In this document: in pieces, positions 1 to 64,000 of the stretch
Position numbering within the stretch: the first letter of the stretch is position 1
Layout: each line of letters begins with the position of its first letter
Source: Thermoanaerobaculia bacterium
Lineage (GTDB): Bacteria > Acidobacteriota > Thermoanaerobaculia > Multivoradales > Multivoraceae
Direction of reading: 5' to 3'
DNA: 64,000 bases
NCBI GenBank assembly: GCA_963664405.1
Contig: OY761158.1
Coordinates: 2,784,001 to 2,848,000, forward strand
Made by a program: the position numbers and the translations under genes
The notes under the pieces: model-generated
Database searches by the model: none
What the model was told of the DNA's origin: nothing
Seen by the model: the letters and a program-made list of their open reading frames with translations, nothing else

Positions 1-1040
1 GGGGGCGAGTCCAGGCTGAGCCTGGGCGACGGGGGGAGTAGGTCTGCCGCAGCGGCGTTGGCCATGGCGCCGTCCCAGACCAAATTGCCCGAGTTGATCG
101 CCGAGGCCACCCGCTCAGGGGCGGTCATCTGGTGCCAGAGCAGACCGATCGTGTTGTCGCGAATGTGGCGGCTGAAGATATCGGTCAGCCCGAGCGCGTT
201 CTGGCCGGTGGTCTCATTGACGAGACTGACGAAGCCAAGGCCGTGAGCGAGCTCGTGGAGTGCAACGTTGACGAACCCGATCTGACCCTGCGGAGTTCCA
301 CCCGCGAGACCGTAGTAGAAGCGGGATCCTGCTCCCAAGCACTGGTTGTCGATCGCATCGTTGAAGGTCAATTGGGCCTCGCCTGCGTCAGGGTCCGGCA
401 GGTCCTCCAGGCTGAGATTCTGACCGCTCAAGGCCTCCGCCAGTGCTCCGGGGTACCAAGTGTTTGAGAAACCGGCGCCGGCGAAGCTCTCGAAAATGAA
501 CTGGGGGCCGGCCTGGGCGATGGTCGCTCCGCTCGGGTCGCAGGTCAGCGGGTCGAAGCTGACGTCGATGTTGATCTCTACATTACTGGCCAAGAAGCCG
601 CCCCAGATGTCGGCGACGAGCTGGATGGCTGCACGGCGTTGATCCCCGAGGACGCCTGGCGCGTTGAAGCCCTCACCGGCACCATCCTGTATTCGGATAG
701 TGACGTTCGAGCTCCCCGGCTTCCAACCGAGATCCCTGAAGTGGTCGAGAGTGAGGTCGATCTCGCCGGCTTGAGTACTTGGAGAAGCGAAGGGCTCCAT
801 CAGCAGGTCCGGAGTCGGCAGTGGGTCCCAGTGAGAGACGGAAGATCCTGGCGAGACCGGGTTCGGTGCGTTAAGCCGCAGCCGGCCCATGGTGTCTGTG
901 CCGATCGGGGATGTTGGATCGAGGCGGAGGCTGGCGCTGACCTCTGCGCTCCGTGAAGGTCCCGCTGTGAGAGCAACCAGCAGCAGCGCAGCGGCAGGTG
1001 TGCCCGCCTTTCGGAGGCGCCGATCGAGGTTGGAGATCAC
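1..1040 (-). CDS. Secreted zinc metallopeptidase (HExxH; family usually carrying a PA domain), 3' end runs off the window
   Basis: Not in the ORF track (no stop in window). Manual translation from GTG 1040 gives a signal peptide (AAALLLVALTAG), GEGFN..LGDQRR, SFDPLTC, WYPGALAEAL, FYYGL and VALHELAHGLGF. Confidence 0.8.
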   Translation of the reverse strand, partial: MISNLDRRLRKAGTPAAALLLVALTAGPSRSAEVSASLRLDPTSPIGTDTMGRLRLNAPNPVSPGSSVSHWDPLPTPDLLMEPFASPSTQAGEIDLTLDHFRDLGWKPGSSNVTIRIQDGAGEGFNAPGVLGDQRRAAIQLVADIWGGFLASNVEINIDVSFDPLTCDPSGATIAQAGPQFIFESFAGAGFSNTWYPGALAEALSGQNLSLEDLPDPDAGEAQLTFNDAIDNQCLGAGSRFYYGLAGGTPQGQIGFVNVALHELAHGLGFVSLVNETTGQNALGLTDIFSRHIRDNTIGLLWHQMTAPERVASAINSGNLVWDGAMANAAAADLLPPSPRLSLDSP

Positions 1041-1044
1041 GGCT

Positions 1045-1542
1045 CTACTTCTTCGCTGCGGAGGTGGAGGTGACGGGTGCCGAGCTAGCGGCGTGCGTAT
1101 GCGCGGCATCTGAGCTGCTTCCGCTCGGGCTGACACAGGTCATCTCCCAGCTTCCGTCCTTCGTCACCCGCAGTCCGGTTGCGCTGTGGAAGCGACCCTG
1201 AAGAAAGACCCCTCGACCGCCGCCGGGCAGAGGAAAGGGCCGCAGGCCCTCGGTCGAGCGGCTGAACAAGGCCGAGCTTGCCTCGAGCAGACGCCCGACC
1301 TGGTCGGGACTCGGGTTGGAAGTGAGCTCGCCGGTGACAGGGTCGATGAATGCGCGTAGCCCGAGACTTCCGTTCTTGCCTGCATCGGCGTCTCCGGGTC
1401 CGGAAAGCGTGCTCGATCCGTCCTCTGGGGGTGACGAGCTCGTCTCTTCCGCCGAGGCGAGTAGGACGCCGCTGACGAGGATGAGGGCAAAGGCGAGCGC
1501 AGGGGCGCCCCTGGATAGGGAGTGAGATCGGCGACTATTCAT
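1045..1542 (-). CDS. Secreted small protein, post-PEP-CTERM-1-like (possible peptidase partner/propeptide)
   Basis: Signal peptide; motifs LRAFIDPVTGEL, SRSTEGL, LQGRF, DG...C; GAGGAG RBS before ATG 1542; directly upstream of the peptidase. Confidence 0.65.
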   Translation of the reverse strand: MNSRRSHSLSRGAPALAFALILVSGVLLASAEETSSSPPEDGSSTLSGPGDADAGKNGSLGLRAFIDPVTGELTSNPSPDQVGRLLEASSALFSRSTEGLRPFPLPGGGRGVFLQGRFHSATGLRVTKDGSWEMTCVSPSGSSSDAAHTHAASSAPVTSTSAAKK

Positions 1543-2035
1543 AGGTGTGACTCCTCTTTCTTTGGTACTCACGAGCCAGCGACGCAGGATGTCTCCGCAA
1601 AGACCGGGCCAGGGCGGAGCGGGTTGGTCGCTGCAGCATCTTTTTCGAGGGGTTTCGGCAATCAGGGCGTCCAATATGAAGACGGGCGAGTTTCGCGAGG
1701 TCGCTCGTGACCGCGATTACGTTAGCAGTAGGAAAACCAAGGAAGAGACCATTGACGTACTCATCCAGGGCACATACGAGCCTCAGCTCAGCCGTAGCCT
1801 CATGCTTCTCGAAGTCGGTGGCTTTGAGGTGGGGTTACAACAAGGGGTCCGGAACAGAGTACGCTTTCACCTTCGATACGCCGTTTCATGTCTTTGAAGA
1901 ATCAGGGTCGCTCGCTCGCCAACAGAGGTAGCGATGATGCGAGAGTCGATTGGAGAGACACCAAACGCCCGCGTAGAGAGTACATTCTTGCCGCCAGGCA
2001 TTAGGCGGCGGCCGAAAGAGATCAAGGAGTCTCGG

Positions 2036-2686
2036 GTGAGAGCAGTGCCAAGCGCCCCGATCGACACGGATGCACGAGAGAAGGCCCTGGTCGCGCGCAT
2101 GCGCCAGGGCGATGAACGTGCTTACGACGAGTTTTCTGACGTCTATATCCCGGGTCTCTATCGATTCGCGTTCGGCCGACTGGGCCGGGACCGAGAGCTG
2201 ACTCGGGAGATCGTACAGAACACGGTCTGCAAGGTCGTCGCCAAGCTCGACACCTATCGGGGAGAAGCGCCGCTGCGCACTTGGCTGTGCGCGTGTTGTC
2301 GCAACGAGATCGCGGGCCACTACAGGCGGAAGTCTTCTCGTCCGATGGAAGTCGAGCTCGAGCCAACGAGCAACTCGCCTGTGATGCGATCGGCCGATCC
2401 CGATCCAGAGGCCCAGTATCTCACCTCGGAGACTGCCGATATGGTCCATCTGGCCCTAGACGACCTCCCAGCCCGCTACTCTCGGGCTTTGCACTGGAAG
2501 TACCTCGATGGTCTCTCGGCCCGCGAGATTGCCGCACGTCTCGAGCTCAGCACTAAGGGGGCCGAGTCGCTCCTAGCGCGAGCTAGGGGCGCTTTCCGAA
2601 CGGCCCATGAGAGGCTGACACGGGCGCCCGGACCAGCCTCAGTTTTCACCAACACGCCTAGTCTTACAGGGATGAGCAAGTCATGA
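2036..2686 (+). CDS. ECF RNA polymerase sigma factor
   Basis: Region 2 (LYRFAF..EIVQ..TWLCACCRN) and region 4 (LDDLP..YLDGLSAREIAARL); AAGGAG RBS before GTG 2036. Confidence 0.9.
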   Translation: MRAVPSAPIDTDAREKALVARMRQGDERAYDEFSDVYIPGLYRFAFGRLGRDRELTREIVQNTVCKVVAKLDTYRGEAPLRTWLCACCRNEIAGHYRRKSSRPMEVELEPTSNSPVMRSADPDPEAQYLTSETADMVHLALDDLPARYSRALHWKYLDGLSAREIAARLELSTKGAESLLARARGAFRTAHERLTRAPGPASVFTNTPSLTGMSKS

Positions 2687-3729
2687 CGAACCCACCCATC
2701 AAAAGCTCACAATACGGCGAGCCACCGAATGACGACGAGGTCGCAAGGCTGATCCGCATGGCCGGACGGCCCGCGGTGCCACCTCTTGACGATATGACCG
2801 CGATCAAAGCCGCGGGGCGAGCGGAGTTCCGGCGGCGCTGGGTCCGCAAGCGCTAGCCCAGCCGAGTTACGATCTCGCTGGCGCTCGCCGCAGCTTTGGG
2901 TTTCGCGGCGCTGGGACTCATTCTGTGGCGGAGCACCCCCGAGGTAGCCCCCTTCCCGGCCGCTAGGGTGGCGTCGGTGGAGGTAGTGGAGGGAGACGTT
3001 ACTCTGCTTCGTAGCGGGGGGGCCTCCGGCACTTGGGCTCTGGAGCCTGAGGGTGTCGTTGTCGCCGGCGACCGTATCGAAACCGCGCCTTCAGCGGGTC
3101 ACACTGCTCTACTCATGGACGACGGAGTCTCCTTGCGGCTCGACGGCGGAGCCCGAGTCGTATTTGTCGATGCCGACACGGTCGATCTCGTTGAAGGGGC
3201 TCTGTATGTGGACGCTGCGCCGTCAGCCGAGGTTGCTTCCGTGCTGCGTATTCGCACACCTCTGGGTGTGGTGCAGCACGTGGGCACCCAGTTCGAGGTG
3301 CGTTTCACCGAAGGGGAAGAAGGGAGCTTGCGCGTTCGGGTACGAGAAGGTCGTGTTCTCGTTGCCCGAGAAGATCAGACCCTCTCTCTCGAGTCCGGCG
3401 AAGAGCTTGCGGTGGCCGACGATGGGGCCGTTGTCCGCGGCGAGATTTCGACCCACGGTGCCGCCTGGGACTGGGTCTTGGAAACGGCGCCGCCCTTCGA
3501 GATCGAGGGCCAGTCGCTGCAAGTCTACCTAGACTGGTTGGCTCGGGAGACAGGCTGGGAGATCGTGCTCGCCGAAGGCGCGCTCGACAGGCCGACCGAT
3601 GAGGTCATGATGGCCGGTCCGGTTCTCCACGTTCGACCCGACGAAACGCTCAAAGTTGTATTGCCTGGTGTGGACCTCGCCCATCGCTTCGTCGAGGGTC
3701 GCCTGATCCTCGAGCATCTGATCCCCTAG
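2683..3729 (+). pseudogene. FecR-family anti-sigma factor with an in-frame TAG at 2854-2856
   Basis: ATG overlaps the sigma stop (ATGA). The frame is continuous with the 2896..3729 ORF except for TAG at codon 58. FecR motifs TPLGVVQHVGTQFEV and VRVREGRV. Confidence 0.75.
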
Positions 3730-3892
3730 TGCCGTGTCTCCGACATGGCTTACCAATATCTCGGCCCCTTTAGCCCGCTGCCGTCGTCGCGACTCGTCGA
3801 CATATTCCCAATATGCCTGCCTCGTCGCTCCTTGACAGCGAACAAAATGGCCTCGAGCTCTTGGCAAGCCATGTCGGAGACACAACACCTAG
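3726..3892. mobile_element. CTAG-bounded palindromic element (MITE-like), subfamily A
   Basis: CTAG at 3726 and 3889; arms TGTCTCCGACATGGCTT / AAGCCATGTCGGAGACA; core TCGACATATTCCCAATATGCCTGC shared with the other copies. Confidence 0.85.
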
Positions 3893-6567
3893 AACTCCCA
3901 GGTCACACCTAGAGAGGGGAAGATGCCGGGCCATGCGTCCTCGAGTACGATGAGCACTTGCTCGTCCTCGTCGACCTCGATGTCGAACCCGGCGACGTTT
4001 TCGCGATCGTAGAGATTCTGCGCGTCGAGGAAGAAAGTGATCGAGCCTCGTCGAGTCGACCAACGTCGGCTGGCACGGAAGTCGAGTCGGTGGTATTCGG
4101 GCAGCCTCAGGCTATTCAGGGGACCGAGCGCTAGACGGAAGGTGTCCTCGCCGTCCGGGTCTTCTTCGACAACCAGACTTATGGGTGTAGTCGGCCAACC
4201 GGTGTGGTATCGCCAGGCGAAGTTTAGATTCCAATTGTCATTGGGGCGGAAATTGAGATCGAGATTGAGAGCATGGGTCTGGTCGATCTCTCGTCTGATG
4301 GTCTCTGCATCGATTCTGTCCTCGGTGTTGGCATAGGCGTAGTTTGCCCACCAGCCCACGCGGGGGCCGAAACGGCCGCGCAAGTAGACCTCGACTCCCT
4401 CTGCACTACTGCTCTCCGGAACGATGCGAAAGCGGTCGGGCTCCGCCTCTGGAAAGATATTGATGGCCTCGAAGAGATTCTCATAGCGAGGTCTGGGGTC
4501 CGAGATCGTTTTGCTGTAGGCCTCGACGCGGAGAGCGAGAGGGTAGACCGGCGAGTCGCCTCGAAACGTGTGCTCGAAGCCAACCACCACCTGTTCGGAG
4601 CGCTCAGCCTTGTGAAACTCGGTCTCGCCGTCGGCGACCTGTAGCTCATAGGCACGCTGGCTCTGGAAGAAATGGCCCCAGCCGATGCGCAACGCGCTGG
4701 TGGCGCCCGTTGCCAGGGCCATATTGATACGTGGGCTGAGCAGCTCGTCGTCGGTAAGCGAGTGCTGGTCGTAGCGAAGCCCGAGGGCGAGGGTGAGAGG
4801 CTCTACGACTCTCACCTGGTCGGTGAGGAACCCTCCGTAGTAGTCGTCGCGAAAGCTTGCGACGAAGCGTTCGACCCCGTCGGGAGGCTCGCCTTCGATG
4901 GGCACGATGGGGGCGCTGAATTCCCGAGTATTGAAGTAATCGTAGTCGGAATCGAAGCGTCGTCCTTCGAGACCCCACAGAAGAAAATTCGACGCTCCCG
5001 CCTGGAGATTCCAAGATTGAAGAATGCCGAAGACGTCCATTCGACGAATGTCTGCGATCTCGAGTAATTGCCCTACGTCGTTCTCGACCCCGGTTCGGTC
5101 GCGGTCGATGGCGCTGGTCGAGAGGACCGTATCGATGTAGAGAACATCGGAGAGTACCGACTGATGGGTTCCCCACAGATAGGCATTGCTGTAATCGGTG
5201 TCGAAGAGCTTGGTCTCGCCGTCGATATCCTCGGTCAGGTTGAGTTTGTCTTGGGCCTGTAGGGCGCTGAGCCTCAACGAGTTCGCTGGGGACACTCGGT
5301 AGTCGAGCTTGCCGAAGGCGTCCCAGAACTCAGGGTCTTCGCCGCCGAAGACCCGGCTTGCCAGGTCGACCGACCCCCGCCGCAGCGAGGCGAGCCAGTT
5401 GGCTCGTTCTTGGTCGAAGGTCCCAGAGCTCCCGAACTGAGCCGTGAGGATGCTTAGACCGACCGAGTACTGCCGACCGCTGTCAGCGATTGTTGTTGTC
5501 AGATCGAGGACCCCGCTCATGCGATCTCCGTATTCGGCCTGGTAGGCACCGGTGGAGAGTGCCATGCTCTGGAGGCCGGAGTCGGCAACGATGCTGAGCC
5601 CGTCGTCGAAGTCCTTGAGGTGGTAGGCGTCGTAGAGCTCCTGGCCATCGAGAAGGATCTGTACTTCGTCGCGACGGCCCCCTCGGACGTGAAAGCCTGC
5701 CGAGACATCGTTGCCGGTGGTACCGGGCATGAGCGTGATCGCACGAAAGAAGTCGCCGCCGAGGTGAGGCAGCGCAAGCATGTCGTCGCGGCTCAATGCC
5801 AAGGGGGCTGCCGGCTCTTCGAGCAGAAGAGAGATTCTGCTCGGGCTGACGACGATCTCGTCGCTACTGAGAGGTGTCGGTTGCAGAGTGATCGAGATCT
5901 CATGATGGGTACCGGTGGCGATCACCAAACTCTGTCGCTGCTCGACGACGAAGCCTGGATGCCGGGCCTCGAGGGTATAGGTGCCGGCCGCCAGGCTGTC
6001 GATCTCGAACCGGCCATCCTCGTCAGTCCGGCGCTCGTCGCCCGATTCCAGGACTCGAACAAACGCCCCGACCACGGGACCGAGGCCGCGCCGGGAGCGA
6101 ACCGAGCCGGAGAGACTTGCTGGAGTGCTCGCCGCCACTTTGGCCAGGCGGATGACCGTGAGGGTGCCTCCGGGCCCGGCCTGGAGGCCTAGACCGTGCG
6201 CGCGCAAGAGCTCTTCGGCGAGGTCGCGCACGTCTGTTGCCCTGGGCTCTGCGGTGACCTCGAGATCGGGTGAGACGATCAGATCGCTCCAAAGGAGGTC
6301 GAGGCCCGCGTCTCGCAGCTCGGCGAGGACAGCGCTCAGGCGTCGACCGCTGTAGGTCGCCGTCGCGGAGTCTGCGTCAGGGTCCTGTGATGATTCTGAC
6401 CGTGCCCAGCTCGAGCCGCCAGGCGCGGTCAGACCCAGGCAGGTGACCAGCAGCACAGCCGTCATCAAGGGGCGGCTCGAGGTCGATTTGCCGGCTCCGC
6501 CCCCAGAGCTCTCCCCTAGTCGCTGGGTGCCGCGAGTTGATCTGTCAAAGGGTGCTGTCGCTGCCAT
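3889..6567 (-). CDS. TonB-dependent receptor with N-terminal signalling extension and carboxypeptidase-regulatory-like domain
   Basis: 892 aa; plug motif FHVRGG..DG..LYDAYH, GAYQAEYGDRMSGVLDL; C-terminal LGVTWEF. Confidence 0.9.
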   Translation of the reverse strand: MAATAPFDRSTRGTQRLGESSGGGAGKSTSSRPLMTAVLLVTCLGLTAPGGSSWARSESSQDPDADSATATYSGRRLSAVLAELRDAGLDLLWSDLIVSPDLEVTAEPRATDVRDLAEELLRAHGLGLQAGPGGTLTVIRLAKVAASTPASLSGSVRSRRGLGPVVGAFVRVLESGDERRTDEDGRFEIDSLAAGTYTLEARHPGFVVEQRQSLVIATGTHHEISITLQPTPLSSDEIVVSPSRISLLLEEPAAPLALSRDDMLALPHLGGDFFRAITLMPGTTGNDVSAGFHVRGGRRDEVQILLDGQELYDAYHLKDFDDGLSIVADSGLQSMALSTGAYQAEYGDRMSGVLDLTTTIADSGRQYSVGLSILTAQFGSSGTFDQERANWLASLRRGSVDLASRVFGGEDPEFWDAFGKLDYRVSPANSLRLSALQAQDKLNLTEDIDGETKLFDTDYSNAYLWGTHQSVLSDVLYIDTVLSTSAIDRDRTGVENDVGQLLEIADIRRMDVFGILQSWNLQAGASNFLLWGLEGRRFDSDYDYFNTREFSAPIVPIEGEPPDGVERFVASFRDDYYGGFLTDQVRVVEPLTLALGLRYDQHSLTDDELLSPRINMALATGATSALRIGWGHFFQSQRAYELQVADGETEFHKAERSEQVVVGFEHTFRGDSPVYPLALRVEAYSKTISDPRPRYENLFEAINIFPEAEPDRFRIVPESSSAEGVEVYLRGRFGPRVGWWANYAYANTEDRIDAETIRREIDQTHALNLDLNFRPNDNWNLNFAWRYHTGWPTTPISLVVEEDPDGEDTFRLALGPLNSLRLPEYHRLDFRASRRWSTRRGSITFFLDAQNLYDRENVAGFDIEVDEDEQVLIVLEDAWPGIFPSLGVTWEF

Positions 6568-6616
6568 CGCGTAAGGGTCGAGGCATAGCCGACCCAGAGC
6601 AGAATACCAGTCGGGA

Positions 6617-6901
6617 TCAGTCGAGATCGAAGATCTGATGGAAGCCTGCCATCTCGAAGATCTCCCGGATGTGGGTGTTCATGTTGGCGATACGTAGCCG
6701 GTGTCCGGTTCCCATGAGTCGCTTCTGCGCGGCGAGGAGCACTCCCAAGCCGGCACTCGAGATGTACTGCAACTCCCTGAAGTCGATCGTCCCGGACTCT
6801 GAAAGGTGGTCCAGAACCTCTCGGGCCTTACCCTCCTGGGATGCGTCAAGGCGACCCTTGAGCTCGACGTCGCCATTGTCTTTACGGCTGATCTCAAACA
6901 T
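6617..6901 (-). CDS. STAS domain anti-anti-sigma factor (RsbV/SpoIIAA-like)
   Basis: LKGRLDA, YISSAGLGVLL, IFEMAGF motifs. Confidence 0.9.
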   Translation of the reverse strand: MFEISRKDNGDVELKGRLDASQEGKAREVLDHLSESGTIDFRELQYISSAGLGVLLAAQKRLMGTGHRLRIANMNTHIREIFEMAGFHQIFDLD

Positions 6902-7310
6902 TTTCGTGCTCCAAATACTTCGCTACCGAGATCGTCATCGTCCGGTTGCGATACTCGTAAGCGATCTTGTCGACCATCGACTTGACCAATTGCAGCCCGA
7001 GGCCACCTGGCTCCCGCTCTTCAACCGGGAGGCTGGTGTCTTTCTCGGGTGCGTTCGCGATGTCGAAGGGGTCGACATGCTCATCAACGAGGTCCAAGAG
7101 GAGTTGGGCTCCTCGGCGTCGGATCTCGATGCTGATGCCACCGCTGCCGATGTTGTACTTCACCATATTGGTGAAAAGCTCCTCGACGACGAAGTTGAAT
7201 GCGAACACGGGGCCCTCTCCCAGGTTTTCGCGTTGGAAGAACTCCGACAAGAAAGAGAAGATGTCTTCGAGGGACCCGATACTGCGAGCGAAAGTGCGCT
7301 TTTCGGACAT
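6894..7310 (-). CDS. Anti-sigma factor Ser/Thr kinase (RsbW-like HATPase_c)
   Basis: EELFTNMVKY, PFD, REPGGLGLQLVKSMVD motifs. Confidence 0.9.
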   Translation of the reverse strand: MSEKRTFARSIGSLEDIFSFLSEFFQRENLGEGPVFAFNFVVEELFTNMVKYNIGSGGISIEIRRRGAQLLLDLVDEHVDPFDIANAPEKDTSLPVEEREPGGLGLQLVKSMVDKIAYEYRNRTMTISVAKYLEHENV

Positions 7311-7326
7311 TCCGTGAAGCGCGACA

Positions 7327-7725
7327 CTAGGTGAATCTCGCAACCAAGAGGGAGAAATCGTCTTCGAAAACGTCCTCCCGCATGACGTTCCGCACTGCCT
7401 GCTCGATCCGCTCAGGCTCACCGCTCTCCAACGCCGGGCCCGCGACCACCAGGTCGAGGAATTCGTCCATGCTCCACTCTTCGCCCGCTGTAGTCACGAC
7501 CTCGAAGGCTCCGTCGCTGTACACATACAAGCGGCTGCTGGGCTCGACAGTGATTTCGGCATCTTCGAAACTGAGATCTTCCATCAATCCGATCGCCATG
7601 TTGGGAGTACGCAGTCTCTGGTTCGATTTCTCACTCAGGAGCAGAGCCGAGGGGTGGCCGGCAGACGCGTAGAGGAGCTTACGGTCGCTCGAGTCGAAGA
7701 TGCCGTACCAGAGGGTGAAGTACAT
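7327..7725 (-). pseudogene. 3' part of FHA-SpoIIE (PP2C) phosphatase, separated by IS insertion
   Basis: MYFTLWYGIFD..YASAGHP..YSDG..EDDFSLL, which continues the 9670..10371 fragment. Confidence 0.9.
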
Positions 7726-7803
7726 CTTGGGTTCAAGGGGTCGTCGCAACGTTGCCTTGGTGAGCAGAGTGTACAAACTCATCGAAGACTTCGGCAGGGG
7801 TTC
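7726..7803 (-). mobile_element. Extra IS30-family right-end fragment (78 bp)
   Basis: Near-identical to 8218-8295 (3 mismatches); CAT at 7723-7725 matches CAT at 9670-9672. Confidence 0.85.
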
Positions 7804-8217
7804 TGAGCGGTCACGGTTTCGTGGACACCAAGTTAAGCCCCATCGGGGCAGTTCCTATTCTGCATCAGTTCGGGTAGTCAGCTTCGGACGAGGCTGTGCG
7901 AGGTTCGGGGAGCGCAGCCTCCCTTCGGATCCGACCGCCGGTCGCGCGTGAGTTCACGCTGCCCCTTCGAAGGCCTCGGGGCTCAGGAATCCGAGCGTCG
8001 AATGCTGGCGTCTCAGGTTGTAGAACACTTCGAGGTAAGAAACCGCTTCGTCGTGAGCTCGCTGACGAGTCTCGAAGGGTCGGTCCCAGACCTCGGTCTT
8101 GAGACTGTCGAAGAAGCTCTCCAAGACCGCATTGTCATAACAATTTCCGACGCCGGACATGCTGCAGCGAAACCGCAGCTCAGCCAGCCGATCCTGGTAA
8201 GCCTTCGAGGCGTACTG
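7804..8217 (-). mobile_element. IS3-family remnant (right end and C-terminal integrase core)
   Basis: Terminal TGAGCGGTCACGGTTTCGTGGACAC; peptide QYAS..SMSGVGNCYDNAVLESFFDSLKTE..FYN..RQHSTLG..SP. Confidence 0.9.
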
Positions 8218-9669
8218 CTTGGGTTCAAGGAGTCGTCGCAGCGTTGCCTTGGTGAGCAGAGTGTACAAGCTCATCGAAGACTTCGGCAGGGGTTCTCCAG
8301 CCGAGGGTCTTGCGGGGTCGGCCGTTGAGTGCGAGCGCGACCGCGGCGAGGTCGTCGCAGGAGTATCTGACAAGGTCGGTGCCCTTCGGGAAGTACTGGC
8401 GTAGTAGTCCGTTGGTGTTCTCGTTGGTGCCCCGCTGCCAGGGGCTGTGCGGGTCGCAGAAGTAGATCGCGAGGCCGGTATCGACGCGGAGTTGAGCGTG
8501 TTGAGCCATCTCGGCGCCCTGGTCCCAGGTCAAGGACCGGCGGAGCTGCTCGGGCAGCGTGGTGATTGACACCGCGATCGCGTCACGGACGGCTTCGGCG
8601 CCGTGCCCGGCGAGGGCCGGCCCGTTCTTCACCCTCGATTCGGTCCCGTGCCCTTCCATGCGGGGCAGGTGCAGCAGCATCGTGAACCGCGTAGTGCGTT
8701 CGACGAGGGTCCCGATCGCTGAGCTCTCGAGCCCGACGATCAGGTCGCCTTCCCAGTGACCCGGCACGGCCCTGTCGCCGGCTTCGGCGGGGCGTTCGCT
8801 GATCATGATCTCCGGAGTTACAAATTTCTTGCCTCTCCCCCGGGTTCGCGCATGCGGCACTCGTAGCGCTCGCCCGGTTCGCAGGCACGCGACGAGCTCG
8901 CGTTTGAGGGCTCCTCGACCTTGGATGTAGAGCGCTTGGTAGATCGCCTCGTGAGAGATCCGCATCGACTCATTATGGGGGAAATCAATCCGAAGCCGGT
9001 TCGAGATCTGCTCCGGACTCCAGGATTTCGCCCAACGCCGATCCTGGCGACGGCCGTGCCGACGGCCGATCCAACGCACATCCGGACCCGGCACCAGCTC
9101 CCCGTCAGGCCTTGCGATCACGCCGGCGAGGCGGTTCTGCACGTACTCACGCAAGGCATCGTTCGCGGCAAGCTTGGAGACCTTCGGACGGCTGGCGCGC
9201 CGCTCCGCGTGCCACTGCGCAGTCGTGGCCCGATAAGTTACGGCACGGCTGCGAGTCGCCGCGTTGCGGCGCAGCTCCCGCGAAATCGTCGACGGTGAAC
9301 GACCCAGGCGGCGAGCGATCTCACGTACCCCAACATGCTGAGCGTGAAGGATGGCGATCTCTTCACGCTCGGCGAACGACAGATAACGCCCCGACACCGG
9401 AGCCAACGAGATAGGTCGCATTCCACCAGCTTGCCTGAACCATCTCGACCCGACAGCCGGCGACACCCCAGCCTCTGTTGCGGCGTCCTCGCTGGACGCC
9501 CCACGAGCGATCGTCTCCCAGAACCGGATCCGGTCCTCGCGCCGCGCTGTCGAGGGCCGGCCAGGTGACCGCATCTGGCCACGCATCGCTCGAATCGCAC
9601 CCTGACACTTGCCAACTCCCATCGAAACACCTCCATCACGAGATGTTGCGACGACCAGTTGAATCCGCC
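8218..9669 (-). mobile_element. IS30-family insertion sequence
   Basis: Imperfect IRs CTTGGGTTCAAGGAGTCGTCGCA / GGCGGATTCAACTGGTCGTCGCA enclosing the transposase. Confidence 0.92.
8225..9622 (-). CDS. IS30-family transposase
   Basis: HTH (LSFAEREEI..RSPSTISRELRRN), WSPEQIS, PGHWEGDL, TWDQGAEM, HSPWQRGTNENTNGLLRQYFPKG; GGAGG RBS before ATG 9622. Confidence 0.95.
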   Translation of the reverse strand: MGVGKCQGAIRAMRGQMRSPGRPSTARREDRIRFWETIARGASSEDAATEAGVSPAVGSRWFRQAGGMRPISLAPVSGRYLSFAEREEIAILHAQHVGVREIARRLGRSPSTISRELRRNAATRSRAVTYRATTAQWHAERRASRPKVSKLAANDALREYVQNRLAGVIARPDGELVPGPDVRWIGRRHGRRQDRRWAKSWSPEQISNRLRIDFPHNESMRISHEAIYQALYIQGRGALKRELVACLRTGRALRVPHARTRGRGKKFVTPEIMISERPAEAGDRAVPGHWEGDLIVGLESSAIGTLVERTTRFTMLLHLPRMEGHGTESRVKNGPALAGHGAEAVRDAIAVSITTLPEQLRRSLTWDQGAEMAQHAQLRVDTGLAIYFCDPHSPWQRGTNENTNGLLRQYFPKGTDLVRYSCDDLAAVALALNGRPRKTLGWRTPAEVFDELVHSAHQGNAATTP

Positions 9670-10371
9670 CATGTTGCCATGGTCTTCCATCCGGAAAGAT
9701 CGATTGAGAGCGGCAAGCACGTCGGCCGGCTTGGAGAAATCGACTCCTGGCAGGGCTTGCTTGGACAGGAGGTTCAGCACCGCCACCGAGTGCAAGGCTG
9801 GAGCTGTGCCGTGGCCGGAAACATCCACGAGATAGATAGCGAACTTCTCGTCGGTGATCCAGTGATACCCGAAGGCGTCGCCTCCGAGCTTGTCCGAAGG
9901 AATGAAACGCCATTCGGTCGTCACCCTATCGGTCTTCAGAGGAGCTGGCAGCAGAGAGCGAACGTACCTCGAGGCCTTGTCGAGATCGCCGGCTAAGCGC
10001 TCCTCTTCTTCGACTTCGCTCTTATTTCGATACTCGTGTTTGAAGAGCGAGTTGCCGACCTGGACCATCGAGCCCACGGCGACCACCTGTGGCTCCTCGA
10101 CGGACTCTTCGTCGACGAAAGTTCCGTTGCTCGAGCCGAGGTCCTCTACGACGAGTTGTCCGACGATCACGCTCAGGCGGCAATGCCTCCCGGAGGTTGC
10201 CGGGTCTTGGATCAAGATGTCGGCCCCCTCCTTGCGCCCGACCGTGATTGCCGTGGATGGGAGCTCGATCCTCTTGCCGGACATCGGCCCCTCGACAGCA
10301 AGCAGATAGTGTCTACGGTCGCGCGACGAAACAGTCTGACGCTGAGCGACGATGGTCTTGTCGAATTCCAT
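9670..10371 (-). pseudogene. 5' part of FHA-SpoIIE (PP2C) phosphatase
   Basis: FHA (VGR..SGRH..DLGSSNGTFV) plus SpoIIE start (LGGDAFG..DVSGHG); truncated at the IS end. Confidence 0.9.
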
Positions 10372-10469
10372 GGGGCCTTGGCGACGGACGGCTCTAGCAT
10401 TGCCGGTCCGGACCCCGCATCGTATGACGAGTCCTCTCGGGTCGGGGCCTCGAAAGGACGATGTGCCTG

Positions 10470-10664
10470 CTACGCGGCCCCGTCGGTGGCGACTCGGACC
10501 TCGTCCATGAGGGCCTGAAGGTAGTCGCCGTAATCGACGGCCCGGCCGGCCCTACGTTCGGCCCAGGTGCGCGGCCGACGGCCGTGGCGTACGAGGCCTT
10601 CAAGAGTCGTCTGGAGGGAGGTCTTCTCGCGATCGAGGATATTCTGAGCTTGGGATTGGGGCAT
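10470..10664 (-). CDS. Small hypothetical protein
   Basis: 64-aa ORF with CAGGAG RBS, co-oriented with its neighbours. Confidence 0.45.
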   Translation of the reverse strand: MPQSQAQNILDREKTSLQTTLEGLVRHGRRPRTWAERRAGRAVDYGDYLQALMDEVRVATDGAA

Positions 10665-10782
10665 GGAGTCTCTCCTGGAGCTGGCTGTTGAAGCCTTCTT
10701 GGCTGCTTGCTCCTCTAGGTACGGGAAAAGCCGCCTTCGGTTTCGCCTCCGCAGCCACTTCCGCCGCCGAAGAGCTCTGTTG

Positions 10783-11334
10783 TCATCCTAGGCGAACCGG
10801 GACACTGGCACGAGTGGACTCCCACTCGAAGTGGAGCAGAGTCCCCCGGGCCGTCTCGTCGAAACGGATGGTGAACTGCTCGATGTGCTGGCGTGAAGCT
10901 CCTGCGCCGATCTCTACTCTTAGCAGATCTTCTTTTTCCTTGTAGACATTGCCGAAGTGGCCGGTCTGGCGGTTTACGATGAGGGTCCAGCCGTTGGGCT
11001 TGGGAATCGTGTAGAGAGAGTATTCACCTGCTGGCACTCGGGCGTCGCCCAAGAAGAGCTCTCTGTCAGTGACCAGTGTCGTGGCCTCGTTGGCTCCGGT
11101 GCGCCAGACCTTGCCGTAGGGCACTACACCGCCGAAGATCTCCCGATCCCGTGCGTAGGGTCGACTATAAGAAATGACGACCCTAGCCCCGTTCTGTTGA
11201 AGCTCCGCGTTTCCCTGCGGACTGAGCCTGAAATTCGGCTGCCCGATCTGAATTCCGATGTAGAGGCCGCCGCCAAAGAGGACGGAGCCGCCTGCCACCA
11301 GACCGATGATCTGTAAGAGCTTTCGTCTTTCCAT
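10783..11334 (-). CDS. DUF2911 family protein
   Basis: SPQ..YSRP..REIFGGVVPYGKVWRTGANEAT, GEYSLYTIP. Confidence 0.9.
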   Translation of the reverse strand: MERRKLLQIIGLVAGGSVLFGGGLYIGIQIGQPNFRLSPQGNAELQQNGARVVISYSRPYARDREIFGGVVPYGKVWRTGANEATTLVTDRELFLGDARVPAGEYSLYTIPKPNGWTLIVNRQTGHFGNVYKEKEDLLRVEIGAGASRQHIEQFTIRFDETARGTLLHFEWESTRASVPVRLG

Positions 11335-11395
11335 CGACTGATCATACGCTCGAAAGAGAGCTCGGGCTCTCGCACGGCTCCTCAGAACTGCTGAC

Positions 11396-11584
11396 TCATT
11401 CAGATTCTCGAGTGCCCTCGACGTGCACGAGTCCCTCGAAGTCGAAGCGAACGATGAGTACTACCGGGCGACAGCAGACCTGGCAGTCCTCGACGTACTT
11501 CTGGGCTCGTCCGGCGGAGAGGTCGACGGCGACTTCGAGCTCCTCACCGCACCAGGGGCAATCAAAAATGCCTCGGTTGTCCAT
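11396..11584 (-). CDS. CPXCG-motif cysteine-rich small protein
   Basis: CPWCGE..VDLSAG..YVEDCQVCCRP. Confidence 0.9.
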   Translation of the reverse strand: MDNRGIFDCPWCGEELEVAVDLSAGRAQKYVEDCQVCCRPVVLIVRFDFEGLVHVEGTRESE

Positions 11585-11595
11585 TCCTTCCTCTT

Positions 11596-13808
11596 TCACC
11601 GTGCCGGCTGGAGCTCAGCAAGGGCCTCATACTCTTTTGCCTTCGATTCTTTGTCCCAGGCGCGATAGAGAGCGATGATTCGCGCCAGCGAGTCTCGCGC
11701 GGCTGCCGAGCTTGCGCCGCGCTCTTCCTTGATCTTCGGGTACGCCTCGACCAGGAGAGGTTCCGCTTCGTCGAAGTCTCCGGTTGCCGTCAGACTCTGG
11801 CCGAGAACGCTCATAGCCACTGCGACTCTCCAGTGATCCGCGGTAGCCCCGCGGCGAGGATTCGGCTCGCCTCCCTTGCATGAGACTGTGCCTCGCAGCC
11901 TCGTCCAGCGCGAGCAGGCTACGCGCGAGGTTGTAGAGGACGAGGCCGACGACCACATGGTCCGGGCCCACGGTGCGCTGGTTCATCGCCAGGGTCTCTC
12001 GGAAGAGGACTTCGGCCTCACCGTGCTTGCCGCTGCTAGCGAGGACCGAGGCCAGATTGTGAAGGCTCCTGGCCAGGGACGGGTGCTCTCCGCTGAAAAC
12101 CTCGCGATATAGAGGAATGAGCTCCCGGAACACCGCTTCGGCTCCCTCCAGGTCGCCCCCCGCGAGGAGAACGCTGCCCAGACTGTTGAGGCTGTTTGCG
12201 GTCTCGGGGTGCTGGTCACCGAGCTTGTGACGCCGGGTCTCGAGGGCGCTGCGTAGCAGCGGCTCCGCGGCCGCGGAGTCTCCTCGTGACTGCAGAGTCA
12301 ACGCCAAGGAGCTTTGAGATGCCGCGACCAGGAGATTGTCCGCGCCGAGCAGATCGAGGCGCATGCGTAGAACCTCGCGATATAGGCCTTCGGCGGTTTC
12401 GTTGTCACCCTTGTTGCTAGCCGCGGTCGCGAGGCCGGCGATCGCTTCGGCGACATCCAGGTGCTCGTTCCCCAAGAGCTTTCGGCGCATCTCCAGCGCT
12501 TCACGGAAGAGCGACTCGGCGATGTCGAACTCGCCACGGTCGGTGTGCACCCAGGCGAGCTCGTAAAGGATGTCGGCTACCTTCGGGTGCTCCGCCCCCG
12601 CGAGCTCGCGCTGCATTCGTAGAGCGTTGCGGTCAAGTTCTTCCGCCTCGTCGAGATCATTGGTCAACCGCAGCAGTCGCCCGAGATGGGAGAGGCTCGC
12701 CGCTGTGTCCTGGTGGTCTGCGCTTAGGGTGTCAGTGCGTAACTCGAGACCTTGGCGTAAGAGAGGCTCTGCCTCCTCGTAACGGCCTAGCTTCAGATAG
12801 GTCAGGCCTATGGTGTCTTCGACGGCCGCGCGAATCTCTGGTTGATCGGGAAACGAGCCTTCGATCTTTCCGACGGCTTCTTCCAGGGCCTCGAGCACCG
12901 TGACTTCCCGTCCCAGGCTTTGATAGGGGTCCGGTGAGCCGAGGACTTCTTGAAGAAAGTCGTTGATGGCCGTTGCCTTCGCGGCCTCGGCCTCGGCAAC
13001 TCTCTCGGCGCTGCGGGCGCGGAGGAGGCCGACTGTCGTGCCACCGATCGCGACAAGGGTGGCGATTGCGACCAGGCCGGCGCCGGCTACCGCCACCCGG
13101 TGTCTCTTGATGAACTTCTGTATGCGGTAGGTGGTGCTCGGCGGCCCCGCAAGAACTGGCTCATCGCGAAGGTGTCGGACGACATCCGCCGCCAGCTCGT
13201 CGGGAGAGCCGTAGCGTCGACGTCGATCCTTCTCGAGCGCCTTCATCGTGATCCAGTCGAGGTCACCTCGAAGCTGACGTCGCAGCGTCGAGGGCTCGGT
13301 TCGGCGTTTGCGGGCCGACTCCGCTGAGGAGTCGCCATCAGACGCTCTGTGTCGCAGAAATCGTTGATGGGGATGCCGGGGACATACTCCATAACAAAAT
13401 AGGGCCGGCCTTCGGGCGTTGCTCCGCCATCGAAGACTCTGGCGATCGCGGGGTGGTCCATCAGGGCCAGAGCTTGGCGCTCCGCCTCGAAGCGCGCCAC
13501 GACCTCCCGGGTATCCATGCCCCACTTCACGAACTTGATCGCACCTGGCGTCGGACCGGCTCGCGCTGCTCGGCTCGATATACGGTGCCCATGCCGCCCT
13601 CGCCAATGGCCTCGAGCAGCCGATAACGACCCATATCCCGCGGCGGCCCGTCGGTGGGGTCTGTCGCTTGATCTGGCTCTGCGAACTGGGTCGCCTCGGT
13701 GGCCGGACTCTCGCCGAGTCGGAGCGAGCAGACCGGACAGACCTTCAACCCTGAGGCAAAGAGGTGCAGCTCAGCGTCGCACTCGGAACAGCGCTCCTCT
13801 TCGGACAT
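11596..13808 (-). pseudogene. Ser/Thr protein kinase-TM-TPR gene, frameshifted and with the kinase core deleted
   Basis: Pieces in different frames: [33 protein letters not shown], then a jump to [16 protein letters not shown] and TPR repeats; HRD/DFG segments absent. Confidence 0.85.
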
Positions 13809-13825
13809 CGGGATCTTCTCCGACT

Positions 13826-14113
13826 CTACCAGGGGAGAAGGTCGGCAAGCGCCCAGAGCAGAAGCAGGCCGGCTAGTAGGTAGGTCGCTGCGTCTGCGGC
13901 AACCAGAGAGTTGGGTACGAGTCGAATGTCACCGGCCCGCGAGATCCGCGCGATCCAGCCCGCAAGGCTTGCTTTTGTGCCTAGGACTCCAAGGGCGAAC
14001 CAGAAGAGCACAGGTGGGTCCGGCCTCCACAGAAGGAGAAAAGCACCGAACGCCACCAGAATGCCGGTCATGGGCGAAAGCATACCGCTGTCCGGCCTCG
14101 GCTCCCCCTCCAT
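13826..14113 (-). CDS. Small membrane protein
   Basis: 95 aa, three hydrophobic segments. Confidence 0.55.
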   Translation of the reverse strand: MEGEPRPDSGMLSPMTGILVAFGAFLLLWRPDPPVLFWFALGVLGTKASLAGWIARISRAGDIRLVPNSLVAADAATYLLAGLLLLWALADLLPW

Positions 14114-14135
14114 CCGGGCTAGAATGGGATGCCCT

Positions 14136-15977
14136 ATGCGGTCTCGCTCGCCATTGCTAGTTGTGTGTAAGGCTCGCCTTCATGCGCCTCTGTTGGCGTT
14201 GAGCGTCGGCTGCAGCGGCGTCGCCTCGGCGCCTGCTTCCACCGAGATCGCGGCTGAGTCTCGAGTCGCCCCGGAGCCGAGAAGCCTGGCGGAGCCGATT
14301 CCCGAGCCGGTCTTCCGCGGTGCCGAGCAGGACCCGGTATTCGACAGCGCCCCAGAGCCTGCGGAGCTGCCCGATTCTGTCGAGCCCGAGGTGGCCAACG
14401 AAGTCGGAGAGCCGCCTCTGAAGATCCGCGAGGAAGACGAAATCGACAGCGCGACTTTGCTGACAGACTCCCTCGAGGCTGTTGAATCGGCGCAGGTGTT
14501 CTGGGAACAGGGCAGCTTTGATGATGCCTTTGCGGCCTTGGATCATGCTTGGCAGCTGATGGCCGCGGTCCCGGTCAACGGCGAGGCACGGGTTGCGCAG
14601 GAGAAGGAGGATCTACGCCACCTCATCTCGCGTCGGGTGGTGGAGATTTATGCCTCTCGTCGTACGACGGTCGGTGACATCGATCGGTCGATCCCGGTCG
14701 AGGTGAACTCCTATGTCGAGCGGGAGATCAAGAGCTTCCTTGGCGCGGAGCGTGAGTTCTTCTTGGAGTCCTTCCGCCGCTCGGGTCTCTATCGGGGCCG
14801 CATGCTCGAGGAGCTCGAGAAGGCGGGACTACCCGAGCAGCTCAGCTGGCTTCCGTTGGTCGAGAGTGGCTTCAAGGTTCGCGCCTATTCGAGCGCCCGT
14901 GCCCTTGGCCTCTGGCAGTTCATCCCTTCTACCGGTTATCGCTTCGGGTTGGAGCGAAGCTCCTGGGTCGATGAGCGCATGGATCCCGAGAAGGCGACTC
15001 TCGCTGCCATTGGCTATCTCACCGAGCTCCACAGCCTCTTCGGAGACTGGCTTACCGCGCTCGCCGGCTACAACTGCGGAGAGCACAATGTGCTGCGGCA
15101 GATCAACCGCCAGCGGGTGAGCTACTTCGATCAATTCTGGGATGTTTACGAGCGACTGCCGCGCGAGACGCGACGTTATGTACCGCGCTTCCTTGCCGTT
15201 GTCGCTATCGTGTCGGATCCGGATCAATACGGTATCGAGCTGCCTCCAGTATTGCCGCCGCTGGCCTTTGAAACCGTCAACGTAGATCGGGCCATTGAGC
15301 TTTCCTCGCTCGATCAGGCTCTGGCGCTCGAAAAGGGGACCCTCGAGCGGCTCAACCCCGAACTTCGCCACAAAGTGACTCCGGGGGCCGCTTACGAATT
15401 CAAGATTCCGCCGGGTTCCCGAGAGGCGCTCGAGAAGGCGGTGGCGGAGCTGCCAAGTTACGCTGGCGGAGCTGGGATCCACCGGGTTCGGCGCGGAGAG
15501 ACTCTGTCTCAGGTCGCGGCCGCGTACCGCACGAGTGTCCACACTCTTGTCGCGATGAACAGTCTCCGCAGTCCGGATCGTATCTGGCCGGGCCAACAGC
15601 TGAGTGTCCCTGGGGCGGGTTCGGCATCGGTATCCTCGTCGGTCAGTAGCAGTCAGACGGGTCCGGCCCGTGAGGTCAGTTACCGAGTACGTCCCGGCGA
15701 CAACCTTTGGGTCCTGGCCAAGCGTCATGGAACCAATGTAGAACGGATCAAGTCGGACAACGGCCTCCAGAGTAATCACTTGAGTGTCGGCCAGAGGCTG
15801 GTGATCCGTAGCGGAGCCCCCAAAGCCAGCGGCGACGGCAACTACACAGTGAGGAGAGGCGACACTCTCGCCAAGATTGCCCAGGCTCACAGCGTCTCCC
15901 TCAATCGTCTGCTGAGCTCGAACGGGCTCTCGCGCAGGACCACGATTTTTCCTGGGCAGCGGCTGGAGATTCCCTGA
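14136..15977 (+). CDS. MltD-like lytic murein transglycosylase with three LysM domains (probable lipoprotein)
   Basis: LPLVESGF..A.GLWQFIPSTG, DERMDP, YNCGE, ETRRYVPRF; LysM repeats; LSVGC lipobox-like. Confidence 0.9.
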   Translation: MRSRSPLLVVCKARLHAPLLALSVGCSGVASAPASTEIAAESRVAPEPRSLAEPIPEPVFRGAEQDPVFDSAPEPAELPDSVEPEVANEVGEPPLKIREEDEIDSATLLTDSLEAVESAQVFWEQGSFDDAFAALDHAWQLMAAVPVNGEARVAQEKEDLRHLISRRVVEIYASRRTTVGDIDRSIPVEVNSYVEREIKSFLGAEREFFLESFRRSGLYRGRMLEELEKAGLPEQLSWLPLVESGFKVRAYSSARALGLWQFIPSTGYRFGLERSSWVDERMDPEKATLAAIGYLTELHSLFGDWLTALAGYNCGEHNVLRQINRQRVSYFDQFWDVYERLPRETRRYVPRFLAVVAIVSDPDQYGIELPPVLPPLAFETVNVDRAIELSSLDQALALEKGTLERLNPELRHKVTPGAAYEFKIPPGSREALEKAVAELPSYAGGAGIHRVRRGETLSQVAAAYRTSVHTLVAMNSLRSPDRIWPGQQLSVPGAGSASVSSSVSSSQTGPAREVSYRVRPGDNLWVLAKRHGTNVERIKSDNGLQSNHLSVGQRLVIRSGAPKASGDGNYTVRRGDTLAKIAQAHSVSLNRLLSSNGLSRRTTIFPGQRLEIP

Positions 15978-16038
15978 CCTACCCCCTAGGGTGAAGACAG
16001 CGACGAGCGGCGTTGCGAAGATGAGCCTCCCACCGAGA

Positions 16039-16204
16039 CTAGACCAGCGTTTCCACAGTTCGCGCACATATCTCGGCCCCTTCTGTCCGCTGGCGGCGTT
16101 TCGCCTCCTCGACATATTGCCCAATATGCCTGCGTCGGCGCGCCTGGCCAGCGAACAGAATGAGCTCGAGCTATTGCACACGAACTTTGGAAACGCTGGT
16201 CTAG
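16039..16204. mobile_element. CTAG-bounded palindromic element, subfamily B copy 1
   Basis: CTAGACCAGCGTTTCC...GGAAACGCTGGTCTAG; 166 bp; 2 differences from the reverse copy at 24100. Confidence 0.9.
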
Positions 16205-16324
16205 CGGTGGCGGAAGGAGTCTGCAATGGTGCCGGAGCTTGTCATCTTCGCTGTTTTGTTCTCGGTCTTGGTGGTTCCCTCGGACCCAAAAAACATTCTT
16301 GCGGGCGGTGTTCAAGGCTGGGCA

Positions 16325-16492
16325 CTAGTGGACGGTAACACTCGAACGTTTAGTGGCTGAGTGAGTCATTCGTGGTCGAGATCAAGGCGCGCTGACGCAG
16401 GCATATCGGGGACTATGTCGAGGAAGCGTAACGCAGAGATCGGCCGCGAGGGCCGCTCAGGCGCTAATCGTTTGGGTGTTACGGCCCACTAG
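16325..16492. mobile_element. CTAG-bounded palindromic element, subfamily C copy 1
   Basis: CTAGTGGACGGTAACAC...GTGTTACGGCCCACTAG; 168 bp; about 6 differences from the reverse copy at 42110. Confidence 0.9.
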
Positions 16493-16505
16493 ACCCTAGG
16501 GCTCG

Positions 16506-18836
16506 CTAGCGCGTGAGCCTGACTTCGTGACGCCCGGGCCCGAGGGCAACGGCGACGAAGGAAGCGTTGACTCTCAGTACGGGCGCCGGATTCCCGTCGA
16601 CGACCGCCCGCCAGTTGTGGTGAAAAAACTCATTGGTTGCCAGAACCGTAGGGGCGCTCGTCTCGGCCTGAAAGAGCAACTCGCCCGGTTTTGCGTCAAC
16701 GAGATCGATCGATGCGCGCAGATCCCCTCGCTGGGAGTCCGGCGGCTCCGGTAGCGCTCCTCCTTGCGTAGACGTCAGAATGCCGTGGCGCCGTAGCTCG
16801 GCACTGCCGGCCAGGTTGAGCTCGGCACTGCCGGCCAGGTTGACCAGCCGCTGGGCCGCTTCTTCGAAGGATTGAACGATCTCCCACGAGGAGAGCGCCC
16901 AGCCTTTGGGAAAGGCATCCGCGGCCTCGAAGAAGTGAAGATTCTCTGGATCGTTCTCGTCGGTCAGAGGGATGCCGCCGGGCATCAGGTGGCCAGGAAG
17001 GATCCACCAACGGATTCCCATCATCTGCGCGATGCCGAGCTCGAGCATGCGGGGGTAGTCGAGAATCATCCAGTAGGGGAGGTTCACCTCGCGCACGAGA
17101 TCGGTGGCCTCGAAGAAGTCGAGGACTTCTCGCGGCATCCAGTGCAAGCTGTAAGAGAGCGCGCAGGGAGTGTCGAGGTAGTAGCACCACTTCTCTCCCA
17201 GAAGTCGGTACTCGCGCTGATGGCGGACTTCTTCGGGGACCCGCTTGAGGATGCTCTCGTCACGGGCGAGAGTGATGCGCGCGTCCTTGACACCCTGGCT
17301 GCACTGGAGGGCACCGGTTTGGTAGCTCTGGTCCGCAAAGCGCCAACTGAAAAGGAGTCCAGCGACAATCAGGGCGGCTGAGCCGAGGTAGGGCCGAGCG
17401 CCGGGCTGCCCGGCGAGAGTGGCCACCGCAAGCACGGCTGCGATGACGAGGATGGCGACCGCTACGTCGATCGTGAGCGTAGCTCGTGAAAGCGCGTGAG
17501 CGAGGAAGAGGAGAAGAGCGTAGACACCTACTGCGACGGCTACCTCAGCACGCCGGCGCCCAGGGGTCGAAGGTCGCAGCGTCCACTCAGCAAGATAACC
17601 TACGCCCAGAAGCAGCCCTCCGATCTCGGCAAGAACGAGCCAAGTTCTTTGTGTCGTGTGAAAGAAGATGGCCGCCGAGGGCGTGACAGCCAGAGGAAGA
17701 AAACTCCACTCCAGACGATCGCCGCGAATCGCGAAGAGATCGAATGGGAGCTCGGGGAGGAAGCTCAGAGCAAGCGAGACGAGAAAGAGTGGACCACCGA
17801 TTCGGCGTAGAGGGCGAAGCTCGTCGGGTGCCGCCCAGACTTCGCCTTCTATGACCTGTCGCCTGCCCCTGCGACCGTTGATCATGACCGCCACCAGGAG
17901 GCTTATGCCTGCGATCGACCATGGAGCCAAGCCTCGGCCAGGTTTGAGGAGATCGGCGAAGGTAAACCAATCGTGGCCACGATAAAGATAGTCGAGAAGG
18001 CGCTCGGGATCTGAGGCCATCTGGCCGAGGAAGGCGGACTCTTCCATGGCGCCGCGACTGCGCAGGTACATCGGCAGCAGCGCGATACTGACGAGGCTGA
18101 GGGAGAGTAGAGGAGGGCCTGCTCTGCGTATCGCCAAGAGTCCCTCGCCGTGCAGGCGCTCGAGAAGGGTGCGCCTCTCGAGCCAGGCGTGGATCGCCAA
18201 CCAGAGACATACCAGTGCGCCTACCCAATAAAGAGCAAACGCCTGCCCCATGCAAATGACGGTCGCCGCGGCGAGAAGGGCCCAGTATGCGTAGCCCCCC
18301 TTGGTGGTTGCCAGGAAGAGGCCGAGAAGGACCAGCGGAAGCATCAGCCGTCCGCGAAGCAGATCGACGTGCCTCCACTCGATAAAGATCGTGTAGAGCC
18401 AGGGGTAGGTGCATGCGACGGCAGCAGCAAGCGCCGTCGGGACCTTGGCACGGGAGAGGAAGAAGAAAAGCGCGGTCATCGAGGCGAGGACATACAGACT
18501 GGTGATTCCCCACTCGAAGCCCATCAACGAGCTCGGCTCTTGGGGGGCGATACGAGCAGCGAGAGCGGGCAGCAGGGGGAAGACGACCGCCGGTCCCCCT
18601 AACGCGAAGGTGGCGGATCCGAAGTGCGTGCTTGGAGTGGGTCTGCCGGCGAATGCCTCGAGTGGATGCTGGTAGGTGTAGGCCTTGGTCGGCAGGAAGT
18701 AATGGCCGATGTCTTCGCAGTAGAGAAAACGGGGATCGGTTAGGCGGAAGTGCAGCAGCCAGGTAACGGCGATGAAGAGACCGAGTATCGCGAGCGTAGC
18801 TCGCCAACCCCAGATCATGGACCGTGCCGACCGCAT
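16506..18836 (-). CDS. YfhO-like polytopic membrane glycosyltransferase (GT-C), possibly C-terminally truncated
   Basis: Many TM helices; N-terminal DI..YFLP; C-terminal W.A.VDG..APVLRVN..FVAVALGPGRHEVRL, but the usual final TM helix is missing. Confidence 0.75.
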   Translation of the reverse strand: MRSARSMIWGWRATLAILGLFIAVTWLLHFRLTDPRFLYCEDIGHYFLPTKAYTYQHPLEAFAGRPTPSTHFGSATFALGGPAVVFPLLPALAARIAPQEPSSLMGFEWGITSLYVLASMTALFFFLSRAKVPTALAAAVACTYPWLYTIFIEWRHVDLLRGRLMLPLVLLGLFLATTKGGYAYWALLAAATVICMGQAFALYWVGALVCLWLAIHAWLERRTLLERLHGEGLLAIRRAGPPLLSLSLVSIALLPMYLRSRGAMEESAFLGQMASDPERLLDYLYRGHDWFTFADLLKPGRGLAPWSIAGISLLVAVMINGRRGRRQVIEGEVWAAPDELRPLRRIGGPLFLVSLALSFLPELPFDLFAIRGDRLEWSFLPLAVTPSAAIFFHTTQRTWLVLAEIGGLLLGVGYLAEWTLRPSTPGRRRAEVAVAVGVYALLLFLAHALSRATLTIDVAVAILVIAAVLAVATLAGQPGARPYLGSAALIVAGLLFSWRFADQSYQTGALQCSQGVKDARITLARDESILKRVPEEVRHQREYRLLGEKWCYYLDTPCALSYSLHWMPREVLDFFEATDLVREVNLPYWMILDYPRMLELGIAQMMGIRWWILPGHLMPGGIPLTDENDPENLHFFEAADAFPKGWALSSWEIVQSFEEAAQRLVNLAGSAELNLAGSAELRRHGILTSTQGGALPEPPDSQRGDLRASIDLVDAKPGELLFQAETSAPTVLATNEFFHHNWRAVVDGNPAPVLRVNASFVAVALGPGRHEVRLTR
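16795..16843. repeat. 24-bp perfect tandem duplication (NLAGSAEL x2)
   Basis: AGCTCGGCACTGCCGGCCAGGTTG repeated directly. Confidence 0.9.
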
Positions 18837-18859
18837 CCGCCACTCACCAGCGACTTATC

Positions 18860-19717
18860 TCAGGTCCTGGGATCCAAAGATACCCGCGCCGGCGCGACAG
18901 GCTGGCCTGGAATGTCGACGTGAGCTCGATAGATAGTGCCTGAGTGATCGGACTCTGCTCCGCGGGAACCGGTCACGATGAAGAGGTCGTGCAGCTCGGC
19001 GCCCCCGAAGCAGACGCTGGTGACCATCGGAAGAGGAACCTCGATGGCGGACCGTTCGTTGCCGTCGGGGGCAAACACTCGCACCTTTCCTCCCCCGGCA
19101 ACGGCGACAAAAACTGCTCCATCCTCTGCCACGGCGAGACCGTCGGGGGCCCCGTCGTCGAAGGTGGCGAAGACACGTCGCTCCGAGACACTTCCGTCTT
19201 CCCGCACGTCGTAGACCCCGACGATTTGGCGCCGAGAATCGGAGTGGTAAAGACGGCTGCCATCGGGTGAGAAGCCGAGTCCGTTGGTGAGAAGAATGCC
19301 CTCCGCGAGAACACGAGTGCTGCCGTCGAGGTCGAGCAAGTGAAGGGCCCCCGATCGCTGCTCGACTCCCGGGTCGAAAGGACTCGCTCCCAGGGAGCCT
19401 ACGTATACGCGGCCAGCGAAGTCCGTAGTCAGGTCGTTGAAGCCGACCCCTCCGCAGGCTTCGCGGTCGAGAAGTATCGCGGTGCCCTCGGTGGCTGGCC
19501 CTTTGTAGGCGACATTGCGGCCGCCGACTACGAGCCCGCCACGGTGGTGGAGCGCCATGCCGCCGATGCCGCGCCTGTGCTCGACTACTTGGGATACCTC
19601 TCCGTCGGCAGCGAGGCAGAAAACTCCGCCGTCGTGCACATCGCTGAAGAGTAGACCCCGCTCTGCGTCCCAGACCGGCCCTTCGATGAGAGTGAATCCG
19701 CTTGCCAGCTCCTTCAT
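18860..19717 (-). CDS. SMP-30/gluconolactonase/LRE family protein
   Basis: EGPVWD, FNDL..D..GRVYVG, NGLGFSPDG, PDGLAV, TSVCFGG. Confidence 0.92.
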   Translation of the reverse strand: MKELASGFTLIEGPVWDAERGLLFSDVHDGGVFCLAADGEVSQVVEHRRGIGGMALHHRGGLVVGGRNVAYKGPATEGTAILLDREACGGVGFNDLTTDFAGRVYVGSLGASPFDPGVEQRSGALHLLDLDGSTRVLAEGILLTNGLGFSPDGSRLYHSDSRRQIVGVYDVREDGSVSERRVFATFDDGAPDGLAVAEDGAVFVAVAGGGKVRVFAPDGNERSAIEVPLPMVTSVCFGGAELHDLFIVTGSRGAESDHSGTIYRAHVDIPGQPVAPARVSLDPRT

Positions 19718-19799
19718 CGTCCCCTCACCTCTCTTGGGATGCGCCGTCCTCGGCGCCATGTTGCGTAGCCGATGGGAGTGATAGCGATCATTCCGTCGC

Positions 19800-20648
19800 C
19801 TATACCTTGAAAGTTCGCACCAAGTTCTTCTCGGCGCCCTCCGCTACCGAGGCTTCGAGCTCCACGTAACCTTCAAGGCCGCTGCCCCTCAGTTTCTCTC
19901 GAAAGAGGCTGTCGAGTTGAAAGACCCCTGCAGAGTTGGTCATGTTGACCGAGATTCGCACGGCCTTTTTGTCGCCGGCGTCGATCGTTACCGACTCGAT
20001 CGCAGCGGCCGAGATCGAGTGGATGCTCTGCGAGCCCTTCTCGAACGGGATGCGGGAGCGCCCCTGCGCCATGTCGAGAGCGTCCGCGATGCGTACGACC
20101 CCTGCTTCCAGCGTCATTGGCTTGCCACCGGATCGGTGCGAAATGATGGCATGGAGGATCTCGGAGCGGATAATGGCCCCCTCCCGTGCACCGTAGACTA
20201 CGGGCAGCAACTCTTTGAGCTTGGAGTCGGCGAGAAAGAGTGAATAGGACTCGTGGTCGGCGCGATGAATCGACATTCCGAGATCGTGAAACAAGGCGGC
20301 GAAAGCGACGACGACTTCAGCGTCTCCGGGCTCCATTCCGTAATTGTGAGTAACTGAAGGCTCGACGCCGCTCTTCAAGATCAACCTCAGCAACTTGAGG
20401 GCGATGTTCATTACGATCTTGACGTGCACAGGGCCGTGGTCGGTCATTCCGAGCCGTTCCATCGCGTTGACGTTGACTGCCAGCCATAGAGCGTAGACAT
20501 CGTCATCCTCGTTGAGATGCTCGATCAGGGCCTTGAGCTTCGGATCTGTCCGGGGTGGCGCGTTGATCCGGACACGATTGGCGAAACGCTCCTCGATGGT
20601 GCGGCCGGTGTCTGCCAGCTCCTCGCTTGTGGTACTTGCTTCGTTCAT
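19800..20648 (-). CDS. HD-domain phosphohydrolase
   Basis: DHGPVH, FHDLGMSIHR..H, HAIISH, ADALDM..GRSR. Confidence 0.88.
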   Translation of the reverse strand: MNEASTTSEELADTGRTIEERFANRVRINAPPRTDPKLKALIEHLNEDDDVYALWLAVNVNAMERLGMTDHGPVHVKIVMNIALKLLRLILKSGVEPSVTHNYGMEPGDAEVVVAFAALFHDLGMSIHRADHESYSLFLADSKLKELLPVVYGAREGAIIRSEILHAIISHRSGGKPMTLEAGVVRIADALDMAQGRSRIPFEKGSQSIHSISAAAIESVTIDAGDKKAVRISVNMTNSAGVFQLDSLFREKLRGSGLEGYVELEASVAEGAEKNLVRTFKV

Positions 20649-20830
20649 GGCTGGGTCTCCGATCGGGGCTGGATATGCCGGCTCGGTGTTCGCCAGCAGC
20701 CGCCCTTCTAGAGCTTCTTAAGGGTGTAGTTTCTGAGTTTCCGAGTCAAGCCCGAGGTGCCGGGCTATGTTCGCCTGACGATGCGCTGACGGCCGCTGCG
20801 TACCCTGATGCCGAGCTCGGAGAGCGAAGA

Positions 20831-21058
20831 ATGAACGAGATCCCCGCAAGCCGTCGCATTGTTGAGACCTTGCTGGTGCGGGCGATGCTCGAGCACGAGT
20901 CCGGTAATCGTGAGGCCGCCGCCGACTTCGCCGCCGCGGTACTCATGATGCTCGATGGAGATCGAGACAGAGAACTGGTCGTGGAGGCCAGACGTGTGTT
21001 GCTGGTCTCCGGCGTCGTTGGGCTGGGGGATGACGTCACTCCTCCTCAGTCGAGGTAA
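20831..21058 (+). CDS. Small hypothetical helical protein
   Basis: Protein-like amphipathic ORF filling the intergenic gap. Confidence 0.35.
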   Translation: MNEIPASRRIVETLLVRAMLEHESGNREAAADFAAAVLMMLDGDRDRELVVEARRVLLVSGVVGLGDDVTPPQSR

Positions 21059-21072
21059 GAGAGCCTCGACTG

Positions 21073-21375
21073 TCAGCCGCGGTCCCGCCGCGCCGCCAGC
21101 TGATTGTAGATCCAGGCTACACACCAGCCCATGCAGGCGCCGACGAGGCCGCCGTAGACCAGGCCCAGGACAGAGCCTCGCCAAGACACTGAGTAGCCGG
21201 GGAAGTAATTGTGCAGAAGGGAGAGGTGCTCTCCAACGCTAACGCCTCCGCGCAGGACCAGCCATGCTGTGGCCACGAACAGTCCGATCCCGAATACCAT
21301 CGAGAAGACCACTGCCATGATCCCAGCCCGCAGACGCGCGACGGCGGCTGCGATCAGCTCAGTCTCTTCGTTCAT
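21073..21375 (-). CDS. Small 2-TM membrane protein, paralogous to the C-terminal domain of the upstream oxidoreductase
   Basis: GLFVATAWLVLRGG..VGEHLSLLHNYFPGYSVSWRG; ATG overlaps the upstream stop. Confidence 0.8.
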   Translation of the reverse strand: MNEETELIAAAVARLRAGIMAVVFSMVFGIGLFVATAWLVLRGGVSVGEHLSLLHNYFPGYSVSWRGSVLGLVYGGLVGACMGWCVAWIYNQLAARRDRG

Positions 21376-23187
21376 TCGTCGCCGCTCTCGAACAATTCCA
21401 GGGCTCCGGTCGCCTCGAGTCCCCTTCGCAGGCTCGCTTCATGCCATCCCACCTGGACATTGATCGCTTTGGCGAGGACCCAGCCGAGCCCGAAACCGCC
21501 GATGCCGGCTTCGGCGGCCCCGATGACCGCGCCCTGCCAGGAAGCGTTGAAGCCAACCAGGTAGTTCCCGAGCAAGGATAGGTTCATACCGACTCTCGAG
21601 CCTCCTTTCAGTAGGAGGAGCGCGGTGGCAAGGAAGAGGCCAGGGGCACCTGTCGCGCCGATGGCACCGCCCAGGGCCACGGGATCGTAGCGCGCGAAGG
21701 CCGACCTCATCAGCTCGTCTACTGGGGCCGCATTCACCGTTCCGGGAGTTGCCCGATCTCCCGCCCCGGTGGCGGATTGGCTCGCCTCTTCGTGGTAGTC
21801 ACTGTCGACGTTGACTGCCCACACATCATGGCTGGCGCCGGCTATGTTGCGAGCGGCGAGGATGCCGGTCAGCATCGAGTGGTCCTGGTTGTTGTATCGG
21901 TGCTGGCCGTTGCGACCGACGGTTTGAAGATTCTCGAAGGTTTCGATGAACGAGCGCAGAGTCTTCAGCGCCTCTTGGTAGCCCTCATCGTAAACCGGGT
22001 AGGCCTTGGGCACTCGGATTACGACACCGTCCAGCACTTCTCCGCTGTCGAGCAGGCCGAGTTTCACACACTCTCGCTCGCCCAGCTCGATCAGGTCGCT
22101 GTCCTCCGATTCCCACAGAGAGTCTCCCTGCTGCACGAAGTACTCTAGCCCCAGGCTCGTTTTCTCGGAGTCCGGGACCATATCGGGACTCCAGTTCTTG
22201 AAGTTCTGGATCCTGCCCATCTTCACCTCCGGGGCATGGATGTAGATCCAATTGTCGGGAAAGATATTGGGCCGATCAACGATGAGGCCGACCGTCATGA
22301 AGTCTCGATATCGAAGGCTTCGTGCTGCGGCCATGACCTCCGGCGGCGGGGGCGGATCTAGAGCAAAGAGGAGGCTGCTGATCGGCATCGACGAGATGAC
22401 GTGCTCCGGCCGTAGGCTTTGCCCGTCGCCGTTGCTGCCCCTCCACCTCGATGCCGACGATGCGGCGGTTGTCGTGCTCGATCCTGCATACCTCGGAACG
22501 CAAGTGTGTCTCGATGCCCTGCTCTGCCAGCCGGTCGCGGCAACGCTCCCACATCATGCCGGGTCCGTGGCGCGGGTAGTGGAAGCTATCGATGAGCGTA
22601 GTGACCACTTCGCCCTTCTTCGAGGCTTGGCCCAGGAGAGCGTTTCGGAGCGCAGTCGCGAGATCGAGGTTCTTGATTCTTTGGCTCGCCCACTCGGCGC
22701 CGATCTCGCTGCACGGGATGCCCCACACCTTCTCGGTGTAGGTCTCGAAGAAGATCTCGAACAGTCTTCTGCCGAAACGGTTGACAACCCATTGTTCGAA
22801 GTTCGTCTCGGCGGTTGGGAAGAGCCGCGCCGCAAGGTAGCTGGCGCCGATTCGCGTGGCCTCCACGGGGCCAAGCCCGGTCAGAGCGTTCAGGGGGCGG
22901 AGGGGATAGTCGAAGAAGTGGTTCTGATAGAAGATCCGTGAAAGGCGGGGCCTTTCGAGGAGATCTTCACCCAGGAGTTCTTCCCAGACTTGGCGGACCA
23001 GCTCGACTTTGGTGAAGAAGCGATGCCCCCCCAGGTCAAAGCGATACCCCTGGTAGTGAACCGTGCGGGAGATTCCACCCACGACCGGGTCTTTCTCCAG
23101 CACGATAGCCGGAAGGTCGAGCTTCGCTAGCTCCCAAGCCGCAGTCAAGCCTGCGGGCCCTGCTCCGATGACTGCCGTACGATTCAT
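21372..23187 (-). CDS. NAD(P)/FAD-dependent oxidoreductase (protoporphyrinogen-oxidase/UGM-like superfamily) with C-terminal membrane domain; +1 frameshift near 22440
   Basis: GAGPAGL, FDLGGHRFFTK, YTEKVWG, WIYIH, GRNGQHRYNNQDHSM; removing one G from a G4 run joins the two ORFs. Confidence 0.85.
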
Positions 23188-23194
23188 GGCTCCC

Positions 23195-25146
23195 CTAGCA
23201 CTGAGGTTCGGTCTCCTGGTCCGAGCTTGTTGGCCGATACCCTTCCCGTTCGCGTAGCACGACCACGTCTCCGCCTCCGAGTGTTCCATGGAAGCGCTTG
23301 GCCGTTTCGAAGCTTGCCAGCAGTTCTGTCCACATCTGCGGGTCGTTGGCTTTGAGGTGCCCACCAAAGTGAGGATGACCCAGGTCGTACCGGCGGCTGA
23401 AAGATGGGCTTGGAGCGCCTCGACCGACGAAGCCCCTGCCATCCCGGGGGCGTAGAGAGCTCTGTAGACCGAAAGCGCCATCCCCACGGCGACCGATCGG
23501 ATCCTCGGGAGCCTTCTGCGCGAGAACCCAGTCTCGCGCTCCGGTGAAGTCCTGCTTTGGACTGCGGTAGTTGCGAGGCAGGGCCAAGGCCGACAGCAGG
23601 ATCAGGGCAAGGACGAATATGGCTCCCAGATTCTGCCTAGCTCCACGAAGTCGATCGCCGAGGTCGTCTCCCAAGAGTCGCGTACCCACGACTACGAAGA
23701 GGGCGGCGAAGCCGAGCTCGTTGAAGAAGAAGCGGGGCCACAAGTTTCTCTCGAGTAGAGCCAATGTGCTCCCACCAAGAACGGCGGGAAGGACGAAGCA
23801 CCAAGTGGCAACCGGTGTCCGTCGCCATAAGCTTCTGGTGCCTATGAGCAAGACCAGCGCGGCCGCGATCAGCCCGGTCCAGCCCAGTACCGACCCGATC
23901 GCGAGTCCACGCACGGTTTCCGCTAGCGCCCAAAGGGGGCTCTTCCACTCTTCAGGTCCGGTGCCGGCGCCGGCGGATGGTTGGGTGTAGAAGGCGAGGA
24001 CCTGGGGAAGGACCAGGGCGTAGAGCTGCAGCGTCAGCGTTGTGGCAAGAAGGAAGCCGACCCCTGGGCGCCATCGCAGAGTAGAGCCACTCTGCCGCAC
24101 TAGACCAGCGTTTCCAAAGTTCGTGTGCAATAGCTCGAGGTCATTCTGTTCGCTGGCCAGGCGCGCCGACGCAGGCATATTGGGCAATATGTCGAGGAGG
24201 CGAAACGCCGCCAGCGGACAGAAGGGGCCGAGATATGTGCGCGAACTTTGGAAACGCTGGTCTAGCAGCGTGGCCACTACCAGAAAGTGGGCGGTCACAA
24301 CGAAGACCATGCTCAGATGGAGACCCATGCCCACCGCGACGACTCCCGAGTAGCCGATCCAGGTGGACCAGCGACCCTGCCACAGCCCCCGCAGCAGCAG
24401 GTCGGTTGCCAGCACAGTAGCGAAGAGGAGTCCGGTGTAGCCGCGGGCGTTTGAGAGAACCATACGTGGTGGTAGGACACGGCGAGCAGAGCGACGACCA
24501 GAATCGTGTCGCGCTGACTCGTGACGAGAGAGGCGAGACGCTGTGTTGCCCACAGGCTGGCAACGCCGAAGACGACTGCGGGAAGGCGCAGTGCGGCGGC
24601 GCTCTCTCCAAATGCGGAGACGCTGAGGTGCCCGAAGACCGAGTAGAGGAGGTGGTTGTTGTCATCCGTATAGCGGGTGAGGATCTGCCCTAGGGAGGGC
24701 CGTACGAACTTCACCAAGGTGGAGACTTCGTCGATCCACAGATCCTGGTGGATACCGATCCAGCGCAGCACGAGCGCTAGAGCCAGAAGGCCTACCAAGG
24801 CGAGCGGGTAGCCCCTGCTGGGGGCAACTACCGTCTTGGTTGTGGGCGGTTGCCACAGAGAGTCCTCCGGACCGAGGACGGGCGCTTCACCTGCCCTTGG
24901 CCGCCAGACTGCAGCCACGAGCCAAAGGCCGTGAAAGAGGAGTAGCGCCTTGAAGAGCTTCGCGCCAACCTGCAGCTGCTCGAAGCGGGGGCCCGGATCA
25001 GGCTCCAGCCTAAGGATGACAGAGACCGGTAAGAGCACAGCCATCAAGACCAGGCTCGCGCCCAGGCCGAGACTAAGCGCTCGATCTCTCTTCGCCGCCT
25101 GGAGTGAGGGTCTGTGATGGTGGCGGGCCAAGGGTGATAGCTGCAC
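23195..25146 (-). CDS. GT39/ArnT-like membrane glycosyltransferase (GT-C) with three 1-nt indels and an in-frame palindromic insertion
   Basis: LWIDE, NNHLLYS, FGES..ALRLPAVVFG, HVWFSQ(N)ARGY, WPRFF; indels near 24451, 23497 and 23367. Confidence 0.8.
24100..24265. mobile_element. CTAG-bounded palindromic element, subfamily B copy 2 (in-frame, intragenic)
   Basis: Reverse complement of 16039-16204; net +162 nt read as LDQRFQSS...NAGL in the host frame. Confidence 0.92.
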
Positions 25147-25161
25147 TCGCTGGCCAGGCCT

Positions 25162-25593
25162 TCAGAGAAGCTCCGCGCGACACGAGATGATGTCGAAGGC
25201 ACCCCTTTCCGAAGAGAGCTCTACCTCTACATCTTGGGCGGAGGTCAGTTGAGACCAGATCGGATGCGATGCGCTTGGACAGGCGACCTCGGCTACCTTG
25301 CTGCTGCGGGTCCATCCGTTCATCATGATCAGCTCGCCGGCCAGCTCCGGAGGTACCGCCACTCGGTGGACGAGGGAGGAGGGGTGGTCTACATTGCGCC
25401 CGACCGACAACAGCCGCCATCCGGGCCGGATCTGTCCGGGAGTGAATTGACGACGATACTCATAGACAATGTCGGCCGGGATGTGGGACCGAGGTTGACG
25501 AAGCTGGCTCTGCCACACCAAGGCGAGGACTAGCCCGAGGCCGACGAAGGCAGCGATCAGCCAGAGAACCTTGGACCGTCGTGGTGGATTCAT
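25162..25593 (-). CDS. Hypothetical membrane-anchored/exported protein
   Basis: N-terminal TM; two Cys; ATG overlaps the NUDIX stop. Confidence 0.6.
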   Translation of the reverse strand: MNPPRRSKVLWLIAAFVGLGLVLALVWQSQLRQPRSHIPADIVYEYRRQFTPGQIRPGWRLLSVGRNVDHPSSLVHRVAVPPELAGELIMMNGWTRSSKVAEVACPSASHPIWSQLTSAQDVEVELSSERGAFDIISCRAELL

Positions 25594-26081
25594 GAAGGGA
25601 GGGAGCTTACATTGCCCGGAGGCGAGCCGGACAGCTCCTCCAGGCGGTCGATGAAAGGTGATTGGGCGGGGTTTATCCTCTTCCTTGCTTCTGCGAGAGA
25701 GAAGAATTCTGCCCGGTCTACTTCCGGAAAGTGCTGGATGTTGCCCGAGCGCGGTGGCCACTCGAGCTCGAAGGTATTGCTCGACACAAGCGAAGTGTCG
25801 CAGTCGCCCTCGACCGCCCACGCTTCGACGATCTTGCCGCTCCTCAGGCGGACTGTTCCAAGCTCGAGGAGCTCGGCCAAGGGCACCGTAAAGCCCGTTT
25901 CTTCTTCGAATTCCCGGCGGGCTGCGGCGATCGCCTCCTCGCTCTCCTCGACCAGGCCTTTGGGGAGGGTCCAAGCGCCGAGGTCACGGTTACGAAAAAA
26001 GGGACCGCCCGGGTGGGCCAGGAGAGCCTCGAGACCGAGGCTCGTCCGTCGATACATCAACAGGCCGGCACTTCTCTTCAT
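25590..26081 (-). CDS. NUDIX hydrolase
   Basis: SAGLLMYR, HPGGPF, PKG..AARREFEEETG, WPPRSG..FPEVDR. Confidence 0.92.
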   Translation of the reverse strand: MKRSAGLLMYRRTSLGLEALLAHPGGPFFRNRDLGAWTLPKGLVEESEEAIAAARREFEEETGFTVPLAELLELGTVRLRSGKIVEAWAVEGDCDTSLVSSNTFELEWPPRSGNIQHFPEVDRAEFFSLAEARKRINPAQSPFIDRLEELSGSPPGNVSSLPS

Positions 26082-27079
26082 TCAGTGGTTTGGGAGGCTC
26101 GGACGATCCCGAGGGCGTCGCCAATCTCGTCGCGCATGCGACAGCACTCTTGCCGGCTCGCCTCTGCCCATCCTTCATCGCCGAGCTCCTGATATCGAGG
26201 CGCCCGATAGGCGAAGAGAATGCTACGAGACGCATTGACGACTACGCCACGGTTGTCTGCGTCAAAGGCGGCCGCGACGTCGGTAGCGGCGGCGCCCTGA
26301 GCTCCGTATCCGGGCACCAGGAACGGCAGTTGGGGAAAGGCCCTGCGCAGTGCGCCTGCCTGGCCGGGGCTCGTTGCCCCGACTACCAGTCCGGCCGCGG
26401 CGAAGCCGTGCTCGCCGATCGAAGTCTCGCCGAGACGAGAGACCATCTTGCCGACGGCGGTGTGCAGCGGCTGGCGGGGACTCTCAGCGCCAACCTGCAG
26501 CTCTTGAAGCTCTGCGGAGCCGGGGTTGGAAGTCTTGGCGAGAACGAACAGTCCCTTTCCCCGCTCGAAATAGGAGGCGAAGGGCTCGAGACTGTCTGTG
26601 CCCAGATAAGGGCTCACGGTCATTGCGTCTGCTTCGAGCCCTCCGTGTTCCGCTGCTGGACCGAGGTAGTAGTCCGCATAAGCCTGGGCGGTAGAGCCGA
26701 TGTCGCCCCGCTTGGCGTCCACGAGTACCAACAGCCCCAACTCGCGCGCTCGACCTACGACTCTCTCCAGTGCTTCCCACCCCGGCGGGCCGAGCCGCTC
26801 GAAGAACGCGACCTGTGGCTTCACGATCGCGACGACGTCGGCGACAGCTTCCAACAGCTCGTCAAAGAAGCGTTGAGCTGCTGCTGCCGCGACCTCCCGC
26901 CGCGGGCTGCTCGATAGGTGACGCAGCGGGGCGGGGAATAGGTCGAGGTGCGGGTCGAGGCCGACCATCACCGGGCTACGCTTGGCTTCGATCGCTTCGA
27001 TGAGCCTGTCACCGAAGAGGGCCGCGTCCGCGGAAGACGGAGGTTGCAGCGTGCTCGTTGAATCCTCGTGTACGACCAT
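26078..27079 (-). CDS. pyrF: Orotidine-5'-phosphate decarboxylase
   Basis: VGLDP, KPQVAFFE, DAKRGDIGST, KTSNPGS, VVGAT, PGYGAQG, NASRSI. Confidence 0.95.
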   Translation of the reverse strand: MVVHEDSTSTLQPPSSADAALFGDRLIEAIEAKRSPVMVGLDPHLDLFPAPLRHLSSSPRREVAAAAAQRFFDELLEAVADVVAIVKPQVAFFERLGPPGWEALERVVGRARELGLLVLVDAKRGDIGSTAQAYADYYLGPAAEHGGLEADAMTVSPYLGTDSLEPFASYFERGKGLFVLAKTSNPGSAELQELQVGAESPRQPLHTAVGKMVSRLGETSIGEHGFAAAGLVVGATSPGQAGALRRAFPQLPFLVPGYGAQGAAATDVAAAFDADNRGVVVNASRSILFAYRAPRYQELGDEGWAEASRQECCRMRDEIGDALGIVRASQTTE

Positions 27080-27200
27080 GATTTGAGTATACCTAGAGTC
27101 GCTGGAGCGCTGAAGATTCGGGTCCGAGGGACGTGAGCTTCTGACTGCCGGACCTGTCATGCTAAGATAGACCCTCTTCTATAAGAACCGGAGCTCGACT

Positions 27201-27722
27201 ATGCGGAAGATCATCATGCTTGCTCTCGTCGCCGTCGTTCTCGTCGGCACCATTCCAGCTGTCGCGGATTCCCTCGAGGTGCATTTGCGGAATGGGAACA
27301 TGCTCGGAACGCGCTATGTCCCCACGCAGTCGCCCTGGGATTCGTCGAAGGTCATGCTTCTTACGCTTATGGGGAACCGAGTTTCGATCCCTGCCGACGA
27401 CATCGTACGAATCGTTTCGGGGAGGCGGAGCTCCGCTCATGGGGTCCGTCTCGATTCGCTGACGGTGCTTATCGGCGTAGCCCCCAACGACAAGTTGACT
27501 CCTGAAGAGGCTGCGGCCCTCGAGGGGCAGTTTCCCCAACAGCAGCTGTCACCTTCCTACAATATTGAACAGTTTGCCGAGCCCGATGGAACCGGCGGCA
27601 TTCCGTTGAATTTTCTCGGAATGACGACACCTCCGCTCGGTCGTGCCAACACCTTTGGTGGTGCTGCAAGTCTGCGACGGGGTGGCGGCGGTAACTTCGG
27701 TGAACCGCAGACTCGAAACTAG
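27201..27722 (+). CDS. Secreted hypothetical protein
   Basis: Clear signal peptide MRKIIMLALVAVVLVGTIPAVA; GGAG RBS. Confidence 0.75.
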   Translation: MRKIIMLALVAVVLVGTIPAVADSLEVHLRNGNMLGTRYVPTQSPWDSSKVMLLTLMGNRVSIPADDIVRIVSGRRSSAHGVRLDSLTVLIGVAPNDKLTPEEAAALEGQFPQQQLSPSYNIEQFAEPDGTGGIPLNFLGMTTPPLGRANTFGGAASLRRGGGGNFGEPQTRN

Positions 27723-27749
27723 GGGAAGGCCGGACCCGACAGGGACTGA

Positions 27750-27926
27750 ATGGTCAAAAGGATCGCTTGGTCGGTCGCCTTCGGTATCTTGACTCTTGCG
27801 GTGACCCTGTTCTGGCGCGGCTTCCCTCTTCGACTCGCTCTGTTGAGCGGAGTTGCCGTCGGCATTCTGCTCTACTCGACGTCGGAAACGATCGGCCGAG
27901 TTGCGGCCCTTTATCGCAAGAGCTGA
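27750..27926 (+). CDS. Small 2-TM protein (58 aa, below the ORF-track cutoff)
   Basis: MVKRIAWSVAFGILTLAVTLFWRGFPLRLALLSGVAVGILLYSTSETIGRVAALYRKS. Confidence 0.6.
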   Translation: MVKRIAWSVAFGILTLAVTLFWRGFPLRLALLSGVAVGILLYSTSETIGRVAALYRKS

Positions 27927-27937
27927 CGAGGGTCGTG

Positions 27938-28090
27938 ATGACTTCGAAGCGCCTGATATTGTCGACCGGCTTATTCTGTGCTTGGTTCCTCTTGCTCATG
28001 AGCGGTGTAGCGTTTGCCGGTTCTGTGCATCTACTGCTCCTCGCTTCTTTGTTCGCAGTGCCGTGGCGGCAGGGTGCGAATCGATCCTAG
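27938..28090 (+). CDS. Small 2-TM protein (50 aa)
   Basis: MTSKRLILSTGLFCAWFLLLMSGVAFAGSVHLLLLASLFAVPWRQGANRS; GAGG upstream. Confidence 0.55.
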   Translation: MTSKRLILSTGLFCAWFLLLMSGVAFAGSVHLLLLASLFAVPWRQGANRS

Positions 28091-28104
28091 TTGAGAGTTT
28101 CGAG

Positions 28105-28659
28105 GTGGGTGCTCCCAAGCCAAGACCCTGGCGGCTACTGTCGAGACACCTATTGTTTCGGCACTCCCTCTTCTCGCTCGAGGAGCAGAAGTTGGTCGCT
28201 GACGAGTCTGACCATAGGGACGCCCTGGTTCTTCATCCTTCCGGCTGGGTGAACATGATTGCTCTAACCGAGGACCAGGAAGTTCTCCTAGTGCGTCAAT
28301 GGCGCTTCGGCAGCGGAGAGCTGACCCTAGAGATTCCGGGGGGCATGATCGATCCGGGTGAGCAAGAGCTCGATGCGGCTAAACGCGAGCTGCTCGAAGA
28401 GACTGGATATCGGGCGGGGGAGTGGACTCGTCTCGGTGAGGTTCGCCCCAATCCAGCATTCATGTCGAACCGATGCGGAACGTGGCTGGCAAGAGATCTC
28501 AGTTGGATCGAAGAGCCTAAAGGGGACGGGAGCGAGGAAATCCGTGTCGAGTCGGCTCCGCTCGCGGCGATTCCCGGGTTGATCTCGAGCGGCGAGATCT
28601 CGCATGCGCTCGTGGTGGCGGCGTTCTATCTCTACGAGCGGCGGCTAGCGCCGAGATGA
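28105..28659 (+). CDS. NUDIX hydrolase (ADP-ribose pyrophosphatase-like)
   Basis: VRQWRFG..LEIPGGMIDPGE..AAKRELLEETGY, PNPA; start uncertain. Confidence 0.9.
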   Translation: MGAPKPRPWRLLSRHLLFRHSLFSLEEQKLVADESDHRDALVLHPSGWVNMIALTEDQEVLLVRQWRFGSGELTLEIPGGMIDPGEQELDAAKRELLEETGYRAGEWTRLGEVRPNPAFMSNRCGTWLARDLSWIEEPKGDGSEEIRVESAPLAAIPGLISSGEISHALVVAAFYLYERRLAPR

Positions 28660-29375
28660 ATCAGCTCGAGGCCGTCACCTTCGATGTCACTGGGACTCTG
28701 ATTCACTGCCCGCGAATGGCCGAGATCTACTCGGAGGTCCTGGGGCGCCACGGTATCGTGGCCAACGAGGAGGACATCCGAAGGCTGTTCCCGGTCGTGT
28801 GGCAGGAACTGGACTGCCGGACACCCAGTGGGCGAGATCGCTTCACGGATCATCCGGACGGGGCGATAGGCTGGTGGGGGCGGCTCATCGAGAGACTCTG
28901 TGAGCTCCTCGCTACCGCCCCCCCAACCCCCTTCACCGTTGCCGAGCTCTACCATCGCTTTGCTATGCCGTCGTCTTGGGAGGTCTACTCCGACACCCGT
29001 GCCGGTCTGCGAGCGCTGGAGCGGCTCGGCCTGCGACTGGCGGTGGTGAGCAACTTTGATGAGCGCCTGAGCGAGATTCTCGCCGGCTTGAGCCTAGCCG
29101 ATCACTTCGAAGAGGTGCTCTATTCTGCGCAGCTAGGCATCGCCAAGCCGGACCCGCGATTTTTTCATCATTGTCTCTCCGCTATGGAGGTGAAGCCCGG
29201 TGCCGCACTCCACGTCGGCAACCGCCGGCTGGAGGATGTCGAAGGGGCCGAAGCCGCAGGGATGACGGCCATCTTGATCCGTAGAACCGGCGAGGGGCCG
29301 GGGTGCACGGATCTTCGCGAGCTCGCTCATCGGGTGGCGGGGATGCTGCCGGGGTCTCCTTACGCTGCGGTATAG
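28656..29375 (+). CDS. HAD-superfamily hydrolase
   Basis: FDVTGTL, VVSNFDERL, KPDPRFF, HVGN..DVEGA..AG. Confidence 0.92.
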   Translation: MNQLEAVTFDVTGTLIHCPRMAEIYSEVLGRHGIVANEEDIRRLFPVVWQELDCRTPSGRDRFTDHPDGAIGWWGRLIERLCELLATAPPTPFTVAELYHRFAMPSSWEVYSDTRAGLRALERLGLRLAVVSNFDERLSEILAGLSLADHFEEVLYSAQLGIAKPDPRFFHHCLSAMEVKPGAALHVGNRRLEDVEGAEAAGMTAILIRRTGEGPGCTDLRELAHRVAGMLPGSPYAAV

Positions 29376-29518
29376 TGCAGGTCAGGGAGATGCTGACCAA
29401 GCATGTTCTTGCCGACGGCTTCCCTCCGCCCTGGCGGCGGCCCACTTCGTCATCCGAGAATCCCGGATGACTCTCGGGCAGATGTTCGGAGGCGGAGGGC
29501 TTTGATGCAGGTGAGAGA

Positions 29519-30016
29519 GTGAAGATATCGACAAAGGGTGAGTATGGCATTCGCGCGATGCTCTTCGTGGCAATGCGGCGAGAGGAAGGGCCCACGACCA
29601 GCCACGAGATCGCCACTCATCAGGGGATTCCCGAGCCCTACTTACGACAGATCCTCGCATCCCTGGCTAAGCATCAGCTGATCCAGTCGAATCGGGGACC
29701 TCAGGGAGGCCATACATTGGCCCGACCTGCCGACCAGATCTCTCTGCGCGACATAATCTACGCGCTCGAGGGACAAGTCACATCGGTCGATCAGATCCTC
29801 GCTCAGCCGTGCTCGATCGACATCGGTACCCGGCACTGCGTCATTCGCGAGGTTTTTCTCGAGGTGAAGCGTGCGGTCGAGACCATTCTCCAGGATACTA
29901 ATCTCCAGGATCTGGCGCTGAGGCAAGAGGAGATCATCGAGTGCGATATCGAAGTGCCGCTCGATCTGCCCCCGAGCTTCAAGTCGCTGCATGTTCTTGG
30001 CGAGGATACCCGCTGA
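29519..30016 (+). CDS. Rrf2-family transcriptional regulator
   Basis: MKISTKGEYGIRAM, IPEPYLRQIL, SNRGPQGGH.LARP..ISL.DI. Confidence 0.93.
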   Translation: MKISTKGEYGIRAMLFVAMRREEGPTTSHEIATHQGIPEPYLRQILASLAKHQLIQSNRGPQGGHTLARPADQISLRDIIYALEGQVTSVDQILAQPCSIDIGTRHCVIREVFLEVKRAVETILQDTNLQDLALRQEEIIECDIEVPLDLPPSFKSLHVLGEDTR

Positions 30017-30480
30017 GCGGCCGCGTTCTCGTCTCCACTGCCTCGACGCTGCTCGTTGCCGTCGCCTCTCTCGCGGGTTGCTCCCGACCGCCGGAGGGAG
30101 AATTGGAGACCTTGGAAATCGTCGATGTGACAGAAGGGGTCGACAGCCAGATCAGGCCCGAGGACGACATTCAAGCCGAGCTGCGCGAGCGTGAGTTTCT
30201 CGGAGTCCTTCCAGGCGGTTTTCCGAGTGACTTCTGGGTCTATAGCCCTGGCAGCATTGTGGATCTGGAGTCAGACGATGGCGATCGCGGGATCGTGGCC
30301 CTGCGCACCTTCGGCTCTGTGGACGACGTACGAAGGCGGTTGATCGAAGAAGAGAGCGCGCGCGGCTGGCAGGAGTCAGGGGTTGGAAGCGCGCTCCTGA
30401 GCTTCACCAAAGAAGGCAGACGAATCGACCTCGCTCTCGAGGCCAAAGGCAACGAGACTTGGATTCGGATCGAGTATTGA
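30013..30480 (+). CDS. Hypothetical lipoprotein (start uncertain)
   Basis: LAGC lipobox after a hydrophobic stretch; LPGGFPSDF motif. Confidence 0.65.
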   Translation: MSGRVLVSTASTLLVAVASLAGCSRPPEGELETLEIVDVTEGVDSQIRPEDDIQAELREREFLGVLPGGFPSDFWVYSPGSIVDLESDDGDRGIVALRTFGSVDDVRRRLIEEESARGWQESGVGSALLSFTKEGRRIDLALEAKGNETWIRIEY

Positions 30481-30493
30481 GTAGGAAGAGAGA

Positions 30494-30570
30494 AGTAAGC
30501 AGTAAAAAAAGTAAGCAGTAAGCAGTAAGAAGCAAAGCAGCAATCAGATTCTTTACTGCTTACTGCTTAC
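30494..30570. repeat. Heptamer (AGTAAGC) tandem repeats forming a perfect 18-bp inverted repeat; probable bidirectional terminator
   Basis: GTAAGCAGTAAGCAGTAA (30511-30528) pairs with TTACTGCTTACTGCTTAC (30553-30570) between convergent genes. Confidence 0.8.
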
Positions 30571-30963
30571 CGCCAGCCGGGCCTCCGCACGCTGAACCGT
30601 CAACCGAGCCTGGCGAAGCTCTTCCCCGGAGAGACGTCCGAGGGAATCGCTGGCCTCTTGAAGCTCTTTGCGGGCGGCTTCGGCGTCGATCTCGTCGGGC
30701 AGCTGGGCTTCTTGCGTCAAGACGGTCACAACGTCGTCCGAAACCTCGAAGAACCCGCCGGATAGGGCCAGGGCGCCTTCCTTTGTTCCTTGCCGGTAGG
30801 AGAGAACGCCGACCGCGAGAGTACTCACTAGAGAAGTGTGTCCGGGCAGAACGGTGAGGTAGCCCTCGGTCGCCGGCAGCGAAACAGATGCGCAGCCTTC
30901 CTCGAGCACACTTCGCTCGGGGGTGACAACGGAGAGGCTCAGAGGTGATTCGCCGTTCGACAT
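30553..30963 (-). CDS. atpC: ATP synthase F1 epsilon subunit
   Basis: VVTPER, G.L.VLPGH, SGGFFEV..D.VTVL. Confidence 0.95.
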   Translation of the reverse strand: MSNGESPLSLSVVTPERSVLEEGCASVSLPATEGYLTVLPGHTSLVSTLAVGVLSYRQGTKEGALALSGGFFEVSDDVVTVLTQEAQLPDEIDAEAARKELQEASDSLGRLSGEELRQARLTVQRAEARLAVSSKQ

Positions 30964-30966
30964 CTT

Positions 30967-33379
<2,413 letters not shown>

Positions 33380-33431
33380 GACTAAAAGAGAGCGTGTTGT
33401 TTGAAGAGCGCTGAGCTAGTGAGATCGGCGC

Positions 33432-34967
33432 TCAGGCGACCTTTGCTTCCGGCTGCTCCTCCAGGTACACGCCGCGGGCTTCTGCCATGGCTTCCTGGAG
33501 AGACGTGGAAAGCTGGTCGGAGATTTTCCCCTCGCGAGTGATCTCGTCGAGGAGCTCCTTTTTCTGCTCTTTTAAGTAACGATGCATATGGGCTTCGAAG
33601 CTCCTCACATGCTCGACCTCGATCGAGTCGAGGAGCCCCTTGGTGCCGGCAAAAACCGAGAGCACCTGGAGCTCGACAGGCATCGGTACGTACTGGTCCT
33701 GCTTCAGAATCTCGACCAACCGCTCGCCACGCGCCAGCTGGGCTTGGGTGACCTGATCGAGGTCCGAGCCGAACTGGGAGAAGGCAGCCAATTCTCGAAA
33801 CTGTGCGAGCTCCAGACGTAGAGTACCCGCCGTCTTGCGCATGGCGTTGGTTTGAGCCGCTCCGCCCACTCGCGACACCGAGATACCGACGTTGACCGCA
33901 GGCCGCTGACCCGAGTTGAAGAGGTCGCTTTCCAGGAAGATCTGCCCGTCGGTGATGGAAATCACATTGGTCGGGATGTAAGCCGAGACGTCCCCGGCCT
34001 GGGTCTCGATGATCGGTAGCGCTGTGAGCGATCCGCCGCCGTTGGCTTCAGAAAGCTTCGCCGCCCGCTCGAGCAACCGAGAGTGGAGATAAAAGACGTC
34101 TCCCGGATAAGCCTCTCGCCCCGGCGGTCGCCGTAGCAGGAGCGAGATTTCCCGGTATGAGGCGGCCTGCTTCGAAAGGTCATCGTAGATAACCAGTGCG
34201 TGGCCGCCGTTGTAGAGAAAGTACTCGCCCATAGCGCATCCCGCGTAGGGGGCGATGTACTGCAGCGGTGCCGGCTCCGATGCCGAGGCGGCGACCACGA
34301 TGGTGTGATCCATGGCCCCGTGGTCTTCCAGCGTCTTCACGATCTGGGCGATCGTCGACCGCTTCTGGCCGATAGCGACGTAGATGCAGATGACGCCGGT
34401 GTCTTTGTTGTTGATGATGGCATCGATCGCGACCGCGGTCTTACCGGTCTGGCGGTCACCGATGATCAGCTCACGCTGGCCGCGACCGATCGGAATCATT
34501 GTGTCGATGGCCTTGAGCCCAGTCTGCAGCGGCTCCTTCACCGGTTGGCGGTCGATGACGCCGGGTGCGATCCGTTCCAGCGGATAGTTCTCAGAGGAGG
34601 CGATGGGACCTTTTCCGTCCACCGGCCTGCCGAGCGGATCCACCACACGGCCAACCAGCGCCTGGCCCACGGGTACCTCCAGAACGCGACCCGTACGACG
34701 GACCTCGTCGCCCTCCTGGATCCCTCTGGACGCGCCCATGAGGACGGCGCCGATTTGATCCTCCTCCAGGTTCAGGGCGAGGCCGTAGATCTCGTTCGGA
34801 AATGCGAGAAGCTCGCCCGCCATGGCGCCTTCGAGGCCATAGACGCGCGCGATGCCGTCGCCGACACTGAGAACGGTCCCGACTTCTGCGACGTCGACGT
34901 CAGCCTCGTAGCCCTCCAGGTGTCGCTGGAGGATCGCGGTTATCTCGTCAGCTCTAATCTGTTCCAT
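33432..34967 (-). CDS. atpA: ATP synthase F1 alpha subunit
   Basis: [38 protein letters not shown]. Confidence 0.98.
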
Positions 34968-34979
34968 TGAACTCAACTC

Positions 34980-35519
34980 CTATGGCTGTGCCATGGCGGT
35001 CGCGAGACGGTTCAGTTGCCCGTTGAGACTGGCGTCGTAGCGTCGGCTGCCGATTCGAGCGACGAACCCGCCCAAGAGCTCGGGGTTCGCGCCGAAGGTC
35101 AACCTGACCCGCTGTTGCAGCATGCGCTCGAGCACGGTCGCGAGACGGTTCTCCTGGGCTTCCTCGAGCGGCCGCGCGGCGGTGATATCGGCGGTGACGA
35201 CACCGCTTTGCCGGTCATGTATCTCGTCGACAGATGCGAGAACCAACTCGATGTGACCGAGCCGGTAATTCTTCACTAATAGATCGAACAGCCTCTGGGT
35301 GAGGCGGCCTAGCTCGAGCTCTTTTCCTATTGCTTCGAGAACGCTGTCCTTGGCTGCTCGCGGAACGCCGGGGTTCGCCGCCATCCGCAAGATCTCGGGG
35401 ACCTGCCGGCAGGCCTCCGCCAGTCGCGCCAGATCGTCGCGGGCGGCTTTGCCCTCTTCCTGCCCGCCTGCGGCGGCGAGAAAGGCTCTGGCGTAGGGTC
35501 GGGCGATGCGGACGCTCAT
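34980..35519 (-). CDS. atpH: ATP synthase F1 delta subunit
   Basis: ARPYARA, LLGGFVARIGS..YDASL. Confidence 0.95.
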   Translation of the reverse strand: MSVRIARPYARAFLAAAGGQEEGKAARDDLARLAEACRQVPEILRMAANPGVPRAAKDSVLEAIGKELELGRLTQRLFDLLVKNYRLGHIELVLASVDEIHDRQSGVVTADITAARPLEEAQENRLATVLERMLQQRVRLTFGANPELLGGFVARIGSRRYDASLNGQLNRLATAMAQP

Positions 35520-36103
35520 TCCACCTCCCGCTCGAGGCGGGTCACACTATCGTCGAAGATGCGGTCTAGGTCGCTGGGCTCGATCTCGTCTTGGATCTGC
35601 TGCCGCGCGAGGTCGGCGGCGATGCGAGCGGTGTGCGCTGTCAGTTCTTCTCGTGCCTGATCCACTCGAAGGCGGATCTCCTCCTGTGTTCGCGTCAGGA
35701 GCCGTTCACGCTCGAACTCTGCTTGGGCGAGGATCTCCTCTCTTTCGCGGTGCGCATCAGCCTCCGCACGCGTGAGGATCTCATCCATCTCTTGCTTCAG
35801 CTCCGCGATCTGGCCTTCGAGGGAGGCCTTCATGTTCTCGGCGTCCTGCCGCTGCTGGCGCGATCTTTCCAGATCTTCCCGGATCCCCTTGGCTCGCGTT
35901 TCCAGAAAACTGCGGATCGGGGGTACAACGAAATACCCCAGAACGCCGAGAAAGAGAAGCAGGTTTGCCCACAGCCAGATCCACCGAGGAAGCCCCAGAA
36001 ACGTGTCTGAGCCCTCGCCTCCCTCTGAGGCGAGAAGAGTAGGACTCAGGAGTGCCGCTAGCAGCGCTGCCTGCACCCAAACGAGGCGCTGTCTTTTCTT
36101 CAC
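35516..36103 (-). CDS. atpF: ATP synthase F0 subunit b
   Basis: TM (ANLLLFLGVL) then long coiled coil; position before atpH. Confidence 0.9.
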   Translation of the reverse strand: MKKRQRLVWVQAALLAALLSPTLLASEGGEGSDTFLGLPRWIWLWANLLLFLGVLGYFVVPPIRSFLETRAKGIREDLERSRQQRQDAENMKASLEGQIAELKQEMDEILTRAEADAHREREEILAQAEFERERLLTRTQEEIRLRVDQAREELTAHTARIAADLARQQIQDEIEPSDLDRIFDDSVTRLEREVE

Positions 36104-36522
36104 GCCGGTCTTCCGAGCAGGTTGGCAGCCATCTGCCTTGCTATCGACTGCGCTCTCTCGCCGAGAGTCTGTCGCTCATGTGCTACCTGGGACTCGAGCT
36201 CGAGACGAGCCTCGTTGAGCTCGCCTTGAACCTGTGTTTTGACCTCGGACAGCATCGCGAGTCTCTTGTCCTGCGCCTCTCGGCGCTGCTGCTCGCGCTG
36301 CGCCATCGCTTCGCGGCGCGCCTCGGCAAGCCGCGTGCGCTCCTCATCGATCGATTTCGCGGTCTCGTTCAGGGCCTCGTCGTAAATGGTCTGAGCGCTG
36401 CTGACGCGAGTTTCTCTCTCGTCGAGCAGCCGCATCATTGGACTGAAGAAAAACACTCGCAGGATGACGTAGGTAATCCAGAAGATCCCCATAATCACCA
36501 GGAGACTGGCGTCGAAACTCAC
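36100..36522 (-). CDS. ATP synthase F0 subunit b'
   Basis: N-terminal TM, FF.P...LLDERE, coiled coil. Confidence 0.88.
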   Translation of the reverse strand: MSFDASLLVIMGIFWITYVILRVFFFSPMMRLLDERETRVSSAQTIYDEALNETAKSIDEERTRLAEARREAMAQREQQRREAQDKRLAMLSEVKTQVQGELNEARLELESQVAHERQTLGERAQSIARQMAANLLGRPA

Positions 36523-36586
36523 CGCGCTGGATCCTTTGACTTGAGATGCCCCGATACGTCCCAGAAGAGGGGCCAGAAACGCGCGG

Positions 36587-36615
36587 AATTTACCATGGCC
36601 CTAGCGGAGGGTCAA
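36587..36615 (-). promoter_or_regulatory. Sigma70-type promoter of the atp operon
   Basis: TTGACC-17 bp-TAAATT with an extended -10 TG, 65 bp upstream of the b' start. Confidence 0.65.
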
Positions 36616-36713
36616 GCAAGGAAGACGCTCCAAAGTCGGTCGCTGGGGTACTCCCTTTCAAGGTCAATATAATTAGGCCGAGCAGCCTGGATGACGACAC
36701 TCCCGAGGTCGAA

Positions 36714-37313
36714 ATGAGCTCCGAATACGACGCCTTTCTCGGCCCATCGAAACCCTCGCTCGAGTCCTCACATCTGGATGTGGTCAGAGCCCATTTTCGT
36801 GAGGCCAGCCTTCCCTATACCTCTTCTCCTTTGCCCTGGTTCGCTTGGGCCATCGTACTCCCGGCCTCCGCCTTTGCTACTCCTTTTGTCGCCGAGAGAT
36901 TCAGCTGGATCGGAGTGCTCCTGCAGTGGTCCCTGACCATTCTTCTCGGAGGGGCCTTCGAGATCGGCTCGATGCGGCAGCAGAGGGGCCCCTTGGTTTC
37001 GAGGGCGATCTCCTCCTGGGTCTTTGGCGTGCAGGCCAATCTCTCACTGGTAGCGATCGCTCTCTCCTGTCTGCTGCTTTGGCAGCAGGCGGCCTGGGCG
37101 CTCCCTGGACTCTGGCTCTTGTTACTCGGGCACTCCTTCGCAGCATTCGGCGGCCTTTCGTTCCCGGGTCTGCGCCAGATGGGGCTGCTCTACCAGCTTG
37201 GCGGCTTCATAGCCTTGTGGCCCAGCGGGCATCCGCTTCTGGTGCTAGGGCTGACGACTTTCGTTGCCAACATGTGGATGGCGACTACAGTGCTGCGCCG
37301 CCGGGATACTTGA
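36714..37313 (+). CDS. Hypothetical multi-pass membrane protein
   Basis: About 6 TM segments; TATAAT at 36668-36673 upstream. Confidence 0.7.
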   Translation: MSSEYDAFLGPSKPSLESSHLDVVRAHFREASLPYTSSPLPWFAWAIVLPASAFATPFVAERFSWIGVLLQWSLTILLGGAFEIGSMRQQRGPLVSRAISSWVFGVQANLSLVAIALSCLLLWQQAAWALPGLWLLLLGHSFAAFGGLSFPGLRQMGLLYQLGGFIALWPSGHPLLVLGLTTFVANMWMATTVLRRRDT

Positions 37314-37899
37314 AGGTCAACGACCGACTCAGCCAGTCGCTCAAGGAGACTCCCTTCATCGCTGAAAGCACGGGCAGGCCGGCAAGGGCTAGAGTGATAA
37401 GGGCGCCGAGCCATCTGAGGGCGGCTTGCCGGAAGCTGAGCGGACGTTGAAGGCGGTCCTGGGAGGACAGTCTGAACCAGGCCATTCCGGCCGTCTGCCC
37501 CCAGAAGGCCAGGGAGACAACCGTGTAGAGAAATGAGAAGGCGAGGAGCAGTAGCGCCAACGCTGGCCAATGATCGAGCTGTGGTTGAACCGCCATCGCC
37601 GAGAGCCCGAGTGAGACGCCGGCGAATACGCCGGCGTGAATGAGGAGGTCGGCGGCTCCGCTCAAGTAGCGCGAGGCGAGGCTCGCGATCACCGGCTCGT
37701 CTTCACTGACGAGCTCTTCGCCTCCTTCGGGCGAGTCCTCCTCCTGGGAGCCCTCAGGGTCGAAGAGACCCGCCTGCTCTGGAGATGGCTGAGGCACCGT
37801 CGAAAGGCGCTCGACGTAGGCTTCTTCGGGACCCTCTAAGGGCAGGTCGAAGAGAAGCGGCTCGACGTCGGCCGGCTGTCTGCGCTGTTTCTTCTTCAA
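37285..37899 (-). CDS. RDD family protein
   Basis: ASLASRY..AADL, GQTAGM, QAALRW, SDWLS. Confidence 0.8.
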   Translation of the reverse strand: MKKKQRRQPADVEPLLFDLPLEGPEEAYVERLSTVPQPSPEQAGLFDPEGSQEEDSPEGGEELVSEDEPVIASLASRYLSGAADLLIHAGVFAGVSLGLSAMAVQPQLDHWPALALLLLAFSFLYTVVSLAFWGQTAGMAWFRLSSQDRLQRPLSFRQAALRWLGALITLALAGLPVLSAMKGVSLSDWLSRSLTFKYPGGAAL

Positions 37900-39689
37900 C
37901 GGCGGAAGGCCAACTCACCGACGTAGATATCGTAAAGAAGGTCTCTGGGGTACTCGAGATAGGTCTTGACGAAGAGACTCAAGCGCGCGATTTGCTCGTC
38001 GTCGGGGCTCAAGCGGCTCGCTTCCTCGGCATGCTCCTCGGCAGCCTGAGGCTCGCCGCGTCGTAGCTCGCGGACGGTGAGGTTGTAGTAGCTGCTCGTC
38101 AAGAGCGATACAACGTCGCGGTTTCCTGGATCTTGATCCAGGTGGCGCCACAGGCTCGGCAGTGCGAGCTCCCACTGGCGCTGCTGATAAAGGTCGATCT
38201 GCTGCGCAAGGGGCTCGAGCTGCCGCATCGAATCGTCGAGCAGAGCCGCTTCGGCGGCGGAGAGCGGCGCCATCAAAGAGGCCTTTGTGAACAGTTGCGC
38301 GGCCTGCAAATACTCGCGGTCGTCATAGGCCGTTCGCCCATCGGAGATGAGGCTCCGGTGACGCTCTTCCTCCTCGCCGGTGAGCAGTGGGGCCTCGGGC
38401 TCGACGCGCGCCTCCAGTTCCGCCTCCCATTGAGCGAGCAGTCGTCTTGCCTCCAGGAAGTCCTTGTCGGAGGAGCCGATCGCCATCAGAAGGCCCATCG
38501 CTTCATCTTGACTTCCGTCGGCGTAGAGCTGAGTGATCCTTGCGATGCGCTCGGCATCGGCGTCGGTCGCTTCGTCCACCACGTTGGGGAAGAGACGCCC
38601 CCAGTTACTGAAAAGCAGCCAGGCGGCGATCAGCACAATGGCGAAAACGCCGCTGCCAATCGCGAAGAACGGGTTGATCGGCTTTCCCTTGGCCCTCGCC
38701 GACATACGGTAGGTCGGGTCGGCGACGCGGGGAGGCTGATCGACATCAGCACTCGCGGGCTCGGCGTCCGCAGCAGCGGGCCGCTCGGCGGCTGCTTCTG
38801 TCCCGTCTACTCCCTCTTGGTCCGCCTGCGCTTCGCCTACCGCTGAGCTCGCGTCGCCCGACTGCAGCCCCTCGAGGTAGTCTCGCGCGGCTACGTTGTT
38901 CGGCTGGATGCGGAGAACGCGGTTGAAGGCCGCGATTGCGTCTTCGGTGCGGCCGTCTTCGGAGAAGCCCACCGCCTGATGGAAGATCTCTTCAACCTGG
39001 CGGTCTCGCTCTTCGTTCAACTGGCGCGCGAGGTCGATTCGGCGTGTTGCCTCTTCGTGATCGATGTCGATGAGAAAGATTCGTGACCAGGAGTCGATTG
39101 CTTCCTGGTAGCGCTCGTCGTCGAAAGCAGCCTGGCCTTCACCAAGGAGCGTTTCGATTTTGTCCGAGCCGTCACGGTCGGTGTCGGGAGTGCTCGGCAC
39201 CGGATCGTCGTTTGAGAGAGGGCTCTGCAAGTCTGCGACGATCGCGGTTTCTTCCGTGCCTGTCGCTTGACTGTCCGTCGCCTCTTGAGCGGCAGCTTCG
39301 GATGCGGGCGCTTCGGTAGCGGGCGGCGGCGCCGGAGCGGACGCGGGTCCGGTCTCCACGGGCGGCGGTTCGCCCTCCGCCATGGGTGCCTCCAGTTCTT
39401 CCTTGCTCAGTCGCACCGTCTTCAACACCTCCGGCTCGGAGGGTGCGGCGGCCTCTGCAGCCGGTGCGGCTGTCAGGTCGCCTGTCTCGACGGGTCCAGT
39501 AGCATCTGCCAATCGTTGCTGCAAGACCAAGGCGGGAGTGAAAAGAGGATCCAGCCGCAACATGAAGTCGCAGCCGAGGCGAGCCTCCTGCACTTTTCCA
39601 TCAGCCGCCAGCTGCGACGTCTGCTCCAGGGTGCCAAGAACCCGCTCCTGGATCTGAGGGTCTAGATTGGGATCTCCTGGATAGCTCAT
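37896..39689 (-). CDS. TPR-containing membrane-anchored protein
   Basis: TPR-like helices (AIDSWSRIFLID, AFNRVLRIQPNN), acidic linkers, single TM. Confidence 0.8.
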   Translation of the reverse strand: MSYPGDPNLDPQIQERVLGTLEQTSQLAADGKVQEARLGCDFMLRLDPLFTPALVLQQRLADATGPVETGDLTAAPAAEAAAPSEPEVLKTVRLSKEELEAPMAEGEPPPVETGPASAPAPPPATEAPASEAAAQEATDSQATGTEETAIVADLQSPLSNDDPVPSTPDTDRDGSDKIETLLGEGQAAFDDERYQEAIDSWSRIFLIDIDHEEATRRIDLARQLNEERDRQVEEIFHQAVGFSEDGRTEDAIAAFNRVLRIQPNNVAARDYLEGLQSGDASSAVGEAQADQEGVDGTEAAAERPAAADAEPASADVDQPPRVADPTYRMSARAKGKPINPFFAIGSGVFAIVLIAAWLLFSNWGRLFPNVVDEATDADAERIARITQLYADGSQDEAMGLLMAIGSSDKDFLEARRLLAQWEAELEARVEPEAPLLTGEEEERHRSLISDGRTAYDDREYLQAAQLFTKASLMAPLSAAEAALLDDSMRQLEPLAQQIDLYQQRQWELALPSLWRHLDQDPGNRDVVSLLTSSYYNLTVRELRRGEPQAAEEHAEEASRLSPDDEQIARLSLFVKTYLEYPRDLLYDIYVGELAFRR

Positions 39690-39788
39690 GTCACGGCCAC
39701 TGCGCAAAGAACACAAGCGATGGTAACAGAGGGCGTTGGCGGCGGACAATCCGAGCGGCCCTCTGCGGCTCGCGAATATACTCCACGC

Positions 39789-40733
39789 GTGACCTTGCTG
39801 GAGACCGTCCCCAACCTGAGCGAGGGCCGCGATCAGAAGGTGATCGACTCGGTCACGGAGGCCTTGGCGTCAGCTGTCGGGGTGCGCGTGCTCGACGTCT
39901 CCTCGGACCCGGATCACAACCGCTCGGTGATCAGTGCGGTTGGAGAGGCAGCTTGTCTCGAGGCCGGCCTTCTGCGAATGTACGAAACAGCGCTGGCTGG
40001 AGTCGACCTCTCGCTGCACTCAGGTGCTCACCCCAGAGTGGGAGCCGTCGACGTAGTTCCCTTCGTGCCAATCGAAGGAAGCTCGATGGCCTCGGCGGTC
40101 GCGGCGGCTCGGAGTCTCGGGCGTAGAGTGGCCCAGGAGCTCGACATTCCGGTATTTCTGTACGGTGAGGCTACCGAGTGCGGTGAGCCACGACGCCCTG
40201 TCTCGGTGCGCCGTGGCGGAGTCGAAGCTCTCGCCGGCCGTCTGGCAGCGGGCCGGATCCGGCCCGACTTCGGCCCCGTCGAGTTGGATCGTCGGCGTGG
40301 TGCGACCTTGGTTGGGGCACGCGGGCCGATGGTTGCATTCAATGTGACGCTCTCGGTGTCCGGGTCGGAGCCGGCGCAAACCATCGCTCGGGCTATCCGA
40401 GAGCGCGATGGAGGCATGCCGGGGGTTCAGGCTCTGGGTCTCGCCTTTTCTCGCCGACGAGGTGCCCAAGTCAGCGTCAATCTCTTCGAGGCGGCCGGAA
40501 CCACGCTCTACTCAGTGCTTACCCGTATCCAGGAAGAGGCGCTGGCTGTTGGGGTCGAAGTTAGAGAGAGCGAGATCGTGGGCCTGGTGCCGGAGGCCGC
40601 CCTTCTCGGGGCTACTGCCCAAGCTCTCCAGCTACCTCAGCTCCGCCGCCGCCAGGTGCTGGAGTCGTACCTCGAGCGAAGCCCGCTGCCAGCCGCCGCG
40701 GCAGGCCCTCGAAGCTTCCCGAAGACATCGTGA
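39789..40733 (+). CDS. ftcD: Glutamate formimidoyltransferase
   Basis: VPNLSEGRD, DPDHNRSV, HPRVGAVDVVPFVP, GAR..VAFNV, QVSVN, SEIVGLVP. Confidence 0.92.
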   Translation: MTLLETVPNLSEGRDQKVIDSVTEALASAVGVRVLDVSSDPDHNRSVISAVGEAACLEAGLLRMYETALAGVDLSLHSGAHPRVGAVDVVPFVPIEGSSMASAVAAARSLGRRVAQELDIPVFLYGEATECGEPRRPVSVRRGGVEALAGRLAAGRIRPDFGPVELDRRRGATLVGARGPMVAFNVTLSVSGSEPAQTIARAIRERDGGMPGVQALGLAFSRRRGAQVSVNLFEAAGTTLYSVLTRIQEEALAVGVEVRESEIVGLVPEAALLGATAQALQLPQLRRRQVLESYLERSPLPAAAAGPRSFPKTS

Positions 40734-42075
40734 CGATAACTTCCCCTCGTGGTCCTTCTGCGAGAACGCCGGCGAGCAGCTCGTCGATCGAGTCCCAAAT
40801 GTGGGTCGCAACGCCGCTGCGCCCGAGCGCCCGGGCGAGCTCGTCGAAGTCGATCCGTTCACTATCGTTCAATCGCTTGGCGTGGAAAACAGGTGCCAGG
40901 TGGACCACGTCGGCGCAAGAGAAGGCCTGAAGGTAGGCGTCGCGGAGGAAGCTTCGGCCGCTGGTCAGCGAGCGTGGCTCGAAGACGGCGACGACGGAGC
41001 GCCCCGGGAAGCCCTGGCGGATCGCGACGAGGGTGGTCTCGATCTCAGTTGGGTGATGAGCGAAGTCGTCGATCACGACCACTTCCTCTTCCTCCAGTAC
41101 GACCTCCAAGCGGCGGTGCGCTCCCTGAAACGTACGGAAGGCCTCCTGAATGCCTTCGATCGGTAGATTGTCTCGACGAGCCAGCGCCCAGACTGCCAGC
41201 GCGTTGCGAAGGTTGTGCTCCCCCGGCACCTGTAGGCTCAGATCGACCGCGCCCTCGACTTTGTCGTTGACGCGAAATCGAGTGCCTTCAGCGGTCAGCT
41301 CGGGCGGAGCCAGCGGATGTACGTCCTGCTCTTTACCGAGACCGTAGGTCGTTACCTGGCAGGGGGCGCCGGGGAGAAGGTCAGCGACCCCAGTGGCCTC
41401 GCCATCGGCAATCAGTGCACCCTCGGCCGGCAAGATTGCGAGAAGGGAGGCGAAGGCGGCGCGAAAGCTCTCTGGATCGGGGTATAGATCGACATGATCG
41501 TGCTCTACCCCCGTCAAAATGACCGTTTCAGGGCGATAGTGGAGGAATTTTGGTCCTCGATCGAAGTAAGCGGCGTTGTATTCGTCACCTTCGACGAGAA
41601 ATCTACGCCCACGGCCCTTGGCAAAGCTCGTTGGCAAGTCGCGGGGCAGCCCGCCGATGAGATAGCCGGGATCCTCACCACATAGGTGGTAGACCCAGGC
41701 AGCGAGAGTCGTGGTCGTGGTCTTGCCGTGAGTGCCGGCGATCACTACCGGTGAGCGGCCCTCGAGGAAGAAGTGGCCTAGGGCTTCTGGCATCGACATG
41801 CGCTCGAGGTCGAGGCTCTCCAGGGCCTCGGCCTGAGGGTTGGTTCGAGGCACGGCGTTGCCGACGATGACCAGATCCGGGAGCGGCTCGAGATGCCGCG
41901 GATCGAATCCCGGCAACGGCTGAATACCCTCGTTCTCCAGTAGAGTGCTCATCGGTGGGTACAGAGGGCCGTCCGATCCTCGCACCTGGTACCCTTCTTG
42001 CTTGAGAAGGCACGCGAGTGGAGCCACGCCGGTGCCGCCTATGGCGATAATGTGAATCGTACGGAGGTCTTTCAT
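40612..42075 (-). CDS. mpl: Murein peptide ligase (MurC/Mpl family)
   Basis: YPPMST.L, VGNAVPR.NP, GTHGKTTT, EGDEY.AAYFDRGPKFLHY, DDFAHHPT, FEPRS.T. Confidence 0.9.
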   Translation of the reverse strand: MKDLRTIHIIAIGGTGVAPLACLLKQEGYQVRGSDGPLYPPMSTLLENEGIQPLPGFDPRHLEPLPDLVIVGNAVPRTNPQAEALESLDLERMSMPEALGHFFLEGRSPVVIAGTHGKTTTTTLAAWVYHLCGEDPGYLIGGLPRDLPTSFAKGRGRRFLVEGDEYNAAYFDRGPKFLHYRPETVILTGVEHDHVDLYPDPESFRAAFASLLAILPAEGALIADGEATGVADLLPGAPCQVTTYGLGKEQDVHPLAPPELTAEGTRFRVNDKVEGAVDLSLQVPGEHNLRNALAVWALARRDNLPIEGIQEAFRTFQGAHRRLEVVLEEEEVVVIDDFAHHPTEIETTLVAIRQGFPGRSVVAVFEPRSLTSGRSFLRDAYLQAFSCADVVHLAPVFHAKRLNDSERIDFDELARALGRSGVATHIWDSIDELLAGVLAEGPRGEVIVTMSSGSFEGLPRRLAAGFARGTTPAPGGGGAEVAGELGQ

Positions 42076-42109
42076 TAACATCACGCTGCGGATTGGACGC
42101 TGGGTTTAC

Positions 42110-42277
42110 CTAGTGGACCGTAACACCCAGACGTTGAGCGCCTGAGCGGCCCTCGCGGCCGATCTCTGCGTTACGCTTCCTCGACATAGTCCCCGATATG
42201 CCTGCGTCAGCGCGCCTTGATCTCGACCACGAATGACTCACTCAGCCACTAAACGTTCGAGTGTTACGGTCCACGAG
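42110..42277. mobile_element. CTAG-bounded palindromic element, subfamily C copy 2
   Basis: Reverse complement of 16325-16492; right end degenerate (CGAG); lies between divergent genes. Confidence 0.9.
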
Positions 42278-42368
42278 TCGTTTATTGCGTTTTTACAGAG
42301 AGCGGGCTAGCGTCGGCTGGCCGCGACCCATCGTCATGGGAGTATCCCACGGCGCTCGAGGAGCAGAA

Positions 42369-43403
42369 ATGAGTGACCTTTCCAAGACCATCAAATGCGC
42401 CTTTCTCCTGCTGGCTCTTTTCTTCGTTGCCGTCGGAGCGTCTTCTCAAGAGGTGGCCGCGAAGGCCCCCCGTGCTGTGCTCGTCCAAGCGATTCACGAC
42501 TTCGGAGAGGTTGTCTACGGTCATAAAGTGAGCCACGAGTTCAAGGTGCGAAACACCGGCAACGCCATGCTCGAGATAGCTCGAGTCAACTCGACCTGCA
42601 ACTGTACTGTTGTCGACTTCGACGCCAAGATCCCCCCCGGTGGGGAGGGGAAGATAAGCGTGGTCGTCAGCACGGAGACGCAGGGCGGGCCTTTCGCTGT
42701 GCTAATGACCGCCGTCACCAACGATCCGGATAGGCCCCGGATCGAGATGTCGCTAAAGGCGGAGATCAAGTACCGCATCAAGGCGAAGCCCGGCTACGTG
42801 CGCTATATCGTCGTTCAAGGTTTCGAGGGCGACAGTCTAGTCGCGCAGACGCTGTGGCCGGCGGACGGTAAACCGATATCGATCAAGCAGGTGGACTCTC
42901 CCTACGATTTTGTCGAGGCTACCTTTCGCGAGGCACGAGAGGAGGAGCGGGAGCCGGATATCAAGGGGCAGCAGTGGAGAATCGAGACCACCATCTCACC
43001 CGACGCGCCCGTGGGTCCCCTCACTGGGTTTCTCGACGTGCATATCGAGAACTCGGAACAGAAACTCGCCAGACTGCCACTGAGCGGGTTCGTTCGTCCG
43101 ATGATTGCGGTGACCCCTCCGACCGTCGACCTGGGTAGTTTCGAGGTCGCAGAAGATGGCTATCGGGCCAGCGTTTACGTCAAGTCTTTCACTACCGAAG
43201 AGATCGTCATCAGCGCGGCCGAGACTACAGTCGAAGGGATCGATGCGGAGATCCGAGAAGACGAGCCAGGGAGGACCTATTACGTCATCGTCAGGGTTAG
43301 CCCCGAGGCCGCCAAAGGCGACTTCAAGGGACTCATACGAATCAAGACAGAAAGTCCGAAGAAGCCCGTGGTCGAAGTGCCCTTGAAAGGGACAGTGCTC
43401 TAG
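42369..43403 (+). CDS. DUF1573 domain exported protein
   Basis: Signal peptide; HDFGEV..HEF..RNTG..L.I..V...CNCT..IPPG; TNDP. Confidence 0.88.
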   Translation: MSDLSKTIKCAFLLLALFFVAVGASSQEVAAKAPRAVLVQAIHDFGEVVYGHKVSHEFKVRNTGNAMLEIARVNSTCNCTVVDFDAKIPPGGEGKISVVVSTETQGGPFAVLMTAVTNDPDRPRIEMSLKAEIKYRIKAKPGYVRYIVVQGFEGDSLVAQTLWPADGKPISIKQVDSPYDFVEATFREAREEEREPDIKGQQWRIETTISPDAPVGPLTGFLDVHIENSEQKLARLPLSGFVRPMIAVTPPTVDLGSFEVAEDGYRASVYVKSFTTEEIVISAAETTVEGIDAEIREDEPGRTYYVIVRVSPEAAKGDFKGLIRIKTESPKKPVVEVPLKGTVL

Positions 43404-43443
43404 GAGCTCTGGCAGTGGGCGGTCCTGACCCTCGGTCGCCGCG

Positions 43444-44274
43444 TTACAACTTCTCCGGGTCTCCCCATAGATCGCCCTCGCTCTTGGGGCTGGCTGGCCG
43501 CCGCTCGCGCCGTTTCTCGACGCTGGCCACCTGTTCCAGAACGGGGGTGAGCACTTCTTGCTGCTTCTGATGGAGGATTCGAAGGCCGTCGAATGCGAGG
43601 TCGACGAGGGCATTGAGCTCCTCCCTCGAGAAGCTTCTCTCCTCGCCAGTGCCCTGAATCTCGACGACCTGCCCCGAGCCGGTGCCGACGATGTTCATAT
43701 CCACTTCGGCACTCGAGTCTTCGGCGTAGTCGAGGTCGAGCGAGGGGGCACCCTTGACCAGGCCTACCGAGATTGCCGCGAGGCTGTCCAGCATCGGCCA
43801 TCGGTCCAGATCACCGGCGGCGAGGGCCTGCGCGAGGGCTTGCACAACGGCGACGTAGCCGCAGCAGATCGAGGCTGTCCGTGTCCCGCCGTCAGCCTGT
43901 AGCACGTCGCAGTCGACAGTGACCGTGAGACCTGGCATGGCTCGCAGGTCCACGACAGCGCGCAGGCTGCGACCGATCAGACGTTGAATCTCCGAGGTCC
44001 TTCCCGAAGGCCGTCCTCGGGACACCTCGCGCTGCGAGCGGGTGTGGGTCGCGCGAGGCAGCATCGCGTACTCGGCGGTCAGCCAGCCTTTGCCGCTGTC
44101 CTCGAGAAAGCGGGGCACGCGCCGTTCTACGGATGCCGTAGCCAGCACTCGAGTGTCACCTACGTCGATGAGAGCCGAGCCCTCTGCGAACTTATTCACG
44201 CCGAGCTGAATGGAGACCGGCCGCAGCTGATCTAGCAGGCGGCCATTCGAGCGAGTGTGGTTCTTCATGGTCAT
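43444..44274 (-). CDS. rph: Ribonuclease PH
   Basis: [54 protein letters not shown]. Confidence 0.97.
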
Positions 44275-44342
44275 TTGGGTTCTTGCCTCTCTCCGGTCGC
44301 ATCGGGGGTTGCCCCATGGTCTCAACAATGATCCGTCCGAGC

Positions 44343-44939
44343 TCAGGACGAGACGAGCCGGCGGTCGGGTCTTAGGGGACGCGAGGTGTCGATGTGGCCA
44401 CCGAAAGTGGGCGGCTGGCGGCCGTTCCACAGAATCACAACGGACCCAATTGTCTGCACATTCTCCACTAAGGTGTGGACGACGCTGTAAAGAGTCAGCA
44501 TCTCGGTGGTTGAGCCCGTTACCGGCGGCGTCGCATGCTCCGAGGATCGAAGGTCGACGAAAGCAACGCCTTCCTCGGTGAGATGGAAACTGCCGAGAGT
44601 GACGTCAGCCGGCAGCCCGGCAGGCAGCAGCCCAGATTGAGGGCCGGCGAGCAGCTCGTTGACCAAGAGGGTCCCCAATGCCCGAGGATCTTCGACCTCT
44701 GGGAGCAACCGCGGCTCGGGATATAGCTTGCTCTCTTCCCCTGGAAAGTAGAGCACGACGCGGGCTGTAGCAGCGGACTCGGCCAGCTTATCGATCTCCT
44801 GAGCTGGGTCAGGCTGTAGCGTCGACTCAGCCTCTCTTTCCTCCTGCCGCGCAGGCGGGCGGGGGCTGCGAAGCAGAAGAGCAGAGGTGATGAGGATTGC
44901 GGCGGCGATGACGAGGGTCAGGGCTAGACGACGATTCAT
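44343..44939 (-). CDS. GerMN domain protein
   Basis: TM anchor; LYFP, ELLAGP, AFVDL, GS..E...YSVVHTL, GHID. Confidence 0.9.
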
Positions 44940-46480
44940 GGTCTTCCCACTGCCGCCTGTCGGTCGTCTTGCTCGAGCAGCGCATTGAAGCGGACTACCG
45001 CCTTCACCACCGCGTCGACGAGTTGGGCTCGGTAGGCAGGGTCGAGGAGCTCAGCCTCCTCGTCTGGGTTGGTGATGAAGCCGAGCTCGAGAAGAACCGC
45101 CGGCATGGTTGCGCCAACGAGCACCGCAAAAGGGGCCTGACGGACCCCACGATTGGTCAGGCCGAGCGTCTGACTCAGCTCGTATTGGATGAGGCTTCCG
45201 AGTTGCTGGCTGGCGGCAAGGTGCTGGCTCTGAGCAAGGTCCCAGAGGAGCAGCTGAAGACCCTCGTCGGGAGCTTCGCTGACCTCGTTGTCACCGCTCT
45301 CGTTCTCGGCTGCGGCGATCTCGAGAGCTCGTTCGTCGCTGGCGTCGACACTGAGGAAGTAGGTTTCCGCTCCATGAGCGCTGCGATCGGGAGACGCGTT
45401 GAGGTGGAGCGAGATGAAGAGATTGGCTTGATTCTGGTTGGCGAGGGCGGTGCGAGTCGCGAGCGGAAGATCGGCATCGTCATTGCGAGTGAGCACTACG
45501 TTCACTGCGAGTCGCTCCTCTAGCTTGCGCTTGAGGGCCTTTGCCAAGATGAGGGTCAACGCCTTCTCCTCACTACCCGCGGGGCCCAATGCGCCCTGCT
45601 CCACGCCGCCGTGACCGGGATCCAAAACCACGGTTCGCAGCGCCCCTCCGCTCGGCTCACCCTGGCCGGGAGGTGGGCGATCGGTCAAGGTGCCTGCGGT
45701 GTTGAAGGTGCCGGAGAGCGAGAGGTCGAGTACCAGTCGTAGGCCACGACTCGAGGTAGCTCCTGGAGATCGAGCCAGAACATAGGGCTCGGCAGCGGCT
45801 GCGCCGGGCTCGAGTTGGAGACGGATGCTATGTTCGTCGACCTTGACGCTCCGTAGCAGAGAGCGACTAGGATGGGGTCTTCCTTGGATCAATTGGAGGC
45901 GATCGATAGGGATCTCGATATCGACGATTTGCCCCTTGTCATTGACCGTATAGCTTGGCGTCTGGTCGAACTGAAGCACGACAGTCGTGATGCCTTGGAT
46001 GTGCACCACTTGGACTTCGACGTTGATCTCGCGAGGGCGTTGGCGGCCAACGCTGAGCTGGCGGAGCGAGCTGTCCCAGCGCAGCTCCAGACCGAGAAGA
46101 TCGCCGTAACTCTTCTTCAGAGCGTCGAGGGGAACTCGCACTCCATTTTCGGTGAGGACCGGTACCTGCGACAGCACTATGATTTCGCGCCCTACGGTCA
46201 TCGCGCCCGCCCCCGGCCCGAGTAGGACCGCGGTGTCCGCGATGAGAAGTCGATGACTCTCATTGAGGGGCCCGACTTGGAGCTGGCCGCCGAGCCGATC
46301 GACGATCGGCTGAAGAAGGAAGAGAGGTCCTGAGAGGCCGGGCGAGAACGCGATCGGGACCTGCTCGTTCCCGATCAACAGGGTGGCGCCAAACGACGGA
46401 AGCTCGGCCACGGAGGGCGGCTGGGCATTCGAGCAGAGGGCGAAGGAGGTGACCGCGAGGGTCAGAAGGAGGGCTCTCAC
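44936..46480 (-). CDS. N-acetylmuramoyl-L-alanine amidase (Amidase_3)
   Basis: VVLDPGHGG, EK..L, TR..D, FISLH.NAS, GAETY, MPAVLLELGFITN. Confidence 0.93.
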   Translation of the reverse strand: MRALLLTLAVTSFALCSNAQPPSVAELPSFGATLLIGNEQVPIAFSPGLSGPLFLLQPIVDRLGGQLQVGPLNESHRLLIADTAVLLGPGAGAMTVGREIIVLSQVPVLTENGVRVPLDALKKSYGDLLGLELRWDSSLRQLSVGRQRPREINVEVQVVHIQGITTVVLQFDQTPSYTVNDKGQIVDIEIPIDRLQLIQGRPHPSRSLLRSVKVDEHSIRLQLEPGAAAAEPYVLARSPGATSSRGLRLVLDLSLSGTFNTAGTLTDRPPPGQGEPSGGALRTVVLDPGHGGVEQGALGPAGSEEKALTLILAKALKRKLEERLAVNVVLTRNDDADLPLATRTALANQNQANLFISLHLNASPDRSAHGAETYFLSVDASDERALEIAAAENESGDNEVSEAPDEGLQLLLWDLAQSQHLAASQQLGSLIQYELSQTLGLTNRGVRQAPFAVLVGATMPAVLLELGFITNPDEEAELLDPAYRAQLVDAVVKAVVRFNALLEQDDRQAAVGRP

Positions 46481-46538
46481 CGCAGGGTAGAATATCATCG
46501 CTCACCCACTGCCTGTGGTCTATGCTGCGTTTCAGATC

Positions 46539-48098
46539 ATGCAGAGGTCGGCTAATGGACTAGCGATCATCGCGCTTTCGCTGATTCTCGGCGTCGTATA
46601 CCTGTCGACGTTGCTCTCGGGGGTGGGGACCGGAGACATCGCTGAGATCCAGGCGATGAGTCCGCAGCTTGGTGTATGCCACGTTCCGGGCTACGCGATC
46701 GAAGTCAGTTTCGGCAGGGTGTTCAGCCTGCTGCCACTCGGGCACGACATCGCGTGGCGCCTCAACCTGATGATGGCCGTCTGCGGCGTTCTGGGGTGTC
46801 TGGCTCTCTACGGGGCGGTCCGGCGTGTGTCAGGTCGCATTCTTCCCGGCGTTGTCGCGGCGACACTGCTCGGTTTCAGCAGCATTTATTGGAGCTTCTC
46901 CGTAGCCGCCGAGGCCTACGTCTTTCACGGCATGTTCCTGCTCCTAGCCGTCTATACGACCGTGCGATTTTCGTTCTCGGATAGGCCCTTCTGGCTCTAC
47001 ACGACGGCGCTCTCTCTTGGCATCTGTGTCGGAGGACGACCCTCAGAGCTTTTTGTCCTGATCGGTTTCTTTGCGGCGATCGTCGGGTCGCGTACTAGGA
47101 GCGTCCTCGAGCCACGACGGATCGTCGCGTGCGTTGCCCTGTTCGTGCTGCCGTTTCTCTACTCGGTTGCCTTTCACCTGGCTCGCTACGACACGGCGTA
47201 TCCACACGCGCGTGACTACACTTTCGCCGAGCGGGTCGAGGGCAATCGATGGGAGGAAGAGTGGCTCGAGTCGAGCAGCATCCTCGACGCGGTCAAGTAC
47301 ACCCTGGGCTGGTCTTGGGCGGAAGAGGCGGCCGCGGACGACAACCTGAAGCATCTTGGCATCGGGGTGTCTCGCTACGCCAGGCTTCTCAGTGGAGCGG
47401 CGATCATTGCGGGGGACCGGCCGCCATCGACCCTGGTCGCGCAGGAGCGAGGCTTTGGCACCAGTCTGGGCTTGCCTGGAGTGCTTCTCGCTCTGGCCGG
47501 CGTGGGCTTCTTTCGAGGGCGCCGAAAGTGGGTGCTCCTGGGCCTCGGGCTCTTCCTGGGTAATCTGATCTTCTATCTATGGCATGTGCGCTGGGATGGA
47601 ATGACCTTCACCGTGCCGGGACTTGCCGGTCTGGCGTTCTTGGCAGGCCTGGGCGCGGCAGGTCCGGCAGGCGCGCAGCCGCGTCGTAGCTGGGCGCGGG
47701 CCGGCGTCGCGATCGGACTCTCGATGTCTGCAGTACTGCTTGCGACCAACTATCGACTGGTCGATCGCTCGGACCGGGGCGAGGTGCCGTTTTGGAGGGA
47801 CCGTGTGCCGGGCGAGAAGGCCCGGTACTTCCCCCGCGACAGCATCCTGATCCTGACTTACTGGCAGTCTACGACTTATCGCTATGCTCTTCACGTCGAG
47901 GCCGAGCGGTCCGACATCGTGATTGGCATCTACGACGAGAGTGACAACGACCAGTTTCTAGCCAAGGTTCGAGAGCTCGACCGACCGACCTTCATCTACA
48001 GTCCTTCCATCGAGAGTGGCGAAACGCCGCCAGAGCTCGCTCGTTACGGACTCGTGATGGTCCATGCGGGCGGGGGGGCTGACGGCCTGCCCTTTTGA
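46539..48098 (+). CDS. DUF2723/TMEM260-like membrane glycosyltransferase (GT-C)
   Basis: GDIAE..LGVCHVPGY, AWRLNL, WSFSVAAEAY; many TM helices. Confidence 0.8.
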   Translation: MQRSANGLAIIALSLILGVVYLSTLLSGVGTGDIAEIQAMSPQLGVCHVPGYAIEVSFGRVFSLLPLGHDIAWRLNLMMAVCGVLGCLALYGAVRRVSGRILPGVVAATLLGFSSIYWSFSVAAEAYVFHGMFLLLAVYTTVRFSFSDRPFWLYTTALSLGICVGGRPSELFVLIGFFAAIVGSRTRSVLEPRRIVACVALFVLPFLYSVAFHLARYDTAYPHARDYTFAERVEGNRWEEEWLESSSILDAVKYTLGWSWAEEAAADDNLKHLGIGVSRYARLLSGAAIIAGDRPPSTLVAQERGFGTSLGLPGVLLALAGVGFFRGRRKWVLLGLGLFLGNLIFYLWHVRWDGMTFTVPGLAGLAFLAGLGAAGPAGAQPRRSWARAGVAIGLSMSAVLLATNYRLVDRSDRGEVPFWRDRVPGEKARYFPRDSILILTYWQSTTYRYALHVEAERSDIVIGIYDESDNDQFLAKVRELDRPTFIYSPSIESGETPPELARYGLVMVHAGGGADGLPF

Positions 48099-48131
48099 CC
48101 GGCGCTCTCTAGCGGCGTATTCTCGACGGGC

Positions 48132-48785
48132 TTGTTGACCAGTCTTCTCCTCCCAGTGTCCAGTCTCACGGCCAACTTTGCACCAGAGACTCCGTTCGGG
48201 CGTCGCGTCTATCGCCTCACCTTCGTCGTGGGAGTGGTGGTGTTCGTCGGGCTGGCGCTTGCTGGAATTGCCTACTCGCTCCTTTTCGATCACCGACCGC
48301 CGGACCTTTCGACGAACTATTTGGCCCGTCACTTCCTTGCTCTCGCGGAACAGGAGGACCACGCCGCCCTCAGCGCCGAGCTGCGGATCACCGCCGAGAT
48401 CGATCCACAGCCCCAGATGCTTGAGAATTTGGCTCGTGCGGCGGCCCGGGCGAACGATCAGGAGAGCCTTCGCTTTGCGCTGACGCGTCTGATCGAAAGT
48501 GGCATGGCGACAGACGCCGGCTCGTATCTCGGGCTTGCTACCCTCCTTCTTCGGCAGCCGGATCTAAAGGTGGGAGACGCGACGAGCGCCGTCTCGTATC
48601 TCCAAGAGTCGCTGCGACTCGATCCGGACCAGGCGGTCGCAAACAACAACCTCGGGACAGCCTTTTTGCTGGTCGGCCAGCCAGATCAGGCTGCCGCGGC
48701 CTTTCGCCGTGCGCTCGAGCTGGATCCCGGCCTCGAGAGCGCCAAGACTGGGCTCGACCTAGCGACTGGAACGACGGCCCCATGA
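48132..48785 (+). CDS. Membrane-anchored TPR protein
   Basis: One TM; TPRs SLRLDPDQAVANNNLG, FRRALELDP. Confidence 0.8.
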   Translation: MLTSLLLPVSSLTANFAPETPFGRRVYRLTFVVGVVVFVGLALAGIAYSLLFDHRPPDLSTNYLARHFLALAEQEDHAALSAELRITAEIDPQPQMLENLARAAARANDQESLRFALTRLIESGMATDAGSYLGLATLLLRQPDLKVGDATSAVSYLQESLRLDPDQAVANNNLGTAFLLVGQPDQAAAAFRRALELDPGLESAKTGLDLATGTTAP

Positions 48786-49867
48786 GTCGCCGTTCGGACA
48801 CTGCCGCACCTGAGCGGAGTATTCAGCAGGGCCTCGTTGGGCGTCTCTTCGTTCACCCTCTGTTCGACTATCTGCTGATCGGGGGCGGCTTGAGCCTCAT
48901 GACTCTTCCGATCGTGGCGGGGTGGACTGGCGGCCAGAACGTCTTTGCCGAGACAAGCCTTCCCTACATCCTCTTTGCCAGCACGATGGCTCACTTCGCG
49001 TCGTCTACCGTCAGGCTCTACACCAAGCCGCAAGCGACGGCTTCGTGGCCCTTTCTGACGATGGTCTTTCCCTTGCTGGCCCTTGCTGTGTTGACTCTCT
49101 GCATTTCGCAGCCCCAGCGTCTGGGCGCTCATCTGCAAGGCCTTTATCTGACCTGGTCTCCCTATCACTACGCGGCTCAGGCCTACGGCCTTACGGTGAT
49201 GTATTGCTATCGCTCCGGATGCCTCTTGCCGGCAGCCGACAAGAAGCTCCTCTGGTGGGTGAGCATGCTCCCCTTCTTTTTCTCTTTTCTGTTTTCGACC
49301 TATAGTGGGGCCCGCTGGCTCCTACCTGCCGCCGTCTTTTCCAACCCCGTCGTCGAGGCCGGCCTTGCAGCAATCCGGCCCGTTCTGAGTGTCCTTGTTT
49401 TTCTGGGGCCGGTGGCGGTCTTCTTCAAGGTCTGGCGAAGCGCCCCTGCAGTGATGCCACTGATCGGCCCTCTCATGCTCATTGCCAACGGCATCTGGTG
49501 GCTGCTGCTGAGTTTCGACGCCTTCGTCTGGGCGACCGTGTTTCACGGGCTGCAATATCTCGCGATTGTCGTCATCTTTCACCTCAAGGATCAACGCGAC
49601 CTCCCCGGCAACCATCATGGAACCGCCTTTCACGTGGTCAAATTTTACGGGCTCTGCCTGCTCTTGGGCTATGGCTTGTTCAAGTGCTTGCCTTTGGCGT
49701 ACGTCTGGGCGGGCTTCGGCTTCGGCGAGAGTCTGCTGCTGGTGACTGCGGCGATCAATCTCCACCACTTCATCGTCGACGCCTATATCTGGCGGCTCAA
49801 GAAGAGCGACCCGAATCGAAGGATTGTCGACGAGGGACTGGGACTAGGAGACGGTCAGACGGTCTGA
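48782..49867 (+). CDS. His-motif polytopic membrane protein
   Basis: About 9-10 TM; AHF, WSPYHYAAQAYG, FHGLQY, HHFIVDAYIWR. Confidence 0.75.
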   Translation: MSRRSDTAAPERSIQQGLVGRLFVHPLFDYLLIGGGLSLMTLPIVAGWTGGQNVFAETSLPYILFASTMAHFASSTVRLYTKPQATASWPFLTMVFPLLALAVLTLCISQPQRLGAHLQGLYLTWSPYHYAAQAYGLTVMYCYRSGCLLPAADKKLLWWVSMLPFFFSFLFSTYSGARWLLPAAVFSNPVVEAGLAAIRPVLSVLVFLGPVAVFFKVWRSAPAVMPLIGPLMLIANGIWWLLLSFDAFVWATVFHGLQYLAIVVIFHLKDQRDLPGNHHGTAFHVVKFYGLCLLLGYGLFKCLPLAYVWAGFGFGESLLLVTAAINLHHFIVDAYIWRLKKSDPNRRIVDEGLGLGDGQTV

Positions 49868-50485
49868 ACCGATGTTGGCGAGGACCTCCGCCGCGTTTCG
49901 GACGGCCAGCTCCAAGTCGAAGACGCCACCTTCCCTCGGGCCGCAGTAGTTCGATATCCCTCGGAGCTCGATGAAACGAACCCCGTGCCGCGCGGCTGCG
50001 ATCGCGACCGCGGCTCCCTCCATCCCTTCGGCAGCCGCTCCCATGGCAGCGCGCTCCAGCGCCAGGCGAGTCGAGCCGGCGCACACGCTCACCGTTGCTA
50101 GGCGACCGAGATGAATCGAAAAGCCCTCGCTCGGCGTGCACCCGAGGCAGCGCGCCAGCTCCGAATCGGTGGCTAGCCAAGAGGCGCCTGGCACTTCCAT
50201 GCCGGGCTTGTGGAATGGCACAAAGTGAGCGCCGTCGTCGAGTCCCTCGTCGACCACCGCGGTCTCGGTGGCGATGATGACGTCTCCGATATGCATGCCG
50301 CTCTCGGGATAGGCGCCTGCCACGCCGAAAGAGATGACGGCATCGACGCCTCCGCTTGCGAGACGAAGCGCGGTCGAGGTGGCTGCGCCGGTCTTGCCGA
50401 CACCGCAGACGAGGACCTCGATGTCATGCCGATCGGGGCGCTCTGCTTCGGTCGCGACCACTACTAGAATCGTTCCGGCTGCCAT
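49844..50485 (-). CDS. mqnB: Futalosine hydrolase (PNP/UDP family)
   Basis: VVATEAE, GVG, GVAGAY, TVS...G, EGMEGAAVA, ELRGISN..GPR. Confidence 0.8.
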   Translation of the reverse strand: MAAGTILVVVATEAERPDRHDIEVLVCGVGKTGAATSTALRLASGGVDAVISFGVAGAYPESGMHIGDVIIATETAVVDEGLDDGAHFVPFHKPGMEVPGASWLATDSELARCLGCTPSEGFSIHLGRLATVSVCAGSTRLALERAAMGAAAEGMEGAAVAIAAARHGVRFIELRGISNYCGPREGGVFDLELAVRNAAEVLANIGSDRLTVS

Positions 50486-50845
50486 GCTCGAATCTTCGCC
50501 CATTCCCGCTTCCCGGCGCCATGTTATCCAGCAGAGTCGCAAATCGTGAGGGTTCTGGGTTAAACTGCGGCTGACAGCTGGGATTTCACGTCGCCTGAAA
50601 CGCGCCGTCCCTAAGTAGAACGGCGTTTTTGGCTCGGCCCGGTATCCCGCCACGAAGAAAGGCTCGCTCACGACAGCTTGGTCGTGCGGGCACACCCACC
50701 AGGAAATCGACCACAAACTTAGCTCACACTAGTGTCCGGCCTCCTTTGGCCGGACCTTCGAGATGCCGCGATCGTTGCGGCCCTGTCTTTTCCACGCGTC
50801 CGGCGGGTTGAGATTTGGAAACCCCCGGACCTGGAGAAGAAGATA

Positions 50846-52171
50846 ATGAAAGAACATGCGAGTGCGCTACGCGCACGCCCCGACAATTCCGTCCCTCAAT
50901 CGAAGGACCTGCTTCCGCAGGGCGCCTTTAGCGAGCTGATCCCCGAGCTGCAACAGGCCGTCGCAGCCGAGGGCTACCTGACGCCCACGCCGATCCAGGA
51001 GCAGTGCATTCCGCACTTGTTGGATGGCCGGGATCTACTCGGCTGCGCCCAGACTGGAACCGGCAAGACCGCCGCTTTTACCCTGCCACTACTTCAAGGC
51101 TTCGCGGGCGATAACCGTCGCCCGCGCAAGGGGACCCCTCGAGCTCTGATTCTGGCCCCCACCCGCGAGCTCGCGGCGCAGATCGGGCAGAGCATCCGGA
51201 CCTACGGGCGCTTTCTGCGTCTCAGCCACACTGTGATCTTCGGTGGTGTCAACCAATTCCAACAGGTCAAGGCTCTGCGCAACGGAGTCGACATCCTCGT
51301 CGCCACTCCTGGGCGGTTGCTTGATCTGATGGAGCAAGGTTTCGTCCACCTCAGCGAGGTGGAGGTCTTCATTCTCGACGAGGCCGACCGGATGCTCGAT
51401 ATGGGCTTCGTTCCCGACGTAAGAAGGGTGTTGGCGAAGCTTCCCGTCGATCGCCAGACTCTCTTCTGCTCGGCGACGATGCCCCCCAGAGTCATGGAGC
51501 TCGCTCGCACCATGGTCCGCAATCCGGTGCGCGTGACGATTACGCCCGACCAGCCGGCAGTGGAGCGAATTAGCCAGAGAGTGCTCTTTGTCGGGAAGAG
51601 GGACAAGGATGCCTTATTGGTCTCGCTCTTGAGCGACCCGGGGATCGAGAAGGCGATCGTTTTCACTCAGATGAAGCATGCCGCCAACAAGGTGGTCGAC
51701 AAACTGCTGGCCGCCGGTATTGCGGGCGCCGCCATCCACGGCAACAAGAGCCAGCCGGCTCGCACCAAAGCCCTCGACGGCTTCAAGCAGGGGCGCTTCC
51801 GGGTACTGGTCGCCACCGACGTTGCTGCGCGCGGCCTGGATGTCGATGACATTACCCACGTCATCAACTATGACCTTCCTGTCGAGCCGGAGACCTACGT
51901 GCATCGGATCGGGCGCACCGCCAGAGCGGGTGCCAGCGGTGCCGCAATCTCGTTCTGTTGCGCCGAGGAGCGTGCGTATCTGCGAGCTATCGAGCGTCTT
52001 CTGGGCGAGCCAGTGCCTGCCGATCAGGAGCACCCCTACCATTCTGACGATGCGTTGCGGTCCACTCAGCCGGCACCGAGAAACTTCGGCCGCGGCGGAA
52101 GTCGCGGCAGCTCGCACGCACGTCCTCAGGGTAACCCTGCCCTCCACCGACGCAGGAACCGCAGACGCTAG
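50846..52171 (+). CDS. rhlE: DEAD-box RNA helicase (RhlE-like)
   Basis: PTPIQ, AQTGTGKT, PTREL, TPGRLLD, DEAD, SAT, HGNKSQ, ARGLD, HRIGRTARAG. Confidence 0.9.
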   Translation: MKEHASALRARPDNSVPQSKDLLPQGAFSELIPELQQAVAAEGYLTPTPIQEQCIPHLLDGRDLLGCAQTGTGKTAAFTLPLLQGFAGDNRRPRKGTPRALILAPTRELAAQIGQSIRTYGRFLRLSHTVIFGGVNQFQQVKALRNGVDILVATPGRLLDLMEQGFVHLSEVEVFILDEADRMLDMGFVPDVRRVLAKLPVDRQTLFCSATMPPRVMELARTMVRNPVRVTITPDQPAVERISQRVLFVGKRDKDALLVSLLSDPGIEKAIVFTQMKHAANKVVDKLLAAGIAGAAIHGNKSQPARTKALDGFKQGRFRVLVATDVAARGLDVDDITHVINYDLPVEPETYVHRIGRTARAGASGAAISFCCAEERAYLRAIERLLGEPVPADQEHPYHSDDALRSTQPAPRNFGRGGSRGSSHARPQGNPALHRRRNRRR

Positions 52172-52259
52172 ACGGGAGCCAAGCCCGACAGAATCGGACG
52201 CGGTCCATTCGAATCCTTGAGGCGATCTGACGCCGGGTGTAGGATCCGAGGGTGCTCTT

Positions 52260-53489
52260 ATGATCTCAAATCCGGGCGCTGAAGGCGTCTCACCGGTCCG
52301 AGTGCTATTTGTCGCCCCAACGGGTGATCTCAGCGGCGGCGAGAATAGCCTCCTCGCGCTGCTCGAGCGCTTGGACCGAGATCTCGCAGAGCCGGTCGTG
52401 CTGGCGCCCTTCGAAGGTCGTTTCACCGAGAGATTGGGCGCCTCAGGCATCGAGGTACTCGTTCAGCACTTCCCCAACTTCTCGGCCGATGAGATCCGAC
52501 CCAGCAGACTCCCCAACCCGCATGACACGTGGACCGCCAGCCGCGAGATCGCCGAGATCATCCGTCGAAGAGAAATCCGCATCGCGCACATCAACTCTTA
52601 TCGCGTTGCTCTCGCCCCGAGCCTGGCGGCCCGTCGAGTCGGTGTGCCGGTGATTTGGCATGTACGCGAAATACCTGGTCGCAGGTGGGTCTCCGGGCTG
52701 GTGAGCCTTGCGGCTGTGAGCCTCGCAGATCGGGTGATCGTCGTTTCTGCGGCAACTGCCAACGGCTTGCGCAGACCCCTCCGCGGATCAGAGAGAATTC
52801 GAGTGGTCCACAACGGAATCGACGCCGAATCATTCCTCGATAGAGGTGCAAACTGGTCGACGATTCGGTCCGATATCGGCGTCCCGGAAACTGTGCCACT
52901 GGTATGCAACGTGGGCCAGATGATCGTGTGGAAAGGGCAGGATCTTCTCCTCGCCGCCGCCCGCGAGGTCCTCGACCACCTCCCCGACGTGCACTTCGTC
53001 TTTGTCGGCTCTACGCTTCGCATGAACGTGGGAGACTCGACAGCGAAAGGGGTTTTCGAGCAGCGCCTTGGCGAAATGGTCGATCGTCTGAACCTTCAAG
53101 GGCACGTTCATTTCCTCGGATATCGAGACGATGTATCGGCCATCCTTCAGGCTTCCGACCTCTACGTCCATACCGCCCGCCGTCCCGACGCTCTTCCCCG
53201 GGTCTTGCTGGAAGCCATGGCCTGTGCGACTCCGATCGTCGCTCCTTGCGGGGGAGGGATCCCCGAGATGATCGTGGACGGACAAGATGGCCGTCTCTAC
53301 CGCCAGGGATCGACGGCCGCGCTCGTGAGGGCGGTTCTCGAGTCGCTCCAGGACAGGGCCGAAGCCCAGGCGCTAGCGGCGCGCGCGCGCGCGACGGTGA
53401 AGAGCCGCTTCAGCCTCGAGGCTCACGTCGGCGCCATTCAGGGCATCTATCGAGAGCTGCTTTCGAGCCGGCGGGCAGTTACCCAGTAG
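52260..53489 (+). CDS. Glycosyltransferase family 4
   Basis: GGE..L, WHVRE, VHNGID, WKGQ, GYRDD, LLEAMAC. Confidence 0.92.
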   Translation: MISNPGAEGVSPVRVLFVAPTGDLSGGENSLLALLERLDRDLAEPVVLAPFEGRFTERLGASGIEVLVQHFPNFSADEIRPSRLPNPHDTWTASREIAEIIRRREIRIAHINSYRVALAPSLAARRVGVPVIWHVREIPGRRWVSGLVSLAAVSLADRVIVVSAATANGLRRPLRGSERIRVVHNGIDAESFLDRGANWSTIRSDIGVPETVPLVCNVGQMIVWKGQDLLLAAAREVLDHLPDVHFVFVGSTLRMNVGDSTAKGVFEQRLGEMVDRLNLQGHVHFLGYRDDVSAILQASDLYVHTARRPDALPRVLLEAMACATPIVAPCGGGIPEMIVDGQDGRLYRQGSTAALVRAVLESLQDRAEAQALAARARATVKSRFSLEAHVGAIQGIYRELLSSRRAVTQ

Positions 53490-54025
53490 GCAGATGGAAA
53501 TCCCGCCTCGGACTCGTCCATCCCGTCGAGAACGACGATTTCGTAGTCGTGCGCGAGCAGATGCCTCAGGCCGTACTCGGTGAAGCGCCAGAAGTCTTGA
53601 GGGGCCATGTGGATCGCTTGGCGGAACGGAACTCCAAGCAGGAGGGTGCCTCCCGGACGAAGAATTCGCGTCATCTCGGCTAGGGCGGCGCGGTAGTCGT
53701 CGACATGCTCCAATACACCACGCAGAAGATGCAGTCGAAGCTTTCGGCTTCGATCTCCGGCATGCTCCGCACATCGACCACGAGGTCGGCACCGAATTCT
53801 GAGCCGACCTCCGAGGTCAGATAGGAGTGAGAGCGGGGGAAGTAGTCCTGGTAAAGACCACCCGCACCGTCCTCATCCCGGCCCGAGCCGAGGGACAGGA
53901 CGCTCCCGCCAATCGGCGCCGCATGTGGCGAATCACAGGTTCGATTCTCGTCGAGCCTTCGACGGGCCCCCGCGTCCGATGAGACGAGCACCCAAGGTCC
54001 GGAGTTTCGCTACCAGCTCGGTCAT
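53447..54025 (-). pseudogene. Class I SAM methyltransferase (Methyltransf_11-like), frameshifted
   Basis: VLSLGSG, SFDCIFC / LEHVDD..EM.RILRPGG..H..P.DFWRFT..GL in different frames; AAGGAGG RBS before ATG 54025; indels near 53930 and 53722. Confidence 0.75.
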
Positions 54026-54081
54026 TTCTTGCCTCCTTTCAACAGCGGACGCCTGCGAGTTTAGCCGTCACCAGGGCGAAG

Positions 54082-55557
54082 TCATCGCCCGGCAGCCGGC
54101 AGCAGCCGCTTCCACCCGGCGAGCGCGGTAGCGGCAAGGACGATTCCGGCGAAGATGCCTCGCAACAGGAGAGGCTGCAGGAGCGAGCCGGCGATCAGGG
54201 GGACGAGCGAAGCTATGGTGAGAGCCGTCAGAGACCTCGTATGCCTACGCACCGCCGGCACGGTCCGGTGCGCCAGGACAATGGCCATGACTGTGTCGAG
54301 CGCCACTCGCCCGGTCCATGCAACCGCAGCTCCGAGGATGCCGAAGCGTGCCGTCATCCACCATGCGAGCGGCAGATACGGCAGCAGCTGGAGGAGATGG
54401 ATCTTGGTTGTGAGATCTGGACGACCCGCCCCCTGCACCAGAACATGAGGTACGCGGTTGACGCTACTCAGTAGGAGCCCGAACGAGAGGCAGCGGAGGA
54501 CCGGCCCGCTGCGCTCGGCAAACTCCTCACCAAGCCAGAGACGCATGATCTCGGGGGCAAAGGTCGCGAGTACGAAGGCGGCCGACCCCATCGCCACCAG
54601 CAATAGGTCGAATCCCCGCCGGTAGAGAGCTGACGCTCGTTGGCCACCGGCGCTCAGGTCGGTGCTGAAGGTCGGAAAAAGGACCGAAAGCACTGCGTTG
54701 GGGAGGTTGAGGAGACGAACGAGCAGCTGTCCGGGGGTGGCATAGAAGGAGACTGAGGTGGCGCCTACTATGAAACCTACGAACAACCGATCCACATAGA
54801 CAAGGAGCGGACCGATCAATCCGTCGACCGTGACCCAGCCGCCAAAGCCGAGCAAGGGGAGCGCGTGATGAGTGTCGATCTTCAAGCCCGAGGTTTGCCA
54901 TTCTACTTTCCTCGCGCACGCCACCGCGCTAACAAGACAGGTCAGAAGGCGGCCCGACAGCTGGACCATGACGATGTGATCGAGCCGAGCCGTCAGCGGC
55001 AGGACGGCAAGCGGTGCTAGATAAGTCCAAGCGCCTCCGAACGCCCGCAGGGAGCTCACCAGGCCGAAGCTGCGGTGAGCTTCGAGAACACCGCGGAATC
55101 CTGCCTCGGCGAGAAGGATGGGTACCGCCGTCGCCACCAAGAAGAAGGAGCGTCGGGCCTCGGGCACCAACTCCGCCGGCATTTTCAGGATGCGTTCCGC
55201 CAGAATCGGCGAGAGCAGCATGCCGAGGGCGGCGATAATGATACCGAGGGCGCCTATCATGGCCATCCCGGTCGTCACCAGAGACGGTATCGATTCGAAG
55301 TCGCGCTGTCCGATCCGGCGCGCGACACTGTGGGTCAGCGCGCGACCTATTCCCAGATCGAATACTCCGTAGTAGCCAATCAGGACGGCGATAACGAGAA
55401 GCAGTCCGAAGCGTGCAGTTCCCATGGCGCGCAACAGGAAGGGCACTGCCAGCAGAGCAGCGAGCATCGACACGATATGGCCGCCGACAGTGACGGCGAC
55501 ATCGCGGTCGACCCGCGCCGGCGCTGTGCCATCTGGGGAGGAGGTAGTTCGCTTCAA
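54082..55557 (-). CDS. Polysaccharide flippase (Wzx)
   Basis: About 12 TM; FGLL..FDLGIGRA, DRLFVG..G...V.FY, LFP, LWLG.EF. Confidence 0.9.
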   Translation of the reverse strand: MKRTTSSPDGTAPARVDRDVAVTVGGHIVSMLAALLAVPFLLRAMGTARFGLLLVIAVLIGYYGVFDLGIGRALTHSVARRIGQRDFESIPSLVTTGMAMIGALGIIIAALGMLLSPILAERILKMPAELVPEARRSFFLVATAVPILLAEAGFRGVLEAHRSFGLVSSLRAFGGAWTYLAPLAVLPLTARLDHIVMVQLSGRLLTCLVSAVACARKVEWQTSGLKIDTHHALPLLGFGGWVTVDGLIGPLLVYVDRLFVGFIVGATSVSFYATPGQLLVRLLNLPNAVLSVLFPTFSTDLSAGGQRASALYRRGFDLLLVAMGSAAFVLATFAPEIMRLWLGEEFAERSGPVLRCLSFGLLLSSVNRVPHVLVQGAGRPDLTTKIHLLQLLPYLPLAWWMTARFGILGAAVAWTGRVALDTVMAIVLAHRTVPAVRRHTRSLTALTIASLVPLIAGSLLQPLLLRGIFAGIVLAATALAGWKRLLPAAGR

Positions 55558-56279
55558 GGAAGGAGTCGAGCGTTCCGGGTGTGCCGCTTGGTGGAGACCT
55601 CGGCCATCGTAACGTTGAGCACTCCCGTCTCTTTCTCGAAGGAGTCGGCGCCGGGCAGAATCCTCACCTCGAAACCATCGTCATCGAGCAAGCTTTCGAT
55701 GACGCGGTTGCAGCCGAACTTCTCGATGAGCTCTGGATCATCCAGATAGTAGTCATCGAAGACGACAAGGGTAGTAGGTCCGACGAGCGGAAGCACCGCC
55801 TCCCAATCTCCTCGAATGGTTTCCAGCGAATGGCCACCGTCGATGAAGATCAGATCGAAATCGAGTTTCGAGGAGGTGTGCTCGGCGACGAAGGGCGGCA
55901 AGGTCGAGGAAGAGAAGCCCTGATAGAGCTCCACTCGTGGACCGACTGCGCTCAGCGAGCGCCGAACCTCCTCGATCCCCGGAGGCAGCTTGGACAATTC
56001 GGATTCGAGGAGCTCGGAATCCATCTGCTCGAAGAGGTCGAAGCCGAAGTAGCGAACTTCGTCTGGCTGGTGAAACACGAGGGCCGTTTGAATCAGCTCA
56101 CGAGCGCGACGGCCCGTATAGACGCCGATCTCGAGGATCGTTTTGCAGCGACGGCGGAAGGCGAGCTCGAGAATCGCCGAGTATCGCGGGTTTGCTGATC
56201 TGGGATACGCCACCTTGGTTCTGTAGAAGAACCGAGAGAGGTGGACGAAGCGCCGCAGTACCATGCGAATCGACGCCAT
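55554..56279 (-). CDS. Class I SAM methyltransferase (Methyltransf_24-like)
   Basis: LEIGVY.G, GFDLFE, G.S..TLP, DLIFIDGGHS..TI..DW, VFDDY. Confidence 0.88.
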   Translation of the reverse strand: MASIRMVLRRFVHLSRFFYRTKVAYPRSANPRYSAILELAFRRRCKTILEIGVYTGRRARELIQTALVFHQPDEVRYFGFDLFEQMDSELLESELSKLPPGIEEVRRSLSAVGPRVELYQGFSSSTLPPFVAEHTSSKLDFDLIFIDGGHSLETIRGDWEAVLPLVGPTTLVVFDDYYLDDPELIEKFGCNRVIESLLDDDGFEVRILPGADSFEKETGVLNVTMAEVSTKRHTRNARLLP

Positions 56280-56326
56280 TGTACTTGGGAATTGCAGAGA
56301 CGGAACAGCCTCGAAATAGGACCTTC

Positions 56327-56347
56327 CTCGAGACCCCGATACAATCC
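56327..56347 (+). promoter_or_regulatory. Repeated 21-bp motif with TACAAT (-10-like), copy 1
   Basis: CTCGAGACCCCGATACAATCC identical to 58685-58705; upstream of a GT4. Confidence 0.55.
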
Positions 56348-56360
56348 CGGCGGGCCGGGA

Positions 56361-57503
56361 ATGAAGGCCATCCTCATCACTACCACCGAGTTCTCGCCCT
56401 TCCGAGCCGGGATTGGCACCTACACATGCGAGATCGCTGCCGCGGCTCAGGCGCTGGGAGGCGCGGTGACGGTCTTCGCGCCGAGCTACGGGACCGACCC
56501 GGCGGATTCGGACCGACTGCGCTACCCCTTCGAGGTCATTCGTTACCCCGGTGAGACTTACGATCGGCGGGCTCTTCCGGGCCTGCTCCTCCGGCTTTGG
56601 CGAGTGGTTGGTGAAAGGCCCTGGGACCTGATCCACGCGGTCGACTGGCCGACCGTCCTGGCGCTGGGCCTGATCCGCCGACTGCGGCCGCTGGAGTACC
56701 GAGCCACGGTCTATGGCTCGGAGCTTCTCGGGGTCGTCGACTCGCTGCACGTGCGCATACTTGCCGGAGGGCGTCTCTTTGCCGCCTGCGAACGGGTGCT
56801 GGCTATCAGCGACTTCACCTCCGACCTCCTCAGCCGGCGCTGTCCTTTCGTCCAGCCCGAGAAGGTCGCGATCACACCCCTCGGCGTAGCGGAGCGTTTC
56901 TTCGAGCCGCCGGATGCGGCCGCCCGGTCGGCTGTGACGAAGCGGCTCTCGATACCTGACGACCGCCAGGTGCTGCTCACGGTGGCACGGCTGGTGCCTC
57001 GCAAGGGTCACCGAGTGGCCTTGAAGGCGCTTCGCCTGCTCCCCGGCGACGTCAAACAAGGTCTCGTCTACGTTATTGCTGGGCGGGGGGATCCTGTCTA
57101 TGAGGAAGAGCTGCGCCGACTGGCGGCCGAGACCGAGGTGCGTGTGATCTTCGCCGGCGCTGTCGGCGATGCCGAATTGGTCGCCCTCTACGGCGTTGCC
57201 GACATCTTCCTCTTACCCGGAGAGCCAGACCCCAAGAGTGTGGAGGGCTTCGGGCTGGTCTACCTCGAGGCCGCGGCGCAAGGAACGCCGGCGGTGGCTT
57301 CGCGCTTGGGTGCCATTCCCGAGGTAGTGCGCCATCAGGAAACCGGACTACTGGTCGAAGCTTGCGACCACGAGGGCTTGGCGGCGGCGCTTGCAGATCT
57401 GCTGAATCACCCGACTCGGCTCGCCGGCATGGGCGCCGCGGCACGCGAACGGGCCCGGGACTACACCTGGGAGCGATGTGCGCGCCTGAGCTATGAGCTC
57501 TGA
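56361..57503 (+). CDS. Glycosyltransferase family 4 (copy 1)
   Basis: EF.P..GI.TY, LTVARL.PRKG, EGFGLVYLEAAAQG. Confidence 0.93.
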   Translation: MKAILITTTEFSPFRAGIGTYTCEIAAAAQALGGAVTVFAPSYGTDPADSDRLRYPFEVIRYPGETYDRRALPGLLLRLWRVVGERPWDLIHAVDWPTVLALGLIRRLRPLEYRATVYGSELLGVVDSLHVRILAGGRLFAACERVLAISDFTSDLLSRRCPFVQPEKVAITPLGVAERFFEPPDAAARSAVTKRLSIPDDRQVLLTVARLVPRKGHRVALKALRLLPGDVKQGLVYVIAGRGDPVYEEELRRLAAETEVRVIFAGAVGDAELVALYGVADIFLLPGEPDPKSVEGFGLVYLEAAAQGTPAVASRLGAIPEVVRHQETGLLVEACDHEGLAAALADLLNHPTRLAGMGAAARERARDYTWERCARLSYEL

Positions 57504-57634
57504 GCGTCGCGGGGTGACGCTCGCTCAGACTCCTGCCTGGGTTCGCCGCGGTGCCGAGCTTGGGTCCGCTATACTGATCACGGCTCGGTGTTGACCGGCT
57601 GGCTTTATCACGGCGCGAACTGACTCCGGGCATC

Positions 57635-58492
57635 ATGCTGAGAAACAAGCGACTTATCCTCGCTCTTTTGATCTCTGTCGGGGTTGCGCTCGTCTCCGTC
57701 TCGGGCCGTCTCGGACCGAGCTATCGACAGCTCCGGTTCCGCCTCAGCGGAACCGTCTCGGTGAACGGCGACACCATGCGCCTCGACCCATCCGACTCCG
57801 TGATCACCCCCTTCATGGTCGAGACGGGGACGTGGGAGCCGACGGAGACGGCCATCTTTCGGGAGCACACGGGGCCTGGCGACACTGTCATCGATGTCGG
57901 CGCCAACGTCGGCTACTACACTCTGCTCGGCGCAAGCCTGGTCGGTGAAGAGGGCAGAGTCATCGCCTTTGAGCCTGACCCCGCTGCTTTCGACCTACTG
58001 ATGGGGAACGTGGCGAGCAACGGATATCGCAATGTGACCCTCGAACAGAAGGCGGTTTCCAACGAGGAAGGCACCCTCGATCTCTACATCGCCGAGGCCA
58101 ACAAGGGAGATCATCGAATCTATCAGCCTGGAGGGCGCGAGCACGTGGAGGTGGAGACGGTATCGCTCGACGGCTACCTGGCGAATTCTCCCGGACGCGT
58201 CGACTTCCTCAAGATCGACACCCAGGGTGCCGAGGGGGCTATCCTTGCGGGCGCCATCGACACCTTGACTCGCAACCAAGATATCGTGCTTGTCGTCGAG
58301 TTCTGGCCCGCCAGTATGCGCGAGCTCGGCTACGACCCCGCCGCCGTGCTCGAGACCCTGACCGATCTCGGCTTCCACCTCTCCTACATCGATGAGCAGT
58401 TCGGCACCGTCACCCCCGTCGATGCGAGGATGGTTCTGAAGAATCTCACTGTCGAGAACAAAAAGTGGAGCAATCTACTCTGCAAACGCTGA
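57635..58492 (+). CDS. FkbM-family methyltransferase with N-terminal membrane anchor
   Basis: WEP.ET, DVGANVGYYT, FEP, LKIDTQGAE, VEFWP. Confidence 0.93.
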   Translation: MLRNKRLILALLISVGVALVSVSGRLGPSYRQLRFRLSGTVSVNGDTMRLDPSDSVITPFMVETGTWEPTETAIFREHTGPGDTVIDVGANVGYYTLLGASLVGEEGRVIAFEPDPAAFDLLMGNVASNGYRNVTLEQKAVSNEEGTLDLYIAEANKGDHRIYQPGGREHVEVETVSLDGYLANSPGRVDFLKIDTQGAEGAILAGAIDTLTRNQDIVLVVEFWPASMRELGYDPAAVLETLTDLGFHLSYIDEQFGTVTPVDARMVLKNLTVENKKWSNLLCKR

Positions 58493-58684
58493 GGAGCTCT
58501 CTTTCGTTCAAACCGCCTTGTCACGGTTCACACGCAGTCCATCCCGTACCTGATGAAGTCTCGAGGCAAGCTCTGCTAGCGCGAGATCGTCCCAAACATC
58601 GCGGTCGGCCCGCGCCCGGCCCGTTGCCATCTGGCGAGGAATAGTAAGGAAGCGACACCTCCTAATCTCCTCGATCGGACCCTT

Positions 58685-58705
58685 CTCGAGACCCCGATAC
58701 AATCC
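58685..58705 (+). promoter_or_regulatory. Repeated 21-bp motif with TACAAT, copy 2
   Basis: Identical to 56327-56347; upstream of the 58790 GT4 operon. Confidence 0.55.
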
Positions 58706-58789
58706 GGCCGGGAGCCCCGGAACGATTGCCATCGCAAGGAAGACACGGCTTGACCCAGACTCATCGCTCCTAGAGGCTGATGCTGAATC

Positions 58790-59887
58790 ATGGAGATTCT
58801 CTACTATCTTGCCGACCAAAACCCCCATCGCGACCGCAGTCTAGGGATCTCGCAGTACACCTTGGGACTCATCGATGGAGTCGCTCGCCTCGGCTCCCAT
58901 CGAGTCTGGAGTCTCGAATCGACCTCTTCGATCCAGGCTTTGATGAGTGATCGCAGGATCCGACTGCCATGGAAGACGGACCGCTTGGCCGGGCGGCTTG
59001 TGGCCGATTATCTGGGAGCGCTGGACCCCCGGCTGCCGAGAGTCGAGATCCACCACTACCCTAAGGGATTTCTTTCTCCTACTCCGCGGCGGCGAGGCGC
59101 CCTCGTCGGAACCGTCTGCGACACGATTCTCGTGCACTATGCCGAGAGGTACCCGCGCGAGCGCAGCCGCTTGGCCTACCAGTACCTCTGCTGCGTCCTG
59201 GCCTCCTCGCTGAGGCGCTTTGATCTCGTCTGCACTCTGTCGCAATTCTCGAAGCGGTGCATCGAGGACTTCTGCCGCAAACGCACGATTACGCCTCCGA
59301 GGATCGTAGTCACCTATCTCGGCGCGCGTTGGGAGGAAGAGGCTGGTTCGGCCCTGTCCAGAGCCGCCCGAGGAGACTATGTCATCCACCTAGCCTCCAT
59401 TCATCCACACAAGGGTACTCGGCGCCTCCTGGACCTCTGGCGGGCGTACCGAGCGCACAACCCTGAGGCGCCTCGCCTTCTGTTGGTCGGCTCGATGACG
59501 CCCGAGGCTCGGGCCGAGGCAGAGTCGATCCCCGGGACGCAGTGCCAGTCGGGGGTGAGCGACGCCCATCTTGAGGAACTGCTGCGCGAGGCCCAGCTGC
59601 TCCTCCTCCCCTCCGAGATCGAGGGCTTCGGCCTTCCGGCGCTAGAAGCGCTCTATCTGGGGACGCCGACTGTCTTCCCGAGCGACACGGCAATCGAGGA
59701 GGTGCTCGGCAAAGACGACTCGGGACGATTCGAGCTCGGTGAGACAGACTCCTTCATGACAGCGGTCGATCGGACGCTGTTGACCGAGCCGGCCGAGGTC
59801 AAAGAGCGAGCCGTTGCCCTCGCCGACAGGTTCTCTTGGGCAAGATGTGTCGACAGGACGATCGCGGCGTACTCCGAGCTCCTCTGA
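58790..59887 (+). CDS. Glycosyltransferase family 4
   Basis: GISQY, HPHKG, PSEIEGFGLPALEA, FSW. Confidence 0.92.
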   Translation: MEILYYLADQNPHRDRSLGISQYTLGLIDGVARLGSHRVWSLESTSSIQALMSDRRIRLPWKTDRLAGRLVADYLGALDPRLPRVEIHHYPKGFLSPTPRRRGALVGTVCDTILVHYAERYPRERSRLAYQYLCCVLASSLRRFDLVCTLSQFSKRCIEDFCRKRTITPPRIVVTYLGARWEEEAGSALSRAARGDYVIHLASIHPHKGTRRLLDLWRAYRAHNPEAPRLLLVGSMTPEARAEAESIPGTQCQSGVSDAHLEELLREAQLLLLPSEIEGFGLPALEALYLGTPTVFPSDTAIEEVLGKDDSGRFELGETDSFMTAVDRTLLTEPAEVKERAVALADRFSWARCVDRTIAAYSELL

Positions 59888-59900
59888 GGCCGGCGACCCC

Positions 59901-61043
59901 ATGAAGGCGATCCTCATCACCACCACCGAGTTCTCGCCCTACCGAGGAGGAATCGGTACTTACACCTACGAGATCGCTGCCGCGGCTCAGGCGCTGGGAG
60001 GCGCGGTGACGGTCTTCGCGCCGAGCTACGGGACCGACCCGGCGGATTCGGACCGACTGCGCTACCCCTTCGAGGTCATTCGTTACCCCGGTGAGACTTA
60101 CGATCGGCGGGCTCTTCCGGGCCTGCTCCTCCGGCTTTGGCGAGTGGTTGGTGAAAGGCCCTGGGATCTGATCCACGCGGTCGACTGGCCGACCGTCCTG
60201 GCGCTGGGCCTGATCCGCCGACTGCGGCCGCTGGAGTACCGAGCCACGGTCTATGGCTCGGAGCTTCTCGGGGTCGTCGACTCGCTGCACGTGCGCATAC
60301 TTGCCGGAGGGCGTCTCTTTGCCGCCTGCGAACGGGTGCTGGCTATCAGCGACTTCACCTCCGACCTCCTCAGCCGGCGCTGTCCTTTCGTCCAGCCCGA
60401 GAAGGTCGCGATCACACCCCTCGGCGTAGCGGAGCGTTTCTTCGAGCCGCCGGATGCGGCCGCCCGGTCGGCTGTGACGAAGCGGCTCTCGATACCTGAC
60501 CACCGCCAGGTGCTGCTCACGGTTGCACGGCTGGAGCCTCGCAAGGGTCACCGAGTGGCATTGAAGGCGCTTCGCCTGCTCCCCGGCGACGTCAAACAAG
60601 GTCTCGTCTACGTTATTGCTGGGCGGGGGGATCCTGTCCATGAGGAAGAGCTGAGCCGACTGGCGGCCGAGACCGAGGTGCGTGTGATCTTCGCCGGCGC
60701 TGTCGGCGATGCCGAATTGGTCGCCCTCTACGGCGTTGCCGACCTCTTCCTCTTACCCGGAGAGCCAGACCCCAAGAGTGTGGAGGGCTTCGGGCTGGTC
60801 TACTTGGAGGCAGCGGCGCAAGGAACGCCAGCAGTGGCTTCGCGGTTGGGTGCCATTCCTGAGGTAGTGCGCCATCAGGAGAGCGGCGTTCTGGTCGAAC
60901 CATGCGATCACGAGGGATTGGCGATGGTGCTGGCAGATCTTTTGCGGGACCCGGGGCAGCTCGAGAGTCTGGGCACCCTAGGTCGTGAACGGGCTCGGGA
61001 TTACACCTGGGAGAGATGTGCCCGTTTGACCTATGACCTCTGA
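59901..61043 (+). CDS. Glycosyltransferase family 4 (copy 2, near-identical to 56361..57503)
   Basis: Same length (1143 bp), offset 3540; central part nearly identical. Confidence 0.93.
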   Translation: MKAILITTTEFSPYRGGIGTYTYEIAAAAQALGGAVTVFAPSYGTDPADSDRLRYPFEVIRYPGETYDRRALPGLLLRLWRVVGERPWDLIHAVDWPTVLALGLIRRLRPLEYRATVYGSELLGVVDSLHVRILAGGRLFAACERVLAISDFTSDLLSRRCPFVQPEKVAITPLGVAERFFEPPDAAARSAVTKRLSIPDHRQVLLTVARLEPRKGHRVALKALRLLPGDVKQGLVYVIAGRGDPVHEEELSRLAAETEVRVIFAGAVGDAELVALYGVADLFLLPGEPDPKSVEGFGLVYLEAAAQGTPAVASRLGAIPEVVRHQESGVLVEPCDHEGLAMVLADLLRDPGQLESLGTLGRERARDYTWERCARLTYDL

Positions 61044-61872
61044 GCTGAGGATACTCTTGGACCCTCTCGATCAGATGCAAGAACCACAAGAGCTTCCCGC
61101 CCGACCCATCCTCGGCACGCCGGTGGTCTTGACGGATTACCGAGGCGCGTTTGAATGCGTGTCGGCCTGGGCCAAGCTCCGCGAGCAGCCACGCCTTGTA
61201 GATGCTGCCAACACTCACGTCGTGGCGATGGCCCGCCAGCGCCGGAGCTTCTACGAAACGATGAATCGCTTCGATCTGGTCTTGCCGGATGGAATGCCTT
61301 TGGTTTGGGTCCTCAATCGGCGCTACCGCGCCCGACTCGAGGATCGGGTCTACGGTCCGACGCTCATGGAGCGCGTGTTCGATTGGTCTCAGGAGCCCGG
61401 CCATGGCCATCTCCGTCATTACCTGCTTGGAAGCAGTGACCAGATTCGTGAGAAGGCGTCCGAGACTCTTTCAAGACGCTTCCCCGCCGCCGTTATCGAT
61501 TCTGGTTATTCGCCACCTTTTGGTGGCTGGGATGCGAACGAGGACCGGGCGATCCTCGATCGGATTGCCGATTCGGGGGCCAACCTCATCTGGGTCGGCT
61601 TCGGATGCCCCAAACAGGAAGAGTTCTTGGCGCGCTTGCGGCCTCGACTCCCGGTAGGGGTGTATTTGGCGGTCGGCGCTGCCTTCGCCTTCCATGCCGG
61701 TACCGTCCCCCAGGCACCGAAATGGCTCCAGAGGATCGGGATGGAGTGGTCTTTTCGCTTGCTGATGGAGCCTCGCCGCCTATTCAAGCGCTACTTCGTA
61801 TACAACTCTCTCTTCGTTTTCTATTTGCTTCGGGACGGACTATTCGGCAGGCCGAATCGCAGTCGCGGATGA
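61033..61872 (+). CDS. WecB/TagA/CpsF family glycosyltransferase
   Basis: PDGMPLVW, RVYGPTLM, SPPF, WVGFGCPKQE, VGAAF.F.AG..QAP.W.Q..G.EW.FRL..EPRRL.KRY. Confidence 0.95.
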   Translation: MTSELRILLDPLDQMQEPQELPARPILGTPVVLTDYRGAFECVSAWAKLREQPRLVDAANTHVVAMARQRRSFYETMNRFDLVLPDGMPLVWVLNRRYRARLEDRVYGPTLMERVFDWSQEPGHGHLRHYLLGSSDQIREKASETLSRRFPAAVIDSGYSPPFGGWDANEDRAILDRIADSGANLIWVGFGCPKQEEFLARLRPRLPVGVYLAVGAAFAFHAGTVPQAPKWLQRIGMEWSFRLLMEPRRLFKRYFVYNSLFVFYLLRDGLFGRPNRSRG

Positions 61873-61917
61873 GCGTTGAGCCATCGCCGGCCGAACGATC
61901 GGTTATCCTGCGCTTCC

Positions 61918-62634
61918 GTGACGAGCCGATCGCCCGATTTGGTGCTTTGCGAGGGTTCGCCGTCCTTCGTCTTGCGTCAGTACCGGGTCGGTTCGGCAAA
62001 GAACTTCGCCTACCTCCTCGTTGACTCGGCGTCCAAGCAGGCTTTCTTGGTCGATCCAGCCTGGCAGCCACTCGAGCTCTTAGACGAAAGTGCGGCCCAA
62101 GGCGTCCGGCTCTCCGGCGTTCTGCTGACTCACACTCACGCGGATCATATGGGGGGAGTGCTTCGCAGGCGATCGCTGCCAGGGGTCGGCGAGCTTTTCG
62201 AAAAAATGCGCCTGCCGATATACGTTCACCACCGCGAAGCGGACCGAGTGGTGCGCTTTTGTGGGGTGAATCCCGAGTCGGTTCGCCCGCTGTCCGACTC
62301 CGATACGGTCCCGCTCGGTTCTTCGGAGCTTGTCTGCCTGCACACACCGGGGCACAGCCCCGGCAGCGCCTGCTACCTCGCCGACGGGCGACTCATCTCC
62401 GGCGACACACTGTTCGTGCGCAACATCGGTAACGTCGAGCATACGCAGGGTGACATCGATGCGATGTATCACTCCCTCTGTCGATTGGCGGCGCTCCCCA
62501 CCGAAACCAAGATCTACCCCGGTCACGACTATGGCGACGCACCCAGCTCGACGATCGGGCTCGAGCTGAGGCAGAACGCGTATATGCGCCCGATGCAGCT
62601 CGAACAGTTCCGAATCTTGATGGGCCGCTTGTAA
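61918..62634 (+). CDS. MBL-fold metallo-hydrolase (glyoxalase II-like; start uncertain)
   Basis: NFAYL, VDPAW, THTHADH, HTPGHSPG, SGDTLF, YPGHDY. Confidence 0.9.
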   Translation: MTSRSPDLVLCEGSPSFVLRQYRVGSAKNFAYLLVDSASKQAFLVDPAWQPLELLDESAAQGVRLSGVLLTHTHADHMGGVLRRRSLPGVGELFEKMRLPIYVHHREADRVVRFCGVNPESVRPLSDSDTVPLGSSELVCLHTPGHSPGSACYLADGRLISGDTLFVRNIGNVEHTQGDIDAMYHSLCRLAALPTETKIYPGHDYGDAPSSTIGLELRQNAYMRPMQLEQFRILMGRL

Positions 62635-62658
62635 CAAGTGAGATATAGTTGCTTGTTG

Positions 62659-63042
62659 ATGAGACGCTCCCGCCTTTTCGCCAGCACTCTTACGCTGGTC
62701 TTTGCGATGCTGGCTTCGCTTGCACCGCCGGATCTGGCGTGCTGCAGCGGACTGGCGGAGATGCATGAGGTTCAGGTCTCTGCGATGGACTGCGCCGAGA
62801 GCATGGACTGTTGCCAGCCGGGCAACGTCAGCCCTGCGGCTCAGCGCTGTTGTAGTGGAGACGAGAGTCGCACCAACACTCCCAGCCGCGTCGCGACCCT
62901 ACGAGGGTTGCCGAGTGATGTCAGCGCTGAGCTGGCGATATACGGACAAGGGGGGGCCGACTCGGCCTTCAGACGGCCGCTGTCTGATCCTCCATTCCCA
63001 CTCGAGCCTCTCTTCCGTCTGCACTCGGCACTCTTGATCTAG
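62659..63042 (+). CDS. Cys-rich small exported protein preceding metal efflux genes (DUF2946-like)
   Basis: Signal-like N terminus, CC/C..CC/CC clusters, Pro-rich tail ending PLFRLHSALLI. Confidence 0.65.
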   Translation: MRRSRLFASTLTLVFAMLASLAPPDLACCSGLAEMHEVQVSAMDCAESMDCCQPGNVSPAAQRCCSGDESRTNTPSRVATLRGLPSDVSAELAIYGQGGADSAFRRPLSDPPFPLEPLFRLHSALLI

Positions 63043-63122
63043 CGCTCTCCTGAGACGAAACGCCTCTGCGGAGCCGGCGTTCGGTTCCGCGGGAACGAAT
63101 CTCTGTCTTGTGGAGGAGTGCA

Positions 63123-64000
63123 ATGCCGAAAGTGACGGCCGTTGTCGGTTCTTATCTATGCGTTTGCGTGACAGCCCTGTGGCCGGCGGCGGCTCGTGAG
63201 CTGGATGCGAGTGAGACTTCGCTCAACGAGCCCGATCTCGAAGCGGAGATCCTCGAGCTCGCTGCTCCCCTCGATCGAGAAGCTCTTGTCGCTGCGGTTC
63301 TGAACAGGAACAAGGCGATCGAGGCGGCGCGGAGAGCGTGGCTGGCCAGCGCGGAGGTCCCCAGCCAAGCTCGCGGCCTTCAAAACCCGAGGCTCTCGTA
63401 TTCCTTCGCTCCGCAGAGTGTCGGCTCGGACAGCGTCCGCTATGGGCAGCGTATCGATTTCTCGCAGCGCCTTCCCTATCCCGGCAAGAGGCGGTTGCAG
63501 CGAGAGATTGCTGAGGCGGTAGCTGCGACTGCCGGTCACGATCTCGAGGCGATTCGTCTGAGCCTCGCCACGGTTAGCTCCCTTCTCTACGACGACTACT
63601 ACGTCGTCGAGCGCGCGATCGAGATCAATGAGGAGTACATTGAGCTACTGGCCTCGTTTCAGCGTATCGCGACCGCTCGCTATGCCGCCGGTGAGGAGTC
63701 GCAACAGGCGCCACTACAAGCCGAGGTAGAAGCCGCGCACCTGCTCCACGAAGGCGTACTGCTAGAGACCGAGCGGGCGATTCTGGTGGCAAGGATCAAT
63801 ACTCTTCTGCATCGCAGGCCGAGTGAATCGCTTCCTCCACCACCCAGGGAGTTGGCGCCCCCGGCGGCGCGAGCGGCTGAAGAGCGGAGCCTCGAGGAGG
63901 AGGCCATCGCGACGAGACCCGAGATACAGAGCGTCACCTCTACGCTGGAAGCTCGTCGGCTCGAGATCGAGCTCACCGAGCGTGCCTTTCGCCCCGACTT
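63123..64000 (+). CDS. TolC-family outer membrane protein (CusC/CzcC-like), 3' end runs off the window
   Basis: Not in the ORF track. GGAGGAG RBS then ATG 63123; RN..IEAAR..W, NP.LSY, SQRLPYPGKR, ARYAAG..SQQ..LQAEVE. Confidence 0.88.
   Translation, partial: MPKVTAVVGSYLCVCVTALWPAAARELDASETSLNEPDLEAEILELAAPLDREALVAAVLNRNKAIEAARRAWLASAEVPSQARGLQNPRLSYSFAPQSVGSDSVRYGQRIDFSQRLPYPGKRRLQREIAEAVAATAGHDLEAIRLSLATVSSLLYDDYYVVERAIEINEEYIELLASFQRIATARYAAGEESQQAPLQAEVEAAHLLHEGVLLETERAILVARINTLLHRRPSESLPPPPRELAPPAARAAEERSLEEEAIATRPEIQSVTSTLEARRLEIELTERAFRPD

Follow-up and report, generated by a model that had tools for sequence, protein, structure and literature searches.

A Superfamily of Small Fold-Back Elements with Differing Arms around a Common Core in an Acidobacteriota Genome

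A 6.78-Mb Acidobacteriota genome harbors a family of about 235 to 257 small elements in which at least nine types of outer arms surround one core of about 70 nt. The family is mobile and has been recently active in this lineage, and its insertion target is the tetranucleotide CTAG, which often contains the TAG stop codon of a gene. The superfamily is best explained as one of old, very widespread, small, non-coding, fold-back transposable elements (MITEs). On balance we think that these MITEs are moved in trans, probably by transposases of the IS630 type, and that they require the core in cis.

Five Elements in the Window

The window, i.e., the whole stretch of 64,000 nucleotides that was analysed, had been described in an earlier note, and all five elements listed there were recovered at the same coordinates with lengths of 166-168 bp. 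Element A1 (arm type A, 167 bp, 3726..3892, + strand) is flanked by CTAG on both sides and has its core at about 3774-3842. The commonest arm type, B, is represented by B1 (166 bp, 16039..16204, + strand, CTAG..CTAG, core at 16086-16155) and by B2 (166 bp, 24100..24265, - strand), whose inverted core, mapped from B1, lies at about 24149-24218. The two elements of arm type C are both 168 bp long: C1 (16325..16492, - strand) has its core inverted at about 16375-16444, as mapped from C2, and C2 (42110..42277, + strand, core at 42158-42227) has CTAG on the left and CGAG on the right. Copies of one subfamily are nearly identical, as had been noticed: complementarity is 99% over 166 nt for B1 with B2 and 96% over 169 nt for C1 with C2.

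The proposal of a shared core between differing arms was confirmed by sharp identity breakpoints that separate the subfamilies. B and C have 68 nt in common at 79%, and A and B have two common stretches, one of 57 nt (84%) and one of 54 nt (81%). The 35-37-nt arms of A, B, and C are 81-86% complementary and thus form terminal inverted repeats. When the elements were folded as single strands, none of 200 shuffles equalled A (-39.5 kcal/mol, z -7.1), B (-50.8 kcal/mol, z -9.1), or C (-32.7 kcal/mol, z -3.4). Judged by these energies relative to the shuffles, C is paired chiefly in its outer arms and is not self-complementary along most of its length.

Other features read from the window apply to the genome in part. 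The density of one element per 13 kb or so is that of the window, the genome-wide value being about one per 26-29 kb, and ends of the form CTAG-N5-YGT are missing from arm types E and H, though present in A, B, C, D, F, and G. The window does lack a cognate transposase, as had been said: its sole IS-like gene (8225-9913) has ends unlike those of the elements.

Copy Number, Arm Types, and Length Variants

A search with nhmmer gave 257 core matches in the genome, 235 of them with paired arms; the remaining 22 were traced to longer variants, IS-interrupted copies, or fragments. The copies are small, non-coding, and dispersed, with lengths of 160-200 bp and mostly 160-170 bp. Anchoring on the arms, we counted 128 copies of type B, 31 of C, 22 of G, 15 of A, 11 of D, 8 of F, and 8 of E (223 in total), to which arm types H and I are additional. 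Pairwise identity inside arm types is 93-98%. Exact instances of the core pattern TCGACATA-N(6-9)-TATGCCTGC number 151 in the genome; allowing up to 2 substitutions raises the count to 223, of which one is a chance match.

Longer derivatives of B were found at 177-180 bp (24 copies), 244 bp (5), 256-257 bp (5), and 2706 bp (2), some of them with a 13-nt insert next to the core or a 78-nt insert within the rod, and a size class of 181-187 bp was found in other genomes. Length had been thought to be under selection, which is not supported as stated, given the distinct CTAG sites that these derivatives occupy.

A Covarying Core and Its Distribution

Among 29 representatives, the mean pairwise identity is 0.70 in the core vs 0.42-0.44 in the arms. 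In the core, three stems covary and two boxes, CCTCCTCGAC and GCCTGCGTCG, are conserved and unpaired. The covariation, on which the earlier structural reading depended, is strong in the three stems: stem cells are paired in 88.7% of cases, compared with 71.8% in shuffles and 26-35% with slid partners, and double changes occur in 16 of the 19 core pairs. No Rfam family matched the window at the gathering score. At a relaxed threshold the only notable match was MIR839, with 34 bits vs a gathering score of 200, beside a negligible match to L31-Firmicutes (E = 0.92).

No strand-specific sign of the suggested structured ssDNA or RNA intermediate was found. G-T and A-C mismatches show no bias after one invariant T-G is set aside, and the core has the same orientation as the upstream gene in 51 cases and the opposite one in 47.

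Of 150 genomes of the order, 76 gave matches to the core model, and these represent 45 of 64 genera; in the phylum sample the model was matched in 34 genomes out of 150. Rickettsia is named in none of 80 record titles among the core-scan matches listed (at least 104 stretches). No description of the family was found in the literature on Acidobacteria MITEs, CTAG targets, IS1182, and IS630, a search that had most subscription journals outside its reach.

Empty Sites and Movement

Paralogous empty sites and contigs of other samples bear out the view that the elements are non-autonomous and mobile, with a clean empty allele holding a single CTAG. The paralogous empty sites of the element at 6225673-6225839 each have one CTAG, and the one such site of the element at 4969290-4969455 reads CTAA. 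A contig of run X6 (record 20) joins 16038 to 16489 with 106 letters between and has neither B1 nor C1; it retains the B1-C1 spacer, and its flanks differ at 16 of 1285 and 19 of 1523 letters. In run X8, 16328 is joined to 16501 and C1 is absent. The 2706-bp B element, whose apical loop contains an IS91-family transposase and a Xer-like recombinase, is present as two copies, 97.4% identical, at distinct CTAG sites; even with these 2.5 kb of foreign genes in its loop, the element still moved as a unit.

Arms, Candidate Transposases, and Mobilization in Trans

The sequence of the terminal inverted repeats had been regarded as free of selection, which does not agree with the recurrence of F-, G-, C-, and B-like arm types in other genera or with the likeness of H, F, and B arms to the terminal repeats of IS630-like elements. 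Over its first 33 positions the H arm agrees at 23 with the left end of the IS630-like element in this genome, and the F arm agrees at 17 of 24 positions with the right end of that element. The B arm, TAGACCAGCGTTTCC, was likened by eye to TAGACCGCTTCC of an IS630-like element of relative G028. These likenesses are modest, ungapped, and chosen from several comparisons. The wider claim that the ends are irrelevant and that structure and length suffice survives only in part, as arm types are kept across genera and longer derivatives moved. The D arms resemble the ends of ISNCY_1.

Two DDE_3 loci are present in this genome. Despite more than 128 young B copies, no full-length IS in this genome has arms of type B, C, A, F, or G. 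A coding element with B arms was sought through arm pairs at any distance, short BLAST, repeat ends near CTAG, and 15-nt motifs, and the search gave only cargo-bearing copies, one IS21-interrupted copy, fragments, and longer variants. No transposase adjoins the match to the B arm in G018 (L007). Among copy-rich relatives, G005, G145, G047, G037, and G142 gave no match to DDE_3. In the copy-rich G028, G047, G005, G145, and G033, neither ISNCY_1 nor IS1182 was found above the cut-off, and IS630 exceeded it only in G028 and G033. No single transposase family is common to all copy-rich relatives.

Several candidate partners were rejected. Only 13 of the 150 genomes sampled from the order have homologs of ISNCY_1, and the five copy-rich ones have none, which speaks against it as a general partner; IS1182 was likewise above the cut-off in none of these five. 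The 13 Y1 (HUH) transposase-like genes of this genome all lie more than 2 kb from any catalogued copy, at a median distance of 11.2 kb that equals the simulated 11.2 kb, and this gene family is present in four of five copy-rich and two of five core-negative relatives, so that Y1/RAYT-like genes show neither proximity to the elements nor co-occurrence with them (10 genomes). The IS91 transposase with its recombinase was dismissed as a master, having just two copies, both inside B arms; core halves are found at this genome's IS91 locus and at none of the IS91-transposase loci of relatives (L030-L048).

A copy is made up of outer arms, which are terminal inverted repeats of many lineages, inner pairing segments, and the centre of about 70 nt common to all. 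DDE transposases would recognise the arms and move the elements in trans; the likeliest movers would be of the IS630/Tc1-mariner type, and different arm lineages may answer to different transposase lineages. We infer a cis role for the core, which would be retained since master copies need it to propagate; as an architectural or host-factor site, it might help the two ends to meet. Replacement of the arms around this core would then give rise to new arm types. The longer B derivatives that moved and the cargo-bearing 2706-bp copies are counted as evidence for mobilization in trans via the arms. Against a transposase of the IS630 type stand the flank statistics of this genome, which do not fit a simple duplication of TA, and the five copy-rich relatives without a DDE_3 match.

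Flanking Sequences and Recognition of the Core

CTAG is present on both sides of 170 of the 223 copies. Because this target is palindromic, the size of any target-site duplication is hidden. One-sided variants occur, TTAG..CTAG eight times and CTAG..CTAA four times, as does TTAG..CTAA twice, whereas matching direct pairs such as TTAG..TTAG are absent among the 223 copies of this genome, and none of its six elements with both flanks different from CTAG has identical 4-mers. The non-consensus letters at positions L1 to R4 number 16, 10, 3, 3, 2, 7, 20, and 19 (n = 222); in this genome the outer and inner dinucleotides differ (Fisher p = 7e-9), and L2+R3 are more variable than L3+R2 (p = 0.002). 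These statistics point to no duplication or to duplication of only the outer target bases.

Such flanks could also be produced if some enzyme, possibly host-encoded, read the central module or the folded rod and not the arms, which we hold to be unlikely. The element would then be cut at the base of the stem and its ends AG...CT joined, with no duplication, at the midpoint of CT^AG, a step to which we give a similarly low probability. The inner AG/CT vary like arm positions (15 of 888 vs 78 of 5160) and the outer dinucleotides more often (65 of 888), and one element of another class, L093, has ends AAAG..CTTT around AG..CT. The better conservation of the core than of the arms across the phylum, the candidate DDE families missing from copy-rich genomes, and the position of the IS91 cargo exactly in the apical loop, where the folded form would tolerate it, are all consistent with this mode of movement. 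It is, however, difficult to reconcile with arm lineages that are kept across genera and resemble IS630-like ends, and with derivatives bearing 13-nt or 78-nt inserts that are multi-copy at different sites. Direct flanks that are not palindromic occur at two independent elements of G028 (GTAG..GTAG and CTAC..CTAC), and one more direct pair, CTGG..CTGG, is present in the G028/G047 sample; these pairs match the expectation for a 4-bp duplication. The replicate flank test on that sample was weak (outer 20 vs inner 9, p = 0.048), and its n of 35 includes one locus twice. The Y1 genes, which are no nearer to the elements than random points and whose family is not confined to copy-rich relatives, and the mismatches without strand bias also argue against it. 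In the same vein, it is doubtful that the 70-nt core is a cis recognition module for a widely distributed enzyme or host factor, with the arms as interchangeable pairing spacers. If this were true, the elements would form a class of mobile element defined by an internal signal, present in Acidobacteriota and, by record labels, in several other phyla.

Genomic Placement

By crude gene calls, 202 of the 223 copies are intergenic and 21 lie inside ORFs. The intergenic copies are enriched between convergent genes, with 77 of the 202 copies vs 1094 of 5440 spacers genome-wide, and the flanking TAG is the stop codon of 95 neighbouring genes. Together with the covarying stems, this placement would suit a core kept by the host as an RNA or DNA signal at gene ends (a stabiliser, a terminator, or a protein site), with selection acting on the cell. 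We consider such a use improbable. The orientation of the core to the upstream gene is random, Rfam gave no match at the gathering score, a signal scan found no promoter- or terminator-like site inside B1 or C1, and the insertions are polymorphic among close strains, while the location at gene ends is accounted for by where CTAG is tolerated.

Very improbable is the view that simple internal deletion of a core-bearing IS gave rise to each subfamily, with the 2706-bp IS91/tyrosine recombinase element as autonomous master. This element did move and does have B arms and both core halves around its two recombinase/transposase genes, but its hairpin loop is interrupted by the cargo in the way expected of an insertion, and the core halves are missing from the IS91 loci of relatives. 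Of the 257 core matches, 235 are in small paired-arm elements and the 22 others in no placed IS family, and no core match lies in any IS of this genome, interrupted small elements aside, its IS1182-family, ISNCY_1, IS1380-family, and IS630-like elements included.

Comparison with Known Systems

Mobilization in trans by transposases of the IS630 type agrees with the target. The IS630/Tc1-mariner type duplicates TA within CTAG, and Tenzen and Ohtsubo reportedly found in 1991 that IS630 transposes to TA within 5'-CTAG-3'; CTAG, taken earlier as an IS5-type target, thus fits IS630 at least equally well. RUP of pneumococci is a MITE attributed to the same family. The elements described here share with IS630/Tc1-mariner MITEs the CTAG/TA target, the terminal inverted repeats, the small non-coding derivatives moved in trans, and, in the H, F, and B arms, a resemblance to IS630-like ends. 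They differ in that one central module is common to many unrelated arm lineages phylum-wide, in that several copy-rich genomes are without an IS630-type gene, and in flanks that do not fit plain TA duplication.

Correia elements of Neisseria and ERIC/IRU of enterobacteria are about 100-170 bp long, pair along their whole length, lie at gene ends, and have a conserved centre, and we know of no securely established transposase for them. Size, pairing, location, and the conserved central part are as in our family. Correia and ERIC/IRU elements, however, keep their ends and are limited to a genus or family, whereas in the present elements it is the centre that is preserved, across at least the order and the phylum sample, and the ends that vary. 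Rickettsia palindromic elements, compared by description only, are alike in being palindromic, of similar size, and able to land in genes. Families of bacterial MITEs usually have a narrow host range and are identified by their ends. In this superfamily the ends are replaced while an internal module retains about 70% identity, with compensatory changes, across the order and the phylum sample; the pattern points either to an undescribed cis function in transposition or to repeated capture of arms around a fixed module.

MITEPsy1 of Pseudomonas syringae inserts at CTAG or YTAA, is 100 nt long with 18-nt repeats and a 4-nt duplication, and derives from the resident ISPsy2, which has the same ends (PMC3189936). 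It is a bacterial MITE inserted at CTAG like the present elements; unlike it, these have no parent with the same internal sequence, and a 4-nt duplication is unsupported in this genome. REP/REPIN sequences are intergenic repeats with 20-40-bp hairpins, conserved ends, and GTAG, moved by RAYT, a Y1 HUH transposase (PMC3733652). The likeness lies in intergenic hairpins with a terminal tetranucleotide (GTAG in theirs, CTAG here) and in the numerous Y1 genes of this genome; the difference lies in a conserved centre instead of conserved ends, and in Y1 genes that neither lie near nor track the elements (10 genomes).

Hundreds of copies per genome are of practical concern, as short-read assemblies break at them. 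The family also supplies presence/absence markers for close strains.

The Elements and Their Copies in the Genome

The description of the five elements in the earlier note was borne out, and all of them lie where it had placed them in the window: A1 at 3726-3892, B1 at 16039-16204, C1 at 16325-16492, B2 at 24100-24265, and C2 at 42110-42277. Their flanks are CTAG throughout except for CGAG to the right of C2. Compared with each other, B1 and B2 were 99% complementary (166 nt) and C1 and C2 96% (169 nt), and a central stretch is common to the three types, with 68 nt at 79% for B and C and around 105 nt at 81-84% for A and B. In single-strand folding, both A and B took a rod-like shape (z of -7.1 and -9.1), and C, with a z of -3.4, paired chiefly in its outer arms.

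The window belongs to a single 6.78-Mb contig of 62.6% G+C, contig 1 of genome G000. A profile of the core, the central module of about 70 nt common to all arm types, gave 257 matches in the genome, 235 of them with paired arms; the 22 others were traced to longer variants, IS-interrupted copies, or fragments. Anchoring on the arms yielded 223 copies (B 128, C 31, G 22, A 15, D 11, F 8, and E 8), to which the small arm types H and I are additional. Pairwise identity inside one arm type was 93-98%. The elements are a new, very large MITE superfamily, and searches of the literature on bacterial MITEs and CTAG-targeting IS found no published description of it.

Copies usually measure 164-169 bp, those of the E type 183-199 bp. 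The strict selection on length that had been proposed was not supported, since B copies of up to 2706 bp have moved. The longer B copies comprise 24 of 177-180 bp, five of 244 bp, five of 256-257 bp, two of 2706 bp, and one of 3639 bp. Ten minis of 29 bp were also observed outside the window (G000:C1 515322, 970858, 1246019, 1386504, 2162938, 4086595, 4678297, 5442159, 6310368, and 6758819), in which two CTAGs enclose the initial 4 nt of the A left arm followed by the terminal 21 nt of the A right arm. The internal junction is identical in all ten; deletions driven by the hairpin may have produced them repeatedly, or the minis may be mobile. Pairs of 57-84 bp occur for the B and E types too.

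A Conserved Core between Differing Arms

The elements are modular, and their core is conserved and covarying. In an alignment of 29 representatives (the ten arm types of G000 and 19 elements from nine other genomes), the core had a mean pairwise identity of 0.70, compared with 0.42-0.44 for the arms and inner segments, and the identity profiles between types jump abruptly from low to high. A three-helix structure of the core was 88.7% paired in a 25-sequence alignment, against 71.8% after shuffling and 26-35% with slid partners, and two-sided changes were found in 16 of its 19 pairs. The apical stem occurs as CATAT/ATATG, CGTAT/ATACG, CATAG/CTATG, CGTAG/CTACG, CAGAT/ATCTG, and AAGAT/ATCTT; the boxes CCTCCTCGAC and GCCTGCGTCG that adjoin it are almost invariant and mostly unpaired. 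Wobble pairs versus A-C mismatches revealed no strand preference (core 11 versus 8, arms 9 versus 18, with one invariant T-G set aside). We propose that the core would act in cis.

Mobility and Insertion at CTAG

The elements are mobile, have been active recently, and target CTAG. Paralogous empty sites were found in G000 for two elements: the empty copies for 6225673-6225839 carry a single CTAG (GTAG in one case), and the closest empty copy for 4969290-4969455 carries CTAA. Contigs from other public samples with a flank match of about 98.7% skip elements as well. A contig of sequencing run X6 passes from 16038 to 16489 through 106 letters, which, judged by the lengths, agrees with a spacer that lacks B1 and C1, and in a contig of run X8 the joint from 16328 to 16501 removes C1. 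At around 16795 the contigs of all four runs miss 24 bases of the window, reflecting a difference between strains or else a duplication in the assembly.

According to our own crude gene calls, 202 of the 223 copies occupy intergenic spacers and 21 are located within ORFs. Convergent gene pairs flank an excess of copies (77) and divergent pairs a deficit (27), and the TAG of the flanking CTAG is the stop codon of 95 neighbouring genes. The core has the same orientation as the upstream gene in 51 cases and the opposite one in 47.

The outcome at a CTAG empty site looks alike whether 0, 2, or 4 bp are duplicated. CTAG is present on both flanks of 170 of the 223 copies in G000, and departures from the consensus at the successive positions of the two flanks numbered 16, 10, 3, 3, 2, 7, 20, and 19 of 222. 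The inner AG/CT vary by 1.7%, near the arm positions (1.5%), and behave as element sequence, whereas the outer CT/AG vary by 7.3% (Fisher p = 7e-9). The flank variants of G000 are one-sided, as in TTAG..CTAG and CTAG..CTCG, or mirror-symmetric (TTAG..CTAA), with no direct pair among the 223 copies. In G028 and G047, two copy-rich relatives, the same trend was weak, with 20 outer against 9 inner variants (p = 0.048, n = 35, one locus being counted twice); two G028 elements have the direct non-palindromic flanks GTAG..GTAG and CTAC..CTAC, and one more element of this sample has CTGG..CTGG. This conflict between the G000 statistics and the direct pairs is the main support for mobilisation directed by structure rather than by the arms, an explanation that we consider improbable. 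The earlier note had likewise taken the ends and their sequence to be irrelevant, which the data do not support, as F-, G-, C-, and B-like arm types were found again in other genera and some arms resemble IS630-like ends.

Candidate Transposases

We favor a model in which transposases of the IS630 type, and perhaps IS5-like ones too, would move the elements in trans. IS630 reportedly inserts at the TA within CTAG. The IS630-like element of G000, at about 5164179-5165423 of C1, has ends that resemble the H arms at 23 of 33 positions and the F arms at 17 of 24, and in G028 the ends of an element of this kind are similar to the B arms. The CTAG-flanked IS of G000 are of the IS1182 family (8 copies), the IS1380 family, ISNCY_1, and IS630-like. 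The ends of the ISNCY_1 element resemble the D arms, and its homologues in another genome, G140, carry CTAGCTAG at both ends. CTAG occurs 7502 times in the 6.78-Mb contig versus about 23,230 expected by base composition, around one third, yet four IS families and the small elements are all CTAG-flanked.

Three results count against a single partner: homologues of ISNCY_1 were present in 13 of 150 genomes, DDE_3 had no match in five copy-rich genomes, and neither ISNCY_1 nor IS1182 exceeded the cut-off in another group of five copy-rich genomes that partly overlaps the first.

The two 2706-bp B copies (G000:C1:6272417-6275122, L009, and 6758844-6761549, L011) hold, exactly in the apical loop, genes for an IS91-family Y2 transposase (398 aa) and a Xer/integron-like tyrosine recombinase (299 aa). 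They are 97.4% identical at separate CTAG sites, so the unit moved via its B arms. The IS91 and recombinase pair was rejected as the master element and is cargo, since no core halves were found at related IS91 loci of other genomes (L030-L048). In the B copy at 6281697-6285335 an IS21-type gene pair interrupts the element.

Y1 (HUH) transposase-like genes, encoding proteins of around 300 aa, were detected at 13 loci of G000 (e.g., L274-L277); none is close to the elements, and their occurrence does not follow the element family. The Y1 family is strongly expanded in G005, a relative, where some of the 38 matches stand in tandem around C2:4455685-4487535.

The region 7720-9913 of the window is multi-copy, with a contig depth of up to several hundred in four runs. 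It carries a 562-aa ORF with an HTH_38 domain on the minus strand (8225-9913), the sequences at 7720-7804 and 8212-8296 are repeated and end-like, and the region is probably an insertion sequence. Its putative ends are unrelated to the small elements.

Spread beyond the Genome

In the order, 76 of 150 genomes had a match to a covariance model of the core, representing 45 of 64 genera and 12 of 12 families. An even sample of the phylum gave matches in 34 of 150 genomes, with other classes among them. Each tally counts one genome that carries an unpublished flag (G157, G210). The elements of other genomes have the same build, mainly 160-169 bp with TAG...CTA ends, and different arms.

When a degenerate pattern of the core was matched exactly against a public collection of genomes, at least 104 stretches were found. 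Among the 80 matches listed, the majority are labelled Acidobacteriota or Thermoanaerobaculia and 30 have other labels, two of these being just "uncultured bacterium". Depositors' labels of other phyla among the matches listed are Deltaproteobacteria, Nitrospirae/Nitrospirales, Polyangia, Methylomirabilota, Sporomusaceae, Syntrophobacteraceae, and Desulfobacteraceae, and one MAG labelled Planctomycetota by its depositor has many matches at contig ends.

Other Repeats

A second small repeat system, present at 19737-19762 of the window and at many other loci of G000, consists of a GCGCCGTCCTCGGCGCC motif adjoining palindromes about 40 bp long (GGAAATGATA...ATCATTTCC) that have CTAG at their boundaries. 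At 19737/19762, sequencing run X12 contains an additional 36 letters of the same kind. Two paralogous family-4 glycosyltransferase genes (56241-57503 and 59814-61043) account for direct repeat D1 of the window, which is 300 nt long and 96% identical. The largest repeat cluster of the genome, with 124 merged intervals, is due to an IS-like repeat that is about 2 kb long and contains an open frame of 498 aa, an example copy being G000:C1 71644-73682.

Follow-up and report, generated by a model that had tools for sequence, protein, structure and literature searches.

A likely IS630-type MITE inserted in frame into a membrane glycosyltransferase gene of a Thermoanaerobaculia bacterium

Elements of the IS630 family insert at TA dinucleotides, which they duplicate (2-bp target site duplication), and IS630 itself favours a TA located within CTAG, according to passages of two reports (PMC2170065, PMC2577343). 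A number of bacterial MITEs are associated with this family, including RUP of Streptococcus pneumoniae, ERIC/MITEEc1, MITEPlu5 and Correia/NEMIS. These repeats are 100-200 bp in length, possess terminal inverted repeats with TA at the ends, form a long hairpin and lack a transposase, and the ends of RUP are IS630-like (features of RUP, ERIC/MITEEc1 and NEMIS as given in parts of PMC2229807 and PMC6267812). A passage of PMC11602168 puts approximately 90% of prokaryotic MITEs between genes. NEMIS-107 and ERIC also form in-frame fusions (a section of PMC2229807), and such fusions are reviewed for several repeats in a portion of PMC3184786.

Rickettsia RPE insertions are hairpin repeats found in frame within unrelated protein genes, as well as between genes (portions of PMC10969869, PMC2229807 and PMC1779305). 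Other short structured repeats are the BRE of Bordetella, which sometimes lie within ORFs (part of PMC3110155), and the CIR of Caulobacter, which are described in an extract of PMC2229807 as two-armed repeats of about 110 bp with exposed GANTC that are not intragenic. Here, we describe a palindromic element that resides in frame in a glycosyltransferase gene of a Thermoanaerobaculia bacterium (Acidobacteriota; assembly GCA_963664405.1, contig OY761158.1), discuss how it came to lie in frame and compare it with these systems. The window is the whole stretch of 64,000 nucleotides analysed, and all coordinates refer to it.

The element comprises 166 nt (24100-24265), carries CTAG at either end and is bounded by a perfect 24-nt terminal inverted repeat, formed by an arm at 24100..24123 on the plus strand and its inverted copy at 24242..24265 on the minus strand. 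It folds into a single long stem with a predicted RNA free energy of -88.6 kcal/mol (z -9.8; none of 200 shuffles as good), and a core of approximately 50 nt with a central hairpin occupies 24157..24208 on the minus strand. The net gain to the host gene is 162 nt, and the minus-strand host frame crosses the element (24101..24265) without a stop, in 55 codons that start and end with Leu and add net 54 residues. An initial annotation of this DNA had reported a palindrome of this net length that is stop-free in the host frame, and had found its subfamily, here termed B, open in three of the four frames that its own terminal TAG does not close; recomputation returned the same peptide and the same frames. 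Given the perfect arms, this copy is apparently very young and has been little tried by selection either way.

Five copies of the family, and no more, are detected in the window with nhmmer. A sister B copy (16039..16204; 164/166 positions identical, opposite orientation) lies between convergent LysM/SLT and YfhO-like genes. Two copies belong to subfamily A: one (16325..16492; net 164) has stops in all six frames and is located between genes just past the YfhO-like stop, and the other (42110..42277), with CGAG at one end, lies between divergent Mur-ligase and DUF1573 genes. A subfamily C copy (3726..3892; net 163) has other arms around the same core, and its two CTAGs provide the TAG stops for a FecR gene and a TonB-receptor gene that converge on it. 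The empty site under this copy was apparently a single CTAG in which both genes had their stop. By site, one window copy is in a gene, one on stop codons and three between genes; one of the two B copies is in a gene. The arms differ between A, B and C copies, and the central core is shared. The 99% identical sister copy and the three more distant ones identify the element as a repeat that is dispersed, multicopy and recently spread, with related copies in several other genomes. CTAG is depleted across the window (97 found, approximately 221 expected by base composition), which limits the available targets.

The initial annotation named no mobilising mechanism; a candidate emerged from arm identity with an IS630-family insertion sequence. 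Scanning GTDB genomes with a 20-nt arm pattern yielded at least 30 loci, and among the matches listed the arm is identical in 24/24 positions to one end of a 1284-bp, CTAG-bounded insertion sequence (L029, 3001-4284; also L010). The matching end is the one adjoining the transposase 3' end. The ORF of this insertion sequence scores 205 and 211 bits against NF033545 (cut-off 100) and contains DDE_3 and HTH domains, and its relatives on rhizobial plasmids are annotated as IS630 and likewise bounded by CTAG. Unlike the element, the insertion sequence codes for a transposase, lacks the core, lies in an alphaproteobacterial MAG and has two unlike ends, one of which the element carries twice. The element is short, lacks a transposase and has terminal inverted repeats, as expected of a MITE, and it matches the IS630-family element at one end, the other end of the insertion sequence being different. 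We thus consider it likely that the element is a non-autonomous IS630/Tc1-mariner-type MITE, in which a conserved hairpin core lies between two copies of the same IS630 end; this degree of confidence applies to the preferred explanation as a whole, i.e., an IS630-type MITE, landing in CTA phase, purging of in-gene copies and a tolerated passenger peptide. The window contains no IS630 transposase, and no contig of its genome is among the at least 30 arm-pattern loci listed. An IS30-family transposase (NF033563) is present at 8225-9913; its surroundings include a split FHA/PP2C-like gene and a direct repeat of 85 nt (7720-7804 and 8212-8296).

The IS630 link also bears on the target. The initial annotation regarded the whole CTAG as duplicated, but the duplicated target is probably the TA inside it. 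Since the arm is identical to an IS630 end and IS630 targets TA, each CTAG can be read as C, TA and the first base of the element. On this parsing the subfamily B MITE proper would span 24103..24262 (160 bp, G...C), flanked by TA copies at 24101..24102 (within CTAG 24100-24103) and 24263..24264 (within CTAG 24262-24265); the net length (160+2 bp) is unaffected. TA stands in a CTAG context at both ends of the element, and L004 is the sole related element that separates a TA from a CTAG duplication: its far end reads C-TA-T, as expected for a duplication of 2 bp rather than 4 bp, in this one case. At the DNA level, the host site was not encountered in an empty state. A transposase supplied in trans would accordingly insert the element at the TA of a CTAG, duplicate the TA and add 162 bp; in the window's genome, both the TA duplication and the mobilisation in trans are deduced from these matches.

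Among the described repeats, the element appears to be a new member of the IS630-associated bacterial MITEs, with which it shares the size class, the terminal inverted repeats, the long hairpin, the terminal TA and the lack of a transposase. It differs from RUP, ERIC and NEMIS in its sequence, in the strict CTAG context of its known copies and in carrying one end of the insertion sequence twice. RUP has stops in all six frames, as stated in a passage of PMC2229807, whereas subfamily B is open in CTA phase. The BRE are short, structured and sometimes intragenic as well, yet they are betaproteobacterial repeats of about 90 nt with T-run ends, and the first three sequences of the PMC3110155 supplement bear no resemblance to the element by eye. 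In contrast to the two-armed CIR, compared by description only, the element folds as one long stem. A literature search retrieved no description of this MITE family, with ISfinder, bioRxiv supplements and collections of viral and metagenomic contigs outside its scope.

The host gene (23195..25146, minus strand, start approximate) falls into four frame segments. It is not one intact ORF in this assembly: tblastn frames place single-base frameshifts near 24452, 23493 and 23368. Its identification as a GT-C glycosyltransferase holds: the product resembles PMT_2/GT39 membrane enzymes, is multi-pass and has a WIDE motif, with the DE after the first helix. PF13231 scores below its cut-off on the N part of the broken host (E 6e-5), above it in the closest homolog (P0002), and is carried by most of the best 120 of 624 homologs. 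Foldseek with a model of half the host protein returned nothing significant; the GT-C enzymes AftA, PglB and ALG3 appear only among the weak matches. Elsewhere in the window, two glycosyltransferase genes (56361-57503 and 59901-61043) are near-identical duplicates 3.5 kb apart, 96% identical over the first 300 nt.

Alignment to the 119 other members of the best 120 of 624 homologs bears out the predicted 54-residue indel at a loop. Between flanking anchors the host has 98 residues, or 44 without the insert, and the homologs most often have 45 (61/119); all others but one span 42-59 residues. The exception, P0090, has 90 owing to about 45 residues of unrelated, tandem repeat-like sequence inserted into this loop, which suggests that the loop repeatedly accepts repeat-derived sequence. 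In an AF2 model of the in-frame middle segment (314 aa, 108 sequences) the flanking helices reach a pLDDT above 90 and most of the insert 45-51. The initial annotation placed the insert right after a TM helix; it lies in that vicinity but starts within the last helix turn (the predicted helix covers residues 48-71 of the folded segment and the insert begins at 64), a few residues ahead of the natural loop. From the charge pattern and the usual topology of GT-C enzymes, the loop would lie on the cytoplasmic side, away from the conserved outer-face motifs. The filled site is among the 14% of host positions that vary most in length, whereas two of the other CTAG sites of the gene lie in regions of nearly invariant length. 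The insertion thus sits in a tolerant, length-variable loop of a gene that, on the preferred explanation, would still be translated.

The in-frame state itself is apparently the default for this element, and what seems rare is the in-gene location. Within a gene, CTAG can only be read as CTA-G (Leu) or NCT-AG, the third phase being a stop. In the window 88 CTAGs are empty: by trimmed gene calls, 48 are in genes in CTA phase, 7 in genes in the other phase, 7 are stops and 26 lie outside genes. Hence, 48 of the 55 empty in-gene sites are in CTA-Leu phase, and since subfamily B is open there whichever way it inserts (one of its two rare-phase frames is closed), in-frame landing is nearly automatic. 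Computed from these site and frame counts, about 94% of in-gene B landings would be in frame and stop-free. The mechanism we propose runs as follows. The genome is GC-rich, nearly all of its in-gene CTAGs would be a CTA Leu codon followed by G, and almost any in-gene landing of subfamily B would yield a 54-residue in-frame insert. Most in-gene insertions would apparently be purged, those that survive would lie in length-variable loops, linkers and tails, or in dispensable genes, and the inserted peptide would be a tolerated passenger devoid of function.

Further insertions of the peptide, for which the initial annotation had proposed a search, were sought in protein sets, and the two CTA-phase peptides match six and three proteins. 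P0125, a PIN-domain protein, has a clean internal in-frame insertion, and P0132, an HExxH peptidase-like protein, has one near its end in the opposite orientation; both are encoded on a contig of 6,780,313 nt, the size of the window's own. In P0129, an FAD monooxygenase from another contig, the in-frame insert splits a conserved stretch between two domains. The ORFs of these three cases are whole. P0130, P0131 and P0133 were rejected as clean insertions, as they lack a domain or their frame is broken ahead of the element. phmmer with the peptide against 1.84 billion representatives returned eight matches, comprising one real host (P0125), six ORFs that are short or apparently spurious, and P0126, an unrelated repeat protein that was dropped. 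The searches of this large collection, and with them the count of in-gene copies, cover the two CTA-phase frames; for the third open frame, the ESM Atlas gave no usable match. A PDB search for P0125 found nothing, and the PIN insertion site thus lacks structural support as a tolerant one.

Two B copies in 64 kb extrapolate to roughly 25-750 per genome and to some 14-400 expected neutral insertions into genes in CTA phase. Three in-gene B insertions were found, a comparison that stems from one window and from word-indexed searches of limited sensitivity; within these bounds, it suggests that in-gene copies are purged. In genome CAJQNK, which carries a net-163 family, the element occupies the TAG of an evident gene at 6 of 16 loci; at another, where the second flank is missing, an ORF upstream continues into it, and the remaining loci lie between genes or are unclear. 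These sites were judged by eye, and the codon model could not tell sense from antisense frames at the junctions. Copies at L002 (3360-3525) and L007 (3001-3167) immediately precede genes whose reading frame extends without a stop across the element, and gene callers may add false N-terminal extensions there.

Two readings compete with the proposed explanation on the nature of the locus. The same MITE may have entered a pseudogene that was already decaying, in which case the in-frame state would be incidental and no peptide made. The host has three single-base frameshifts within about 1.9 kb, the adjacent gene has one and a kinase gene several, whereas approximately 20 long genes (including atpA/D/G) are intact, a distribution too clustered for uniform read error; moreover, the host departs from 9-10 of 100 conserved columns (the tenth departure is a trimming artefact; median 4; 6 of 93 homologs have 10 or more), and the perfect arms mark a young insertion. 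Yet each of the four characterised indels, in the host and the adjacent gene, adds or removes a single base at a run of two to four identical bases, the pattern of long-read consensus error, and the host has neither a nonsense codon nor a large deletion, keeps the catalytic-type DE motif and retains most conserved residues. Prior decay would also leave the other in-frame cases, with whole ORFs, unexplained. The breaks at short base runs and the lack of nonsense codons favour local read error, which we regard as the somewhat more probable origin of the frameshifts; a pseudogene that preceded the insertion is a possibility to be taken seriously, if the less probable one. Clusters of single-base frameshifts are observed in a Ser/Thr kinase-TPR gene (11600-13750), an FAD oxidoreductase gene (21372-23190) and the host (23195-25146); the frame HMM was over-fitted and served as a pointer only. 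The strong hairpin and the conserved core would also suit a palindrome of the REP/REPIN or IS200/IS605 type, mobilised by a tyrosine transposase, or an RNA element that is spliced out. This is very improbable, given that the ends match a DDE element of the IS630 family and CTAG is present at both ends instead of a tetranucleotide on one side, that Rfam gives no match anywhere in the window and that an open frame makes splicing needless.

Two further alternatives concern selection, and the preferred explanation of a tolerated MITE is compatible with one of them. With over half of the targets in genes, 162-bp lineages might be selected at the level of the element to remain a multiple of three and open in CTA phase, thereby avoiding harm; this would add to the preferred explanation rather than exclude it. 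None of the four diverged 162-bp elements has a stop in either CTA-phase frame (chance 0.05-0.08 each): their 8 CTA-phase reads are stop-free, and the remaining 16 reads contain 11 interior stops. Under random substitution starting from L002B, the two frames both stay open with P 0.14 for L019 (34 differences) and P 0.054 for L002C (51 differences). Two compensating indels separate B from its variant, and the net length is 162 in both. On the other hand, the elements are related and the counts not independent (about seven separate stop events; estimated P ~0.06), the simulation takes no account of hairpin constraints, and spread is also seen for families whose net length is 163 (one genome has at least 16 loci), 164 or 119, A with stops in all frames. 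A structural constraint may keep the length near 163 plus or minus 1, and the openness of three of four frames in the copy at 24100-24265 has P ~0.09 upon shuffling of the interior. Openness as a selected trait, the coding tolerance proposed by the initial annotation, is therefore suggestive only: the open CTA-phase frames of the 162-bp elements speak for it, the spread of the net-163 and net-164 families against it, and we regard such selection as rather unlikely. Any selection of this kind would act to do less harm and not for a useful peptide, since conservation follows base pairing, variants read different peptides and no family model matches. That the peptide is a functional module, domesticated and kept by selection in several proteins, is most improbable. 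The same frame does occur in three unrelated proteins (P0001, P0125 and P0129), but that frame served as the query; over its first half the P0125 variant encodes a different peptide (62% identity), and P0132 is read from the opposite strand. Furthermore, the pLDDT of the insert is low, Pfam and NCBIfam have no match to the peptide, none of the 119 host homologs shares the insert, and conservation tracks base pairing, with double-sided changes in 25 of 44 predicted pairs. No support was found for a useful peptide, and the suggestion that the element is a source of new protein sequence is not upheld: in-gene copies are a small minority, the insert has a pLDDT of ~50 and is very young, and the host is possibly a pseudogene.

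Relatives of the element extend beyond this genome. Among the matches listed, full-length relatives occur in an Acidobacteriota MAG (90% identity, alongside a 97.5% identical C copy), in a Vicinamibacteria MAG (83%) and in an unclassified MAG (~73%, at least 16 loci), and the same arm surrounds unrelated interiors in a Thermoanaerobaculia MAG and in Alphaproteobacteria. In the alphaproteobacterial loci L003, L004, L006, L009, L017, L020, L021 and L027 the IS630 arm flanks unrelated, hairpin-rich interiors of ~200-220 bp; L006 harbours tandem arrays of such elements, and the interiors of L023 and L025 are short and of different kinds again. The core of ~50 nt, which also recurs in the diverged L007 family, is found with five arm types, namely B, A, C, a fourth in L013 and a fifth on the Undibacterium plasmid NZ_AP018442.1 (L034:277-395), where it forms part of a short, TA-flanked element with quite different arms (nhmmer E 0.0015). 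The fourth arm type (L013:2832-2997) stands in tandem with a B-arm element via a shared CTAG. Judged from these combinations, arms and core look exchangeable, and families of net 119, 163 and 164 bp exist beside those of 162. Searches with the element found no match in phage records and a single core-only match (E 0.5) in plasmids; the A and C copies of the window gave short, weak plasmid matches only, and tblastn with the peptide gave one plasmid match, a chance one at E 8. It is a speculative and rather doubtful extension that these elements constitute a widespread, as yet undescribed MITE group with one conserved hairpin core and exchangeable IS630-type ends, whose CTAG-targeting lineages evolved the 162-bp length and stop-free CTA-phase frames that let them persist after insertion into genes.

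The likeness to Rickettsia RPE insertions, drawn by the initial annotation, stands as a description, as in-frame copies are found in unrelated genes, and it fails as a link in sequence. The host, P0125, P0129 and P0132 each contain a hairpin in frame, at 162 bp slightly longer than the 100-150 bp of RPE. NCBIfam contains RPE models; at the protein level, three frames of the element were compared with NCBIfam, up to E 5, and two with Pfam, and none of them matches a family. Without a profile match the element is not filed as an RPE, even though it would work like one. In R. conorii, RPE-1 is reported within genes in about 19 of 44 cases, compared with one of the five window copies, and some RPE inserts are reported to be old and shared across species, whereas the in-gene copies described here look rare and young. 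For RPE, a protein-level test exists for Gmk. The target duplication of RPE is listed as unknown in a section of PMC2229807, in contrast to the IS630 link of the present element.

In-frame insertions of MITEs are already documented, and a single such event is not surprising. The analysis offers a simple account of them: the CTAG target sets the codon phase, mostly CTA-Leu, and an element whose length is a multiple of three, with two open frames, would be silent at the level of the reading frame in most of its in-gene landings. Such elements also create spurious ORFs, to which most of the database matches reported here correspond, and break short-read assemblies. With the IS630 link, a candidate transposase family can be named, an item that portions of the reviews list as missing for RPE-type elements, and mobilisation becomes testable. 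If a group with one core and exchangeable ends does exist, it would represent an active analogue of RPE with an identifiable transposase, in which the in-frame insertion of palindromes could be reconstituted and selection on it measured.
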